64,000 bases of DNA from positions 35,774,001-35,838,000 of the forward strand of contig CM059445.1 of assembly GCA_030390025.1 (NCBI GenBank), given 5' to 3'. Positions within the stretch are counted from its first letter, which is position 1. Every line of letters starts with the position of its first letter. Source of the stretch: Squalus acanthias (Eukaryota). Below are positions 1 to 64,000 of the stretch, in pieces. Position numbers and translations under genes: made by a program. The notes beneath the pieces were generated by a model. That model worked only from the letters and a program-made list of their open reading frames with translations. It searched no databases and was not told the origin of the DNA.

Positions 1-717
1 CACCCTCGAAGGGCAAAAAGTAGGAGGTGTGACAAAATGCTGGTCATTTTTTTATTAAAGGCCGAGGTTCATGGTCCAACTTTTGTTTAGTGTTTTGGAC
101 ATTATCTCCAGGTTGTGAGAACCAGTTATGTTATTGACTGTTTTTTTGTGTTTATTTCTATGAGTTTGTCATGAGGAATTGACACACACAGAGTTTGTAA
201 AATAAATAAGTTTCTGTATTCAAAATATACATGGCTGGTGGTTGGAATTATTGGTGCCTTGGCCGGCTTAGGGGTTGCGTGCTGGGTTGATTAATGTTGG
301 TAGCAATGGCAGGGGCCCTAGAAGCGGCTTGCTATTAGCCGTTGACGGACGGCCCTTGCAGTTTGACCATTGTGGGCCGCCCTCCCGCCTTGGTGCTGCT
401 GATGATCATCGTCCTCGTCCTCTTCCTCCTCTTCCTCCTCCTCCTCTGGTGGTGCTCCAAGGCCTGGTGGCATTGGCTGGGTCCTGAGGATTGCCATGTT
501 ATGCAACATGCAGCACACGACTACGAAGTTCGATACTCGCTCAGGCGAGTACTGCAGGGCTCCTCCGGAATGGTCCAGACAGCGGAACCGTTGTTTCAGT
601 ACGCCGATTGTGCGCTCAATAATGTTCCTGGTTGCTTGATGGCTTTCATTGTACCGCAGCTCAGCAGGGGTGTTGGGCGTACGGAGCGGTGTCATCAGCC
701 AGGTGCTCAATGCATAC

Positions 718-939
718 GATAGCAAAATACTGCGGATGCTGGAAATCTGAAATAACAACAGAAAACGCTGGAAAAACTCAGCAGGCCAGGCAGCATCCGT
801 GGAGAGAGAAAGAGAGTTAACGTTTCAGGTCGAAGACCTTTCATCAGTTCTGATGAAAGGTCTTCGACCTGAAACGTTAACTCTCTTTCTCTCTCCACGG
901 ATGCTGCCTGGCCTGCTGAGTTTTTCCAGCGTTTTCTGT
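718..939. mobile_element. Hairpin (inverted pLTR) insertion of PLE family A
   Basis: 92-bp inverted arms (756-847 / 850-941) with a TT spacer. TSD TGCTCAATGCATAC at 704-717 and 940-953. Sequence matches the 3' end of the PLE at ~36200-36297. Confidence 0.9.
846..882 (+). ncRNA. Minimal type-I hammerhead ribozyme (family A)
   Basis: AGUU-CUGAUGA-A-AGGUC-UUC-GACCU-GAAA-CGUU-AACU: conserved core, stem II, stem I AGUU/AACU, palindromic ACGU helix III. Confidence 0.8.
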
Positions 940-2470
940 TGCTCAATGCATACCCCTTGTCCCCGAGAAGCCAACCAACTGGCTGATGCGGTGCCTCGAA
1001 AAGTTCTGCCACAGTAGTCTGGCGCAGGATAAAAGCATCGTGGCAGCTGCCAGGATAGTGGGCATTGACAGCGAGTATCAGCTGTCTGTGGTCACAGACC
1101 AACTGGACATTCAAGGAATGGAACCCCTTTCTGTTCCTGAATTCCTCGGCATTCTCACGCGGAGCACGCAAAGCCACATGCGTGCAGTCAATGGCGCCCT
1201 GCACCATGGGGAAGCCCGCTACCCTCGCAAATCCCAGAGCGCGGTCACGCTGCTTGTCTGGGGTCATGGGGAAAGAGATGAACTCTCATCTCCTTCTGAA
1301 GAGGGCATTTGTGACCTGCCGGATGCAGCAATGCACCGTGAACTGGGAGATATTGGCGAGGTTCCCAGCAGCAGCTTGGAATGAGCCAGTGGCGTAAAAG
1401 TTCAAAGCCACTGTGACCTTCACTGCCACCGACAGAGACGTCCTGGACCTCAGTTGAGGCTGCAGATCTGGCTGCAGCAGGTGGCAGAGCTCAGTGACCA
1501 CCTCCTTGCTGAATCGCAGCCTTCGCAAACACAGCTCCTCGGACATATGGATGTAGGAGAGCTGTTCACGATATACCCTGGGAGGGTAAGCTCTCCTGTA
1601 CATACGCCTGATGGCCCTCCTCCGTCTGGCCATCATTGCCACTCTCTCTCTGCGTCTCTGTATCCTCCGATTCAGCTGGAGCAGGACGACGCCCCCAATC
1701 AAAGTAATGCAAGCAAAGTAATGAGGGACAGCAACTAAAGTAGCAGCAAAGTTAGGATCAATAGGCAAAACTACCTCACAAAGCGTTGAGTCAATGTAGA
1801 AGTCTCTCTCTCTCTCTCTCCGAATCTCTCTCTCTCTCTCAGAACGAGTGGTGCATAAATGTCGACCACAGAAAAAGACAGGAAGAGGCCCCCTTTAAAT
1901 AGCGCCCCCCCCAGCCCCACAGCGATTGATAGCGTTCCAGTCTTCCGGTCGTTGGAAGCGCCAGGCGGTAAGGCAGGGGGCGCCACTCAATTTCCGCTCC
2001 GGGGCGCCACAAGGGCGTTGCACCATGGAATGACGTCACAATCTGCGCGCGCAGGTGGTCGCAGCGGTAAGTTTTAGCGCCGCTGCACAATCTCAAGTTA
2101 AGTTCTCGAGCGGCGCAAACATCGCTGCGCCCGGGCGTTAGCGGCTTTGCGCCCCATTAGCGCCCTCTTAAGGCGCTAACGGGAGGCGCAACCAACTGAA
2201 TTTTTACCCCTATGAATCCAGTATCTGACTACCTCTCCAATGACTCCAACCTCCACTACCCTACCCAGAAGACCTTTTCAAGTCTTACTCAAGCTTGGTG
2301 TGAAGAAGTGCTTCCTGATATCAGTCCTGAACATTCTTTTCACCAGTTTACGGAGATGCCTCTTGTCCTGCAGTTGAGGTTTAACTTGAAACATTGCTTC
2401 GGATGAACCTTTTCAGCTCTATTTATATCCGATAGACCTTTCTGATTTGCCTCCTTTCAAGGCTAAAAAG

Positions 2471-2920
2471 TCATAGATTCATATAAACTTACAGCACAGA
2501 AGGAGGCCATTCGGCCCCTGTGCTGGTGGCTCTTTGAAAGAGCAGTCGTGTTTAGTCCCACACCCCCACTTTTTGTCCATAACCCTGTAAGTTGCTCAAT
2601 CTCAAGAACCCATCCAACTCCCTTTCAAAATTATTTATGGAATCAGCTTCCACCATCTTTTCAGGTCGAGTGTTCCAGATCCCGACAACTCTCTGAGTGA
2701 AAACATTTCTCCTCATCTCCCCTCTAGATCTTTTTACAATGATTTTGAATCTATGATCTCTGGTTATTAACCCACTCGCCAGAGGGAATAGTTTTTCTTT
2801 ATCTACTCTATCAAAACCTCTCATCATCTTGAAAATCTCTATTAGGTCACCTCTTAACCTTCTCTGTTCCAAGGAGAACAGTCCTAACTTTTCCAACCTC
2901 TCCTCATAACTGAAGTTATT
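2471..2920 (-). mobile_element. CR1-like LINE 3' end
   Basis: ORF 2552-2896 LGLFSLEQRRLRGDLIE..FTQRVVGIWN, plus typical 3' UTR and short tandem tail. Confidence 0.9.
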
Positions 2921-5476
2921 CTAACCTTTCCTCATCACTCAGTCGTCTGACACTAGAGATGTACCCGTAACGTCCCATCTGCTCTCTTCACAGAGCAAGG
3001 AGAATCCAGTGAGCACCAGCTGCAGCCAAAGTACACAGCGTACTTGAGCACCAACTTCCACCCCCACCTAAAGCTGGGATCAGCACACAGACAGACTTTG
3101 GGAAATAGTCAGTGTTAATGAAAACGCATCAAGCTCTGGTGAGGAAGGGCTACGAACGACGGTTCTCAATGCAGGGCCAGCTGGTACAGAGCAGAATCCT
3201 GAGTGCCTCTAAGTTAGAAAGAAGTCGAAAGAATTTCCATTTATATAGCGTAAGTTGTATGATGTCACAGCTTCAGTAACTTTGCTTCCAAACAGAGGTA
3301 GCCTCACGTTAGATGCTCCTTCCACATGGTCCAGTGTGGAGGAGTCGGACACCCAGATATACACTGTCATCTCTCAATAAGTCATCTCATAGAACAATGA
3401 CCGCCTGTACTGCAGTATGCGATTGAGCACGTGGAAACACCAGTCACATCTGCAGTACACAGCTCAGTTACACAGCCTGTAAGCTCTGTCACGAACCATT
3501 CCCCAGGACATGTTATGTGAGACAGATGTCCAAATAGTTCTCCTTCATGTTTCAGAACTCCTACGCATCTAATTGAAGGACTTCCTCTGGCCCACACGTG
3601 AGATCCAGGGCCAAGCTGTGGGGTGCATTTTTAGCACAAAGAGTAACTGGATGAAGGGAGGGAGGGCTTCGGCTTATGGTGACCAATCACTGCGCACCCC
3701 GGGGGGGAAGGGAGGAGTTGGCCTCACAGCAGGACCACATCTTTGTCAAAGCCCCTTCACATGCAGACCTGTATTAAACTGTTGGTGATGAGCAAGCCTG
3801 GTAAATGGCGCTGACTTTGGGTGGCTAGAATATCAACGTGCCTGACATGACACAAGCAGCCCTGGGGAGGACCTTTCACCATGCTGAAGGCAGATGCCCA
3901 TCATACTGTGGATGAGGAAACTCTGAATTTTGGAACAATAATTTCCTAGATTTTTTTCCCTCAAACTGGCCTAAGATCTTTTTCTTTGGCTTCTCACAGG
4001 AGATTGCATGACTATTGAGGAAGTGGGGGGTGGGGGAGTCCAAGGTTGCAAGATGTCAAGGTGCCACAGGCTTGTACGTCTGTATGCTCCATGCCAGAAA
4101 TCGCAGCCCACTGAATTTACAAGAGATAAATGAAGAGATTAAGGGACACCGAGCTTAGGTTTAAACACCTGGACTTTGGAAGAAGAGAGGTAAGGAGTTC
4201 TACAGTTCTAAAGTCCTAGGAGAGCATAGGGGATGTTTTCCTCTTTGTAGCTTCTGGGGTACGTACAGTTCCCAGACAGCAAAGAGGAAACTGGGGGCGG
4301 AGACCCATTACATCAGATCTCTGCCTCACTATTTTGCCTTGGGATTTCCAGGGGTTCCTCCATGGGTGGTACTGGAACTATGCCTGCAGTAGACACTGGT
4401 CCAGCATATGAATGGTAGTAAGGCAATAACGGGTGTTGCCAGCCCTCCCACCTCACTTTCTTCCTCATCAGCTCATTGCATGCCCAAGCAGAGAAGCAGC
4501 CAAAGAAACTTGGCATTGGGGCTTGCGCCAGGACCCTCCATGTGAGGGGATTGCAAAGGGGCAGCCCAATGACCAAGGAGTCATAAAGGTGCAACTGGTT
4601 TGTAGTGCACTTTTAATGTATTGTTCACCCCTCCGCCCCCGCGCCCCCCCCCGGTTGATGTTTGGGCTCAGGCTTTCAGCAGCAGCCAGAAGGCCCTAAT
4701 GGCAGTGGCCAGGAGCATTGCTGCAGCCTCTCAGGCCCGCAGTTACGTTCATGTTTATCTCAGGGCAAGGCCCTGCCAAGATACCGACCTGCAAATGGCC
4801 TGGACCAGGAGAATCATGGACACCTCTCCCAATACAGGGCAGCATATCTCAGGTGCTCTGTATCTGCCAGGGTTCCAGAGAGATAATACGAGGATTTTTG
4901 ATTTCAACACAGTGAGGGATGGAATTGATGGATAGTCTCTGATTGCAGAGAGGGCATTGATTGGGACGAAGCTTTAATCTATCATTGGATGCAGAGATCT
5001 TTTCAAATATTTGCTCATGAATTCTCTCAGGAGACCACAAACGATGATGTAAAATCCAATTTCACTGATGGGCAAATATTAAGAGAAACAGTCTCTTCCG
5101 AAGGTGATTGTTTTTGTGGTTGCTGGAGATTCCTTGTCATTTAGCAAAATCCATACACCCTGTAAGCAACCATTTAATTATCGCCAGTGCTTTCCACACA
5201 CATTACAATCACAGAGCTGACAAATATGATGCGGTGTCATTTTCACACTGAATATTATATGTGATGACAGTTAAGTGGCATTGGGACAGCCCTGATAGAT
5301 CATATCCAGTGAGTGGAAGCTGGTGAAATATGATGACCTTTATCAATTGAATATCTACCAGTCTCTGTACAATATCAGGTCATCGTTTCCAAGACTATAG
5401 GCCTTCTGGTGGCACCAACATAACGCTTAACCCACTATAAATATGATTAATGTTTTGGGCAAGAGAAGACCCTGGT

Positions 5477-5937
5477 GTCAGACTTGTGTCAGTGGTAGCA
5501 CTCTCGTCTCTGCGACAGAAGGTCGAGGATCAAGCCCAAATCCTGAGACTTAAGCACATAATGTAGGCTAACACTTCAGTCTAGTGCTGAGGGAGTGCTG
5601 CACTGTCAGAGATGCTGTCTCAGATGAGATGTTAAACAGAGGACCTGCCTACTCTCTCAGGTGGACGTAAAAAATCCCATGGCAGTATTTCGAAGAAGAG
5701 CAGGGGAGTTATCCTGGTCTCCTGGCCAACACTTATCTCTCAACCAACATTACTAAAAAAAAAGATTATCCGGTCATTTATCTCATTACTGTTGGTGGGA
5801 CCTTTCCATGTGTAAATTGGCTGCCCCGTTTCCCTAAATTACAACAGTGACAATACTTCAAAAGTACTTCATTTGCTGTGACGCACTCTGAGATGTCCTG
5901 AGGTCATGAAAGGCGCTATATAAGTGCAAGTCCTTTC
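5477..5937 (+). mobile_element. Deu-domain tRNA-derived SINE (SacSINE1-like)
   Basis: tRNA-like head, GATGAGATGTTAAAC..GTGGACGTAAAAAATCCCATGGCA central domain, tail AAAGGCGCTATATAAGTGCAAGT. Confidence 0.85.
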
Positions 5938-6012
5938 CGTACCCTTCCAAAACACCCATCAAGTTGCCGTAGTTTTCTTTTAACCAAACTGGAGCAACTT
6001 ATAAAAAGCAAT

Positions 6013-6494
6013 AAGGTTTACTAGACTAATACCTGGAATGGGCGGGTTGTCTTATGAGGAAAGGTTGGACAGGCTAGGCTTGTATCCGCTGGAGTTTAGA
6101 AGAGTAAGAGGTGACTTGATTGAAACATATAAGATCCTGAGGGGCCTGGACAGGGTGGATGTGGAGAGGATGTTTCCTCTTGTGGGAGAATCTAGAACTA
6201 GGGGTCACTGTTTAAAAAATAAGGGGTCGCCCATTTAAGACAGAGATGAGGAGAATTTTTTTCTCACAGAGGGTCGTGAGTCTTTGGAACTCTCTTCCTC
6301 AGAGGGCGGTGGAAGCAGAGTCTTTGAATATTTTTAAGGCAGAGGTAGATAGATTCTTGATAAGCAAGGTGGTGAAAGGTTATCGGGGGTAGGCGGGAAT
6401 GTGGAGTAATCAGATCAGCCATGATCTTATTGAATGACGGAGCAGGCTCGAAGAGCCGAGTGGCCTACTCCTGCTCCTAATTTGTATGTTCGTA
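6013..6494 (+). mobile_element. CR1-like LINE 3' end
   Basis: GLSYEERLDRLGLYPLEFRRVRGDLIETYKIL followed by the 3' UTR. Confidence 0.9.
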
Positions 6495-6739
6495 ATAAAT
6501 CTTTCGCCTTTCTTTCATTGCCTCCCGGAGCTCTAGGAAATATCTGCAGCCTTTCTCCCCACCCTCCCCTTGTACCCACATGCTTTCATCCCCCGTTGGA
6601 CAGGCAGTGGAAGTGTTTTTCCGATGCTCTGAGCTCTATTCTCTGGATCTACAAGAAGTTGGGTTCCTGCTGCTTTTGGGACGGGGGAGGTCAGGCTGTG
6701 CCACTTAAGTTGGGAGCAACATGAGTTGATTTATGTTTT

Positions 6740-7013
6740 TGCCATCCCCATTTGCAACCTTTAACCACTCCTGCCTCCTACCTTAGCACAGAATGTTCCT
6801 TCAGTTCCTCCCCTCCCCCAACCCCCTCCCTCCCTGCCTCCGCCCCTGCTTAAAATCTGTTACATCTCCAGCCTTCTCCAGTTCTGATGAAGGGTCCCAG
6901 ACCTGAAACGTTAACTCTGTTTCTCTCTCCACGGATGCTGCCTGGCCTGCTGAGTGTTTCCAGCATTTTCTGTCGTTATTTCAGATTTCCAGCATCCGCA
7001 GTATTTTGCTATT
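6740..7013 (+). mobile_element. Solo PLE pLTR (family A) including 3' tail
   Basis: Similar to 36060-36297 and to the hairpin arms; ends GCAGTATTTTGCTATT. Confidence 0.8.
6880..6916 (+). ncRNA. Minimal hammerhead ribozyme (family A)
   Basis: AGUU-CUGAUGA-A-GGGUC-CCA-GACCU-GAAA-CGUU-AACU. Confidence 0.78.
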
Positions 7014-7547
7014 GAATGAGCTTATCATAGTTCGCAGTGGACCAAATGTCTTCTGAATTACTCTCAGACATTATTTTACCTTTCCCCTTTGGGTCTGTGC
7101 TTAACAGCAGTTAAGGGTGAAATAGGAAACAGAAATAGATTTTAATGACTAGTCTTTAACTGCTGCCCACACAGGAACTAACAAGCTGATTCAGAAAAAT
7201 ATCAGCTAGGAAATGACTGTCAGTGCTCCCCAGTCAATAGTTTGTCCAAAGAATGATTTTATTTTTGCTTCAACACCTTTGAAGAGGGGAATGAAAAACA
7301 TTCTTTATCCAGTTGTAAATGCGGGGCCAGTGCATGGTCAGTGAATGAAGCACAGATTCGGATGAGGTGCTGGAAGGCTGCCAGCGTGGGCAGGGGGGGG
7401 GGGGGCGTTCGAGGGCAGTCAGGAAATGCCTGGAGAAACTGGAGGGCAAACATTAAAAAAAAGCAAACCAAAAAAAAGTAGATGTCATCCCTCATTCTCT
7501 GTAACGTTGCCCAATCTCAAAATATTTAATTAAAGATTATAGCCTCG

Positions 7548-8085
7548 GAATCACAGAATCCCCACAGTGCAGATAGAGGCCATTTCGGCCCATCGAGCCT
7601 GCACCGACACATATCCCACCCTATCCCCGTAACCCCACGTATTTAATCCCCCTAACACTAAGGGTCATAGAAACATAGAATCTAGGAGCAGGAGTAGGCC
7701 ATTCGGCCCGTCGAGCCTGCTCCGCCATTCAACACGATCATGGCTGATCATCCAAATCCAGTACCCTGTCCCTGCTTTAATCCCCACAGTACACATATCC
7801 CACCCTACCCCCGTAACCCCACGTATTTAATTCCCCCTAACATATCCCATCCTATCCCCATAACCCCACATATTTAATCCCCCCTAACACTAAGGGTCAA
7901 TTTATCATAGCCAAATCAACCTAACCCGCACATCTTTGGACTGTGGGAGGAAGCCGGAGCACCCGGAGGAAACCCACGCAGACACGGGGAGAATGTGCAA
8001 ACTCCACACAGACAGTCACCCGAGGCCGGATTCGAACCCGGGCCCCTGGCACTGTGAGGTAACAGTGCTAACCACTATGCCACCG
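7548..8085 (-). mobile_element. HE1/V-type tRNA-derived SINE with duplicated tail and embedded CR1 end
   Basis: tRNA-like head on the minus strand at ~8020-8085, V-domain GGAGCACCCGGAGGAAACCCACGCAGACACGGGGAGAA, and a tail duplicated around a CR1 3' piece at ~7666-7776. Confidence 0.85.
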
Positions 8086-8339
8086 AATGACGGTGGGTGA
8101 TATCAGCAAACACTGAAATGAAGAAAGACTTGTATTTATATCGCGTCTTTCACAACCTCAGGACGTCCCTAAGCGCTTTACGGCTAATGAGGTACTTTCT
8201 GACGTGTAGTCAATTGTAATGTACAAACCGCGGTCGCCAATTTGCGAGCTCCCACAAACAGCAAGGTGATAATGTCCAGATAATCGGTTTTAGTGGTGTT
8301 AGTTGAAGGATAAATGTTGGCCTGCCTCTGTGTCTGTCA

Positions 8340-8530
8340 GTTGTGGGGAAAGGGCAACCAGCATTCCCATTCCTGACTAATATCGAGTGACCTCCCCGCT
8401 GGAAACAGCGTCTGTGAGGACGGGATCGGGTGCAGTTGTAATGGTGGAATGGCCTGCCGACACTCAATGTCGAGGATGACTGATGAAGACTTGGTCGAGT
8501 TACCTTCAAGCACCAGAACCTTCAAGAAAG
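8340..8530 (+). mobile_element. LF-SINE-like fragment
   Basis: GAGGACGGGATCGGG..GAATGGCCTGCCGACACTCAATGTC resembles the copy at 19470-19845. Confidence 0.55.
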
Positions 8531-9232
8531 AAGCGGAAAACTTAGAAAGAACCGAAAAAATGACAGATATAAATGGGTGGGGGGAGACGGACAGAAAGTT
8601 CGAGGATCTAGAAAGGTTGAATTTTGAAATAATCTCAGATCCAATCAATGTCCAATCCAAAGGAATTATTTCTTTTCCGGCCATCGTTTATCTGAGGTTT
8701 CCACGGTTCAAATTAGATTGAAATTCTCAAACAGCCAGAAGCTGCCCTGGATACTGAGCAAACAAACTTTCTTTTTCTGATCTCAACACAGTGAGTGACA
8801 GGGCAGGAGGTGGTGGTCACTGGTCACTGCAAGACCCCAGTGTAGCACATGGTAACTCACCGAGAGACTCCACTCCCCTCCTGTGCAGCATCCCCATCTC
8901 CCCAGTCTTTTCCTGTCTTTCTAACCAAGAAAGCTTGCAGGCTTCCTGCTCTCAAACAATGTGCCCAGTGTCACTCCCACATCTGGCTTCCTCTTGAGTT
9001 ACTTCTTGTACCTTCTCTTCCCCTCCCCCAAATGTGAAGCCTCCTTCCTCTTCATGTACTAGACATGCTGATGCAGGATAAAATCCGCTACACTTCTGTT
9101 TCTCTGGGGGGAAAAGTATATTCTGGCTCCACAGTTTGGAACATTCTACCTGCGCCCCTCTGCCTTGTTACTTCTCTCCCTTCCTTTTCGATTCTCTCTT
9201 AAGCCACCTCCCTTAATCACTTTTCCTCCATT

Positions 9233-9537
9233 TCACAGAATCCCCACAGTGCAGATAGAGGCCATTTCGGCCCATCGAGCCTGCACCGACACATATCCCA
9301 CCCTATCCCCGTAACCCCACGTATTTAAACCCCCTAACCCTAAGGGTCAATTTATCATAGCCAAATCAACCTAACCCGCACATCTTTGGGCTGTGGGAGG
9401 AAACCGGAGCACCCGAAGGAAACCCACGCAGACACGGGGAGAATGTGCAAACTCCACACAGACAGTCACCCGAGGCCGGATTCGAATGCGGGCCCCTGGC
9501 GCTGTGAGGCAACAGTGCTAACCACTATGCCACCGTG
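9233..9537 (-). mobile_element. HE1/V-type SINE inserted in an L2-like 3' end
   Basis: Near-identical to the SINE at 7548-8085; flanks resemble the L2 tail. Confidence 0.88.
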
Positions 9538-9660
9538 TTACCTTCTCTGGTTACCTTCCGACTTTGTGAAGTACCTTGGTACATGTTATTATGTTAAACG
9601 CACCATATAAGTGTATGTTTTTGTTGTTACCTTAATTAGAGAGAGGAAGAGAGAGAGAGA

Positions 9661-10107
9661 ACTTGCATTTATATAGCACCTTTCATAACCTCAGGACATC
9701 CCAAAGCACTTCATAGCCAATGAAGTACTTTTGAAGCGTAGTCACTATTGTAATGTGGCAGCCAATTTTCCCAGAGCAAGTTCCCAGAAACAGCAATGAG
9801 AGACATGGCCAGATAATCTGCTTTGATGGTGTTGAATGAAGGATAAATGTTGGCCAGGACACCGGGAGAACTGCTCTGCTCCTCTTTGAATAGTGCCATG
9901 GGATCTTTTACGTCCACCTGAGAGGGCAGGTGGGACCTCAGGTTAACATCTCATCTGACAAATGGCACCTGTGACAGTGCAAGATGCTCTCTGTACTGTA
10001 CTGGAGTGTCAACCCAGATTATGTGCTCAAGTCCTGGAGTTGGGGCTTCAGACCATGACCTTCTGATTTAGAGGCGAGAGTACTACCGACTGACCCAAGG
10101 CTAACAC
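9661..10107 (-). mobile_element. Deu-domain SINE
   Basis: Reverse complement of the family seen at 43686-44145. Confidence 0.85.
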
Positions 10108-10581
10108 AAAGGGGTGGTGCAGACTCAGTTCTACAGCAGGCTCCTCTAAGCAGCACTATATTGGCTGCTGAATTAATATTAACAATGAGCTTGGTATATG
10201 GTGAACTTTACATACAGATACATTGGGGTGTTGCTGTCATTGTTTTTAGGCTCTCCAATGGTTCAATTGGTAACTGCACCACCTGGTGTTGTGCTGAGCT
10301 ATACAGACCTGGACAGTCTGGTGATCTCAGACAGGACTATGGCATGCATGCTGGCCTGAGCACCTGTGGGCTAAAGAGAGGACATTCAAAATTAGGAATT
10401 GTACCTGATAGCGCTTGAGCTCTGACATAAGAAAACTACTAGGCACTTGGTCTAAGCGTTAAACAAAGCTTTAATCAACTGTTTTACAACATGGAGATCT
10501 AGTTGTGTCCTTCACTAGTTCCTGTTGAGGAATGTCCTGCGCAAGCTGGGCCCATGCCCGAGTATTTATACTCTCCCTGGA

Positions 10582-10600
10582 CAGCGCCACCTGCAGGCCA
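10582..10600 (-). promoter_or_regulatory. CTCF-like motif
   Basis: CAGCGCCACCTGCAGGCCA; the reverse complement matches the CTCF core consensus. Confidence 0.5.
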
Positions 10601-11713
10601 CTCAGTATTAATGACATAAGTCTTTCTTTCATGAATGACAGATTCATGTCAGGCTCATTATATAGGCTGACACGTTAATGCAGTACTGAGGGAGCCATCC
10701 TTCGGATGAGATGGTAAGCTGAGCCTGTTCCATTGGTTCAGGTAAGTGTTGAAAATTTCAAGGTACTAATCCGAGAAAAGCAGGGGCTTCTCCTAGTCGT
10801 GGAAATCTGGAATTCTCTTCCCCAAAATGATGCTGAGTTAATGAACATTGTCAAGACTGAGACCGATAGATTGTTGTTATGTCAAAGGAGGGTAAATGAA
10901 GTTAAAGTACAGGTCCGCCATGATCTAACTGAATGGCGGAGCAGGCTCGAGTGGCAGAATGGCCGACTCCTGTTCCCAAGTCTGGGAGACATTCCCGTTC
11001 AACCAAACACCCAGAAGCAAATTAATTAATCTCCGTGCTCTTTGTGGGACATGGCTGGTGCCGAAAGGCTTGTCTAGAAAATAATACTCACTGTACTCCA
11101 AAGAATGACGCATTGTGTGAAGTGCATTGAGATATTTCACTGATGTGATAAGGCACTTATATACATTCAAATATCAGGGACTCAGCTGGAAATGGTAGCC
11201 CCAGTCTCAGCTGCAGCCCTCTGAGCTAAACAGGATGGCATAGACTCCCAAGGTCAAGACCCACCTAAGAAATGGTCGCAAATCTCTGTTTTCAAATAAC
11301 CGCACGTAGGTGTTGCTTTTCTGTTGTCATGGTGCTACGGCACCCACCCTAGTGCTCACAGGGACAGACTCCACAGCTCCAGGAACTTCATCCAATAAAG
11401 TACATAAGTACGACACAAGATCACTGCATAAGATCTTCTGTAACTATGATCAAGATTCCCAGAGTCTGTCCACTTTCCACAATTAAGTTTCGAAGGTATA
11501 GTATAAGCACCTATAAAGAACGGCCTGTAGCTCCCACAGGTTATAGTCAACATTTATCTATGTTCAGCTGGGTAATTTTTTTAAATGGAACATCATTTTT
11601 AGAAGCAGTAAAAAAGGTTATAAAGTTCAACCAGCCCGTCCCATTTTGATCTCAACCCCATCTACCCATCTTCTCGCCAAATGCCTTAATCCCTTCTCTC
11701 TCCTGAAACACAT

Positions 11714-11846
11714 CCAATTGCCTCTTGAACTCTTTCCCACCATTCACTCCAATGGCTTTCCCTGTTAACCCATTGCACCAATTGCCTCTTGAACTCTTTC
11801 CCACCATTCACTCCAATGGCTTTCCCTGTTAACCCATTGCACCAAT
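11714..11846. repeat. Perfect 64-bp tandem duplication within an old LINE relic
   Basis: CCAATTGCCTCTTGAAC..CCCATTGCA starts at 11714 and again at 11778. Confidence 0.9.
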
Positions 11847-13499
11847 CTATTACCTTTGAGTGAACAAGTTCCACCTGGCCTCCATCCTTAACATTTGACT
11901 TGTGTCCCCTTTGAATTTGACCACACCCCCACCCTCCTCACCATAGTGAACATTGCCCCTGGATCAATGTGGCCAAAATATCTTCATCTGTCTATACATA
12001 TTGTTTATGCATGCTTTTTCCTATCCTATTTTCTGTTGTTACAATATTGGTCGCACTTTTATGTTAATATTTAACATATTGAAACTGGGTCTGTTAACAT
12101 TTAGAATGGAAATCTTGTATGCAAACAGTTGCCTGTAACACCATTGTTACGGGAAGGTTCTGGCCAGTAGATGGCTCTATCGATCAAGGTTCTGAAGGCT
12201 CTCCCCCAACTCTGTCGCCATTTAGTAGAGCAAAAAAATTATATTCGTCAACTGACCATTGGCAATATCATGGGTAACTTACTAGTAATCTTGAAATCTT
12301 CAAATAGGTCAACTAAAAGCCCCCACTTTACGAAAGAAAACCAGAAGAACCTTTTCTTCCTAAAATAAATTTCTGGTACCTGTGATGGTTGCCCACCTCT
12401 GTACTCTGACAGTGGTCACTGGCATTTGATTTTCAGGGGGAAATGGATGGAATCACAGAAAGTGATCCTCAAAACAGCAGTAAAAACCTTGGAATCTCAT
12501 GTAAAAAAAATAGAATGTGACTTTATTCAATCACTGTAAACTAGTGTCCTGCAGATAGTCCAAGCAACAGTGACCTTTACGGCAATGTTTTTAGAACAGA
12601 AAGTGGCATTGGGGGGAGGGGGAGACTTTCTTTGCAATTATTTTTGTCTGAAATAACCTGCAAATTTTTTTGGGGTGGCGAGGAAGAGAGAAAAACAGGT
12701 ACCATCTGTAAGCTGATGTGCAATGTTTCAAAGTGGAATTCACACACTGATCTTTAATCCTCCTCACTGCTTGTAGGGTCTGATTGAGGGGATTAGTGAG
12801 GATTCCATCCTTGCTGCATTCCTCTGCCCTGCACCCATTAATACAGATTTAATTCTTCTAGTCATTTGTCTTGTGATTATCACTCCACTAACTAAAGCAG
12901 CACAGCCCTGACAGAGAAGGCCCAAAGATCAAAGGTCAGCTGCCTTAAAAAAAAGGTTGTTTAAATTAAAGTTACCAATTAATGTTTTGCACACCTTTGT
13001 TTTAAGAAGGATGGGGTCATAGGTTATGCTGACAAATTGACTATGTTTTTTGTGTGTGTGTGTATGGGTGAGTGTGTGCATAATCCCAATTCACAAGTGG
13101 CATTTAAAAACACTTGTGCTTCGCCATCAGGTGTGAGAAGCAGAGGACAGTGAGCACCGAACAGCCTTCGTGCTACGCACGTTGCGATGGACACATCAAA
13201 CGCGAGTCTCTCCCATTTTAGCAACAATATCAAAAAAACCAGCAACTGCCACTGACTGAAAATAAACAGAGCCCCGCGCGTTTGAATAGCTTTGCAATCT
13301 GTCTCACTCTATAGTAATGGTGGTCAGGCCCCGCTCTGTAGTGACTGTTACATGGACAAAGCTGTCATTGTTTTCCACTGCAGAGCTCTGTCAACCACAG
13401 TCGAACGTGGTTGCTGTTGCTGATGGTTTACCCACATGTTCTCCTTGGTGTGGTTGGCTGCTGATGAACTCCTTTGTCAAATTCTAACTGCATTTATGT

Positions 13500-13875
13500 T
13501 GGGAGGAAAGGTAAGAAATATCAGTTTGTTTCCTTTGGAAAAAAAGAGGATACCTCGGGGGGAGACCCAACTGAAGATTACATGGGCAATTGACAAGCCG
13601 TTCACTATGGTGAAGAATTCAAATACCAGAGGACAAAAGTTAAGAAGTCAGGAATATGAAGGCCAGTCAGACAAAACTTTTTCACCTAAAGACTAGTCGA
13701 GTTATGGAGTAAGTTACCAGGGAAATGGGCTGAGGAGAAAATTGGATGTCATTCTGGAGACAAAAGGGATTGAGGGACATGATGAGAAGATGGGTAGGTG
13801 GGATTGATTAATGTAAAAGGGAGGAGTTTCTTAATCTGAATGGCCGTTTCCTATTATTAAAATGGCTTATGGTCT
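13500..13875 (+). mobile_element. Old CR1-like LINE 3' end
   Basis: Degenerate version of the CR1 C-terminus (LFPLEKKR..RG, TRGQKL) and 3' UTR. Confidence 0.6.
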
Positions 13876-15967
13876 TAGAGCGGGATCTACAAAATCAGCC
13901 TGTGAGAAACTCATTCATTTATAACATTTGAACACGTTTACAATGCACCTTGTTTAATCAAGAATTGATTAAGGAGAGAGCAAGCTCAAGGCTGTGTTTG
14001 TCTAAACCTGTCACTGGAAAGTTATTGGTATGGTTTTTCTCCCCCACTTGGAATGCAGTGTTGGGGGTCTCTTAATGTTCAACAGTGGTCACCAAGTCAA
14101 TGCTGTGTTCAGCTCCTGCAATAATTGGTGAGTTTGAAAGTCTGACTTTGCTCCACTAATGACCTATATTTGTGCTGAGATCTTGTGGAACTGGATTAGT
14201 TTTGCCATATTCATTTCATGTAAGACCAATACATTCCTGAGGCATCTTCTTACACCCAAAATATAAAGATGGTTAAATGAAACGCGCTGTGGAGGTCAGA
14301 CCGTCCTTACTTTAATATGACTTTGGTCCCCTATTAGCCCTGATGCAACCTCTCTAAGCCTCTGGTATCCTTCAACCGTTAGAGCAACTTGGTTGAACCT
14401 CCTAGTAACTACAGGAAGAAGCTCAGGTGATAGTGGAAGGCCATTAGCAGCAATGTGTGTGTGTGGATAAACGTGGATGAATGCCTTACTCAAGGACATA
14501 ACAATACAAGGGAACCCTGGAAGCTCCGTTCACCTGCTGGCTGTGCTGTCTCCGCCCATGTATTCTCACTATCCAAGTGAGAGAAACCAGAAGAAGACAC
14601 AGTAGAACACAATGTTGAGGCGGAAAAAGGAGAGCTCGATCTGCTGCATGAGATCCCTGCCAAACATGGGCGAGTTGGTCAGACTGGACTTCGGACTGAA
14701 GAAGTTTGTTTTGTATGGTGGAGGAGGGGGAAGGAATTAAGCTATGTGATAGTTGCTCCACGTTCCTTGTTTCAGGTCCCTGCACAGTTCTCAGGCTGAA
14801 GAGGTGGTCAGCAGGTGGCCATCCACTGTGCCACACCACCAGTAGAGGCGTAAGAGCAGACCAGGGTACCTCAGCCTCCCCCCTGCGAGAGGTGCACCCA
14901 GGTTCCACTCTGCAAGTACCCCTGATAACATGACGAGCTAACCCACTGTTCAGTGACCTGTATATGAGCGTTGGCACTGCCAACTTCATTTTGTGTTTAA
15001 ACCAGGTGATTTTCACAGCCAAACTCAGCAGGAGGCTTCAGCATTTCAGCACTGTTATAGCCGGCTGCTGTTTGGAGAGTGTGGCAAGAAGCAGAATTGG
15101 CTCTTGAAAGGGTTAATCAGAATCCAGCCACATACCCTTTTAGGAGTTCAGTAATTACAAAGACCGGATGCAGGGACTGCCGATGACAAGTAACTTGGGT
15201 TTCAGCATTTTATGGAGTTAATGTAAAATGCACATGTATTAGGGGGACGCACTTAAGCCCAAATAACTGTATTTATTTGCTCGAGGTAATTACAAAGCCT
15301 GCTGCTGTTTCCTGCTCTCTGCCCTCCTTCCCTTAGCTGCTGTGTGAAAGCCACAGGAAGAGGCAGTCAGGCTTATGTCCCTGATGCTTCACCCACCGGT
15401 GTTAGAAACCTTGAATGTCAGATGAGACCCAGCTGAAACTGTACCTTTCGGTTTCCTGATATAGAATGTTCCAAAACAGGGTTGTGATTCATTGCTTACA
15501 TGACGATGTCATCGCAGGAGCAGAATCCCCAGTGACGTGTTATTTTTAGCCATTCAGTCTTATTGTTATATACCGGGACTCGTAATAGCTGCAATTACAT
15601 GAAGGGGTTGACAATGCCTCGCCTGCAGACAACTATTCGAACTCCTTCTTTCTCAGGGCCTCTAAACTGTGCAACTTCTTCTTTCTCTCAGTCTACCCTT
15701 CCTGCCACATTCAGCTAATTGAAGCTTTCAGTCCCAAAAGCATTGTTGTTTGATTCCTCTCATTGCATCTCCTATTCTTCCCAGCCTTGTTCCTGTCCTG
15801 CACTAGAGGCCTTAGGCTTTATTTGTTCAATAAAAGATTAGAGGGCCTCTTTCCAGTTATTGAATTGATTTTAACTAAACTGTCTATTTTACGTGCGTTG
15901 CCGAGGTTCCCAGCTAATATGCTAATAATTGCACCTGTACCTAAATCCAAAATAACACAAAATCCTA

Positions 15968-16644
15968 GGGGGCTAAATTCAGTTGATTTGCGCCTCCCGT
16001 TAGCGCCCTCAAATCAACTAGCGCCTGGGCGCGGTGCCACTAATGCCTCCTGCGAAATTCAGCGGGAGGTTAGCGGCGGCGCTAACCGTTAGCGCTGCGC
16101 GGTGCTGCGCCGCCGGCGATGATGTCATCGCCGTGCTTGCGCCCTGCTTGCGCCCTGGCTGTAACATTGGGTGGCGCCCCCCGACTTGGTCAGGGGGGGC
16201 CTACCTGCGGCCGGGGCAGCGCTAATTAAAGGGGAGGTGGCGGGCGGCCATTTTTATTGCTGTCTGCCTGCCAGCACCTGCCCCCGTTGCTGTCCCCGGC
16301 CCCCATGAAGCCCCCCCGTGGGGTGCCGGCTGCTCTCCGTGAGCCCAGCACTCCTCTTGAGTGCCGGGCTCGTTTGCCGGCACTCCCGATCCCTGGTGGC
16401 CCAGCTGGGCGCCGGGATGCGCTGCGCCAGGCCCCTCCCCTTTAATAATGGAAGGCCTGCAGTACTGCGGCACATAGCGCCGCGATATTGGCTCGCAGCG
16501 CCCCAAGAGGGACGCGGGGCGCTTCCAGTAGCGCCCCTCCTCCCTCTCGCGGCGCTACCTGGTAAAATCGGCCGCGGGGGTGCTAACTTTTTAAGGGCAC
16601 TAAAATAGCGCTCCGGCGATTGGCGCTACCCAATTTTTACCCCC
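15968..16644. mobile_element. Harbinger-type MITE
   Basis: Termini GGGGGCTAAATTCAG and CCCAATTTTTACCCCC. The first ~40 bp nearly match the Harbinger end at 2210. CpG-rich with many TAGCGCC/GGCGCTA motifs. No clear TSD. Confidence 0.8.
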
Positions 16645-16960
16645 GAGAGCTCCAGTCCTAAACCCTATGCAGTCAGGCCACACCATATGATTCTATAGGC
16701 AATGTATGCCCAATACTTAAATAATTGCATTCAACAGCTCCATTAAACATTCTTATTAAGTTGAATCATTGTCAGTTGGTTGTGAAATCATATGGTTTAA
16801 ACACAAAATGAAGATGGTACAGCCAATATTGATACAGGCCAATGAATGGTAGAATGGCACAGTCATAGCATCAAGGATGGGCACTGAATTGAAATCAAGT
16901 GTTTCCTCACAGAGAAGGAGAGGAACATGAAGAGTGACGTACTTTGGTCTGCCCTTGTTA

Positions 16961-17560
16961 GGAACATAAGAACAGGAGAAGACCGTTCAGCCCCTCGAGC
17001 CTGTTCCGCCATTCAATGAGATCATGGCTGATCTGCATCTTATCTCCATTTATCCGTCTTGGTTCCATATCCATTAATACTCTTGGCTAGCAAAAATCTA
17101 TCGATCTCAGATTTAAACATATTAACTGAGCTAGCATCTACTGCTTTTTGTGGGAGAGAGTTCCACACTTCCAATACCCTTTGTGTGAAGAAGTCACAGA
17201 ATCACAGAATCCCCACAGTGCAGATAGAGGCCATTTCGGCCCATCGAGCCTGCACCGACACATATCCCACCCTATCCCCGTAACCCCACGTATTTAATCC
17301 CCCTAACACTAAGGGTCAATTTATCATAGCCAAATCAACCTAACCTAGCTTCTCTCCTGAATGGCCTGGCTCTGATTTCCAGGTTATGTCCCCTTGTCCT
17401 AGACTCCCCCACCAGTGGAAAAAGTTTCTCTCCATCTACCCGATCAATTCCTAAAAATCCTAAAAAGCCTCAATCAAATGATCCCTTAACTTTCTATACT
17501 CCAGGGAATACAAGCCTAGTTTATAGAATCTCTCTTCATAATTTATCCCTTGGAGCCCTG
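16961..17560 (-). mobile_element. CR1-like LINE 3' end containing a truncated HE1-type SINE (17194-17346)
   Basis: GINYEERFYKLGLYSLEYRKLR on the minus strand; the SINE tail matches 7548-7665. Confidence 0.8.
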
Positions 17561-17672
17561 TTTTTATATAACACTTGTAAACATCATAGAGATTATTCTT
17601 TGTGGTAAGTAAGGACTTCAAAGGAAACAAGGTATAAAATGACCAGCACCATAGTCTGATATCTAACACATG

Positions 17673-17881
17673 ATGCGGAGATGCCGGTGTTGGACTGGGG
17701 TGGACAAAATTGAGAGGTCGCACAACACCAGGTTATAGTCCAACAGTTTTATTTGAAATCACAAGCTTTCGGAGCTATCGATCGCCCCTTCCTCAGGTAG
17801 GAAGGGGCGATCGATAGCTCCGAAAGCTTGTGATTTCAAATAAAACTGTTGGACTATAACCTGGTGTTGTGCGACCTCTCA
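17673..17881. mobile_element. Hairpin insertion of hammerhead-bearing family B (PLE-type)
   Basis: 85-bp inverted arms (17709-17793 / 17799-17883) with a CAGGT spacer. TSD ATCTAACACATG at 17661-17672 and 17882-17893. Confidence 0.88.
17760..17799 (-). ncRNA. Minimal hammerhead ribozyme (family B)
   Basis: Minus strand reads UAC-CUGAGGA-A-GGGGC-GAUCGAUA-GCUCC-GAAA-GCUU-GUG, with palindromic AGCU helix III. Confidence 0.7.
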
Positions 17882-19469
17882 ATCTAACACATGGCCATCA
17901 ATCACAATCCTTAACTCTGAGGTTTGTGTTCCACCATCGCTTGATGATTCTGTGCACACAGAAACATCTATGGTGGGCCAACCAATCTCATCATCTTGTT
18001 TAGCATCTCATTCTCACATGCATTGTCTAGCATTGTTTAATTTTCCAAAACCCATTATTGAGCTGAAGGACAGATCCTGGGTGAGTAATCTCACCATGAA
18101 ATGAGACTGAGGAGCTAATCGAGGCAAAATAAAGCCCAGCGGGTGTGAAAATGTTTGGGATTATTCAGCTTCTGGGTTGGTAAAATGGGCACCACCAACA
18201 TGGCAAATACTAGGGCACAACGCTGTGAAAACGTGTTAACCACACTCCTGGTTTAAGGGCAGAGAAATGGATCTGAGCACCAGACCTTGGTGGCAGGGCT
18301 TCTGATGATTCCACCATACTTCGTCCTAGCCTCCTTGTAGGAAGGTAGTAGGTATCATCGATCCAGTGTCAGCCAGAAGGACATGAAGGGCTTGGGCACT
18401 GATCTCCCTGCAACCTCCATTGATAACACTGGCAGAAAGCAGGCTTCCACTGTGTCGAGGTCAGTGCTGGCAGCGTTTCAGAAGCCTGCAGTGTAGAATG
18501 GCTCTTGCTGAACTTTTGACTAAATTAATTATTCACTCGCCGACTTGAACTTCAACAAGAAGAAATAAATCCTAAAAATGAATAAAGCCGGACTTTGAAT
18601 TAAACGAGGGGCTGGTCAGAAGGGCCGGGATAAGGCGCACCGGCTATCAGAGAACAAAACCATGAAGGATCATGGAACAAGGAGAGGAATACATGGAAAA
18701 ACTGGGGATCGAGGGAGAAATGCAGAAGGATTTAAGACAGACAGGGCTACTCTTTTACAGTGACGGAATAGGTCCGGTTTCCTTTATATTACAAGGGACT
18801 GCAGAATTGTTTGCTATTTTATGGGTATTGTGATTTATAATTCGTTTCTGGTGGCTGAGGAAGTCAAATTCTGTGTTTTTTTTAACATGGGATTTTTCTG
18901 GATTTTTAACTGGGGATCACGTTACACCATTCCATTCATTTTTTCATGAAAACCACAAGTCAGTGGCCTTGGGAGGAACAGACTAGTGTCTATATGCTAG
19001 CTCATGTTTGTGAGTCAGCCTCATCAAAGCTAGAATGTAAGTGGGATTTTCCAGCCTTGCTTGAGATACTCCCTCTGCTGGATATATATAAAATTACAAA
19101 ATATATTCTTAAACACTAGGCCGCCATTGGGATTTGCCACCAGTCCTCCACAAATTCCCTACATTACAGTGATGACACTTCAAAGTACATTTCAAACTTG
19201 AGGTTCGATAAAGGCGCTATATAAATGCAAGTTCTTTCTTTCCAAACACTTTGCACCATTTATTGAAACTTTAAAAAAAACTCCTGCTGGTTTCTCTTTT
19301 TAAAGCGTTCTCAAGATTGGGAGGGTAAAGACGTCCTGATGTCAACATGATGTCAACACGCAGCCTTCAACTCCTGTCATCGCCGTGTAAAAGTTCCCCC
19401 AGAACCCAAAATAAAAGTTCATGCAAAATAAAAATGAAGAAATTCCAACTAATTCCTCTCACTTGGTGA

Positions 19470-19845
19470 GGGCTTCTGCCCACTACGGTACTGAGTCACA
19501 CAGACGAGACATTGTCCTGATCTGCACCGTTCGCTGGACTCAATCGAGGCAGCAGTGAGAGACGACCATTGTTCTCAGTGCCCCCTGGGTTTAAGGAGGG
19601 GAAATATCAGCCAGGATTACTGAGCCCGATCCTACAAGGAAACCCCAGAAAATGTATGGATATCAGGTGCGGAGAGCGTCAGGATCAGGCTCAGCGGTGA
19701 CGCCCCCCCCACCCACCCCCCAACAACTGAATGACCTGACGACGCTCACGGTCTAGGTACACGCATGAAGAATAGCCACCCAGGCACCCAAAGAGCCACA
19801 GCCCAGCAAAACACAGCACCCCCGGGAGAGAAGGGGAGCAAATGG
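19470..19845 (+). mobile_element. LF-SINE-like element
   Basis: CTCAGTGCCCCCTGGG..GGAGGGGAAATATCAGCCAGG..CAGGATCAGGCTCAGC..GTCTAGG..ATGAAGAATAGCCAC matches my recollection of the LF-SINE consensus. Confidence 0.65.
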
Positions 19846-21140
19846 GGCAAAAAAAAATAGTTCCCGTCAAAAGAATATGTAAGATTCAATTAAACAAAAG
19901 ATGTCACAATTCTGGGCGTGTTCTAAGTAGGGTGGTTGAATGCAAGAGTCGATTTTCTGAGGCCGCACTGTCAGTGGGAAGCCTCGCCCACCAGCTCTGC
20001 CCCCATCGGAAAATCGCGGCGCGCTGACTGCAAGGCTGTGGGCAGCGCACTCGTCATTTCCGACAGCACCGCGACGATACCACGTACTGCCGTTACACCT
20101 GCGATTAGATTTTGACAGCGGGAAGCTATGTCGCACGCACTTCTGGGTTCCAAGGGGTTAACCGAGGCTTGTCTGTGGGCCGTGCACGGTCTGTGATTGG
20201 CCCTGTCTTTTCTCACTGCTTTGTCAGTCCTCCATTGGGCTGCAGCATCTAAGAGCACAAGCGGATGTTAACTCAGGGAAACGGCATTTTTGCAGCGGGC
20301 ATTTTAATGATTTAACAGGAACAGATTGTATAACATGTGGAAACAGAGACGGACGGATACTGCGTCTTTAGTGCTCCGTTTTAATGGTTAGAAATCCCCA
20401 GCGCAAAGAAAACAGTGCAACCGAAGGAACTTTCAGTTAAAAACACCTCACTACGGCGTCACCTGAAACCTCCATTAATACTGCAGCTGGAAAACTGCAC
20501 TTGATAAATGAGCTGATCTGCTGTGAAAGAGCGACTGTAAAGACAGGGGGGAGGTAGAAGTGTGAATAACACCACGTGAGTAGACTCACCCCAGGGACTG
20601 GGTCTGAATTCAGCCCACACTGGCGGGATGGAAGGCTCCTCTTAGCACAGACTGGGGATCAAACGTGGGATCTTCTGGTCTGACGGGTTCAGTGTTACAC
20701 CGGGCGGAGCCGTCACCTACGGGGCCTCTGGAGAAACCCTAATGCACTAATGTGGAGAGCCCCTCAAGGCTTCGGCGGCACTTCAAGACCTGTCGAACCT
20801 GCGGCAGCTGTCACCGCACTGTGAGGGTTCCCAGTTGTCTGGATGTCAGTGTGGCGACCGCTCGCCATACTCAATGCAGAGGTGGTCCACACTGCGCCTA
20901 GGTGCCCGAGATTGATGCAGGGAGCACAAAGTCATATTGTAACCCAACATCTGGCAGCCACAGGTGCTGAATCCCACTCTTGTAAGGGAATTCTTCACCA
21001 GGAGGTGATCTCCATGATGTTCAGCCCATGGGGGTGGATGCTCGTCAATTCATTCGGTGCTGTGGCTGGGACTTGCTCTGTACTCGGTTCCTGCTCAGTG
21101 CGCGCGCAAAATGTACCCACAATGCCAAATGTATAATACC

Positions 21141-21396
21141 TGTATAATAATGTATAATAATGTCTCTTAATGTCTCTTAATCTCTCCTTTTGTTCTTTCA
21201 TCCCCTCCCCCTTTTCCCAGCTTTATCCTTGCCTTAAATCTATTTGATTTCCTGCTGTTTCCAGTTCTGATGAAAGGTCTCGACCTGAAACGTTAACTCT
21301 TGTTTCTCTCTCCACGGATGCTGCCTGGCCTGCTGAGTTTTTCCAGCGTTTTCTGTTGTTATTTCGGATTTCCAGCATCTGCAGTATTTTGCTATC
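21141..21396 (+). mobile_element. Solo PLE pLTR (family A) with tail and TSD
   Basis: TSD GTATAATACC at 21131-21140 and 21397-21406; ends TTTTGCTATC. Confidence 0.88.
21263..21298 (+). ncRNA. Minimal hammerhead ribozyme (family A)
   Basis: AGUU-CUGAUGA-A-AGGUC-UC-GACCU-GAAA-CGUU-AACU. Confidence 0.75.
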
Positions 21397-21439
21397 GTAT
21401 AATACCCTTGCTACTGATCCCATTGCCCCCACCCCCCTC

Positions 21440-22090
21440 CCTCCTTGGGAACCCTCTTACGCTAAAACCATCACAACCACAGCATAATCTTTGACCCTGA
21501 GTTGAGCGTAATGCACCATATCCTCTCCATCACCAAGTCCACTTGCTTCAACCTCCATAACGCTGCCAGCCTCCTGCCACTGAAACCCTTCTCCGTTCTC
21601 TTGTCCCTTCCAGACTCGATCACTCCAGTGCCACCTGCACCCTGTCCCAAACTAAGCCTGGTTGCCCGTCACCCCCCGCCCCCGGCCTCGATGTCTGCAT
21701 CCAATTTAAAACGGTTGCCCTGATATTCAAATCTCTTCACGAGCTTGCAACTCTCGACCTCCGCAAGCTGTACCTTGCCTCCCACACCTTTTGACCGTCA
21801 GACGAGAGCCTCCTGTGCGGACCCCCTCCCCTTTGCCCGACCATTGGTGGCAGGGGTTTCAGTTGTCGCAGCCTAACTAAGCAGAACCCCTCCCTAAATC
21901 CCGCGGCATCTTTACTTCCCCGTCCTCCTCTAAAAACCTCCTCTAAACCCACCTTTTTCAACCTAGCTGTCACCTCTGCTGAACCTCTCTCCCGTGGCTT
22001 TGGTGTTTGTTGCCATTATTTCCTCTTTGTGAAGCACCTTGTGATGTCTTGCAAGTTGGAGTTGGAGATATATAAATGCAAATTGTTGCT
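21440..22090 (+). mobile_element. L2-like LINE 3' fragment (old)
   Basis: HILSITKSTCFNLHN-like RT C-terminus and tail ATATAAATGCAAATTGTTG. Confidence 0.65.
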
Positions 22091-22249
22091 GCTGGTGCTA
22101 CCTGTGGTGGGGATAGTACGGTCAGCAAATGGATCGAGCATCGATACTGCAACTACAATTAGCAAGTGGGTCACAGCACCCACAGCGTGGGATTCCCCAC
22201 CCCCAGAATAAACTGGCGGGACGACATTGGGTGGCGGTTGCCATGGTTA

Positions 22250-22578
22250 TATATAATCCAGCCCTGTAATCTCCCTAGACCTACTCTGGACTTTTGAACA
22301 TTGCCGATTTTAATCGCTCCACCACTGGCGGTTGTGCCTTCGGCTGCCTGGTTCCTAAGCTCTGGAATTCAACTCCCTAAATCTCTCAGCCTCTCTTTCC
22401 TCCTTTAAGATGCTCCTTAAAACCGTCCTCTTCGACCAAGCTTATGGTCATCTGCCTTAACATCTCCTTATATGGCTCGGTGTTAAAAAACATTTTTTTG
22501 ATAACACTCCTGTGAAGCGCCTTGGGACGTTTTATTACATTAAAGGCGCTATATAAATATAAGTTGTTGTTGTTGTTA
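22250..22578 (+). mobile_element. L2-like LINE 3' end
   Basis: CCTAAGCTCTGGAATTC..GAAGCGCCTTGGGACG..GGCGCTATATAAAT followed by (GTT)n. Confidence 0.8.
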
Positions 22579-22892
22579 TGAATCACAGAACCACTTGGGA
22601 CCCTCCCCCCTCCCGCCCCCCACCCCCGCTGATGTGCTTATACTGCCATCTAGTGGCTGAAGAGTAACAAAACGTATCGTTGATCTGGGAAGTGTAAGGG
22701 GATCGTGAGAGCTGGGAGACCAGAAGCATGTGGAATAACAAATCCTCGTTGCTGTTCAGAATGTTTCTGTCTCTGTCTTTACCAATATCACCAAGATAGT
22801 CCAGGAGCTGATCTCTGCCAGAGCAACAATGACAGTTGTTCTTGGCACATCGGGGTGAAAGCCTCATTTTGCCTTCTGTCCTGAGCGAGAAT

Positions 22893-23575
22893 GGGGGAGA
22901 AATTGGGTACCTTTGCCGACCGGGCGCGGTGAGAAGATCGACTCCCGCGATATTTGGCGGGAGGTTTGGGGCGGCGGTATGGCGTTGCGCCCCGATCTCC
23001 TTCGCCCGGAGATCGTGACGTCATCGCCGTGCGCATCGCCCCGGTAGCGCCCCGGACCCGAACTTCGGTTGCGCCCCCTGCAGCATCGCCGGGCGAAAAC
23101 ACCGGCAGCTGCAGGAGGCGTTGATCGGGAGGCCGGGCACTTCGGGGGGCGATACTTAAAGGCGAGGTGGCCGAGCTAAGTGAAACAAAATCTCAAATGC
23201 TGCTTCTGTTTTTTTTTCAGTTTTCTTCTCCAGCGCTCGATCAGCCCGGCACTCTGCTGCACTGCATCGGGCTGATCGGGCCGGATCGCAGCTGCCGTCG
23301 GGGACCAGGTAAGTTTTCCTTTTGCAGAGCTGGCAGCGATGGCCCTTCCCTTTAAGGGAGGGAAGGAACCCTCCAACACGGCAGTGCTGCTCACCTACCG
23401 CCCCGCCTGCTGCCTGTTGCGCTCCAGGAAGGAAGTGGAGCTTGATTTAGTGCTTCATTTCCTTCCTGGAACACAAACCCTGAATTTTTTTAAAAGTTGA
23501 AAGACATTAGGGCGCTAAGTTTTTCAACTTTTAAAAGTCAACGCCCCAAACGGGGCTATAATGAATTTTGCCCCC
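22893..23575. mobile_element. Harbinger-type MITE
   Basis: TIRs GGGGGAGAAATT / AATTTTGCCCCC with a 3-bp TSD AAT on both sides; CpG-rich. Confidence 0.85.
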
Positions 23576-23679
23576 AATAACTTTGCCCAGCACCCCACTG
23601 CTGTAGTGAGGGAAACAAATCATTGCCCACATAATAAAGCAGCCTGGACCTCGAATTGCCCCTCCGAATGTGAGAGGGG

Positions 23680-24285
23680 CTGGGATCTGATTTCCCCTTG
23701 TAATGGGAAACTCTGCCTCTCTATACAAAGACCAGAACCTCACATCCCCTTCTCTGGAGTTCTGAGCTCACTTCTGTGTAGGAGGGCCTGGATCTTCATT
23801 CTTCCCATGCTGAGGAGGGCCTGGAATTGACATTTCCTCACTTGTAAAGGAGGTCTGGACCTCACTTCCATCTGTATTGGGGGTTTGATCTCACTTCCTC
23901 CTGCAGTGGGGAACTGACCAATGTTCACTCTAAGCTGCGTGGCCGCGCAGTAATGGGAAAGGTCCCGCGCAGGCCGCTCACCGGCTTCTACATTGGAAAT
24001 ACCGCAGAAATTTAAAGGGACCGCGCATTAAAAGAAACAGGCCGCGCAAACAAAGCGCAACTTACAGGGAACATTGGGTCTGACCTCACTTCCTCCTGTA
24101 TGAGGGTGTGGGGGGGTCTCACCTCACTTCCTCCTGTACGGGGGGGAGGGGGGTCTGACCTCACTTCCTCCTGTACGGGGGAGGGGGGGTCTGACCTCAC
24201 TTCCTCCTGTACGGGGAGGGGGTGGGGGTCTGACCTCACTTCCTCCTGTACGGGGAGGGGGAGGGGTGGGGGTCTGACCTCACTT
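23680..24285. repeat. ~35-38-bp minisatellite (GGTCTGACCTCACTTCCTCCTGTACGGGG..), degenerate on the left and homogeneous on the right
   Basis: About six clear units at 24077-24285 and diverged units at 23680-23918. Confidence 0.85.
23919..24076. mobile_element. hAT-type MITE
   Basis: TIR CAATGTTCACTCTAAG / CTTACAGGGAACATTG; 8-bp flanks GAACTGAC / GGTCTGAC (6/8 match). Confidence 0.75.
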
Positions 24286-24984
24286 GCTCACTGGCCATAG
24301 TTAGTTCTCAGATTTAGAATGACCTGGGCACAGCCCGACTGGTGAATATCACTCTACACAGAGCATGTATCCCTGCTTCCTCTGCCACAGCAGACACTTT
24401 GTACTTCTGCTGAGATTAATGACTGCTTTAATGTTGCTCTCAAGTGCTGACAGTTCAGGGAGCGCTCAGTTCTGGTTAAGTCAAGGGGGTTTGACTCAAT
24501 GGCAATCAATATGCTTAAGCTAAGCTGAGATAAGCATCTTCTCCTGCTTGCTGATAAAGCAGAGCTGGATATTGGCCATGGCTTAATACATACAAACTAG
24601 AGTCAGACCCCTTCCATTGTCACCCTTAATACATGGGCAAGAATACCTGATCTGATCTTCTTTTGTGGGCTGGCTGGACAGATCACATACTGGATTAGAA
24701 GGTCATTACCTCTCCCCTCAACTTCTCTTTTTCTACCTCATCTCCAGCCTCTAGTTCTCTTTGCATCACAAGCGTTCCAGCTGCTGTTCAACCTCCGTGT
24801 ACAGAATTAATTCCTGACTCCTCTCCTAAACTTTCCCTTCACAACCCTGAACCTGCCCCATCTTGTCCTGTGGGCCTGACATATCTCAAAGTATTTGGGA
24901 CAAATTTCCTCAGAGCTCCTCCCGTTCCACCACCGTAACCTCACCGTAAGTACGGCGGAAGCCCTGTTTATGTACATAAGCATC

Positions 24985-25460
24985 TTCCACCCTCCAGTAA
25001 CTTGAGCTCATCCAAAACTATGCTGCGCCTATCGTAACTCGCACCATGTCCTTGCATCCGTCACCCCTGTGCTCGCTGACTTACACCAACACCTTGATTT
25101 TAAAATTCTCATCCTCATGTTCAAATTCCTCCATGGCCTTTCCACTCCTTATCTCTGTAGCCTCCTCCAGCCCTACAACCCTTTGAGAATTCTGCCTTCC
25201 TCCAACTCTGGCCTCTTGTGCATCCCCCACTTCCTTCACCTCACCATTGGCGACCGCACCAGGCCCTAAGCTCTGGAATTCCCTCCCTTAACCTCTCCGC
25301 CTCGCTACCGCTCTCTCCTCCTTCAAAACACTCCTTAAAACCTACCTCTGTGCTAGTATCTCCTTATGTGGCTCGGTGTGAATTTTTTTTTTATGACACT
25401 CTTGTAAAGCGCCTTGGGATGCTTTACTAATTTAAAGGTGTTATATAATCCAAGTTGTTG
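24985..25460 (+). mobile_element. L2-like LINE 3' end inserted in a small palindromic MITE (24897-25535)
   Basis: LDFKILILMFKFLHGL..PYLCSLLQPYNPLR; the two flanks are imperfect reverse complements of each other. Confidence 0.75.
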
Positions 25461-25701
25461 TAGACGGGGTTTCTGCCACACATCTGGTGAAATTACGGTG
25501 GTGGAGAGGGGGCTGCTCTGAAGAAATTCCCAGCCATTGTTTCGAGTTTACCTTCTCTGTCCTGTTATCAAGCTCTTTCCTCTGACATGGAGGGATTCAG
25601 CCATGTTACTCTCCTGTTGTTGTCTCTAAGGCGTGGTGGCCCCCACCCCCCGCCCAATCACCATGTCACGATGACTAGAACTGTAAGCTTTGCTCCAAGT
25701 G

Positions 25702-26105
25702 CATAGAATCATAGACTCTTACAGCAAAGATGGAGGCCATTCGGCCCATCGTGCCTGTGCCAGCTCTTTGGTAGAGCGATCCAATTAGTCCCACTCCCCC
25801 GCCCTTTCCCCATAGGTCTGCAATTGTTCTCCTTTTCAAGTATTTATCCAATTCACTTTTGAAAGTTACTATTGAATCTGCTTCCACCACCTTTTCAGGC
25901 AATGCATTCCAGATCATAACAACTCGCTGCGTAAGAAGTAATTCTCCTCATCTCCCCTCTGGTTCTTAAATCTGTGCCCTTTGGTCACCGACCCTCCTGC
26001 CAATGGAAACAATTTCTCCTTATTTACCCTATCAAAACCTCATATAATTTTGAACACCTCTATTAAATTTCTCTTAACATTCTCTGCTCTAAGGAGAACT
26101 ATCCC
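25702..26105 (-). mobile_element. CR1-like LINE 3' end
   Basis: IWNALPEKVVEADSIVTFKSELDKYL. Confidence 0.88.
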
Positions 26106-26317
26106 ACGTAACTCTCCTCTACACCATCTCCAGGTACAGCGAACACTGTTCAGCTTCAGCATGACCTCTGCAGATTTGAACTCAACCGATTCTGCAATAT
26201 AGCCCAGCGTGTTAATCACTTTGTTTACTGATGTTACATTTTGAGGGTCTTTTAACTTCTGTATTTCAGACTACTCTTGTAAGTGATCCCTCACTCCCTG
26301 TGTCTAAGAAAGGAAGG

Positions 26318-26388
26318 GAGAGAGAAAGAGAAAGAGAAAAAGAAAGAAAGAAAGAGAGAAAGAGAGAAAGAAAGAAAGAAAGAAAGAA
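26318..26388. repeat. (GAAA/GAGA)n microsatellite
   Basis: Directly visible. Confidence 0.9.
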
Positions 26389-27251
26389 ATTGCATTTATG
26401 TCCATTGTGCCTGTACTATGTTTTAAATATGTGACACCTAAACTATTATCCCTAAGGGTTCCCTTGTGGAAGGAGTTTGTATGTTAGCTGGTTGCCAGGT
26501 TTCACTAACAACTGCTGGTATTCTGGTGACACTAGGTATCCCTGAGCGATACATTGCTAGGGCCCAGATGTGAGTTGGCCACATCTGGGACTGTTTTGGC
26601 TGACTGGGCGTTGCCTGCTTTACGAGATCTGTGCCTTAGTAGAACAGGTGCTTCTGAGGAGGGGGTGGAACGGATGGGTATCAGTCCCTTTAAATGTGTA
26701 CCTTCTCTCCCTGAGTCCTTGCAGAAGGGGTTTCGGCCCCAGGCCAATCCAACTGGCTTTTCTCAGACAGAAATTACATAAATCTATAGCGGGCTGGTGA
26801 GCAATCAGCCAGCTTTGCCTCCCCACCGCTTAAGCCCACAGCTGCTTTAGAGGATTTAGTGCTGCTCGTTTCTGACTTGGACTAAAAAAAAGTAAACATG
26901 GACTGGTTGGGCCGAATGGCCTGTTTCTGTGCCGTATATCCTATTTAATAATTTGTGAACCAGCAGGAAATTTTCCCCGAGATGTAACCCAAAGGCTGTC
27001 CACAGTTCTCATACATACGCACACCAAGTTTCACACTTGTATATTTTCATGTACATTTTACAATTTATAAAAGGAGGAGGCTACATACATAACTAACCTA
27101 CACCCGCACACCACCCTACCAAATATGAACCGACACATCAATCCTGCCCAGTGCCTGCGCCTAGGCATTTAGGGTGGCGGAGATGCTTCCTCTCACTTCC
27201 TAGCGTGGGGCAAGGCCATATCTAAAATTGCCACAACACAACATTAACTTA

Positions 27252-27748
27252 GGCACTTTACAGCCTTCCGGACTCAATATCGAGTTCAACAATTTCAGAT
27301 CATAACCTCGGCCCCTACCATATATATATATATATATATAATATATATATATTTTATCCACACTTTTGGTTTGTGCCTTTTCCCTTTTTTTTCTCTCTCT
27401 CCCCCACAGCAGCTGTCTTTCATTCTGCCAGCATTTCACACTTCACACTTCTGAGCCATCTTTTGTTTCTTAACCTGTCCTATTACCATCTCGTCTCGCC
27501 TTGAGCATCTCTTAATGTCTCTTTACTTCTCACAGACCTCCCCTTTTGTTCTTTTATTCCTTCCCCCAGCCTCCCACTTGCTTTTTTATCTGTTTCATTT
27601 CCTGCTTTTTTCTCAGTTCTGACGAAGGGTCTTCGACCTGAAACGTTAACTCTGTTTCTCTCTCCACGGATGTTGCCTGGCCTGCTGAGTTTTTCCAGCG
27701 TTTTCTGTTGTTATTTCGGTTTTCCAGCATCCGCAGTATTTTGCTATT
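27252..27748 (+). mobile_element. 5'-truncated PLE (end of GIY-YIG domain plus pLTR with tail)
   Basis: GTLQPSGLNIEFNNFRS matches 35890-35941. TSD ACAACATTAACTTA at 27238-27251 and 27749-27762. Internal (TA)n. Confidence 0.88.
27615..27651 (+). ncRNA. Minimal hammerhead ribozyme (family A)
   Basis: AGUU-CUGACGA-A-GGGUC-UUC-GACCU-GAAA-CGUU-AACU. Confidence 0.8.
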
Positions 27749-28127
27749 ACAACATTAACTTATATCTTCTTACTGTTAGTTGGAAGTACTTAACCTGTCG
27801 AAGCTCCATTCTGTCGACCTCCTCCCTCCTGCACCAGGACCAGCAAGACATGACTTGTGAAATTGTACACCACCTGGTGATGCTGGCCAACAGAGCCAAC
27901 GAGCCCTCGACATGTTTTTATAAATCATTTTGATTTAAACAACTGCAAAAAAAAAGTAATGACGGCGGGAGCTGGAAAACAAAGGATGACTCACCGTTGA
28001 AATTATATTGGACCCTATTTAATAAAAATGGTGAGACCTTAATGGAAGAGGGACCATGGGTTGTGGGGGCTGGCAGAGGGGAGACCATGGTGCTGAGGTG
28101 TTGATAGACAGCCTGGTTAAAGAACGA

Positions 28128-28438
28128 AAGAACTTGCACTCATATAGCACCTTTCACATCCTCAGGATGTCCAAAGCCAATTAATTATTTTTGAAGTGCA
28201 GCCGCTGTTGAAATTTAGGCAAATGCAGGAACCAATGTGCACACAGTAAAGTCCCATAAATAGCAATTAGATAAATGACCAGTTCATCTCTTTTAGTGGA
28301 GTTGGTTGAGGGATAAATGTTGGCCAGGAGACCAGGGACTCCCCTGCTCTTCTTTCAATAGTGCCGTGGGTCGTTTACATCCACCTTGAGCAAGCAGGTG
28401 GGGATCGCAGTTTAACGTCTCATTCAAGTGATGGCACC
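28128..28438 (-). mobile_element. Deu-domain SINE split by a CR1 insertion (resumes at 29875-29896)
   Basis: SINE sequence GGCACC|ACCTCTGACAGTGCAG continues after the LINE tail. Confidence 0.75.
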
Positions 28439-29874
28439 GTAGTATCATTATTCAAGAAGGGTAGTAGGGATAAACCAGGGAATTACAGGCCAGTGAGCCT
28501 AACATCAGTGGTAGGGAAATTATTGGAAAAAATTCTGAGGGACAGAATTAGTCTCCACTTGGAGAGGCAAGGATTAATCAAGGATAGTCAGCATGGCTTT
28601 GTCAGGGGGAGATCATGTCTGACCAATTTGATTGAATTTTTCGAGGGGGTGACTAGGTGTGTGGATGAGGGTAGTGCAGTTGATATAGTCTACATGGACT
28701 TCAGTAAGGCTTTTGACAAAGTCCCGAATGGGAGACTGGTCAAGAAGGTAAGAGCCCATGGGATCCAGGGCAACTTGGCACATTGGATCCAAAATTGGCT
28801 TAGTGGCAGGAGGCAGAGGGTGATGGTCAAAGGTTGTTTTTGTGACTGGAAGCCTGCGTCCAGTGGTGTACCGCAGGGATCGGTGCTGGGTCCTTTGCTG
28901 TTTGTAGTGTACATTAATGATTTAGATATGAATCTAGGAGGTATGATCAGTAAGTTTGCAGATGACACGAAAATTGGTGGGGTGGTAAATAGCGAGGAGG
29001 GAAGCCTCAGGCTACAGGACGATATAGACGGGTTGGTCAGATGGGCAGAACAGTGGCAAATGGAATTTAACCCTGAAAAGTGTGAGGTGATGCATTTTGG
29101 AAGGACTAACAAGGCAAGGGAATACACAATGAATGGTAGGACCCTCGGAAGGACAGAGGATCAGAGGGACCTTGGTGTGCATGTGCATAGATCCCTGAAG
29201 GCAGCAGGACAGGTAGATAAGGTGGTTAAAAAGGCAAATGGATACTTGCCTTCATTAGCCGAGGCATAGAATATAAGAGCAGGGAGGTTATGATGGAGCT
29301 GTACAAAACGCTAGTTAGGCCACAGCTGGAATACTGTGTGCAGTTCTGGTCGCCACACTATAGGAAGGATGTGATTGCATTGGAGAGGGTGCAGAGGAGA
29401 TTCACCAGGATGTTACCTGGGCTGGAGTGCTTCAGCTATGAAGAGAGACTGGACAGGCTGGGGTTGTTTTCCTTAGAGCAGAGAAGGCTGAGGGGGGACC
29501 TGATTGAGGTGTACAAAATTATGAGGGGCATAGATAGGGTAGATAGAAAGGAACTTTTCCCCTTAGTAGAGGGGTCAATAACCAGGGGGCATAGTTTCAA
29601 GGTAAGGGGCAGGAGGTTTAGAGGGGATTTGAGGAAAAACTTTTTCACCCAGAGGGTGGTTGGAATCTGGAACTCACTGCCTGAAAGGGTGGTAGAGGCA
29701 GGAACCCTCACAACATTCAAGAAGCATTTAGATGAGCACTTGAAATGCCATAGCATACAAGGCTACGGACCAAGTGCTGGAAAATGGGATTAGAATAGAT
29801 AGGGCTTGATGGCCGGCGCGGACACGATAGGCCGAAGGGCCTCTTTCTGTGCTGTATAACTCTATGACTCTATG
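28439..29874 (+). mobile_element. CR1-like LINE, 5'-truncated, with RT domain
   Basis: NYRPVSLTSVVGKLLE, DFSKAFDKV, SGVPQGSVLGP, KFADDTK; one frameshift near 29240; (ACTCTATG)n tail. Confidence 0.95.
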
Positions 29875-30484
29875 ACCTCTGACAGTGCAGCCCTCCAAGG
29901 CGAATATCTAACGCTAAAAACTGCAAATAGTAACAAGTACCAGAGTGGCAGCACGTCTGCACCAGTGGCAATGCGCACAGGGTTTGGAAAAGTTAACTGT
30001 AAATCTGTTAGGGTTTGCACAACATCCTGGGAAACCTGGACAAGCCCTTGTAAAACTACAGCGCGTACAGATTCTCCATCGCTCAGTCAAAGCATTCCCC
30101 TTCCAAAATCCCTTGGAATCACAGTATTTCACCCGAGCTTTGGGCGCCCGGTCCAGCTAATTGCCAGCTACATGCCTGCCCGGGTAGACGGTGCTGGTAA
30201 GTGGGAGCATCTGCCGAAGAGAGCCATTATTCTTTTTTTTCTGCACCTTGTGCTGAAGAAACAGGAACGAAAGAATCGAGTAGCCTCAGCAGGAGATCAG
30301 CACTGCAGCGCCGCCCTGTGTCCAGAATCTCACAATACACCAACACTGTCCGTGATTATAATTTGAGGCTTGGAAACCCTTCTGGGGTGAACTGCCTCTG
30401 GGATTCTCCCACTTCACTGCCGTAACTTTGACAAACCCAGTTATGGCAGTGGAGTGGGAGAAGCCTCAAGGAAATTCAACCACA

Positions 30485-30840
30485 AATTTATATAGCGCCT
30501 TTAACATAGTAAAACATCCCAAAGCACTCACAGGAGCGATTATCAAACAAAATTTGACACAGAGCTACATGAGCTAATAGGACAGTTGGTGGTAGGTTTT
30601 AAGGAGCGTCTTAAAGGAGGAGTGAGAGAGGCGGAGAGGTTTAGGGAGGGAATTCCAGAATTTAAGGCCTAGGCAGCTGAAGGCACGGCCGCCAATGATG
30701 GAGTGATTAAAATCGGGGATGCTCAAGAGGCCAGAATTAGAGGAGCGCAGAGATCTCGGAGGGTTGTAGGGCTGGAGGAGGTTACACAGATTGCGAGGCC
30801 ATGGAGGGATTTGAACACAAGGATGAGAATTTTAAATTCA
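30485..30840 (-). mobile_element. L2-like LINE 3' end
   Basis: Reverse complement of the family at 22250-22578. Confidence 0.8.
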
Positions 30841-31414
30841 CTCCCTTTAGTAACCGATGTCTTCGAGCGGTGGGGGGGGGTCACTGACGACCGAGCAGGA
30901 GCAGATATTCTGAATGTTTTCCGCTCCCTGGCCCGTGGATTCTGAGGCCTGTTGCGGTGCTCCTAATACCAGCCAAATCTACACAGACCAGGCCTGTGCC
31001 ACTCCACACAGGGCACTCACCCACTGGGGCACAGTATTCTGCTTAAATTCAACACTCAACAGTCAATCCTCTTTTGAAACCACCTTTCGATCAACGATTC
31101 TATTTTGCCTTGGCCACAGTTGCTGATGACGCTGGTTTGCCATGTTTTACTGCAGTGTTACCGATGGTACAGCCAAGGGTCTGGCGTGGCCTCGAGAGAG
31201 AGAGAGAGAGAGATTTCTGGTCCAATCCTCGGATCTTCCGATTCAAATTCAGAAACCCAAGAAAATGTATTGATCTGCGACACTGGGAGGAAGATTTCCC
31301 TTGTGCACAATGTATCGCAAAATTGTAAAATACATTTGTAAAAGAACAGGTTTCGGTTTTCAGAGCGATTGAACTTCCGCCATTGTTTTGACTGAGGTGG
31401 ATTGCCTGTGTCTG

Positions 31415-31438
31415 AGCGCCACCTGCTGGATTACTGCT
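31415..31438 (-). promoter_or_regulatory. CTCF-like motif with accessory module
   Basis: AGCGCCACCTGCTGG followed by ATTACTGC. Confidence 0.5.
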
Positions 31439-32057
31439 GTATAACTACCAGCCGGTGCCCTAACCCTTTCTCACCATTTCCAGCTCACTTCACTCCTTCT
31501 GCTTGAAGGCACCAAACTCTTCACGGGAAATTAAACTGAAAAAGGAGCCTAATCCTAACAGTGCGGGGAGGGGGGAGAGATTAGGGCGGTGGGGGGTTGG
31601 TGAGAGGGAGGGTCGGGGGGGGGGAGGGGGGAGGGGGCTAAGGGACCAGAAGGACACACAGGACCAGATGCAGCAAGATGGAGAGGTAGAGAAATATTGA
31701 AGGGTCTTGCAGGAGGGCAGTAACCGGGCCACGGGGAGGCGGAACCTTACAGGAATATTTTGGATGTCCTCTGCCAGTGCAGGATAATTTCCTTTCTAAC
31801 ACGATGATGAACAGGTTCACGTTACACTGGTGGCTGCAGTTATTTTAGCACAGATATTTCTACATCACCACAGTGACTACATTCCAAAAGTACTTCATTG
31901 GCTGTAAAGCGCTTTGGGACGTCCGGCGGTCGCGAAAGGCGCTATAGAAATGCAAGTCCTTTTTTAACCTTATTAATGACTACATTAAAATATTACAGAC
32001 AGGAATTTAACAGAAGCACGTGCACTGGAAGCAACAGAGAGAGAGAGTATGACAGAG

Positions 32058-32508
32058 AAAGACTTGCATTTATATAGCGCCTTTCACGACCACCGGACGT
32101 CTCAAAGTGCTTTGCAGCCAATGAAGTACTTTTGAAGTGTAGTCACTGTTGTAATGTAGGAAACGCGGCAGCCAATTTGCGCACAGCAAGCTCCCACAAT
32201 TGGCAATGTGATACTGACCAGATAATCTGTTTTAGTGATGTTGGTGGAGGGATAAATATTGGCCAGGACACCGGGGGTAACTCCCCTGCTCTTCTTCAAA
32301 ATAGTGCCATGGGATCTTTTACGTCCACCTGAGAGAGCAAACGGGGCCTCGGTTTAATGTCTCATCTGAAAGACGGCACCTCCGACAGTGCAGCACTCCC
32401 TCAGCACTGTACTGGAGTGTCGGCCTAGATTTTTGCATTCAAGCCTCTAGGAGTGGGATTACCTTCTGACTCAGAGGCGAGAGTGCTACCAACTGAGCCA
32501 CGGCTGAC
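32058..32508 (-). mobile_element. Deu-domain SINE
   Basis: Near full-length family member. Confidence 0.9.
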
Positions 32509-32601
32509 AGTACAGAGAGAGAGAGAATGTGAGCGAGAATGAGAGTGAGAGAAAGAGAGCGACCTTTCCCCGCAGAAGTGTAAATGTCACACTGGTGCTC
32601 A

Positions 32602-32629
32602 CAGTGCCCTCTGCTGGAACATTACTGCA
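32602..32629 (-). promoter_or_regulatory. CTCF-like motif with accessory module
   Basis: CAGTGCCCTCTGCTGG-AACATT-ACTGCA. Confidence 0.55.
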
Positions 32630-32845
32630 TTAACACTCCGGCATCACCAGAGGCCAGGGCTTTCCACTCCTCTGCTCCCTAGCCCACAATTTCCCGCTCC
32701 TTAAAGCGAGTGGAAAAGAGTGCAGAAGAGGGAAAACCCCCAGCCAGCGATCCGAACGAACTTTTTCTGCATCGAAGTGCAGTATTTCTTCCACTTGATT
32801 TCCACTAGGTTCTATTCTTTCCCCTCTTTTTCTTATCTCCTTTCA

Positions 32846-33225
32846 TCGGAACAGGAGGAGGCCATTCAGCCCCTCGGGCCTGCTCAGTCAGTCAGTTAGA
32901 TCATGGCTGCTCTGTATCTCAGCTCCATTTACCCGCCTTTGCTCCATATCCCTCGATACGCTTACCTAACAAAAACCTAGCGATCTCAATCTTAAAAGCT
33001 CCAATTTTCCCCCAGAAGCTACAGCATTTTGGGAGATTTCTACCACCCTTTGTGTGAAAAAGGGCTTCCTGAGTCCCCTCCTGAATAGCCTGGCTCTAAT
33101 TTTAAGATGATGGTCCCTCGTCCTTGATTCCCCCACCAGAGGAAATGGTTTCTCCGTATCTAACCTTTACACATTTTAAACACCTCGATCAGATTGTCCC
33201 TCAACATCCAAAACTCAAGGGAATT
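32846..33225 (-). mobile_element. CR1-like LINE 3' end
   Basis: GGCCATTCAGCCCCTCG..GATCATGGCTG 3' UTR signature shared with the copy at 16961. Confidence 0.75.
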
Positions 33226-33342
33226 TCCTGATGTGCCCTTCAATGGTTTCAAGATGCCCTCCGCACCTCATCTAAATAGCATTCTTCCCGTGTGAGCCTG
33301 GACAGAGAGGGACAGTCTTGAAGCGTTTGACTCAGACATTGG

Positions 33343-33602
33343 CAACCAGAGGGGAGATGAGGAGAATGTTTTTTACCCAGGAAGTTGTTATGATCTGGAA
33401 CGCGTTGCCTGAAAGGGCAGTGGAAGCAGATCCAATAGTGACGTTCCAAAGCGAATTGGATAAATACTCCAAAAGGAAATATTTGCAGGATTACGGGGAA
33501 AGAGCAGGGGAGTGGGACTAATTGGATAGCTCTTTCAAAGAGCCGGCACAGGCACAATGGGCCAAATGGCCTCCTTCTGTGCTGTCTGATTCCATGATTC
33601 TA
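33343..33602 (+). mobile_element. CR1-like LINE 3' end
   Basis: RGEMRRMFFTQEVVMIWNALPERAVEAD. Confidence 0.85.
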
Positions 33603-34430
33603 AGGTGTGACAGCTGAGTCAGGTCACCCGAAACTCAAACAAGTAACTTCCAGATGAAGTCACTGGATGAAGTTGGGTTTAATAACTCCGGCTGATTTCT
33701 CCCCATCTCAGCTGGGTGACATTGTGGTCCAGTTGTTGCTTCCTCACTGCGGCCGGCTGAGATCAGCCAACCAGCCAGATCGAGGACTGAACCTGAGGAC
33801 CTTCCAAGTCTGCGTGGCTCAGCGTCACACCATGAGACCCCCCTGGACTCATGAGACTCCTTGGGCCCACTGTCCCCTCTGACCTTCCCCTCTCTGACCC
33901 CGAACGATCAGTCCTCAGCAAAGGCCTGAGCTTCAACCCCTTATGGCCCCACGTCAATGAATTTCGAGCTCAGCACGACACTCAGCTCTTTTTCTGTCAC
34001 CTTCGTCTCCGTGCCCACTTCTTTGGCCAGGAGTCTTCCCCCCGCATGGCTGACCCTCTCGCCTGTTTTCAGAATTCTCGTTCCACCTGGACCCCTCCCT
34101 CTGGCCTCTTACCCTCTCTAGATCTTTTCATTGCGATCTGCAGGCGTGACATCGGTCGTCTCCATCTCTCTGCTCCCCTCACTCACTCCTACCTCCCTCT
34201 GAACTTGCAGCATTCTGTTCTCTCAGATCCAACCCCAACATTGTCATTAAACCTGTTGACAAGGGTGGTGCTGTTGTTGTTTGGCGAACCAACCTCTACC
34301 TTGCGGAGGCTGAAACCCAACTCTCCGACACCTCCTCCTACCTCCGCCTGGACCATGACCCCACTACCGAACATCAAGCCAAGTTTCCAAGACTGTCACT
34401 GACCTCATCTCCTCTAGAGATCTTCCCTCC

Positions 34431-35387
34431 ATGGCCGCCAACCTCATAGTCCCCCAACCCTGCACAGCCCGCTTCTACCTCCTTCCCAAGATCCACAAAC
34501 AGGACTGCCCTGGTAGACCCATCGTTTCAGCCTGTTCTTGCCCCACGGAACTGATTTCTTCCTATCTCGACTCTATTTTTTCTCCCCTTGTCCAGTCTCT
34601 TCCCACCTATATCTGCGACTCTTCCGACGCCCTCCGCCACTTTAACAGTTTCCAGTTTCCCGGCCCCAACCGTCTCCTTTTCACTATGGATGTCCAATCC
34701 CTCTACACCTCCATCCCCCACCAGGACGGCCTGAGGGCGCTCCGCTTCTTCCTTGAACAGAGGCCCAACCAGTCTCCTTCCACCACCACCCTCCTCCGCC
34801 TGACTGAACTTGTTCTCACATTGAACAACTTCTCCTTTGACTCCACTCACTTCCTCCAAATTAAAGGTGTTGCTATGGGAACCCGCATGGGTCCCAGCTA
34901 TGCCTGCCTTTTCGTGGGATACGTGGAACATTCTTTGTTCCAGTTCTACTCAGGTCCCCTCCCTCACCTCTTTCTTCGCTACATTGATGACTGTATCGGT
35001 GCTGTTTCCTGCTTTTGCCCTGAACTAGAAAATGTCCTTCATTTTGCTTCCAATTTCCACCCTTACCTCATCTTCACATGGTCCATCTCTGACTCTTCCC
35101 TTCCCTTCCTCAACTTCTCTGTCTCCATTTCTGGGGATAGGCTATCGACAAATATCCACTATAAGCCCACAGCTAACTGGACTACACTTCCTCCCACCCC
35201 ACTTCCTGTAAGGATTCTATTCCATTCTCCCAGTTTCTCCATCTCCGTCGCATCTGCTCTGACGATAACACCTTCCATACCAGTGCTTCAAATACGTCTT
35301 CCTTACTCCTCAACCGATGACTCCCCTCTACCATGGTTGACACGGCCCTCGACTGTGTCCGTTCCATTTCCCACACTTCTGCTCTAA
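34431..35387 (+). pseudogene. PLE reverse transcriptase ORF fragment
   Basis: 318-aa ORF with PLE RT motifs including YIDD; frameshifts on both sides. Confidence 0.9.
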
Positions 35388-36198
35388 CCCCTTCCCCTCC
35401 CTCCCAGAACCACGATAGGGTTCCCCTTGTCCTCACCTTTCACCCCACCAGCCTCCACATTCAATGGATCATCCTCCGCCATTTCCGCCACCTCCAGCAT
35501 GATCCCACCACCAAACACATCTTCCCCTCACCTCCCCTTTCAGCATTCCGAAGGGACCGCTTTCTCCGCCCTGGTCCTCGCCTCAATCACCCCCAACACC
35601 CCCTCCCCTCCCCTCCCCACGGCACCTTCCTGTGCAAGCGCAGGAGATGCAACACCTGCCCTTTTACTTTCTCCCTTCCCACTGTCCAGGGCCCCAAACA
35701 CTCCTTCCAGATGAAACAGAGATTTACTTGTACATCTTGCAATTTAGTATACTATATTCACTGCTCATGATGTGGTCTCCACTTTAATTGTTCGCTCCAC
35801 TCCCACTCTGACCTCTCTGTCCTCGGCCTCTTACATTGTTCCGACAAAGCTCAACGTAAGCTCGAGGAACATTACATCATCTTTCGATTAGGCACTTTAC
35901 AGCCTTCTGGACTTAACATCGAGTTCAACAATTTCAGATCATAACCTCTGCCCCTATTTTTTCACATGGCAGCTGTTGATGTTCCTGCCATTCCCATTTA
36001 CACCTCTTCCAGACTCATCTTTTGTTTCTTTACTTGTCCCATTACTATTTCCTTTTGCTTTGTACAATCATCCCTTTTGTCATTTAATCTCTCCTGCCTT
36101 CCACCCTATCACAGACCTTCCCTTTTGTTCTTTCCTCCCCTCCTCCATTTCCCTGCCCCTGCACTTGCTTAAAACCTGTTACATCTCTAACTTTTTAC

Positions 36199-36236
36199 AG
36201 TTCTGACGAAAGGGTCATCGACCTGAAACGTTAACT
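36199..36236 (+). ncRNA. Minimal hammerhead ribozyme in the PLE pLTR
   Basis: AGUU-CUGACGA-AA-GGGUC-AUC-GACCU-GAAA-CGUU-AACU. Confidence 0.75.
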
Positions 36237-36334
36237 CTGTTTCTCTCTCCACAGATGCTGCCTGACCTGCTGAGTATTTCCAGCATTTTCTGTTTTTATA
36301 ATAGAAAGTGGACAGTGGGATCATTAATTGACTC

Positions 36335-36650
36335 ACTGTCAAATTTCAGTGCAGTACTGAGGGAGCGTTGCACTGTCTTTCTGATGAGAAGTAAAACTGA
36401 GGACCTGTCTGCCCTCTCAGGTGATCCCAAGGCACGAGTCAAAGAAGAGCGGGACAGTTTTCTCAGTGCCCTGACCAACAAACATCAAAACAGATTACTC
36501 AGACATTATCATATTGCTGTTTGTGGGAGCTTGCTGTGCGCAAATTGGCTGCCACATTTCCTACATTATAACAGTGACTAACTTCAAAAGTAATTCATTG
36601 GCTGTGAAGTACTTTGGGACATCCTGAGGACGTGAAATGTGCTATAGAAA
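36335..36650 (+). mobile_element. Deu-domain SINE (diverged)
   Basis: Family motifs and tail present. Confidence 0.75.
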
Positions 36651-36655
36651 TGGAA

Positions 36656-37340
36656 ATGCAGCTCCAGCAAGCAATTAGGAAGGCACATGGTATGTTAGGC
36701 TTTATTGCAAGGGGGTTGGAGTATAAGAGTAAGGAAGTCTTGCTGCAATTATATCGGGCTTTGATGAGACCACACCTGGAGTACTGTGCACAGTTTTGGT
36801 CCCCTTACCTAAGGAAGGATATACTTGCCTTGAAGGCGGTGCAACGAAGGCTCACTAGATTGATTCCTGGGACGAGAGGGTTGTCCTATGAGGAGAGATT
36901 GAGTAGAATGGGCCTTTATTCTCTGGAGTTTAGAAGAATGAGAGGTGATCTCATTGAAACGCATAAAATTCTTAGAGGGCTTGACAGGATAGCTGCTGAG
37001 AGGCTGTTTCCCCTGGCTGGGGAGTCTAGAGCTCGAGGTCATAGTCTCAGGATAAGGGGTCGGCTATTTAGGACTGAGATGAGGAGAAATTTCTTCACTC
37101 AGAGGGTTATGAATCTTTGGAATTCTCTGCCCCAGGGGGCTGTGGAAGCTCAGTCGTTGAGTATATTCAAAGCTGAGATCGATAGATTTTTGGACACTAA
37201 GGGAATCAAGGTATATAGGGATAGTGCAGGAAAGTGGAGTTGAGGTAGAAGATCAGCCATGATCTTACTGAATGGCGGAGCAGGTCGAGGGGCTGTATGG
37301 CCGACTCCTGCTCCTATTTCTTATGATCTTATGTTCTTAT
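36656..37340 (+). mobile_element. CR1-like LINE 3' portion
   Basis: RPHLEYCAQFWSPY..GDLIE..FFTQRVMNLWNSLP; flanked by direct repeat GAAATGGAA (36647-36655, 37341-37349). Confidence 0.92.
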
Positions 37341-37349
37341 GAAATGGAA

Positions 37350-37925
37350 GTGCTGCACTGTCAGAGGTGCTGTCTTTTGGATGAGACGTTAAACCGAGGC
37401 CCCATCTGCCCTCTCAGGTAGACATAAAAGATCCCATGACACTATTTCGAAGAAGAGCAGGGGAGTGTTCCCCGGTGTCTTGGCCAATATTTATCGCTCA
37501 ACGATCACCTAAAACAGATTATCAGCAATGTTCCCTAACCCGCGAAGCCGGCTTTTCAATACAAAAAATGCTTCTGATTGCCCAAGCAGCCCCTTAAAGG
37601 GGCCACACAGGGCCAAACAAAATTAGAGGGAACATTGATTATCAGGTCATTTATCTCATTGCTGTTTGTGGGATCTTGCTGTGCGCAAATTGGCTGCCTT
37701 ATTTGGTCACAGTACAACAGTGACGAAAAGAAAGACTTACATTTCTATAGCGCCTTTCATGACCACCGGATGGCTCAAAGTGCTTTAACAGCTAATGAAG
37801 TACTTTTGGAGTGTAGTCACTGTTGTAATGTGAGAAACACAGCAGCCAATTTTGCGCACAGCAAGATCCCACAAACAGCACTTCAACAGTAATTAATTGG
37901 TCGTGAAGCACTTTGGGACGTGCAA
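37350..37925 (+). mobile_element. Deu-domain SINE with a nested hAT MITE and an antisense SINE tail (~37726-37880)
   Basis: The SINE body is interrupted twice and resumes each time. Confidence 0.75.
37526..37637. mobile_element. hAT-type MITE
   Basis: TIR CAATGTTCCCT / AGGGAACATTG; perfect 8-bp TSD ATTATCAG (37518-37525, 37638-37645). Confidence 0.9.
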
Positions 37926-38376
37926 TACGTTCTTTTCTTTCTTTCAAATATAGGTTTTGTGGAGACGTCATGACATTACAGAGGACTGTGGGGTTACCTT
38001 GGCGACGTTGGTTCGGCACCGTGTGACTTCTGGCACTGCATAAGTAACAGTTCAAAGTTCAATCTGACAGCGTCAACCAGCATGCCCTTAGCTGGGGAAG
38101 TAAAGAGAACTGCAGCCAAGGACTAACGAAGGAGCAGAAAGTAATCTGTTATATTTTAGTACCAGCGCCGTGTTACCGTATGTCCTCGGGTCCTCTGTCA
38201 GCACCATTATTATCGCCGTTTACCTCAGCCCCCAACACCTCTCCTATGTTCAACAACTCCGCCAAGCAATGGATTAAAAAGATTTAAAAATCCACATTAT
38301 CTCAAGAAAATTAATGACATTTGTGAACAATATAAAGATGAACAAATTTCTGGCAATGAGCGTGAAAAGAAAGAAA

Positions 38377-38824
38377 GAAAGACTTGCATTTATATAGCGC
38401 CTTTCATGACCTCAGGATGTCCCAAAGCACTTTACAGCCAATGAAGTACTTCTGAAGTACAGTCACTGTTGTAATGTGGGAAACACAGCAGCCAATTTGC
38501 ACACAGCAAGCGCCCACAAACAGCAATGTGATAATGACCAGATAATCTGTTTTCGTGATGTTGATTGAGGGATAAATCTTGGCCAGGACACCGGGGATAA
38601 CTCTCCATCTCTTCTTCGAAATAGTGCCATGGGATCTTTTACATCCACCGAAGAGAGCAGACATCTCATCCGAAAGACGGCACCTCCAACAGTGCAGCAC
38701 TCCCTCAGCACTGCACTGGAGTGTCAGCCTAGCTTTTTGTGCTCAAGTCTTTACAGTGGGACTATGAACCCACAATCTTCTGACTCATAGAGGCGAGAGT
38801 TCTACCCACTGAACCACAGCTGAC
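38377..38824 (-). mobile_element. Deu-domain SINE
   Basis: Near full-length family member. Confidence 0.88.
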
Positions 38825-39599
38825 TCAATCCCATGACTCTCCTGATGGTCATGAGCCGCTGAGGTTTAAGATACTTTGATAGGCACGTACATGATGCCTC
38901 TCGAGGCGATGGCGCGCCGGGACCTGTCGGAATCCGATACCCACACCTTCCTCTGTCTCAGCAGCTGTAGCCGGCTCTCCTCTTCAGTGTAAAACTTAGG
39001 GAGCAAATGTCTGGGCAATGTCACATCCTGAAAATTCCCCACACACGTACCTGTCACACGAAACCATGAAATGCACCTCATAGATTTTGATCTCCCTGCG
39101 AACGTCAATCCAGAATAGCAGGCTGGAGGTGCACAGCTGACCAAAAGTGAGCTGGCTGCATTCAATCATCCGTGGTCAGCTCATCTGCAAACTTATTCAG
39201 AGCTCCCTTACAGTTTTGTCCATTGTGCGAGGAGTTAGGTTAATGGGGAGAGGGGAGGGAACCAAAAATCGGACAAATTTAAAAGGATGTGGCCACTTAA
39301 AGGTAAGTGACTGCGTAGAAGCACAAAAGTTCTTTGCGCCTTCGAATAAGATCAGAAGGTCTTTAAACTGACGGCAGCTTTTATAAAGACTGAAGTGGGC
39401 GGGGGGAGGGGTGGCAGACAGAAGTGCTCGGCAAAAATGAAGTGAAGTGGAGGCACCAAACGGAGTCTGCACGCAAGTGACGGAGCAGACCAGCAACCCA
39501 TTTCCCATTTCGGGGCAGGCAAAATGGACATGATGATGCCTGTGGTGGGTGCGAGGTGGGTTGCCCTGTTTGATACTCCGCGGTGCCCTCGCCGAAGGG

Positions 39600-39800
39600 C
39601 AACAGTGCCTGAAAGGTACTCGAGGCATATGGGCTGAAGTGACTTTCACAGCAATTGGGAGGGCTGTGCCTTTGGTGAAAAGTGGTCGTAGCCTACATTC
39701 TTGCTCCATTACCTTCTGATTGTGCTCATTCATGAAGTGATGTGGAGTGGGAGGGAAGTGCCTCACCCGATATTCAAGCCATACACAGATGTGGGCTTTA
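39600..39800 (-). pseudogene. Old Harbinger transposase relic
   Basis: LRPLFTKGTALPIAVKVTSA, then frameshifted YASSTFQA, aligns with LQPQLRSRTSLSVAVKVTVALNFYATGSFQA of the transposase at 318-1768. Confidence 0.55.
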
Positions 39801-40282
39801 AAGACATATATCTGTCTCTCTATATAATAAAAGTTTTGGATAGGGTGTGCACTTCCTGTTCGCAAACCTTATTTCCTGTTGCTGAGATTTTTGGTCACAC
39901 TTGTGTGTCAACATTTCCCATTCAATTTTGCTATGTCAACTGTCACAATACAGTTCCAGGCTCTGGCCGCTGGGTGGCTCTATGAAGTGAGTTTCTGAAG
40001 TCTCTCTTCTAACTTTGTCACCAGCATGTGTATACATAAACAACTTACGTTTATCAACTATTAGTGGGCAATGCCACGGGCAATTTACGTGTAATTTATT
40101 GACGTCGTGTGTCTAGCGACACACTTCCTGTTTGTCGCACTTTTGTCATGACACTTTCATCTTATTTGATAATATGAAAATATTAGGCATTTGTTAATCA
40201 TTTGTAATAGAGCAGGGTGTTAACAAGGCTGTATCCATCCCAAGCTAGAGGAATGGTCTTCAAAAGTTTTTGTATAGTGGAC

Positions 40283-40665
40283 CACCTGCAAATATCAGAC
40301 AATCCTGAGGATCCCCTGCAAATATTGACACACTCCCGGACAACCCCTGTAAACACTGACACATTCTCAGGCACCCCCTGTAAATATTGACACTCCCATG
40401 GAACCCCTGCCAACAGTGACACATTCCCAGGCATCCCCTGCAAATATTGACTCACTCCCAGCAACGTGCCTAAATCACGGCCTCTTTAACAGGCTGTGCG
40501 GCCCATTCAGAATTCCGCGCATGCGCGGTTTTTCCATTTAAAAGCCGGTGAGCCGGCTGCGCGGGAGAGCCAGAGCGCTGCGCGGCCATGCAGCGTAAAG
40601 GGAACGCAGACTCCCAGGGCACCCCTGCAAATATTGACGCACTCTTTGGCCAACCCTCTGCAAAC
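40283..40665. repeat. ~30-bp minisatellite (CCCCTGCAAATATTGACACACTCCCAGG..) interrupted by a MITE
   Basis: About eight units visible. Confidence 0.85.
40462..40609. mobile_element. hAT-type MITE (related to 23919 and 37526)
   Basis: Perfect 8-bp TSD ACTCCCAG (40454-40461, 40610-40617); degenerate TIRs; internal similarity to 23919-24076 in reverse orientation. Confidence 0.8.
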
Positions 40666-40734
40666 AATGGCAGAGTCCAAAACCCTAATGATGAAAAGAT
40701 AGTGTCAGCTATTCAAAGGAAAGCAGCATAAATT

Positions 40735-40968
40735 TAAAATTAAAACCAGAAAATGACCAGAAATACACAGTAGCTCTGTCAGCATCTGTAAAGAGAAAGG
40801 ACAGGCGAACCCTTCAGGCGCGCGCCCTACATGAGAATGGTTCCGATGAAGGGTCACCTCGAGAACATTAAACTTGCTTTAAGATACTGACAGATCTGCT
40901 GTGAATTTCCAGCATTATCTGTTTTCGTTTCAGATTTCCAGCGTTTGTGGATTTTCTGTTTTATTTTT
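40735..40968. mobile_element. Old degenerate hairpin of PLE family A
   Basis: Inverted remnants either side of GGTTCCGATGAAGGGTC; tail-like TTTCAGATTTCCAGC on the right. Confidence 0.6.
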
Positions 40969-40988
40969 AAGCCTACCATAGAAACGTT

Positions 40989-41177
40989 GGGTGTAATTTT
41001 AATCTAACTTGCTGGGCGGGAATCCCACGGGGTCGTGTGCATCGCCGGTTTTATACCCCGTCTAAACTTACTCACCACTGACTTTAGTAGAGAGTAAAAT
41101 CACGGGGTGGGGTAAGACCAGCATTGCATGCGATCCTGTCAGTTTCCCGACGGGCGGGTTAGCTTAACATTGCCCCC
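40989..41177. mobile_element. Short palindromic MITE (Harbinger-like ends)
   Basis: GGGTGTAATTTTAATCTAAC / GTTAGCTTAACATTGCCCCC; imperfect palindrome over the whole length. Confidence 0.6.
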
Positions 41178-41381
41178 AATATCTCGTCTATTTTGATGGG
41201 ACCACTAAGGGTGGTACAGGGTTGCCCCAGTGTCACTAACCAGAAAAATAGCTCCACAAGTCTCGCCTCATCTGAGGAGGCCCAACTAATACAATCATCT
41301 GAACAATGAGGTCCAATCAAACTAAGAGAAACTTATACTGATTCTAAATCATATTATTATCAGTGCCGAATTAGACACTCT

Positions 41382-42023
41382 GGGCTGGATATTAACTCGG
41401 AGGCGGTGGGTGGGGTGCTGCTTTGAGGTCGGGAGACCCGGAAGAACGGGTTTCCTGCAGGTCCTGCCGAATTTAATGGCAGGACCTGATTAGCACTTTT
41501 TGTCTCCGTTTCCCGGCCGCAGCCAGCCAGATTGGGAGGCTGGCTGGCTGTCGGTCGGATAGGCCTTAGGCACCAGGCCACAGCCAGGGAGCGGAGAGGA
41601 AGGAGAGAGGGATCGTAAAGCCCAGGGGGCAGGGGGGGGGGGGGGGGAAGATTGGAGACCAGAGGGCAGATCAGGGTCCGGAGCAGGGAGGGGGGAGATC
41701 GGAGGAAATCGGAGGCCATAGGGAAGATTGGAGGCCGAAGCGGGGGGGGGGGTGCGGGGGGCGGTGTCCGATCACGAGGAGTGGGTGAAGCAGGTAAACT
41801 GGATCCAGCAGGTAAGTGGAAAGGCACCTACCTCCTGGATCCAGCAGTCCTCGCCTACCTTTAGCTGCCGGGTTTGCTGAGGCCCGGAAAACTTGGCCGG
41901 CCAGGGTTAAATTTAAAATGGTGGTTAAATATGAGGCAGGCGGCCTTGTCATAAGATTTTTTACATTTTACCATCCCACCCGACCCAAACCCGCCTGCTT
42001 TTGGAGCTTCAGATTCCCTCCCC
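41382..42023. mobile_element. Harbinger-type non-autonomous element
   Basis: Begins GGGCTGGATATT, ends GATTCCCTCCCC; TCT on both flanks; GC-rich. Confidence 0.55.
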
Positions 42024-42561
42024 TCTATCCCCTGGAGTGTCCACCGGGAGCAGATGGCCCCCAGCATAGCGGCGGGCACCGCATGGTCCCTCTCCAGGGC
42101 CACCCAGGCACAGACAAGACCGCGGAAGAGAGGCAGGCAGCCTGAGCAATGCTCCCACATGTTCAACAAATACAGAAATGTGATGATCTCAGGAAACCCT
42201 TAGAATCCCCTTGCAATCCCTCTCGGAGCTCAGTAGGAATATGATGCCGATGGTGGTGGCACTGCCCTTTATTCTAGGCTTCCTCTGGCTCACCTTTTGG
42301 GCAAGGTCCATGGCAATATTGTGCCATCCAAATAGAAGAACCACAACCCCAATAACTAAAGCAGGCAGCAATTCTGGTTGTTGTATGACAAGGAAATTGG
42401 AATGGTGTTAAGCAGGAGGCCTGGCATCCCTCAGATTGGCATCCTATTCACCAGTCCAAAAATCTAGATTGTATCTTGGTTCTGACTGCGCTTAAAGATA
42501 AATGTCGCAAGGCTCCACTCCTCGAGTATCGTGAATTGGGGGGCGCTGATTCCCACACCAA

Positions 42562-43359
42562 GGGAGCGATTTTGCCAGCCCTGGGGAGACGGGACTGCCG
42601 GGAAAATGGCAGAACCCGCCCCCAACCCGCCTCCATGCCATCTTCCCAGGAGGCAGGTAGCCGTCCCGCGCCGGGTCCCGTCTCCTTGGAGGCGGGAAGG
42701 GATTAAAGCCTATTAGTTAACAGGCAGAAAATAGGATTAACCCCTTTTTGCCCTCACAAGTGCGGGCTTCCTGAAGGCTCCAAAACCCGCCAGCTCAGCG
42801 AGGCGATTACTTAGTCTGCGGGGGTCGGGGGGGGTGCAAAAGTGTGGTGTGAAGGTAAGTGATGGGTGCAAGAGTGTAGAGGTGAGTATCTGAGGTAAGT
42901 GCAAAGTGTTTTTAAAAGTCTACTTACCTTTGTTTCTTCCTGCAGGCTTTAGTCAGGTTTGTACGCGGAGAGTGTTGGACCTCCGTGTTGCAGATGAGAG
43001 ATGGCCGCTGCATTCTCAGATGCAATGACCATCTCAATTCTGTAAAAGAAAGAAGGTTGATGGGGTCTTGTATGCAAGACCTCATCAAACTGCAGAGAAT
43101 GTCACTGTTTGACAGCTTCACAGAGCTGTCAAACGATGACAATTCATCTGTCAAAAATTTTTGACAGATGAAAAGTCGTACGTTGACGTTCTCTGTAACC
43201 GGCTTTCCCTTAATTGGCCTGCTAAGCCCACTGGGCAGGCTTAACAAGGTCAATCAAGGGAAAATAGCGTGGGTTGGCCACAAATCGATGGAGGCGGGAC
43301 ATCGACCCGACAAGCAGCAGTCCCGCCTCCAATGCGCCCCCAGTCACAAAATCGCCCCC
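42562..43359. mobile_element. Harbinger-type non-autonomous element
   Basis: TIR GGGAGCGATTTTG / CAAAATCGCCCCC (one mismatch); TSD CAA. Confidence 0.8.
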
Positions 43360-43685
43360 CAATTCGTGTTCCTATTGCACAGGGAGCAAAACTGACCCAT
43401 TATTGCTAAGGAACACTATGGCCTTCCAACACTGGCATAGACGTCCCCCACCCCCAACCGTTCGGCTCCACCCTCTCCCACCTCTTGGCTCCTTCTACTC
43501 CCATCTCCTCAGAAGAGCAGAGTTCTGTCCAACACCTCTGTAAGTAAGACGCATATTTGCTGAAAAACCATCTGACATCCATATCAGGGTTTGAAAGTCC
43601 CATCAAACAGTTGTATCTCAAATCAACCAAATCAAGATCAGATGCAGTACCTCAATACTTGAACAACAACTGACCCAATTTCAGT

Positions 43686-43700
43686 GTCAGCCGTGGCTCA

Positions 43701-43733
<33 letters not shown>

Positions 43734-44145
43734 TGTGGTTTCTAAGTCCCACTCCAGAGACTTGAGCACAAAAATCTAGGCTGACACTCCAGTGCAGTGC
43801 TGAGGGAACGCCGCACTGTTGGAAATTCCATCTTTCAGATGAGACGTTAAACCGAGGCCCCGTCTGCTCTCTCAGATGGACGTAAAAGATCCCATGGCAC
43901 TATTTCGAAGAAGAGCAAGGGTGTTCTCCCCGGTGTCCTGGCCGATATTTATCCCTCAATCAACATCACTAAAACAGATTAGCTGGCCATTATTGCTGTT
44001 TGTGGGAGCTTGCTGTGCACAATTGGCTGCTGCGTTTCCGACATTACAACAGTGACTCCACTTCAAAAGTACTTCATTGGCGGTAAAGAGCTTTGGGATA
44101 TCCTGAGATCGTGAAAGGCGCTATACAAATGCAAGTCTTTCTTTT
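43686..44145 (+). mobile_element. Deu-domain SINE, full length
   Basis: GTCAGCCGTGGCTCAGTGGGTAGCACTC head, Deu body, L2-like tail. Confidence 0.9.
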
Positions 44146-45011
44146 CTTTTCACAGGGGTTCAAGTTCTCAAAGTCCTATTAGCTGCCCCCTCCCTGCCAT
44201 CCTCCATCCATTCTAAATATTCCAGTCAACTAATGTTCTTCCATCTAAATGGAAAGTGGCAGACTTGCTGATCTACGAGAAGAGATCACAGTCAAACCCC
44301 ATTAACTGAAGGCCAGTGTCCTTATTGGCAATGACATCAAAGGTCATATGGACACCAGATGAGAAGTTGTTCCAGCTTCTTAAGCACTATAGTCTGCTAT
44401 CAGCTGCTCTCCACCTCATGACCCACAAACACAACAAATTTATTGATGCCCAGCACAGACATAAAGCAGTAACCCTTCACATTCCTGGAGCCTTTGATAG
44501 GAAACCTTTCCTCCCCGTATTCTTCCTACATTCGCACAACTACACCAAAAGAAAATGATCTGTCAGTCAAGCTGCTTTCATATGGGTGCCTGTACAGGAC
44601 ATTTTTAAATGTTAGAATTGTTCTAACTTGATGTTTACTCACGAGCAGGTTCTCTCTTCTCAGTCCTTCGATTCTCCTTCTTTGCGTTTCTTTTCCTCCT
44701 CCGAGGCTATTACTTTTCCTGCTTATTCCACACAATTACCTCCAATCACCACTCCATGCCTAGACTCCCCAATACCTGATGTAATTCACTCACCAAGCCT
44801 TGCCCTGACATCTGTCTCTAACTCGGTGCAGCCAGAAAACTGCACACTGCAATTAAATCTGAAACTGAGTGCACTCACTGAACCCCCTCACTCTGATTGA
44901 ATCCAATCTATTGTATCTCACCGCAGTGACACACGGGAGCGTGTTCCAAGGGAGTCACACCCCTCAGGGGTCGGGGAACAGCTTGACTTTTGTTCCTAAG
45001 CTTTACAATGT

Positions 45012-45340
45012 TAGAATCATAGAATCATACAGCATAGAAGGAGGCCATTCAGCCCATCGTGCCTGTGCCGGCTCTTTGAAAGAGCTCTCCAATTAGTCCC
45101 ACTCCCCTGCTCTTTCCCCATAGCCCTGCAAAGTGTTCCTTTTCAAGTATATATCTCCAATTCCCTTTTGAAAGTTACTATTGAATCTGCTTCCACCGTC
45201 CTTTCAGGCAGTGCATTTCAGACAACTCGCTGCGTAAAAAAAATTCTCCTCATCTCCCCTCGGGTTCTTATACCAATTATCTTAAATCTGCGTCCTCTAG
45301 TTTTCGACCCTCCTGCCAGTGGAAACAGTTTCTCCCTATC
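45012..45340 (-). mobile_element. CR1-like LINE 3' end
   Basis: (AGAATCAT)n tail; same family as 25702-26105. Confidence 0.85.
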
Positions 45341-45385
45341 TCTTTTGTCTGTGCTCTTGATGTACAATATATAGAGGCGGTGTGT

Positions 45386-45826
45386 GTCAGCTGTGGCTCA
45401 GTGGGCAGCACTCTAGCCTCTAAGCCAGAATGGTTGTGGGTTCAAGTCCCACTCCACGAGACTTGAGCACAAAAATCTAGCCTGACACTCCAAGTGGAGT
45501 ACTGAGGGAGTGCTGCACTGTCGGAGGTGCCGTCTTGCGGATAAGAAGGTAAACTGAGGCTCCGTCTGCTCTTTCAAGTGGATGTAAAAGATCCCATGGC
45601 ACTAATTTGAAGAAGAGCAGGGGGAGTTCGTCCTGGGGCCAATATTTATCCCTCAATCAACATACCAAAAACAGATTATCTGGTCATTATCACTTTGCTG
45701 TTTGTGGGACCTTGCTGTACGCAAATTGGTTGCTGTGTTTCCTACATTACAACAGTGACCAAACTTCAAAAGTGCTTTGAGACGTTGGTGGTCGTGAAAG
45801 GTGTTATGTAAATGCAAGTCTTTCTT
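45386..45826 (+). mobile_element. Deu-domain SINE, full length
   Basis: Family match. Confidence 0.9.
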
Positions 45827-47071
45827 TACATGAAGTGAGATAAAACCCCTTGCTATTTGAGGTCACATCTCATGATTGGTTTGGGGGAGCCTGTTGCCTC
45901 TAATTGCTTGCTGTGCTACCAACTATCTCAGAGGGAGGGACAAACCTATCTAAAAATGGAGTAAACTTGCCACATCATAAAGAATAATTAAATCCAAGGT
46001 CATTTTTGTGAGGAGGGAGGGGGTGAAGCTTCCAGCACAGATCAGAGAAACAGACATGGAGGCCACCACACCAGACTCAGGACATCGCTGTTTTCCTGAT
46101 CACTAAAATTAGTCGGAAGCGCAGCGAATCAAGCCTGCTGACCTCGACACCCGATTCTCTGATGCGTGCTCCCGTCGGGCAAGGCTCCCCGCTGTGAGCG
46201 GAGCCTTGGAACATCCATTCCTGGTTCACGCTGTTGCCCATGTTGAGGTTCAATTCACTCCTGTGCCTTATCTCAGGATCGGAACCCCTGATACAGAACA
46301 GGTTTTGTAACTCGTACGGGGTTAAACCCTGCATGTATTCCGGAAAAAAAAATTCTCAGTACCGGAATATACGTGCACCAAGTTAATTGGGATCCCTTAG
46401 CCTCGCACTGGCTGTTTCTGTAGTTATGCATAGTCTCAAGGCTTTGGGTTTAACGTCCTCCACTGCTGCACTAAATTAACCTGTTTGTGTAAAAAAATCC
46501 TCCATGTGCTATTTTAACACATTAATTTTAAACATGATAATAGCACCCAAAGGAATTTTACACAAATGTGTTAATTAGTGCACCATCAGAGGAAATATAA
46601 CCACTCAGGAGGTTTGCGTGGTCACTGGAACTCATCATTTCATCAGTATCCCTGCAGATACATTGAGAGTCCACCAGGGAGAGCCATCTCTCGCACGCCA
46701 ATGTTTTTATCCTGAACGCTAAGGAAACTGGGGCCCGCACATAAACCTTGTTGTTTACTGCATGAAGGGTGCAAGATCCTTTCTTTTAAATGTAGAGCAT
46801 TTATTTTCAAAACAACACACAAAATCTCATTACAATGGGATCTGTATTAAAGTACAGAATTTGTACATGTACAAAAGTCAACATCAACGTAAGCCTCTTG
46901 TTCGTACCACCACCCCGCCGCACCCCCCCCCCCCCCAACCCCCACTCCCCGATTCACCCATCGCATCTTTGTTCCCTTAATTTTCTCCCCTCTTTTCTGG
47001 CTCATGTTCGGGGTCAATTCAACATGTGGCCGCAGCCTTCCTCTGCCTCAGCAGGTGAGCTTAGACAGTGA

Positions 47072-47251
47072 GCGGGTCATCTTAGCTTTTGGTGATTGTG
47101 CAAAATGGTGATATCGGATTCGCCGCCCGTTATACACATCTCCCGATTTCCCTTCTTATTCAAGTCAATGGAAGGGATAATCGGGAGTGGTCTAAATCCT
47201 ATGATTCAATATTGCCTGTTTTACACTGTCACTAAAAGTTAAAATTACCCC
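47072..47251. mobile_element. Short palindromic MITE
   Basis: GGGTCATCTTAGCTTTTGGTGA / TCACTAAAAGTTAAAATTACCCC; centred near TTCAAGTCAATGG. Confidence 0.55.
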
Positions 47252-47271
47252 TGCAGTATCAGCAAAAAAAA

Positions 47272-47665
47272 GGACTTGCATTTCTATAGCGCCTTTCACG
47301 ACCTCATGCCATCCCAAAGCGCTTTACAACCAATGAAGAACTTTTGAAGTGTTGTCACTGTTGTAATGTAGGAAACGCAGCAGCCAATTTGCGCACAGCA
47401 AGCTCCCACAAACAGCAATGTGATAATGACCAGATAATCTGTTTTAGTGATGCTGATTGAGGGATAAATATTGGCCAGGACACCTGGGGATAACTCCCCT
47501 GCTCATCTTCAAAATAATGCTGTGGGATCTTTTACGTCCCCCTGAGAGGGCAGACGGGGCCTCGGTTTAATGTCTCATCCAAAAGACGGCACTTCCGACA
47601 GTGCAGCACTCCCTCAGTACTGCACTGGAGTGTCGGCCTAGATTTTTGTGCTCAAGTCTCTGGAG
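47272..47665 (-). mobile_element. Deu-domain SINE, 5'-truncated
   Basis: Family match. Confidence 0.88.
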
Positions 47666-47669
47666 CTAA

Positions 47670-47950
47670 CTGAACATGGGATGATCTTAACCAAGCCTAA
47701 TTCTGTCCACAACTGACATCTCCACACATGTACAATGTTCTATTAAGGGTCACTGGATAGTGATCAGGAGCAGAAATCCTGGTCAATTTTTCTCTTTCCC
47801 TAATCCAGGAGTGCTGAGGCCAATTGTGGTGTTACTGGTGCTATCCTGGCTGAGACTAGGTAACTCTACAGACAGAGGCTTGAACCTAGGACTTGCTGGT
47901 CTATACGGGCTGTTACATGCTGCGGTTCCCCAAATGCATCATTGGGTAAA
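47670..47950 (-). mobile_element. LF-SINE-like element
   Basis: GGGTCACTGGATAGTGATCAGGAGCAG..GCTGAGGCCAATTGT. Confidence 0.6.
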
Positions 47951-48171
47951 CTCAGGTTACCTTCCCAACCTCACATGTTTTAATTGTGTCAGCTTGGCTC
48001 AGTTGGCTGTGCTCTTATCTCTGAATCAGAAGGTTGTGGGTTCAAGCTCCACTTTGGGACCTGAGCAAATAATCCAGACACACCCTCTAGTGAAGTACTG
48101 ATGGTGCTGCATTGTTGGAGGTGTTGTCTACTGATGACATGTTAAAATGAGGCTTCGCTGCCTGTTCAGAG

Positions 48172-48426
48172 CAGGGTTACCAACTCTGGTTGTGTCCTGG
48201 AGGTTTTATCACATGACCTCTTGCCTCCTACTGCCCTGCCCAGTAAAACAGCCTTTTTTCACATCTCCTATATTTTCATAAACAATAAACAAAAGTGTTC
48301 AAAGCAATTTTTTTTAAAACTCCATTTTTTTAATGCCCCTATGAGTTGTTCTCCTGGTTTGCTCGCAAAAGTGTCCAGGAGATTATTCTTTAATTCCTGG
48401 ATACTCCAGGAGAGTTGGCAACCCTA
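48172..48426. mobile_element. hAT-like MITE within Deu-SINE remnants (47987-48720)
   Basis: TIR CAGGGTTACCAACTCT / AGAGTTGGCAACCCTA; no TSD recognised. Confidence 0.7.
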
Positions 48427-49709
48427 ACTGATGGGATGCTAAATCGAGGCCTTGCTGTTTGTTCAGGGGGATGTCCATGGATCCCATGAACTATTCAAAG
48501 AAGTACAGGGAGTTCCTCCAGTGCCAACATTTATCCCTCAACCAACACCATCCAATCAGATCGACAGGTCATTTATCTGGTTCGTTGTTCGTGAGAGCTT
48601 GCTCTAATTGGCTGCCGTGTTTCCCTGCGCAACAGCAACTGCACTTCAGGAAGAAGTTGGCCGTGATGTGCTTTGGAACTTCCTGAGGACATGGAAGGTG
48701 CTGTATAAATGCAAGCTTGTTTGCTTATTAAATACTCTGAATTGATCTCGGGCTCAGTCACTCAGGAGCTCCATAAGGGCACCTTATTGTTCTCCCACAC
48801 CCATTCCACCACCGCGCATAACTAATGTCTCATTGCTGTTTGTGAGATTTTGCTGTGTACAAACTGACTGCTGTATCACGACAGTGACTAAACTTCAAAA
48901 GCACTGTGAAGAATTTTGGAACACCCTGAGTAGGTGAAAGACACTATTTAAAGCGTGAATCCTTTTTTTAATAAACTAATTAGTACCAATCTAGGTGTGA
49001 GAGACCCAAACAAACAAATCCCTCATTTTCTGAGAAATGCATATCATAGATTTCTTGTTAACCTGGATGACAATGTTTTTTTATATTTGCAAATAACCCA
49101 CCTGGAGTTCCAAGGGAACAAATTCCACTCAAGCATTTTAATTTGGCGATTGTTATCATTTTCGTTACATCTAATCTCTCCCCCCCCCCCCCCGCCCCCC
49201 GAGAAACATGTAATCTGTCCAACCTGACTTTCCAATAGCCAATTATAATTATTTTATGAAATGATATTCCAATTGAGAGACAGCCAAAGCCTTGAATTCT
49301 TCATCCCCACCCTGTTACCATAGAAGCTGACCTCCTCCCACCCCCACCCCCACCTGGGATGCCTGTTCACACATCATACTTCAGATAGCCTCCTATTATC
49401 TCTGAGTACCACCATGGGAGCTGAGCTAGTTTTAATATTTTTAAGATACTTCATTCATTATTTACTTATTTTTCTTTCTGTAGTTTCTAGATATTTTCTG
49501 GAACTGTCAAAAGACAGTCCATACCCGCTCATTGCTATCCTGGAGCACAAATAGATGCCAGAATTGTCTTCATACCCAGTGAGGAATCCAGCTATAGGTA
49601 GCTCCCCAGAGACACAATATTTTAGAATTAATGCCGTTTTCTGCTCTATAACCCACAGTTATCAGCTACCTTTTCCCTCATTAACTTCAATGCTCTTACT
49701 TGTTACCTT

Positions 49710-49975
49710 TATCCTGATTTTCTCCCATTACCCCTCCTTTCCTGAAGGTGCTGACTCATTTTGGGATACAGTATCATGGGTACCATCAGCTTTTGGGAGA
49801 TCTTCTTGTGTGACCTAGACAATGAGCCTATTCTATCATGGGGCCTATCAAAGTTCAATCCTGCCCTGACCTGGGACTTCTACACAGGTGCATATCCCCC
49901 AGGGGTCATTGGATAACAACCAGGAGCCAGAACCCCAGCTCATTTTAGCCTGAGAAACGCTGAGCCCAGCTGAGG
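49710..49975 (-). mobile_element. LF-SINE-like element
   Basis: CCTGAAGGTGCTGACTC..CCTAGACAATGAG..GGGGTCATTGGATA. Confidence 0.6.
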
Positions 49976-50561
49976 TTAGTTTGAATTAGGACAAAACGCA
50001 GCAGCCAATTCGTGCACACCAGATTCCACAAGCAGCGATTGGATGAATGACCAGTTAATCTTTTTATTGGTGGTGTTGCTTGAGGGAGGAATGAGGAGAT
50101 CGGGAGGACACCATGCTCTGCTTCAAATAGCCCCAAGAAATCTTTACTGTCCATCAGAACAGGCAGATGGGGACCATGTATAACAGCACCTTCAAAAATA
50201 CAGCAGCCCCTCAGTACAGAAATGGAGGCTCAGTTGGGATAAATGCTCAAGCCATGGAGTGGGATTTGAACCCATGATCTTCCAACTTTGAGGTGAGAGT
50301 GTTACCATTCAGAACTGAGCTGATGGCACACTAGGGGGCGAATTTAGCCTTTGAGCCACTGGAGGAACAAACACTTTTCTTTTTAGGAGCCTCCTGCAGA
50401 AGTGCCATTAAATGTAATAAGACTGGGATTTTCCGATCAGGATGGCCAATTTGTACTTGCCATTTTGCAAGATCCTTGCCCAGATTGTGTCACAAGCAGC
50501 TTCCCTTGGGTTGGGCATGTACAAAGTGCCCTCTGAAACAAGCAGATCTTCATTTACATAT

Positions 50562-50694
50562 TGTTCTCTGTCTATATATGCTTTGCTGATTTGTATTCCT
50601 TCACTTTACCTGACGAAGGAGCAGCGCTCCGAAAGCTCGTGATTTCAAATAAAACTGTTGGACTATAACCTGGTGTTGTGCGACTTCTCATTTT
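50562..50694 (+). mobile_element. Solo copy of hammerhead-bearing family B
   Basis: Matches the arm at 17799-17883; flanking direct repeat TTTACATAT (50553-50561, 50695-50703). Confidence 0.8.
50607..50641 (+). ncRNA. Minimal hammerhead ribozyme (family B)
   Basis: UAC-CUGACGA-A-GGAGC-AGC-GCUCC-GAAA-GCUC-GUG. Confidence 0.78.
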
Positions 50695-51273
50695 TTTACA
50701 TATGAGTTAGGAGGTGTGGATTTCCTACACTCCATTTCCTGACGTTTGGGAAACAGGACGTCCAGTTGCAATCACACCCATGTGAAGTGGGCATCCAGGG
50801 TTGCTAAGCAATGCTGAGTATATAGAAGGTCAAGGGAAGGACACCCTTACAGTAAATGTGGTTCAGCATTTCTTAACCATTTTCAGTATGATTTTCTGCT
50901 GGAATTTAGGTTCTCATCAGCCTTCGTGTCAATTGTTCAAATTCTTTTTGCCACCCCCCAAGTGCCAGTGCTAATGCGCCACTGGGCTTTCCAATGGGAA
51001 TTCTCCCATTTTAGGGGGTTTGGAGGAAGGGAATGAAAGGATGCCATGCAGGTCAGGTTGCATGAGAAGTGCTCTGTGTCCACCCACCAGTGCATGCGGA
51101 CCCGTGTCGGCAGGCAGAGGCCCCCAGGGACCCCTGCAGAGACCCTATTGTATGCACAGCATCCTGAAGCAAGCCCCTACCACCGGGTTTCTTTGAACGC
51201 CCCTCTGCTTGGGTACCCAACAGGCAAATGAGTAGCAAAGTGAGGCAGGAGGCCTCACCTACCTGCTTTTAGG

Positions 51274-51727
51274 TGCCAGCCTTGGCTCAGTGGCAGCACT
51301 CTCGCTTCCGAGTCGGAAGGTTGTGGGTTCACGTCTCCCTCCAGAGACCTGAGCACATAATCTCGGCTGACACTACAGTGTTGAGGGAGCGCTGCACTGT
51401 TGGAGGTGCCAACTTTCAGGTGAGACGTTAAACCAAGGCCCCGTCTGCTCAGGTGGACGTGAAAGATCCCATGGCACTATTTCGAAGAAGAGCAGGAGAG
51501 TTCTCCCCGGTGTCCTGGCCAATATTTATCCCTCAACCAACATCGCAAAAACAGATTATCTGGTCATTATCACATTGCTGTATGTGGGAGCTGGCTGAGT
51601 GCAATTTTGTTGCCGCGTTTCCTACATTACAACAGTGAATACACTTCAAAAGTACTTTATTGACTGTAAAGCGCTTTGGGACGTCCTGCGGTTGCGAAAG
51701 GCGCTATAGAAATGCAAGTTCTTTCTT
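51274..51727 (+). mobile_element. Deu-domain SINE, full length
   Basis: Family match. Confidence 0.9.
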
Positions 51728-52699
51728 TTTTTTATGCTGGCGCAGCTGCAGTGACGAGAATTTAGGGAAAGTCATGGAATCCCAGGGCAGTATTGTGGGG
51801 CAGATACGTGACCTAAAGGATCTCCAACCCCATTTACTTTTCGCTGCGCCTGGGAACTGAACATTCCCCAAACGCAAAGAGGAGGAAAATCTCCACTCAC
51901 ACTTCCACTCATGTCAGTGCAGAACCTGTTTCTAACCTTCCGGGTGTAAACTGCACTCATACTGAAAACCCGAGGCTGGGAGCACAAATTTACACTTCCT
52001 TGGGAGTTAGCGATTTTGTATTCTGGGTGGAAATGCACTAGCAGCCAAGCTAGAAATTGCTTCTTATAATTTTTTGCACGTTATTCCTATTTTCTCCCCT
52101 TCTCTTCCAGGTTTCCGTGTGCCACAGACCAGAGGTTTAGCAGAAAGGATAAGGAGCTACCTGCACCCAGCTGTCTGCCAATCCCACACTGCAAACAGAA
52201 ACCAGCTCACTGGATGATACACAATGGCACAGGGTGATTTATGTGATGTTTGGTTCGCAAGATCAGACGTCAACAAACCTTGAAAGACTTTGAACGAGTC
52301 GCTAATCAGATCTGCTGACACAAAATTGCGGTTTTCATTTTGCACAATGTTGACAAGTCACAGTCATTAAACTCATTATCGCTGTTTAATGATTCTCTAA
52401 CTGGTGACTGCACTAACCTCAGGGCACTGCAAACAAATAGTCACATTCACTGAAGGGTAATTCTGCTAACCTGTGACCACACTAACTAATGACCGCTATA
52501 ACTGATGTGTTCTGCTGACCAGTGAATACACCTAGTGGATGGTTCCCCTAACTAGTGGTCAAACTGACCAAAGATTCACTCAGTAGAGTGAGAGTGCTAC
52601 CAACTGAGCCAAGCTGACAGTCCTGGTTTTATACCCATGTGTTGAGCTGGCTGACCTTCGCCAGGGGTGGTCTCCGTGTCTCTAGACCAGAAGTGTCCC

Positions 52700-53525
52700 T
52701 GTGCTCCCAGTCCAGCAACTCCTCGATTTTAAAATTCTTATCCTTATGTTCAAATCACTCCATGGCCTCACCCCTCCTTATCCCTGTAACCTCCTACAGC
52801 CCTACAACCCTCCGAAAAGCTCTGTTCCTCTAATTCGGGCCTCTTGTGTGTCCCTGATTTCCTTTGCCCCTCCCGCCTTCAGCTATCCAGACCTTAAGCT
52901 CTGGAATTCCCTTCCTAAACCTCTCTGTCTCTCTACCTCTCTCTCCTCCTTTAAGTCGCTCCTCAGCTGTGGCTCAGTGGGTAGCACCCTCGCCTCTGAG
53001 TCAGAAGGTTGTGGGTTCATAGTCCCACTCCAGGGACTTGCGCACATAAAGCTAGGCTGACACTCCAGTGCAGTGCTGAGGGAGCGCTGCACTGTTGGAG
53101 GTGCCGTCTTTTGGATGAGACGTTAAACCGAGGCCCCGTCTGCTTTCTCAGGTGGACGTAAGAAGAGCAGGGGGAGTTATCCCCGGTGTCCTGGCCAATA
53201 TTTCTCCCTCAATCAAAAAAACAGATTATCTGGTCATTTTCACATTGCTGTTTGTGGGAGCTTGCTGTGTGCAAATTGGCTCCTGCATTTCCCACATTAC
53301 AACAGTGACTACACTTCAAAAGTACTTCATTGACTGTGAGGCGCTTTGAGACGTCCGGTGGTCGTGAAAGGCGCTATATAAATGCAAGTCTTTCTTTTCT
53401 TTAAACCCTACCTCTTTGATCCAACTTTCACCTGTCCTAATATCTCCTTATGTGGCTTGGTGTCAATTTTTGTCTGATATCGTTCCTGTGAAGCGCCTTG
53501 GGACGTTTTACTGCGTTATAGGTGC
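52700..53525 (+). mobile_element. L2-like 3' end interrupted by a full Deu-SINE (52963-53400)
   Basis: DFKILILMFKSLHGL..LKLWNSLPK; L2 sequence resumes at ~53401. Confidence 0.85.
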
Positions 53526-53719
53526 GATACCCCAACAATACGAGGCTTGCAGCTCGGACAACCCGCTCCTATTGGCACTTACATTTCTTTTTTGCCGGTT
53601 CATCCTGCTTAAATCGTGCGGGCTAGGAGGTGTGGAACGGGCTGCTAGTAACATGGCCTTATTAGTGAATAAATTCTAAATCAGAACACCAAGATCTGTT
53701 AGCCTCGGCAGCTTGAGCT

Positions 53720-54016
53720 GTATGTAAGAGGTCATAGATATGAGGTTAAATGTAAGAGATTTAGAACAGAGAGCGGGAGAAGCTTCTTCGCACAGAGTTG
53801 TGAGGCGGTGGAATTCACCTGCAGGGTTAGTAGTTGAGGCAGAAACTATATCAACATTCAGTATTAGATTGGGCAGGTGGATGAAGGTAAATAGGTTGAT
53901 GGGATAAGGAAACAGGGCGGGTAAATGTGATTAGAACTATTTGCTCGCATAGAGGGTAAACACCGACATGGACTGGTTGGGCCGAATAGCCTGTTGCTTT
54001 GTTGAAACCTCTATGT
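53720..54016 (+). mobile_element. Old CR1-like LINE 3' end
   Basis: Degenerate FF.QRVV..WNS region and GGGCCGAATAGCCTG UTR. Confidence 0.65.
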
Positions 54017-55449
54017 GAGTTAAACTTTATATGTGAACATTGAGGTTCCATCAATGTGGCCCATGAAGACAGAAAGCCCTAGGTAACAGGAGGGGGCGGG
54101 CGGGGAGAAATCATGCTGACCAGTGTCCAGGAGCTCCTGCTGGGCCGTGTGCACATGGGGCGGGGGGGGGGGGGGAGAACCGTGATTGGGGCTCAGCTGT
54201 GATGATCTCCAGGGCTGAACAGCCCTTTGACTAGGCTGACGAACGAAGAAAAGCCGATCGGACAAGGGTGTGCCTGGTGCCTGCGGAAACTGCGCGCCAA
54301 GAAGACTGGGGGAAACTGAAATGGCGGCGAGCACTGTGCCTGGACTAAGAGTCGGTGTTTAACAGGCGGTTCCTCTCTCGGGGACTCTGCTGAATGTGAA
54401 TGAGGAATTGACGGCTCGCCAGCAGATTATGCACTCAACAGGAGTCCGAGGATGTCTCATCCGATTACTTGCTTCGCAGGTGGCAGGGCGGAAGGTGTGG
54501 AGGAGGAGATGGGGGCTACCCCACCGCCCCCCAACCAACAGGTTGATGCTTCCGACAGGAGCAGACAAATTCCAAATCCAGAAATCTGAAATGTCAAGCC
54601 ACCCTTTGATGAAACTCTTTCAGGAGTGAACTTTTACCCTGACATTTCCTTTTATGCGCCTCAGCGCAGCCATCGACTTTCAAATGCAAAATACACACAG
54701 GCTTCTTTGAACCGAAAGGCCTAGTGACATTGTTTATTTCTCCCCCCACTGCAGCAGAACTAATTAGAAGGAGAGGCACGTTCCAGCTCAGTCAAGGGCC
54801 TGGGTTGGAATCTTTTATAGAAATCAGAGAGCAAGGTGACAATCTCCTGCATTTTTTTTTTTTAAAAACATTTTTTTCTCTTGTATTATGCCTTTAATTA
54901 TTCTCGCTGGGTGGGCAGAACAGGCCTTTGATTGCACTTTTGATTTCTGATAATGCCTTTCGGCTCAAGTCTCATCAGATACATCTCTCCTTTTCACCTC
55001 TCCTGTTTAAATGAGGATTGAGAGAATTGGCTATTGCAGTGGCCCTGCTCGTACGTGCGCCCGTGTGTGTGTGTGTGTGTGCCTGTTCATTTATTGCTGT
55101 ATTTATATCACGGCACCGTTGCCCGTGGCAGCCCTGACTTCACTGCCGGCGCTGTAATATAAATGAAGCGATGAAGACACACAGTGCGAGCTGCAGCGAA
55201 CAATCAGCGGTGCGAGCCACAGGCTGCCATTTCTCCTAGTTGTTTGTATCCGTTCATTTTTTTTTACCTCGCTGGCCCATATCAACGCAGGGAATAGCCA
55301 GAAAATTAAAAACACAATCCTACACGCCTCTTCAATAACTGTACATGCCTTAGCGTCTGCTGGAACCATTTCCACAACACAAGCTGCCCACATGTGCCTC
55401 TATTTATTCGTTTTTCTGTACGCCTAACTGTATGTTCTGAGTCTATCTG

Positions 55450-56478
55450 TGTGCCGTGCCTGCATCTATTTGCTTGTATTTCTGTGTGTCTTTCTGTGTG
55501 TGTGTGTGTTTGTATTTGCCTCTATTTCTGTGTCTTTCCGTGTGTATTTGCCTATATTTCTGTGTGTCTTTTTGTGTTTGTGTGTGTATTTGGTGTGTTT
55601 CTGTGTGTCTTTCTATCTGTGTGTGTCTATTTGCTTGTATTTGTGTGTGTGTGTGTGTGTGTATTTGCCTATATTTCTGTGTGTCTTTTTGTGTTTGTGT
55701 GTGTATTTGGTGTGTTTCTGTGTGTCTTTCTATCTGTGTGTGTCTATTTGCTTGTATTTGTGTGTGTGTGTGTGTGTGTATTTGCCTATATTTCTGTGTG
55801 TCTTTTTGTGTTTGTGTGTGTATTTGGTGTGTTTCTGTGTGTCTTTCTATGTGTGTGTGTCTATTTGCTTGTATTTGTGTGTGTGTGTGTATTTGCCTAT
55901 ATTTCTGTGTGTCTTTTTGTGTGTATTTGGTGTGTTTCTGTGTGTCTTTCTATGTGTGTGTGTCTATTTGCTTGTATTTGTGTGTGTGTGTGTGCGTATT
56001 TGCCTATTGTCGAATTATTGTATGGGGATGTTGCACTTTTTCAAGAAGGCTTTGAGGGTGTCCTTGAAGCGTTTCCTCTGCCCACCTGGGGCTCTCTTGG
56101 CGTGTCGGAGCTCCTGGGACTCCCTGGCCCAAGACCGCACAAAGTGGAGGAGAAGCATCCGGGAAGGCGCCGAACACCTCGAGTCTCTTCGCCGGGAGCA
56201 AGCGGAAGCCAAGCGCAAGCAGCGCAAGGAGCGCACGTCAACCCAAGCACCCCACCCACCCGCCCCTTCAACCACCGTCTGCCCCTCCTGTGACAGTGAC
56301 TGTAGGTCCCGCATTGGACTCATCAGTCACTTGAGAACTCAGTCTGAGGGACTGCCTAAGAAGAAGAAAAGTATTTGCCTATATTTCTGTGGGTCTTTCT
56401 GTGTTTGTGCGTGTATTTCGTGTGTTTCTGTGTGTCTTTCTATGTGTGTGTGTCTATTTGCCTGTATTTTTGTGTGCC
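55450..56478. repeat. GT-rich higher-order minisatellite, period 107-117 bp
   Basis: GTATTTGCCTAT unit starts at 55544, 55661, 55778, 55889 and 55996. Confidence 0.92.
56008..56370 (+). mobile_element. RTE-clade LINE 3' end with inverted 5' segment
   Basis: Plus strand: SWDSLAQDRTKWRR..CPSCDSDCRSRIGLISHLRT and an (AAG)n tail. Minus strand 56022-56113: ELRHAKRAPGGQRKRFKDTLK..CNIP. TSD GTATTTGCCTAT. Confidence 0.85.
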
Positions 56479-56759
56479 CTTCTGGATTGGCATCGATTCT
56501 ATAGTATAAATAAATCCTGGAAACACACCAGTGGTGGGATGCTATGGTGAAGGCGGGGTGGGGCAGGGAGGGAATGACTCCTGTCCATAACTTTAGCAAA
56601 AACGTTGGTATGAGTTCAAAATGAGGTTATCTGTTTTGTACTCACATTGACTTTTTCAGTAAAATTATCACCACAAGCAGGTTCATGCCCTAGATAGTTG
56701 TTGGGTTTCAACTGTGGCGGCAGAAATTTAGGATTGGTACTTAAAGTAAAATCCGCGAA

Positions 56760-56995
56760 AACTTGCATTTATATAGCTCCTACAATGTAGAAAAACATCC
56801 CGAGGTACCTCACAGAGGCGTAATCAGAAAATAATGGATGCTGAGCCAAAGAAGGAGATATTAGGAGGGAGGACCAAAAGCTTGGTCAAGGAGGTAGGTT
56901 TTAAGGGGGTTCTTATAGGAGGAGAGAGAGGAAGAGTGGCGGAGAGGTTTAGGGAGGGATTTCCAAAACGTGGGGCCTAGACGGCTGAAGGCAAA
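56760..56995 (-). mobile_element. L2-like LINE 3' end
   Basis: Family match to 30485-30840. Confidence 0.75.
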
Positions 56996-57324
56996 ATGAT
57001 GAAATTTTTCACTGCAAGTTATTTGAATATGGAAAGCATTACCTCAGGTTGCTTTTGAAACCGAGTCAATCACTGCAATTAAGATGAAAAATTATGAAGG
57101 TTTGAGGAAAGAGCAGGGAAATGGGGTTAGAGTAGAGCGTTCCAATTCCAGTTCCCAGCACGTATCGCTGTGCTGAATACACTGATGTATCTATGATGCA
57201 AAAGGTAGTAGCCGTTTGATTTTCTACCTTCAGGTACACACCACAAGAATGGCCTGGAAACACACCTGTTATCCTCACCTCCTTGTGGAGAAGGTCATCT
57301 AAACCATATTATACGTGACCTGAG

Positions 57325-57600
57325 AGTGCCTAATGGAACACTGTAGTGGACTTCACCCTACATCAAGCCCATGCCAGTCCCAACCTAAAATTGTTGTTAA
57401 TTTGTCGCCCATGAGGGAGCTTTACTCTGCATCTAACTCATACCATATCTGACGTGGGAGTACTTGATAGAACAGTGCAGATGGAGCTTTACTATCTATC
57501 TAACCCGTGCTGCACCTGCTCTGGGAGTGCTTGATGGAGCAGTGTAGAGGGAACTTTACTCTCTATCTAAAACATGCAGTACCTGACCTGGGAGCTGATG
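57325..57600. repeat. Degenerate ~63-65-bp tandem repeat (GGAGCTTTACTCT..ATCTAAC..CCTG..GGGAGT)
   Basis: Three to four diverged units. Confidence 0.65.
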
Positions 57601-57769
57601 CTGATACGGGGTCAAAAGTAGAAGATTGTTTCATTGCCAGAATTAACCTTGATGAGCACAAAAATTAACTTGAAGCTGTCCTGTGAACGTAACATTTGGA
57701 AACAACACTCCTACATCTTTTGTGTGGGTAAAGACCCAGGAAACAATGATTGCCCATTATGTGGTATTA

Positions 57770-58150
57770 GTTGAGCACATAAGCTGACACCTCAGTGCAG
57801 TATTGAGGGAGTTCTACACTGTCGGAGGTGCCGTCATTCAGATGAGATGTTAAACCAAAACCCCATCTGCCTGTTTATTTGGCCTTAAAAGATCCCATGG
57901 GACTACTCAAAGAAGAGCATGGAGCTCTCCCGGTGTCTCTGCATTCATTCATTTCTCAACCAACACCACCAAAACATAGTGACTGGTCATTTATCTCATT
58001 TACTCTTTGTGGGACCTTGCTATGCTCAAATTGACTGCCTCATTTGCCCATACAACAACAGTGACTGCACTTCAAAAGCAATTCATTGGCTGTGAAGCGC
58101 TTTGGGACATCTCGAGGATGTAAAAGGCACTATATAAATTCTTTCTTTCT
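57770..58150 (+). mobile_element. Deu-domain SINE (diverged)
   Basis: Family match. Confidence 0.8.
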
Positions 58151-58999
58151 TGGAGCCCAGTACATGTTACACTGTAAGGGTAGCATTGTCTCAATCTGAC
58201 TGCAGCACCAAGACATCATTAGCACTCACTGGGTCTGTTGGATTGGCTGTGGTTAAGCTAGGATGAGACTCAGAAAATAACTCCTTGCTATTAGAATGAT
58301 TGGATGATTTAATTCTGAAACACTTCCAGTAATCAATAAGATAGTTGATTCGGGAGTGGTTCTCGAGAGCTGCATTATCATTCATTAGTAATGATTAAAT
58401 CACCTCAGCTACCAAAGCAAAATTGTTTATTGTGAAAGTGTTGTGTAATCTGGTTCAAAATAAGCTTTTATTGGTAGGAAGGTAAGGGGTTAGTTTTTTC
58501 ATTCTTACTTACTTTCTTGAGATTCTCTGCTTCAGACATGACCCTAGGCTGCTCCCAGACCCCGCCTAATCCTACTCTATAGTTGCCCATCAGGGATTTC
58601 AGTGAAAGTCGCCCTAGGGTAACTTTGCTTCTCAGATTTCTCTTCCTCCCTTCAGGGAAACAGTTGGCTTCCAATCTGCCCCTGTCCTGCCTGCCTCGGC
58701 TCTCCTGATCTTTCGCGATCTTTCCATGTGGGGAATTAAAAGCTCATCCCTCCCCCTCTGTGACTCAGCACACTGGGATTGCAATAAGTCAAGGCAGCAT
58801 CGCTCGCCAACTGGAATCTCACCCACAGATAAATGTGATGAAGCAGCCACATTCTGAAATTTGTTCCCAAGTAAAGATATCGGAAGTGTTAACCATTATG
58901 GGGGAAGATTTCCTCTGGAAACAGGGCACCGCTAGCGAGGGATGGGGCTTGCAAGGATGCTGGTCAGGAAGTTGTAGGCCTGAAACTCGTGATACGAAC

Positions 59000-59850
59000 G
59001 TATGACAATGACTCACAGATAGGAAAAGACCCATCCATGCTGTCCCACACAACTACGATGCCTTGAGTGTCACAATACCTATACTCCTCATCCCACCCGA
59101 AAGCCATGTAATCATGAGGCAAAAAAACAGATAAAAAGTAAGACTTGCATTTATATAAAGCCTTTCATGACCTCAGGATGTTCCAAAGCGTTTTACAACC
59201 AATGAAGCACTTTTGAAGTGTAGTCACTGTTGTAATGTGGGAAAAACACAGGTCAATTAGGGGAAACAATCTGGAACGTCCTCTCCGATCCCCTAAAGGT
59301 GATTTAAAACTATTCCAGGAGAACACTCTGGCTCTGATTATACTTATACATTTTGTACCATTTGTAGGAGGTGATCTCCTCCCCAGCCAGAAACCGGTCC
59401 AGCTCTCGCTTGAAGGAATTCAGCGAATCAGGATTTACTGCATGAGGTGGCAGCCTGTTCCACAGGTCCACTATTCTCTGGGAAAAGAACCATCTCTTAA
59501 TATCTAACCTAATTCTGGCCTTACATAATTTGAGATTGTGACCCCTGGTACCCCTTAACCTATTTAGTTGAAACAAACTGTCTACACAAACACAATCTAT
59601 TCCCTTCATCATCTCGATCAAATCACCCTTGAGTTAACACATCTCTAAAGTTTAGAGTCCCAATTCTTTGAGCCTATCTTGGTAACCTAGATGCTTTAAA
59701 TTGGGTATTAATCTTACACCCTTTCCAAAGCCTCAATATCACCTCAATATCAATATTCTGACCTATGTTTCCTTCAAGCACGCTCCTCACTGGGAGAACT
59801 TGATTGCACAATCATCCCTTATTACTGACATCAAAGAAGTATTTGACAAT
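59000..59850 (-). mobile_element. Old CR1-like LINE fragment with a SINE tail inserted (~59140-59245)
   Basis: TRGHNLKL..FFSQRIVDLWNRLP..FKRELDRFL. Confidence 0.75.
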
Positions 59851-60380
59851 CTTCCTGCTAGGTTTACGATGTCACTGACCCGTAATGACCAGAGGAAATC
59901 TTCTCCCAGAACAGCAACTTGTATTTCTAAAGCACTCCTCATGCACAAAGCCATTGTCTCAGGGCGTGCTTTACACAGTGACGCACAAAGTGAGTTAACA
60001 CTGAACAAGAAATGGAAGAAAAGGTGGGGAGGGAAGGGAAGACAGTCAGAGGGTCTTCAAGGGAGAAGGGAGGGAGGTGACCAGGTGGAGGCATTAAGCG
60101 AGGGTTTCAGAGGGCGGAGTCATTGTGGCTGGAGAAGCATCGGCTGATGGTGAAGATGATGAGAGGCTGAGAAGAGAGAGTGCAGCCAGGAACATGCGAC
60201 TAGAGGAGGCTGTTGAAGACGGGTGCGGCGAGGCCATGTAGTGATTTGTTTCCAGCACCAATAACAAGTCTTAATAATTTAACAAAACATTCAACTGATG
60301 TCAAAGCTCGTGTGGTCCGGTTACAGTGCTGGGATTGTTACATCCGGTGCTGTGCTCACAACTTTTAAAATGATTATTAA

Positions 60381-62010
60381 TCACAGAATCATAGAATGGT
60401 TACAGCACAGAAGGAGGCCATTCGGCCTGTCGAGCCCGTGCTGGCTCTCTGCAAGAGCACCTCAGCTAGTCCCACTCCCCCTACACTTTCCCCATATCCC
60501 TGCAAATATTTTTCCTTCAGGTACTTATCCAATTACCTTTTGAAAGCCACGATTGAGTCTGCCTCCACCACTCTTTCAGGCAGTGCATTCCAGATCCTAA
60601 CCACTCGCTGTATAAAAAAGTTTTTCCTCATGTCGCCTTTGGTTCTTCTGCCAATCACCTTAAATCTGTGTCCTCTGGTTCTTGACCCTTCTGCCAATGG
60701 GAACAGTTTCTCTCTATCTACTCTGTCTAGACCCCTCATGATTTTGAATACCTCTATCAAATCTCCTCTCAACCTTCTCTGCTCTAAGGAGAACAATTCC
60801 AGCTTCTCCAGTCAATCCACTTAACTGAAGACCCTCATCCCTGGAACCATTCTTGTAATTCTTTTCTGCACCCTCTCTAAGGACTTCACATCTTTCCTAA
60901 AGTGCAGTGCCCAGAATTGAACACAATACTCCAGCTGAGGCCAAACCAGTGTTTTATAAAGGTTCATCATAACTTCCTTGCTTTTGTACTCTCTGCCTCT
61001 ATTTATGAAGCCCAGGATCCCGTATGCTTTTTTAACCACTTTCTCAACCTGCCCTGCCACCTTCAACGATTTGTGCACATATACCCCCAGGTCTCTCTGT
61101 TCCTGCACCCACTTTAGAATTGTACCCTTTAGTTTATATTGCCTCTCCTCGTTCTTCCTACCAAAATGTATCACTTCGCATTTTTCTGCATTAAATTTCA
61201 TCTGCCACATGTCCGCCCATCCCACCAGCCTGTCTATGTCCTCTTGAAGTCTATCACTATCCTCCTCACTGTTCACTATACTTCTAAGTTTTGTTTCATC
61301 CACAAATTTTGAAATTGTGCCCTGTACACCCAAGTCCAAGTCATTAATATATATCAAGAAAAGTAGCAGTCCTAGTACCGACCCCTGGGGAACACCACTG
61401 TATACTTTCCTCCAGTCCGAAAAACAACCGTTCACCACTACTCTCTGTTTCCTGTCACTTAGCCAATTTTGTATCCGCGCTGCCACTGTACCTTTTATTC
61501 CATGGGCTTCAACTTTGCTGGCAAGCCTATTATGTGGCAATTTATCAAATGCCTTTTGGAAGTCCATGTACACCACCTCAACCATATTGCCCTCATCAAC
61601 CCTCACTGTTACCTCATCAAAAAACTCGATCAAGTTAGTTAAACACGATTTGCCTTTAACAAATCCGTGCTGGCTTTCCTTAATTAATCCACACTTGTCC
61701 AAGTGACTGTTAATTTTGTCCCGGATTATCGTTTCTAAAAGCTTCCCCACTGCCGAGGTTAAACTGACTGGTCTGTAGTTGCTGGGCTTATCCTTACATC
61801 CTTTTTGAACAAGGGTGTAACATTTGCAGTTCTCCAGTCCTCTGGCACCACCCCCATTTCTAAGGAGGATTGGAAGATTATGGCCAGTACCTCTGCAATT
61901 TCCACCTTTACCTCCCTCAGCATCCTAGGATGCATCCTATCTAGTCCTGGTGACTTATCTACTTTAAGTATAGCCAGCCTTTCTCGTACCTCCTCTTTAT
62001 CAATTTTTAT
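60381..62010 (-). mobile_element. CR1-like LINE, 5'-truncated, with RT domain
   Basis: KSPGLD.MHP, PEDWRTANVTPLFKK, QHGFVKGKSCLTNL, DFQKAFDK, SGVPQGSVLG, KFVDETK (degenerate), RLRGDLIE; frameshifts. Confidence 0.95.
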
Positions 62011-62925
62011 CAAGAAAAGAGTCAGGAAAGGCATATATGTATTGTTCTAAATTAGTGAAGAATGATCGCTGGTGACCTAACAAAGTAACATGAGATAGTA
62101 GAGGTGATCACGTGACCCGGCGCTCTCCGTGAGGAGTGACACTTTCAGGGAAATCACGAGCCCACGCTATGGGGGGAACTTTTTGGGGGGGGTCAGGGGG
62201 CAGGTTTGGTGGTGGGTCGGCTGGGGAAAACATTTTTTGACAGCAGGCAGGGAACACACTGTTAACCCACCTCCACACTAGTCTCCCAGATGTCGGATCT
62301 GTCAGCGCTGAACAGACCCAACACCAAGCGGTGAGGGAGGCAATTTAGATTATTAAGAGCTTGTTAACAGGCACTTAAAATCTAAAGGTGAGCTTAAAAT
62401 AGTTTTTAAGAGTTCACCAACGGCTTTCCCACTGCTCGGGGATCACATCAGGTAAGGAGGTCGGGAGTTGTGTCAGCATAGGATGATTTACTAACTTGAC
62501 AGCTGCAAATGTTCTCTAAAAACTCCCATTTCATAGGTGTTCACTTTCCAAGGTTAGAATCAGTTGCTTACTGCATTTGGAAGACAGATTGAGCTTTATG
62601 CAGCTTGCAAGTGTTTGGAGCAAACTCTATATCCAGTGTCACCTCATTGGAACAACCTTTCTCACCACTGACAGATCGCTTCTGTCATCTCAACTTCACC
62701 TGCCATCTATTCCCTCAGCATCGGTGCCCTTGAAACTATCTCATCTTGGTTCTCAGAATCCCACCATGATCAGCTGGATCACAGGCCCAATAACCTCTGA
62801 TTTTCCGTTCATTAACTTAAATAGGACAGGAAATCAAGATGTGTGGACCAGGACTCCCCGCGATCCCTTTATTCTGAAACTGGCTGTGCTTTACCTGAGC
62901 CGAGAGTGCTTGATGGTGAGACTAG

Positions 62926-63566
62926 GGGCTAGAAATTCATTATAGCCAAGGAATGAGCGGTGTCAGTAGAAAAGTTGGAGAATTAGCACCAGGCGCTAAT
63001 GCTTTAAATGGCACACAAAATTCATGCTCACTGCTCAAAAAAACGATTGGAGTCCTAATTCAAGTCTTAAAGCCCAAGCTCATTGGTGGTACACTCAAAG
63101 GGTGGACCAATATCAGGTGCAGTCTAATCACAAGTCATGTTTTTCACTACTTAAAGGGGAGGTTCATTGATGCTGCAGAACCTCATTCTCAGCATTGCTG
63201 GCTGTGCAGCTGCCTAAGCAAGCAGAAGCAGAAGCAGAAGCAGGATAACTGAACCAGGTGTGCTCATAGCAGATCCACGCCCCAGGGAGAGAGTCCGCAG
63301 ATTCTGCGATGAAGCATTGGTTTTCGCTGTGGAGAGACGGAGGGCGGTGCTCTACCCGGAAAGTGGCAGGAGGCCCTCGCCGCAAGTGTTCCACACCATG
63401 TGAAGGGAGGTAGCGCAGCACATCTCGGGCAGCACTGTGGTCCCCAGGACCCACATACAGTGCAGGAAGAAATTTAACGGTCAGGGTGAGTAATGCTTCA
63501 ACAAATGATACATACCACCATCTGCTGGCGCTAATGGGAGGCGCTAAGGGGACTAATTTTCCCCCC
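62926..63566 (+). mobile_element. Internally deleted Harbinger element carrying a Myb/SANT gene relic
   Basis: Ends GGGCTAGAAATTC / AATTTTCCCCCC, flanked by CTAG (TSD TAG or CTA); GGCGCTAA motifs near both ends. Confidence 0.75.
63266..63478 (+). pseudogene. Harbinger Myb/SANT-like (trihelix, NAIF1/MSANTD-like) DNA-binding protein relic
   Basis: (I)ADPRPRERVRRFCDEALVFAVERRRAVLYP..FHTM*REVAQHISGSTVVPRTHIQCRKKFN. The conserved W appears mutated to TGA and the start codon to ATA; a GTGAGT donor-like site follows. Confidence 0.75.
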
Positions 63567-63754
63567 TAGGTGCCTGAAATGGGAATATATTCCATCCCTC
63601 AGCTCTGAGATAGGGAAGAATGGATTTCTGTAAAGCAAACCATTGCAGTTTTTACACAGCCAATAGCTCTTGTAACACAGGGGTATGCCACAATACTGAC
63701 ATATAAATTACAACTTACAATATTAGCAGATGAACACAAATGTGTTTGTTATTC

Positions 63755-64000
63755 TTAAGATCACAAGATAGTTATGGTTGAGGAAGGCCATTTGGCCCAT
63801 CTTAATTCATCCATCCAGAAGATCTTAAAGTCCTCTCATTGCAGCATCCAATTGCTTCTGAAATAATTCATGGGCTTTTGCCTCCACTACTCTATCTGGA
63901 AACCCATCCCATCTGTTGATCGCTCTCAGTGTGAAGTATTTCCCAATATCAGTCCGAAACTTACCTTTTACTAGTTTGAACCTGTGTCCCGTTGTCCTAC
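63755..64000 (-). mobile_element. Old CR1-like LINE 3' end
   Basis: GAAGGCCATTTGGCCCATC..GCCTCCACTACTCTATCTGG signature. Confidence 0.6.

Follow-up and report, generated by a model that had tools for sequence, protein, structure and literature searches.

Complex insertions of endonuclease-bearing PLEs consist of an inverted 5'-truncated copy, an optional 30–40-bp tail and a TSD (Craig et al. 2021, PMC8557442; Arkhipova et al. 2013, PMC3846280). The origin of the inverted pLTRs and their tails is called unresolved in the available text of PMC8557442. In the pLTR of rotifer Pen2a, a putative TATA box and a TCACT Inr-like motif have been described (PMC8557442, PMC3846280). In vitro, both strands are cut and extended by an anole PLE, Anolis Poseidon (PAc; Frangieh et al. 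2024, PMC11167929), with two start sites whose interval equals the tail and a template spanning the pLTR-ORF junction. Ribozyme cleavage was dispensable there, dimerisation was predicted and the later PLE insertion steps are called unvalidated (PMC11167929). Metazoan PLEs carry minimal hammerheads, with opposite-strand motif pairs noted 100–700 bp apart (Cervera and de la Pena 2014, PMC4209133); the role proposed in the available text of that paper is self-cleavage and the supply of circular templates, and hairpin junctions are not analysed there.

Two hairpins were compared with these systems in the window, the whole 64,000-nucleotide stretch of Squalus acanthias DNA that was analysed. Positions in each family are numbered from the C of CUGANGA (+1). 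The first hairpin, locus A (704–953), has the following parts:

321..824, minus strand: open frame hit by the insertion, matching a Harbinger-type DDE transposase (PF13359, E 2.8e-15) and running into the insert
704..717, no strand: left TSD, 14 bp; its final 4 nt also equal the family sequence past the tail
718..755, minus strand: family A tail, 38 nt; the interval between two putative priming sites at about +92 and +130
756..847, minus strand: tailed arm, spanning +92 to +1 of the family; retains the core box, with the 5' strand of stem I broken
846..882, plus strand: complete minimal hammerhead of the short arm, as read against PMC4209133
850..941, plus strand: untailed (short) arm; its final 2 nt are common to the TSD
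940..953, no strand: right TSD, 14 bp

The arms of locus A (756–847 and 850–941) are perfectly complementary over 92 bp, with a loop of 2 nt (848–849). The hammerhead has its stem I 5' strand at 846–849 and its core from 850, with a predicted cut after 878, and the short arm begins at −3/−4, the Inr-like position. Removal of the insert and one TSD copy gives a 243-aa open frame on the minus strand, and the flank matches a Harbinger-type DDE transposase. Because this excision leaves an open frame in a transposase-like flank, locus A is a true insertion. The second hairpin, locus B (17661–17893), is built as follows:

17661..17672, no strand: left TSD, 12 bp; shares 4 nt with the family's tail end and ORF start codon
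17673..17708, minus strand: family B tail, 36 nt; abuts the first ATG of the ORF in full-length elements
17709..17798, minus strand: tailed arm and loop, extending to family position −1
17759–17798, minus strand: hammerhead of the tailed arm, with a shortened stem I
17799..17883, plus strand: untailed arm, beginning at +4 with an incomplete core box; its final 2 nt are common to the TSD
17882..17893, no strand: right TSD, 12 bp

In the case of locus B, the arms (17709–17793 and 17799–17883) pair over 85 bp around a 5-nt loop, and stem I of the hammerhead, as read from the sequence, retains two of its four natural pairs and one wobble. An inverted-repeat search of the window confirmed both near-perfect hairpins as originally described, with tails of 38 and 36 nt and TSDs of 14 and 12 bp, and returned no further inverted repeat with a loop of ≤40 nt and arms of >20 bp. 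The two families had been described as unrelated, which holds for DNA only: the inserts have no blastn similarity, but the RTs are 38% identical over 257 aa. One complete ribozyme had been assigned to each hairpin. It lies on the short arm in A and on the tailed arm in B, where stem I is shortened. The 2-nt microhomology between short arm and TSD (TG and AT, respectively) is present at both loci, but the tailed sides have 4 nt too; in locus B these take in the family ORF start codon, which follows the tail in full-length elements.

The hammerheads were identified by eye against the minimal-hammerhead description in PMC4209133. Like the motifs in the available text of that paper, they have an extra base before stem II, a short stem I and a palindromic 15.2–16.2 without loop 3. 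Rfam detected no hammerhead, only miRNA-like hairpin matches below the gathering score. Folding of the monomer recovered stem II without the hammerhead fold, a result that is uninformative if the motif works as a dimer, as expected.

A PLE origin of both hairpins, as proposed, was supported, with arms corresponding to the terminal 90–130 nt of RT/GIY-YIG elements. Other copies of the two families lie in the window:

6884–7012 and 27619–27747: solo tailed family A copies
21187..21396, plus strand: solo family A copy with a tail, preceded by ~80 nt of its natural upstream sequence
33836..36299, plus strand: long 5'-truncated family A copy, with RT (RVT_1, E 1e-5, below the Pfam cut-off) and a degraded endonuclease region; ends untailed; parent type of the A arm
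50570..50695, plus strand: solo family B copy without a tail, preceded by its natural TATA/Inr-like sequence; left end placed approximately

The family B source has a 921-aa open frame with RVT_1 (E 2.5e-8), YIDD and a GIY-YIG motif with an inner Cys. A family B fragment matches PF01541 at E 7e-4, below the cut-off, and the family B protein had no match among solved structures. The family A source has an RT, as well as the GIY-YIG motif with inner Cys in a frameshifted copy. With RT and GIY-YIG, both source families are EN+ PLEs. Both also have CX2-5CxxC in the RT-EN linker, which marks Neptune/Nematis in the available text of PMC8557442; this linker Zn-finger is missing in Penelope/Poseidon. 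The partial-tandem/pLTR organisation is seen in full-length B elements, with a 3,138-bp tandem period and upstream partial copies, and in six long A copies that carry an upstream pLTR. The minimal hammerhead motif of the pLTR is present in both families, read against PMC4209133. In family B, hammerhead, arm and tail fill the stretch from the TATA/Inr-like motif to the ORF ATG, so that the ORF lies after the tail, whereas the PAc ORF starts inside the hammerhead (PMC11167929).

Genome-wide, about 7,400 head-to-head pairs of family A and 18,240 of family B (~25,000) were counted, and junctions were analyzed in a sample of 115 pairs (65 A and 50 B). A TSD was detected in 46/65 A pairs (mode 14) and 48/50 B pairs (mode 12). 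TSD lengths are stereotyped, and so are those of the sampled tails, as predicted, with medians of about 35 nt (A) and 37.5 nt (B) and an overall range of about 30–41 nt. The sampled pairs therefore show the PLE combination of an inverted 5'-truncated copy, a 30–40-nt tail at a single end and a TSD of variable length. Like the complex PLE insertions in the available text of PMC8557442 and PMC3846280, they have head-to-head pLTRs, a tail on one of them, a TSD and palindromic junctions; unlike those, they have no ORF between the arms and occur in tens of thousands of copies. Each hairpin is the shortest form of a known PLE insertion (inverted truncated pLTR, pLTR with tail, TSD). Taken as objects, they do not form a new class of element but belong to the usual debris of PLEs.

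A constant 2-nt microhomology was not supported, the length being exactly 2 nt in 4/46 A and 9/48 B pairs. Short-arm microhomology of at least 1 nt was found in 29/46 A and 36/48 B pairs, raw counts that are inflated by mismatch-tolerant extension. Short microhomologies are common in the shark hairpins, whereas priming by PAc is reported to proceed without homology (PMC11167929).

The outer ends of the arms are bimodal, at about 91–100 and 128–137 in A and about 81–89 and 120–127 in B. Exactly one tail was found in 110/115 sampled pairs (60/65 A, 50/50 B) and two tails in none; tail-less hairpins numbered 5/65 in A and 0/50 in B. The excess of one-tailed pairs over independent choice is significant in both families (P 5e-13 for A, 2e-15 for B). 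No tailed/tailed pair was found among 44 partnered copies chosen by their 5' end, and the rule of one tail is also kept in three inverted insertions of 3.4–7 kb with TSDs. The bimodal ends and the single tail support the original prediction that both target ends prime at two fixed RNA sites. PAc likewise starts reverse transcription at two internal sites, with the tail lying between them (PMC11167929). The hairpins are short head-to-head PLE insertions, probably produced by two staggered target ends that each primed a cDNA at one of two start sites close to the RNA 5' end; both cDNAs would have run to or towards a putative capped start just upstream of the hammerhead, followed by tip-to-tip joining.

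The arms of one pair agree at subfamily sites far above random pairs, which a fold-back origin predicts just as well. In such an origin, one cDNA would reach the RNA end, fold, be copied as DNA to ~35 nt short of its start and be joined to the other target end, with later spacer inversions randomising the arm that holds the unpaired inner part. Same-locus arms are near-identical (median 0.966 in A and 0.988 in B, vs 0.897 and 0.918 between loci), subfamily states are common to both arms (e.g. discordant in 0/45 vs 22.0 expected), rare variants occur in both arms (14 and 6), and some junctions are perfect palindromes. Palindromic junctions are read as self-priming, perhaps on antisense RNA, in the available text of PMC8557442 and PMC3846280, where the tail is optional and neither one-tail statistics nor an Inr pile-up is given. 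However, in 8/25 B and 9/14 A one-tailed pairs it is the partner that has the tail, and the start-site arm has none. This speaks against fold-back, because an untailed first strand cannot template a tail. An untailed start-site arm is also seen in 14/28 exact-apex loci, near-perfect ones among them. The deeper arm is tailed or untailed nearly equally often (25:31 in A, 21:25 in B, 14:14 at the exact A apex). At locus L263 the inverted partner consists of the tail only and scarcely overlaps the main arm, so that it could not have been copied by fold-back. Untailed solo copies are common, yet tail-less hairpins are rare, and in 6/49 B loci the arms differ at at least 2 diagnostic columns around hammerhead loop II. 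Fold-back is therefore considered rather unlikely.

A fixed apex next to the CUGANGA box had also been expected. Both arms lie ≤8 nt from the box in only 18/65 A and 17/50 B pairs, and distinct junction classes number 63/65 in A and 43/50 in B. Instead, inner ends accumulate 3–7 nt upstream of CUGANGA, at an Inr-like A ~30 nt past a TATA-like box. In family A, 29/130 arms end at −4..−2 as compared to 5 in the 10 nt upstream; in family B, 25/100 end at −6/−5 as compared to 16, where junction positions may err by 1–3 nt and, in B, the numbering past loop II can shift by as much as 5 nt. Pairs with an arm in the peak are limited to 23/65 A and 23/50 B. Against a capped start at the peak, a start at −6 is seen in none of 20 full-length B elements, most of which run on upstream as partial tandems; this needs a multi-unit RNA or a template jump. 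The peak lies on the A of a YYANWYY-type motif, 29–33 nt past TATATA (67 B copies) or a TTAAA-like box (18 A copies).

Untemplated G is a published sign of cap copying (PMC3287187). A purine replaces the family pyrimidine at −7 in 4,119 B copies genome-wide, compared to 1,040 one base further up, and among the 100 matches listed, the base before the B peak is G in 83 and A in 17 (counted by eye). In 9/30 B loci there is a G that a longer microhomology does not account for, vs no clear case with the base A (by eye; rough P 1e-4), and many B G's are also explained by GA/A microhomology or a short snap-back. Family A has no clear G excess, with G37:A30:T33 before −3 and G10:T14:C6 before −2 in the first 30 (by eye, mutated natural copies included). 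The promoter-like base pile-up is thus seen in both families and the G excess in B alone. In D. virilis, the promoter is TATA-less and the start lies 46 nt and an intron upstream of the hammerhead (PMC4209133). Four contig sets, guessed to be RNA, cover the stretch, with contigs that have no resolvable transcript start.

Synthesis had originally been predicted to end at the ribozyme, with both ends priming and the ribozyme fold, a bound protein or self-cleavage halting the copy. The deeper arm does end within −12..+8 in 40/65 A and 37/50 B pairs, in A the peak falls on the 5' base of stem I, the core too is dense in arm ends, and in three distinct B loci (L160, L165, L168) an arm starts at or beside the cut site. 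However, RT reaches the stem from its 3' side and the peak comes after the whole motif has been copied; the B peak lies 2–3 nt past stem I. A stall leaves the TATA/Inr spacing and the B G excess unexplained, and the anole element did not need cleavage (PMC11167929). Ends at an Inr-like base just past the ribozyme's 5' edge fit this reading worse than run-off, and a ribozyme stop is improbable. With few ends at the cut site (1/130 A arms), cleavage was discarded as the principal origin of the arm ends.

For family A only, the steep edge could be a splice junction, with the pyrimidine-rich CAG before the core as 3' acceptor and the spliced RNA being copied. The A motif resembles an acceptor, and in D. 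virilis the 5' end of helix I is where an intron ends (PMC4209133), but copies starting at −3/−2 adjoin the TSD or the partner directly, no common upstream exon was seen among them, and B has the same edge without AG. This explanation is very improbable.

A mobile, non-autonomous 'hairpin retrozyme', copied as a unit, had also been put forward. The exact A apex is present in 290 copies, and one complex B junction occurs at two target sites (L141; L144 = L145) with the tail on the same side, the one exception to the finding that no junction and tail side recur together at many independent target sites. However, junctions are mostly unique. A 3-nt microhomology makes the exact A apex a hot spot; it accounts for 2/65 sampled pairs and recurs in several subfamilies, the tail being on one side as often as on the other (14:14); the tail side switches in a recurrent B junction too (1/4), and the common complex junction has 3 copies genome-wide, all within 550 kb. 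A mobile unit is unsupported because recurrent junctions bear the tail on either side, and with a tandem array at neither locus this proposal is largely refuted and scarcely credible. Non-LTR retrozymes are likewise non-coding, hammerhead-bearing and PLE-derived but, in the available text, form head-to-tail tandem units with complete ribozymes, whereas the hairpins are head-to-head, with mostly broken motifs and unique junctions (bioRxiv 10.64898/2026.07.22.740005). Such retrozymes comprise two or more head-to-tail units, all of them with a full hammerhead; the two loci differ in being head-to-head and in having no more than one intact motif. The other alternative that had been offered, a stereotyped abortive product, holds.

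The preferred reading, joining of cDNAs from both target ends, would proceed as follows. TSD lengths suggest an endonuclease cut staggered by 12–15 nt. As a pattern, one end starts at the tail end and the other ~35 nt upstream; both at the tail end were never seen. An asymmetric dimer may allot one start site to each DNA end. Each cDNA would be limited to 100–135 nt, because priming uses the site close to the 5' end of the RNA, and would resemble retroviral strong-stop DNA. In retroviruses, priming near the RNA 5' end yields a short run-off minus-strand strong-stop cDNA, with a tRNA primer and off-target. A PLE cDNA that has been copied up to the 5' end, in many cases with an extra C (evident only in B), would jump onto or anneal to the 3' end of the other cDNA. 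Joining wherever the other cDNA has got to would leave the first arm ending at the start site and the second with a variable length. The product is usually without the upstream TATA-like box and downstream ORF sequence, and is predicted to be a dead end for that reason. The sampled hairpins never have more than one tail, and many of their arms end at the likely transcription start; for these reasons the hairpins are probably dead-end double-primed products. Twin priming of L1 also uses two target ends that prime on RNA, giving an inversion joined by microhomology. There, each cDNA covers its own segment of the RNA and the annealing site of the second primer varies, whereas the PLE hairpins use two fixed sites and their arms overlap. 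The anole protein used either start site on either strand, with no difference, and no strand-site coupling was observed in vitro; the available text gives no account of inverted copies (PMC11167929).

More tentatively, PLEs in general may start reverse transcription beside their own mRNA 5' end from both target ends, one per start site. The resulting strong-stop-like cDNAs would give hairpins, and their transfer to the RNA 3' repeat would give pLTRs and partial tandems. If true, this would make the hairpins a record, in tens of thousands of copies, of LTR-like strand transfer in a target-primed, telomerase-related retroelement. The one-tail rule and the start-site edge were not found in print, and a PLE start-site junction pile-up or strong-stop transfer was absent from the titles and abstract openings searched, a scope that leaves out most subscription papers and Repbase reports. 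The ~25,000 minimal products give two quantitative rules for any model, namely never two tails and a steep edge at the Inr-like base, and both are testable by 5'-end mapping and the existing in vitro assay. The genome also holds young intact 921-aa frames.

The window holds two hairpin insertions, one from each of two Penelope-like element (PLE) families, A and B. Each consists of two inverted, head-to-head arms, one of which has an extra unpaired terminal tail. The coordinates, tail lengths (38 nt in A, 36 nt in B), target site duplications (TSDs) and 2-nt short-arm microhomologies of the original prediction were all borne out at the two loci.

Features in the window
718-939: insert A, arms of 92 bp that match perfectly, loop of 2 nt
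17673-17881: insert B, arms of 85 bp, loop of 5 nt
201-1500, minus strand: Harbinger-type DDE transposase (PF13359), its frame broken by insert A
28310-29269, plus strand: LINE-type reverse transcriptase (RT) frame, RVT_1 E 8e-35
60821-61924, minus strand: LINE-type RT frame, RVT_1 E 1e-27
5.5-59 kb: SINE-like repeat in many copies
55.4-56.5 kb: tandem array with a 10-bp period

Taking out insert A together with one TSD leaves a 243-aa open frame at the empty site. The tailed ends overlap the TSD as well, by 4 nt in both inserts. An intact hammerhead is kept by the short arm in A and by the tailed arm, with stem I shortened, in B. Both loci are the minimal form of a known class, the inverted-plus-tail PLE insertion; an optional tail at one end, adjoining an inverted copy, is a well-established PLE trait (PMC8557442, PMC3846280).

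Upstream of solo copies of the A and B arms lie reading frames in which both RT and GIY-YIG motifs occur. The two RTs are 38% identical, and both families have the CX2-5CxxC linker that marks Neptune/Nematis-type PLEs (PMC8557442). Family B is rich in young copies identical to one another; it also has a 921-aa open frame and a tandem period of 3,138 bp. In full-length B the first ATG of the ORF stands directly at the tail end, and six long A copies have internal sequence in common into which the tail continues; hammerhead, arm and tail therefore close every insertion at its 3' end and also form the 5' leader to the tandem unit that follows. In the long A elements at loci L183, L190, L194, L198, L201 and L205, a pyrimidine-rich CAG followed by an ATG occurs about 30 nt past the tail, a pattern that suggests an intron ending just before the ORF. 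Such an intron, if real, could take the priming sites out of the translated RNA. At locus L046 the B 3' region contains, some 170 nt upstream of its hammerhead, about 14 nt that equal the end of the A tail; this match may be chance.

Exact-anchor patterns with anchors required in both arms were used to count head-to-head pairs across the 3.7-Gb genome. Family A gave 5,742 pairs at gaps of 0-120 nt plus 1,691 at gaps of 121-400 nt; family B gave 18,240 at gaps of 0-200 nt. Reversed-pattern controls gave 0. The exact A apex, or arm-arm junction, has 290 copies. Long head-to-head B insertions are common too. Among 150 B RT hits, about 13 opposite-strand pairs 0.5-7 kb apart were counted by eye. 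The sample analysed, all from contig 1, was taken from the top of the listings: 50 plus 15 A pairs and 50 B pairs. It includes three likely segmental duplicates (L116/L117, L144/L145 and two copies in L165), dropped only for the rare-variant analysis and for comparing subfamily states between arms.

The outer ends of the sampled pairs, where the arms meet the target, are bimodal, with about 35-40 nt between the two clusters. A single tailed arm is the rule: 60 of 65 A pairs and all 50 B pairs have just one, whereas independent choice of ends would make half of pairs one-tailed. Five of the 65 A pairs are tail-less, and no two-tailed pair occurs among the 65 A and 50 B pairs. Likewise, both arms are tailed in 0 of 44 copies that were chosen by 5' end and have an inverted partner, and three inverted insertions of 3.4-7 kb, with TSDs, also obey the one-tail rule. 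The two clusters and this rule point to priming of both target ends at two fixed RNA sites, as had been proposed. In the published work on the anole PLE there are two start sites with the tail as the interval between them, and both strands are cut and extended (PMC11167929). TSD lengths peak at 14-15 bp in A and 12-13 bp in B. The 2-nt microhomology of the short arm holds at both window loci but is not a general trait: across the sample its length varies between 0 and 8 nt, and only a minority of short arms have exactly 2 nt.

The inner ends behave differently from what had been predicted, namely a fixed apex near the CUGANGA box. When tabulated over the 65 A and 50 B sampled pairs, the apex varies from pair to pair: only 18/65 A and 17/50 B pairs have both inner ends within 8 nt of the box, and there are 63 distinct junction classes in the 65 A pairs and 43 in the 50 B pairs. 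Arm ends nevertheless mount toward a sharp edge in both families. With +1 as the C of CUGANGA and 0 as the preceding base, positions -4 to -2 account for 29 of 130 A arm ends, while the adjacent 10 nt hold 5 on the upstream side and 28 on the downstream side. For B, 25 of 100 arms end at -6/-5; the adjacent 10 nt hold 16 upstream, some of them from other subfamilies or duplicates, and 26 downstream. Genome-wide, a purine marks the break at -7 in 4,119 B copies, as against 1,040 one base further up, and A copies diverge from the family just before -3 in 4,321 cases and just before -2 in 6,021. Reading 60 loci of A copies diverging at the edge gave 49 truncations and 11 mutated natural copies. 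Many edge-ending A copies are solos, so hairpins are not the only copies to show the edge. The predicted ribozyme cut (+29/30) is the end of 1 of 130 A arms and of arms in about three B loci.

In both families the edge falls on the A of a motif that resembles YYANWYY, an Inr-type consensus. Upstream of this A, at a distance of 29-33 nt, 67 B copies have TATATA and 18 A copies have a TTAAA-like box; a similar putative TATA and TCACT pair is described for a rotifer pLTR (PMC3846280). Judged from sequence, the rule of one tail per pair and the pile-up of ends at the Inr-like base probably reflect coupled priming from both target ends, with one start site per end, and cDNA that would run off at the putative RNA 5' end. 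A strand-transfer extension of this run-off model is speculative and rather doubtful. The rule and this pile-up are the contribution here; neither was found in print for PLEs in a literature search of limited coverage.

Among the 100 B matches listed, 83 have G and 17 have A just before the edge, as counted by eye. In 9 of 30 B loci read, the G is the last base of the partner without longer homology, and the same 30 loci yielded no clear A case. For L1 and SVA, addition of a C opposite the cap is reported (PMC3287187), and the B excess fits such an addition opposite a putative cap. Several points count against this reading: many B edge Gs have other explanations, 0 of 20 full-length B copies start at -6, and family A has no clear G excess before the edge among the matches listed.

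Arms within a pair have subfamily states in common far above chance, so the two arms have a common origin, either one RNA or one source locus. Such agreement is expected both from twin priming and from fold-back, in which a single self-primed cDNA gives both arms, and does not discriminate between them. Fold-back is the published reading of such palindromic PLE junctions (PMC3846280), and a later spacer inversion could imitate one observation against it, that the arm reaching the edge is untailed about as often as tailed. Fold-back is also at odds with locus L263, where the inverted partner consists of the tail only, with the rarity of tail-less hairpins although untailed solo copies are common, and with differences around loop II between the arms of 6/49 B pairs. 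These four observations favour two priming events and make fold-back unlikely. At L067, L075, L138, L144, L167 and L169 the arms disagree around hammerhead stem-loop II and agree at distal diagnostic sites; the L067 difference may be an alignment effect. Stem-loop II may be a place where the RT errs often, which would account for the known variability of PLE hammerheads.

The junctions largely rule out the suggested mobile 'hairpin retrozyme'. The exact A apex coincides with a 3-nt microhomology that acts as a junction hot spot: this apex recurs in several subfamilies and has its tail on one side as often as on the other (14:14, and 2 without tail), and a recurrent B junction likewise switches tail side. 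A complex B junction, which keeps the TATA-like box, has 3 copies genome-wide (L141, L144 and L145, at G000:C1:3.43, 3.97 and 3.98 Mb) at two target sites 530 kb apart; these may be rare local re-transposition of a hairpin. The retrozyme class, as defined in a preprint (bioRxiv 10.64898/2026.07.22.740005), consists of tandem complete units, and neither hairpin has this form. At L007 (G000:C1:36675649-36678672), an A hairpin with the exact apex lies nested in an older A element, within its RT region.

Follow-up and report, generated by a model that had tools for sequence, protein, structure and literature searches.

Minimal hammerhead motifs in the terminal repeats of a Penelope-like element of Squalus acanthias, and what the start points of its copies suggest

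The window, by which we mean the whole stretch of 64,000 nucleotides of Squalus acanthias DNA analysed here (contig CM059445.1, positions 35,774,001 to 35,838,000), carries pieces of two families of Penelope-like retroelements and a Harbinger-type transposase gene (Table 1). An earlier note on this DNA had described five copies of a minimal hammerhead ribozyme, family A, and a pattern search together with a structural descriptor finds all five as they were described. The descriptor also reports two copies of a second family, B, and matches nothing when the window is simulated 100 times with a first-order Markov model. The Rfam covariance models, which the note had named as a check, do not recover the motifs: a scan of the window at E<=5 gives 17 matches, with no hammerhead family among them.

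Table 1. Features of the window, in order of position
Feature	Position	Strand	Remarks
Harbinger-type DDE transposase gene	318-1894	-	split by the 718-939 insertion
Head-to-head inverted pLTR insertion	718-939	.	~94-bp perfect hairpin
Sixth family A copy	851-815	-	tail-bearing arm; missed by the earlier note
Minimal hammerhead, family A	846-882	+	tail-less arm of fold-back insertion; predicted cut after 878
Minimal hammerhead, family A	6880-6916	+	short 5'-truncated copy ~6761-7025, with tail; predicted cut after 6912
Family B fold-back insertion	17716-17876	.	hammerhead core at 17796, minus strand
Minimal hammerhead, family A	21263-21298	+	short copy ~21141-21396, with tail; predicted cut after 21294
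Minimal hammerhead, family A	27615-27651	+	500-bp copy ~27249-27748, with tail; predicted cut after 27647
Penelope-like element, 5'-truncated, frameshifted	33868-36299	+	RT, Cys linker; ends with the 36199 motif
Minimal hammerhead, family A	36199-36236	+	3' pLTR of long broken element, without tail; predicted cut after 36232
Family B minimal hammerhead	50606-50642	+	second Penelope-like family; same core, other stems

The five copies share the reading AGTT-CTGA(C/T)GA-A-RGGTC-loop-GACCT-GAAA-CGTT-AACT, with stem II loops that are, in order of position, TTC, CCA, TC, TTC and ATC; the copy at 36199 has one purine extra. The core CUGANGA ... GAAA ... NUH is complete in all of them. Helix I has 4 base pairs and helix II, which is closed, has 5, the first of these (10.1-11.1) being A-U or G-U; in the copy at 21263 the 2-nucleotide loop is too small for a 5-bp stem II, and 4 pairs can be closed. 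Between A9 and stem II, each of the five carries an unpaired A, which had been overlooked. Helix III is loop-less, with ACGU palindromic at 15.2-16.2; the palindrome, which the earlier note had given as ACGU, is in fact 6 nucleotides long (AACGTT), and A14 is consequently able to pair with U17. Cleavage is predicted at GTT^AACT, so that the proposed triplet GUU stands in each copy. GUU is a slower cleavage triplet than GUC. Published work lists it among the cleavable triplets. Variation among subfamilies sits at positions that a hammerhead tolerates: none of the three major polymorphic sites of family A lies in the core, and none breaks a stem.

The five motifs belong to the terminal repeats (pLTRs) of a Penelope-like retroelement of Neptune type. 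The label is based on a Cys linker, C-x4-C-x2-C, that precedes the GIY-YIG region, and on the fact that the clades described from vertebrates are Neptune and Poseidon; a linker CX2-5CxxC between RT and endonuclease is described for Neptune, and Nematis has it too (PMC8557442). The long element of the window, in which some 92 nucleotides of the GIY-YIG region are absent at 35783, is about 90% identical to full-length copies elsewhere in the genome. In those (L221, L222, L223, L224) the motif occurs in both the 5' and the 3' pLTR, about 3.2 kb apart, and flanks a 916-aa RT/GIY-YIG frame on both ends. An uninterrupted frame of this length, at L188:5866-8613 on the minus strand, is a single ORF with RT and, at its C terminus, a GIY-YIG domain, whose matches (RVT_1, E=2.8e-5; GIY-YIG, E=5.4e-4) are both below the Pfam curated cut-offs; the protein has 569 homologues, the best from Chiloscyllium at 71% identity. 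The 3' ends of element copies fall at two fixed points, 36 nucleotides apart. The TATA-like word TTAAAA stands about 31 nucleotides ahead of the A in CCAGTT in three of six pLTRs inspected and is missing from the other three. CAG/TTCTGA and CCACAG/ATG (the slash marks the boundary) resemble splice acceptors.

The motif sits just upstream of the RT/GIY-YIG frame, and its own open frame continues into the ORF of the element: where N7 is U, an ATG arises in frame; the A/G at +8, counting C3 as 0, falls on a silent Lys position. Part of the motif variation may thus reflect the open frame. One could go further and suppose that the family A motif is no longer catalytic, and is kept by its overlap with the promoter, with a signal resembling a splice acceptor and with the opening codons of the element protein; the downstream flank is indeed conserved as well as the motif, and U17, the R-U pair at 10.1-11.1 and an alternative helix all predict weak cleavage. 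Family B argues otherwise. Its core is identical and its helix III is palindromic (AGCU), but its stems are entirely different, with G-C as the first pair of helix II, a pattern that coding or promoter constraint would not yield. Against this supposition also stands the fact that the polymorphic sites of family A spare core and stems, and we hold it to be quite improbable.

When ten sequences of the two families are aligned, both sides have changed in 8 of 11 pairs, or 7 of 9 for helices I and II alone, and 99.1% of the cells pair, the single unpaired cell coming from a one-column shift of the 36199 row in stem II. Between families A and B, the stems covary around a fixed core. Selection on the ribozyme shows in this comparison of families, and not in the dispersed copies.

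The copies of the window are independent insertions of different subfamilies. They are 6.0, 14.4, 6.4 and 8.6 kb apart, with unrelated DNA between. The copy at 21263 has a target duplication of 10 bp (at 21131 and 21397) and the copy at 27615 one of 14 bp (at 27238 and 27749); around the copy at 6880 no duplication of at least 7 nucleotides was found. The copy at 846 forms the hairpin of Table 1 together with the sixth copy, in which the 5' strand of stem I is AGAA, at the fold-back junction; a 14-bp duplication (704-717 and 940-953) bounds this insertion, and the two halves of the split transposase gene match DDE_Tnp_4 with E=4e-20 and 2.8e-15. An identification as retrozymes was rejected: there is no tandem repeat, the copies are 6-14 kb apart, and their target duplications are separate.

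Genome-wide, the strict motif pattern has 29,381 exact matches, and its reversed control none; family A counts at least 79,242 copies. The window is somewhat copy-rich: random stretches totalling 360 kb contain 11 copies, which gives an expectation of 1.96 for the window, against the 6 present (P=0.015; with the inverted pair counted as one event, P=0.049). The flanking 200 kb hold 7. In dispersed copies the core decays as fast as the flank: mismatches amount to 20/902 in the core (2.2%), 41/1350 in the stems and 68/2532 in the flank (2.7%; Fisher P=0.54).

This decay bears on a proposal that follows the note, namely that copies scattered over a single host pre-mRNA, or over separate RNAs, pair by the ACGU palindrome, form double hammerheads and cut the transcript at a rate of consequence. 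Four solo copies do lie on one strand in a span of 30 kb; the cores of all five copies are complete, as are those of 58 of 92 sampled spanning copies; and dimer cleavage is reported for such motifs (PMC4209133; review PMC6765202). Short, near-identical contigs from presumed RNA runs reach depth 3-4 over unique portions of the window; the contigs cover the element and the repeats of the window, and are uninformative on ends, strand and cleavage. Neighbouring solo copies 2-20 kb apart are on the same strand in 13 of 16 cases (P=0.02, uncorrected); one orientation may be selected against within genes. However, the trend is opposite between 100 and 300 kb, where only 3 of 16 neighbours share a strand, and the orientation signal is thus unstable.

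The folding models are no kinder to the proposal. In a nearest-neighbour model that leaves out tertiary contacts, the ACGU duplex is worth -1.7 kcal/mol, and the double hammerhead -8.5 against -19.4 kcal/mol for two monomer ensembles, so that the free monomers are favoured by about 11 kcal/mol. The predicted probability of stem I in its local context, again leaving out tertiary contacts, is at most 0.007, the monomer favouring an inactive helix of UGAYG with CGUUA, while the copy at 846 is sequestered in its hairpin. Even adjacent dimers and trimers are reported to have low activity (PMC4209133). We found no host exon: a search with 294 of the 358 candidate stop-to-stop frames of at least 45 aa outside known repeats, which would miss short exons, gave no Pfam match above a curated cut-off. 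No GT..AG intron in the element appears among the joints listed (15 of 935 and 15 of 639) for the presumed RNA contigs, and no report of Penelope-like hammerheads cutting host pre-mRNA was found in the openly accessible papers searched. With one copy locked in a hairpin, monomers predicted to misfold, and independent insertions that decay neutrally, cutting of a host transcript is unsupported: it is very improbable as an explanation, and the five copies likely cut none.

The start points of the copies tell more. On the scale used above, the predicted cut falls before +29. In 97 non-inverted copies, chosen independently of the ribozyme, 61 of the 5' ends lie beyond -100, 2 between -100 and -15, 28 between -14 and +11, 1 between +12 and +25, 4 between +26 and +31, and 1 later. 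Genome-wide, 1,455 copies start at -4, the boundary of stem I, but no more than 220 at +29, the cut site; the counts are 438 at -7, 960 at -1 and 113 at +21. The peak is broad, since the count at -7 exceeds the roughly 110 that, by a hand estimate, chance microhomology to -4 starts would give. Target duplications accompany 10 of 30 sampled starts at -4 and 9 of 30 at -1, but 1 of 20 at +21 and 3 of 30 at +29. About a third of the sampled starts are fold-back junctions (10 of 30 at both -4 and -1), so that self-priming of cDNA contributes to them. The idea that the -4 starts come from a spliced leader was discarded: their upstream flanks share no sequence, and the target duplications abut the start.

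Starts near the cut must be read with care. It is new in this analysis that Harbinger-like MITEs, DNA transposons whose target preference fits the motif, insert at the GTT triplet and split the motif there: about 1,300 junctions mimic cleavage-site starts in this genome, and apparent cut-site starts consequently need a check for a missing left half. Control positions are affected as well. The 1,311 starts at +25 are MITE junctions, and those at +33 (1,067) and +45 (322), dominated by CT slippage and a tandem array, are of no use as controls. Before curation, starts at +29 are about twice those at +21, and a small fraction of the element RNA may be cleaved. Still, the start points suggest that element RNA is mostly copied uncut, and the stem I boundary of the short insertions is likely the transcription start.

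We thus think it probable that the motifs are pLTR minimal hammerheads in broken, independent insertions, and that uncut element RNA, starting at stem I, is the main template. Published work on Penelope-like elements and their hammerheads (PMC11167929, PMC4209133, PMC2377424) lends support to this reading. The broken insertions themselves are likely without a function of their own. Judging from the DNA ends, a promoter in the pLTR would place the transcription start on the A of AGUU or close to it, and the ribozyme would form the first 37 or so nucleotides of the RNA. The alternative helix UGAYG/CGUUA would keep it mostly inactive; by analogy with an anole element, cutting would be occasional, confined to the element's own two-ribozyme RNA and helped by the element protein. 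Reverse transcription would begin just downstream and run off the 5' end of the uncut RNA, which would yield stubs of 95 and 131 bp and, after fold-back, hairpins like that at 718-939. The ribozyme would be under selection in active source elements only.

Cleaved RNA that is degraded or circularised could, however, leave no trace in DNA. One may then imagine that multimeric RNA is cut efficiently in vivo, that unit RNAs are religated into circular templates, as proposed in PMC4209133, and that the pile-up at stem I comes from stalling or self-priming of the reverse transcriptase. The two direct ribozymes of full-length copies, the strong A/B covariation, which shows that the catalytic fold is selected, and several fold-back junctions in which the stem I complement links -4 with +29 all fit this scheme. 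Yet a stalling hairpin should halt the enzyme 3' of it, around +20 to +32, and the ends pile up past the ribozyme; core mutants of the anole element left insertion in vitro unchanged (PMC11167929), and Naiad elements spread without a ribozyme (PMC8557442). We consider the scheme unlikely, if the least so of the alternatives. It is very doubtful, on a par with the cutting of host transcripts, that the ribozyme is a protein-gated switch at +1 of the element RNA, refolded by the protein so that the cap and first in-frame codons are cut off, and that protein expressed in the germline could fire intact copies, present by the tens of thousands, in host transcripts; if true, this would make a system of RNA cutting across the whole genome out of a dead repeat family.

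The five copies of the window are themselves ordinary, and their kind of hammerhead is already known from Penelope-like elements. With its roughly 100,000 copies, the family preserves a large fossil record of copied RNAs, one that points to uncut RNA from stem I, and the stem I boundary is a precise spot at which to seek the transcription start of the element.

The class and the dimer background given by the earlier note agree with the literature: the motifs are type I minimal hammerheads of the sort carried by Penelope-like elements, reported as weak and cleaving as multimers (Cervera and de la Pena 2014, PMC4209133). Those described there in metazoan pLTRs, including Neptune, Poseidon and Xena elements of fishes, have the same type I topology with a short helix I, the same loop-less helix III palindromic at 15.2-16.2, the unpaired base between 9 and 10.1, and mostly solitary genomic copies with some opposite-strand pairs. 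Ours differ in number, the exact matches above comparing with some 4,000-9,000 in coelacanth and Xenopus, in the first pair of helix II, usually G-C there, and in the U at position 17. The text and one of the two supplements of that paper name no shark, and the openly accessible papers searched yielded no shark report of such hammerheads.

The closest functional model is the Poseidon element PAc of Anolis carolinensis (Frangieh et al. 2024, PMC11167929). It has a ribozyme that overlaps the ORF start, two 3' ends one tail-length apart, and two internal RT starts; uncleaved RNA is its main template, as the genomic pattern here would fit, its cleavage requires protein, and no reads end at its cut site. 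Our family has a Neptune-type Cys linker, and its 5' pile-up at stem I has no described counterpart in the passages of that paper that were consulted. With canonical EN+ units (Craig et al. 2021, PMC8557442; Arkhipova et al. 2013, PMC3846280) it shares 5' truncation, the pLTR with first codons and TATA/Inr-like words, an adjacent inverted truncated copy, palindromes at inverted junctions and an optional tail of 30-40 bp: it is the same in kind, and differs in scale and in the sharp 5' boundary at the ribozyme. Adjacent pairs of its copies less than 2 kb apart are on opposite strands in 15 of 17 cases. Finally, non-LTR retrozymes (bioRxiv 10.64898/2026.07.22.740005), reported in the one chondrichthyan sampled, carry type I hammerheads related to those of pLTRs; they form tandem arrays in which every unit has its own ribozyme, whereas here we have dispersed, truncated ends of Penelope-like elements with target duplications.

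The five family A hammerheads reported in the earlier note match that description at every site, with predicted cuts after 878, 6912, 21294, 27647 and 36232. A structural descriptor run over the window finds these five motifs plus two from a second family, family B; in 100 simulated windows it gives no match at all, and an Rfam search of the window returned no model detecting the family A motifs at E<=5. A sixth family A copy, on the minus strand, had been overlooked; it belongs to the fold-back insertion at 718-939. Since the copies in the window have different full-length copies as their best matches, and three are bordered by separate target duplications, they are independent insertions. 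Several SINE-like repeat families also occupy the window.

Features discussed in the text (bare coordinates are window positions)
Feature	Position	Strand	Remarks
Harbinger-type DDE transposase gene	318-1894	-	split by fold-back PLE insertion; otherwise nearly open
Fold-back insertion, two head-to-head arms	718-939		flanked by 14-bp duplication; inside the transposase gene
5'-truncated, frameshifted element	33868-36299	+	RT match; ends in 36199 hammerhead copy
Inverted pair of family A ends	40730-40796, 40882-40961	-, +	older; ~80% identical; without recognisable core
Family B copies	50606-50642, 17716-17876	+, 	palindrome AGCU, triplet CUC/CUU
Two splice-acceptor-like signals	27600-27672 and equivalents		flank the ribozyme
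Fragments resembling CR1/L2-type LINE reverse transcriptases	28310-29793, 36608-37243, 60821-61924	+, +, -	judged by eye
Natural copy with 916-aa frame	L188:5866-8613	-	elsewhere in the genome
Tandem array	G000:C26:1942582-1976093 and C194		~2.4-2.6-kb units, family A end in each
Several Harbinger-like MITE families	L394, L399, L400, L402, L403, L404, L409 (G000:C1)		744-1,743 bp; GG..CC termini; at hammerhead GTT

The identification of the five motifs as minimal hammerheads of Penelope-like elements (PLEs) is supported by their position in the terminal repeats (pLTRs), by an RT/GIY-YIG frame and by the insertion hallmarks of PLEs. The natural copy at L188 contains RT, a C-x4-C-x2-C linker and a GIY-YIG region, with both Pfam matches under the curated cut-offs; the best named homologue, from Chiloscyllium, is 71% identical. 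Since this frame is uninterrupted, family A has young, perhaps active copies; the linker suggests a placement in the Neptune clade. Four full-length copies have a motif upstream of the ORF and a second one ~3.2 kb downstream, copies finish at two alternative end points 36 nt apart, and adjacent pairs less than 2 kb apart lie on opposite strands in 15 of 17 cases: paired pLTR motifs, two ends and inverted neighbours are hallmarks of endonuclease-positive PLEs (PMC8557442, PMC3846280). The strict motif has 29,381 exact matches in the 3.71-Gb genome and the downstream anchor 79,242; extrapolating from 11 copies in 360 kb of randomly sampled DNA would put the total at ~110,000. The tandem array is a natural multi-ribozyme context, if its cores are intact.

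The variation had also been read as structure-preserving, and this holds for where it falls. Strong polymorphism in the 92 motif-spanning copies, chosen independently of the motif from 154 examined, is confined to three positions: loop II, N7 and the purine facing U. Each belongs to the tolerated class, which comprises 6 of the 37 positions (P=0.0026, with classes defined after viewing the data). In individual copies the core is not protected relative to the flank: with CpG sites excluded from the core and stem counts, mismatching cells number 20/902 in the core, 41/1350 in stems and 68/2532 in the flank (P=0.54), and the core is still intact in 58 of the 92 copies. Part of the constraint may be coding, because conservation in the downstream flank about equals that in the motif, which lies within an open frame continuing into the ORF; N7=U gives an in-frame ATG, and the A/G site is a silent Lys position. 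What decides that the structure is selected is the comparison with family B, another PLE, with an endonuclease ~35-40% identical to that of family A: the core is identical, both sides have changed in 8 of 11 pairs, and the palindrome ACGU becomes AGCU (10 sequences, two lineages). We infer that the ribozyme is selected in source elements, and that dispersed copies drift. At N7, where family B carries C, G or A, family A is almost confined to C or U, the two bases that preserve a predicted inhibitory UGAYG/CGUUA helix; selection may thus act on the inactive fold of family A itself.

The proposal that dispersed copies cut host RNA is not supported. Folding predictions sequester the 846 copy in a ~94-bp hairpin, whichever strand is transcribed, and the lowest-energy monomer of all five copies pairs the core UGAYG with CGUUA across the cut site. 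Stem I has a probability of at most 0.007 in a 164 nt context, the ACGU duplex contributes -1.7 kcal/mol, and a double hammerhead reaches -8.5 versus -19.4 kcal/mol for two free monomers, energies that are a rough guide since the model has no tertiary contacts. The published record gives low activity for minimal PLE hammerheads even as adjacent multimers (PMC4209133), and cleavage of an anole ribozyme only with the element's protein present (PMC11167929). There is no exon-like Pfam match in 294 of the 358 candidate frames of the window, whose unique parts carry only contigs of low depth, from runs whose RNA origin is a guess. Host cutting would fit the solo neighbours 2-20 kb apart, 13 of 16 pairs of which lie on the same strand (P=0.02, for one of four distance bins), but at 100-300 kb the trend is reversed (3/16). 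The predicted fold of family B, unlike that of family A, forms stems I and II, and would thus make it the better candidate for activity in vitro.

Counting from C3 of the hammerhead as 0, the predicted cut falls immediately before +29, and cleaved RNA used as template would give insertions starting there. In a sample of 134 copies chosen independently of the ribozyme, 97 have no close inverted partner: their 5' ends lie beyond -100 (61 copies), at -100..-15 (2), -14..+11 (28), +12..+25 (1), +26..+31 (4) and beyond (1). Genome-wide, patterns demanding three non-element bases upstream match 438 starts at -7, 1,455 at -4, 960 at -1, 113 at +21 and 220 at +29. Among the first loci listed at -4, -1, +21 and +29, solo starts number 20/30, 17/30, 9/20 and 14/30, and target duplications 10/30, 9/30, 1/20 and 3/30; the ratios are approximate, because the patterns cover different bases and loci were taken first from the largest contigs.

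A control at +25 yields 1,311 genome-wide junction matches, nearly all following GCCC-like ends. At 7 of 20 loci examined, both motif halves surround an insert that has terminal inverted repeats and is bordered by a GTT duplication, CpG-decayed in some: these are insertions at the cleavage triplet, and most remaining loci finish in the same terminus type. Duplications of 3 bp are characteristic of PIF/Harbinger (PMC9710019). The target preference drawn from 41 other termini of these MITEs is R-A-V-W-Y-NNN; since the hammerhead motif satisfies it on both sides, and the sampled DNA has one such site every 1,356 bp, ordinary preference is likely, rather than aimed targeting. MITE junctions matter for reading cleavage footprints because they can pass for insertions that begin at the cut site. 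The four sample copies at +26..+31 include one preceded by the left half of the motif, another that ends in a MITE-type terminus, and a third behind an inverted fragment; seven solo loci rechecked at +29 include two with the left half upstream and two more with such termini.

The start peak is the first base of stem I. Three of the 6 pLTRs inspected have a TATA-like word ~31 nt before it, and the peak itself carries an initiator-like CCAGT; transcription probably starts at that base. Of the acceptor-like signals, the first is a pyrimidine tract and CAG directly upstream of the core, and the second has a branch-like TTAAC at the cut site, with tract and CAG ahead of the second ATG; no splicing was found around the ribozyme among the contig joints listed, from runs guessed to be RNA. 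Fold-back self-priming explains about one third of start junctions. A small fraction of copies may come from cleaved RNA, but uncut starts exceed any such fraction by at least 10:1. The value of the case lies in the start-point pattern and its MITE control, not in the five copies. Templates would be mostly uncut RNA, in agreement with the anole PLE study (PMC11167929).
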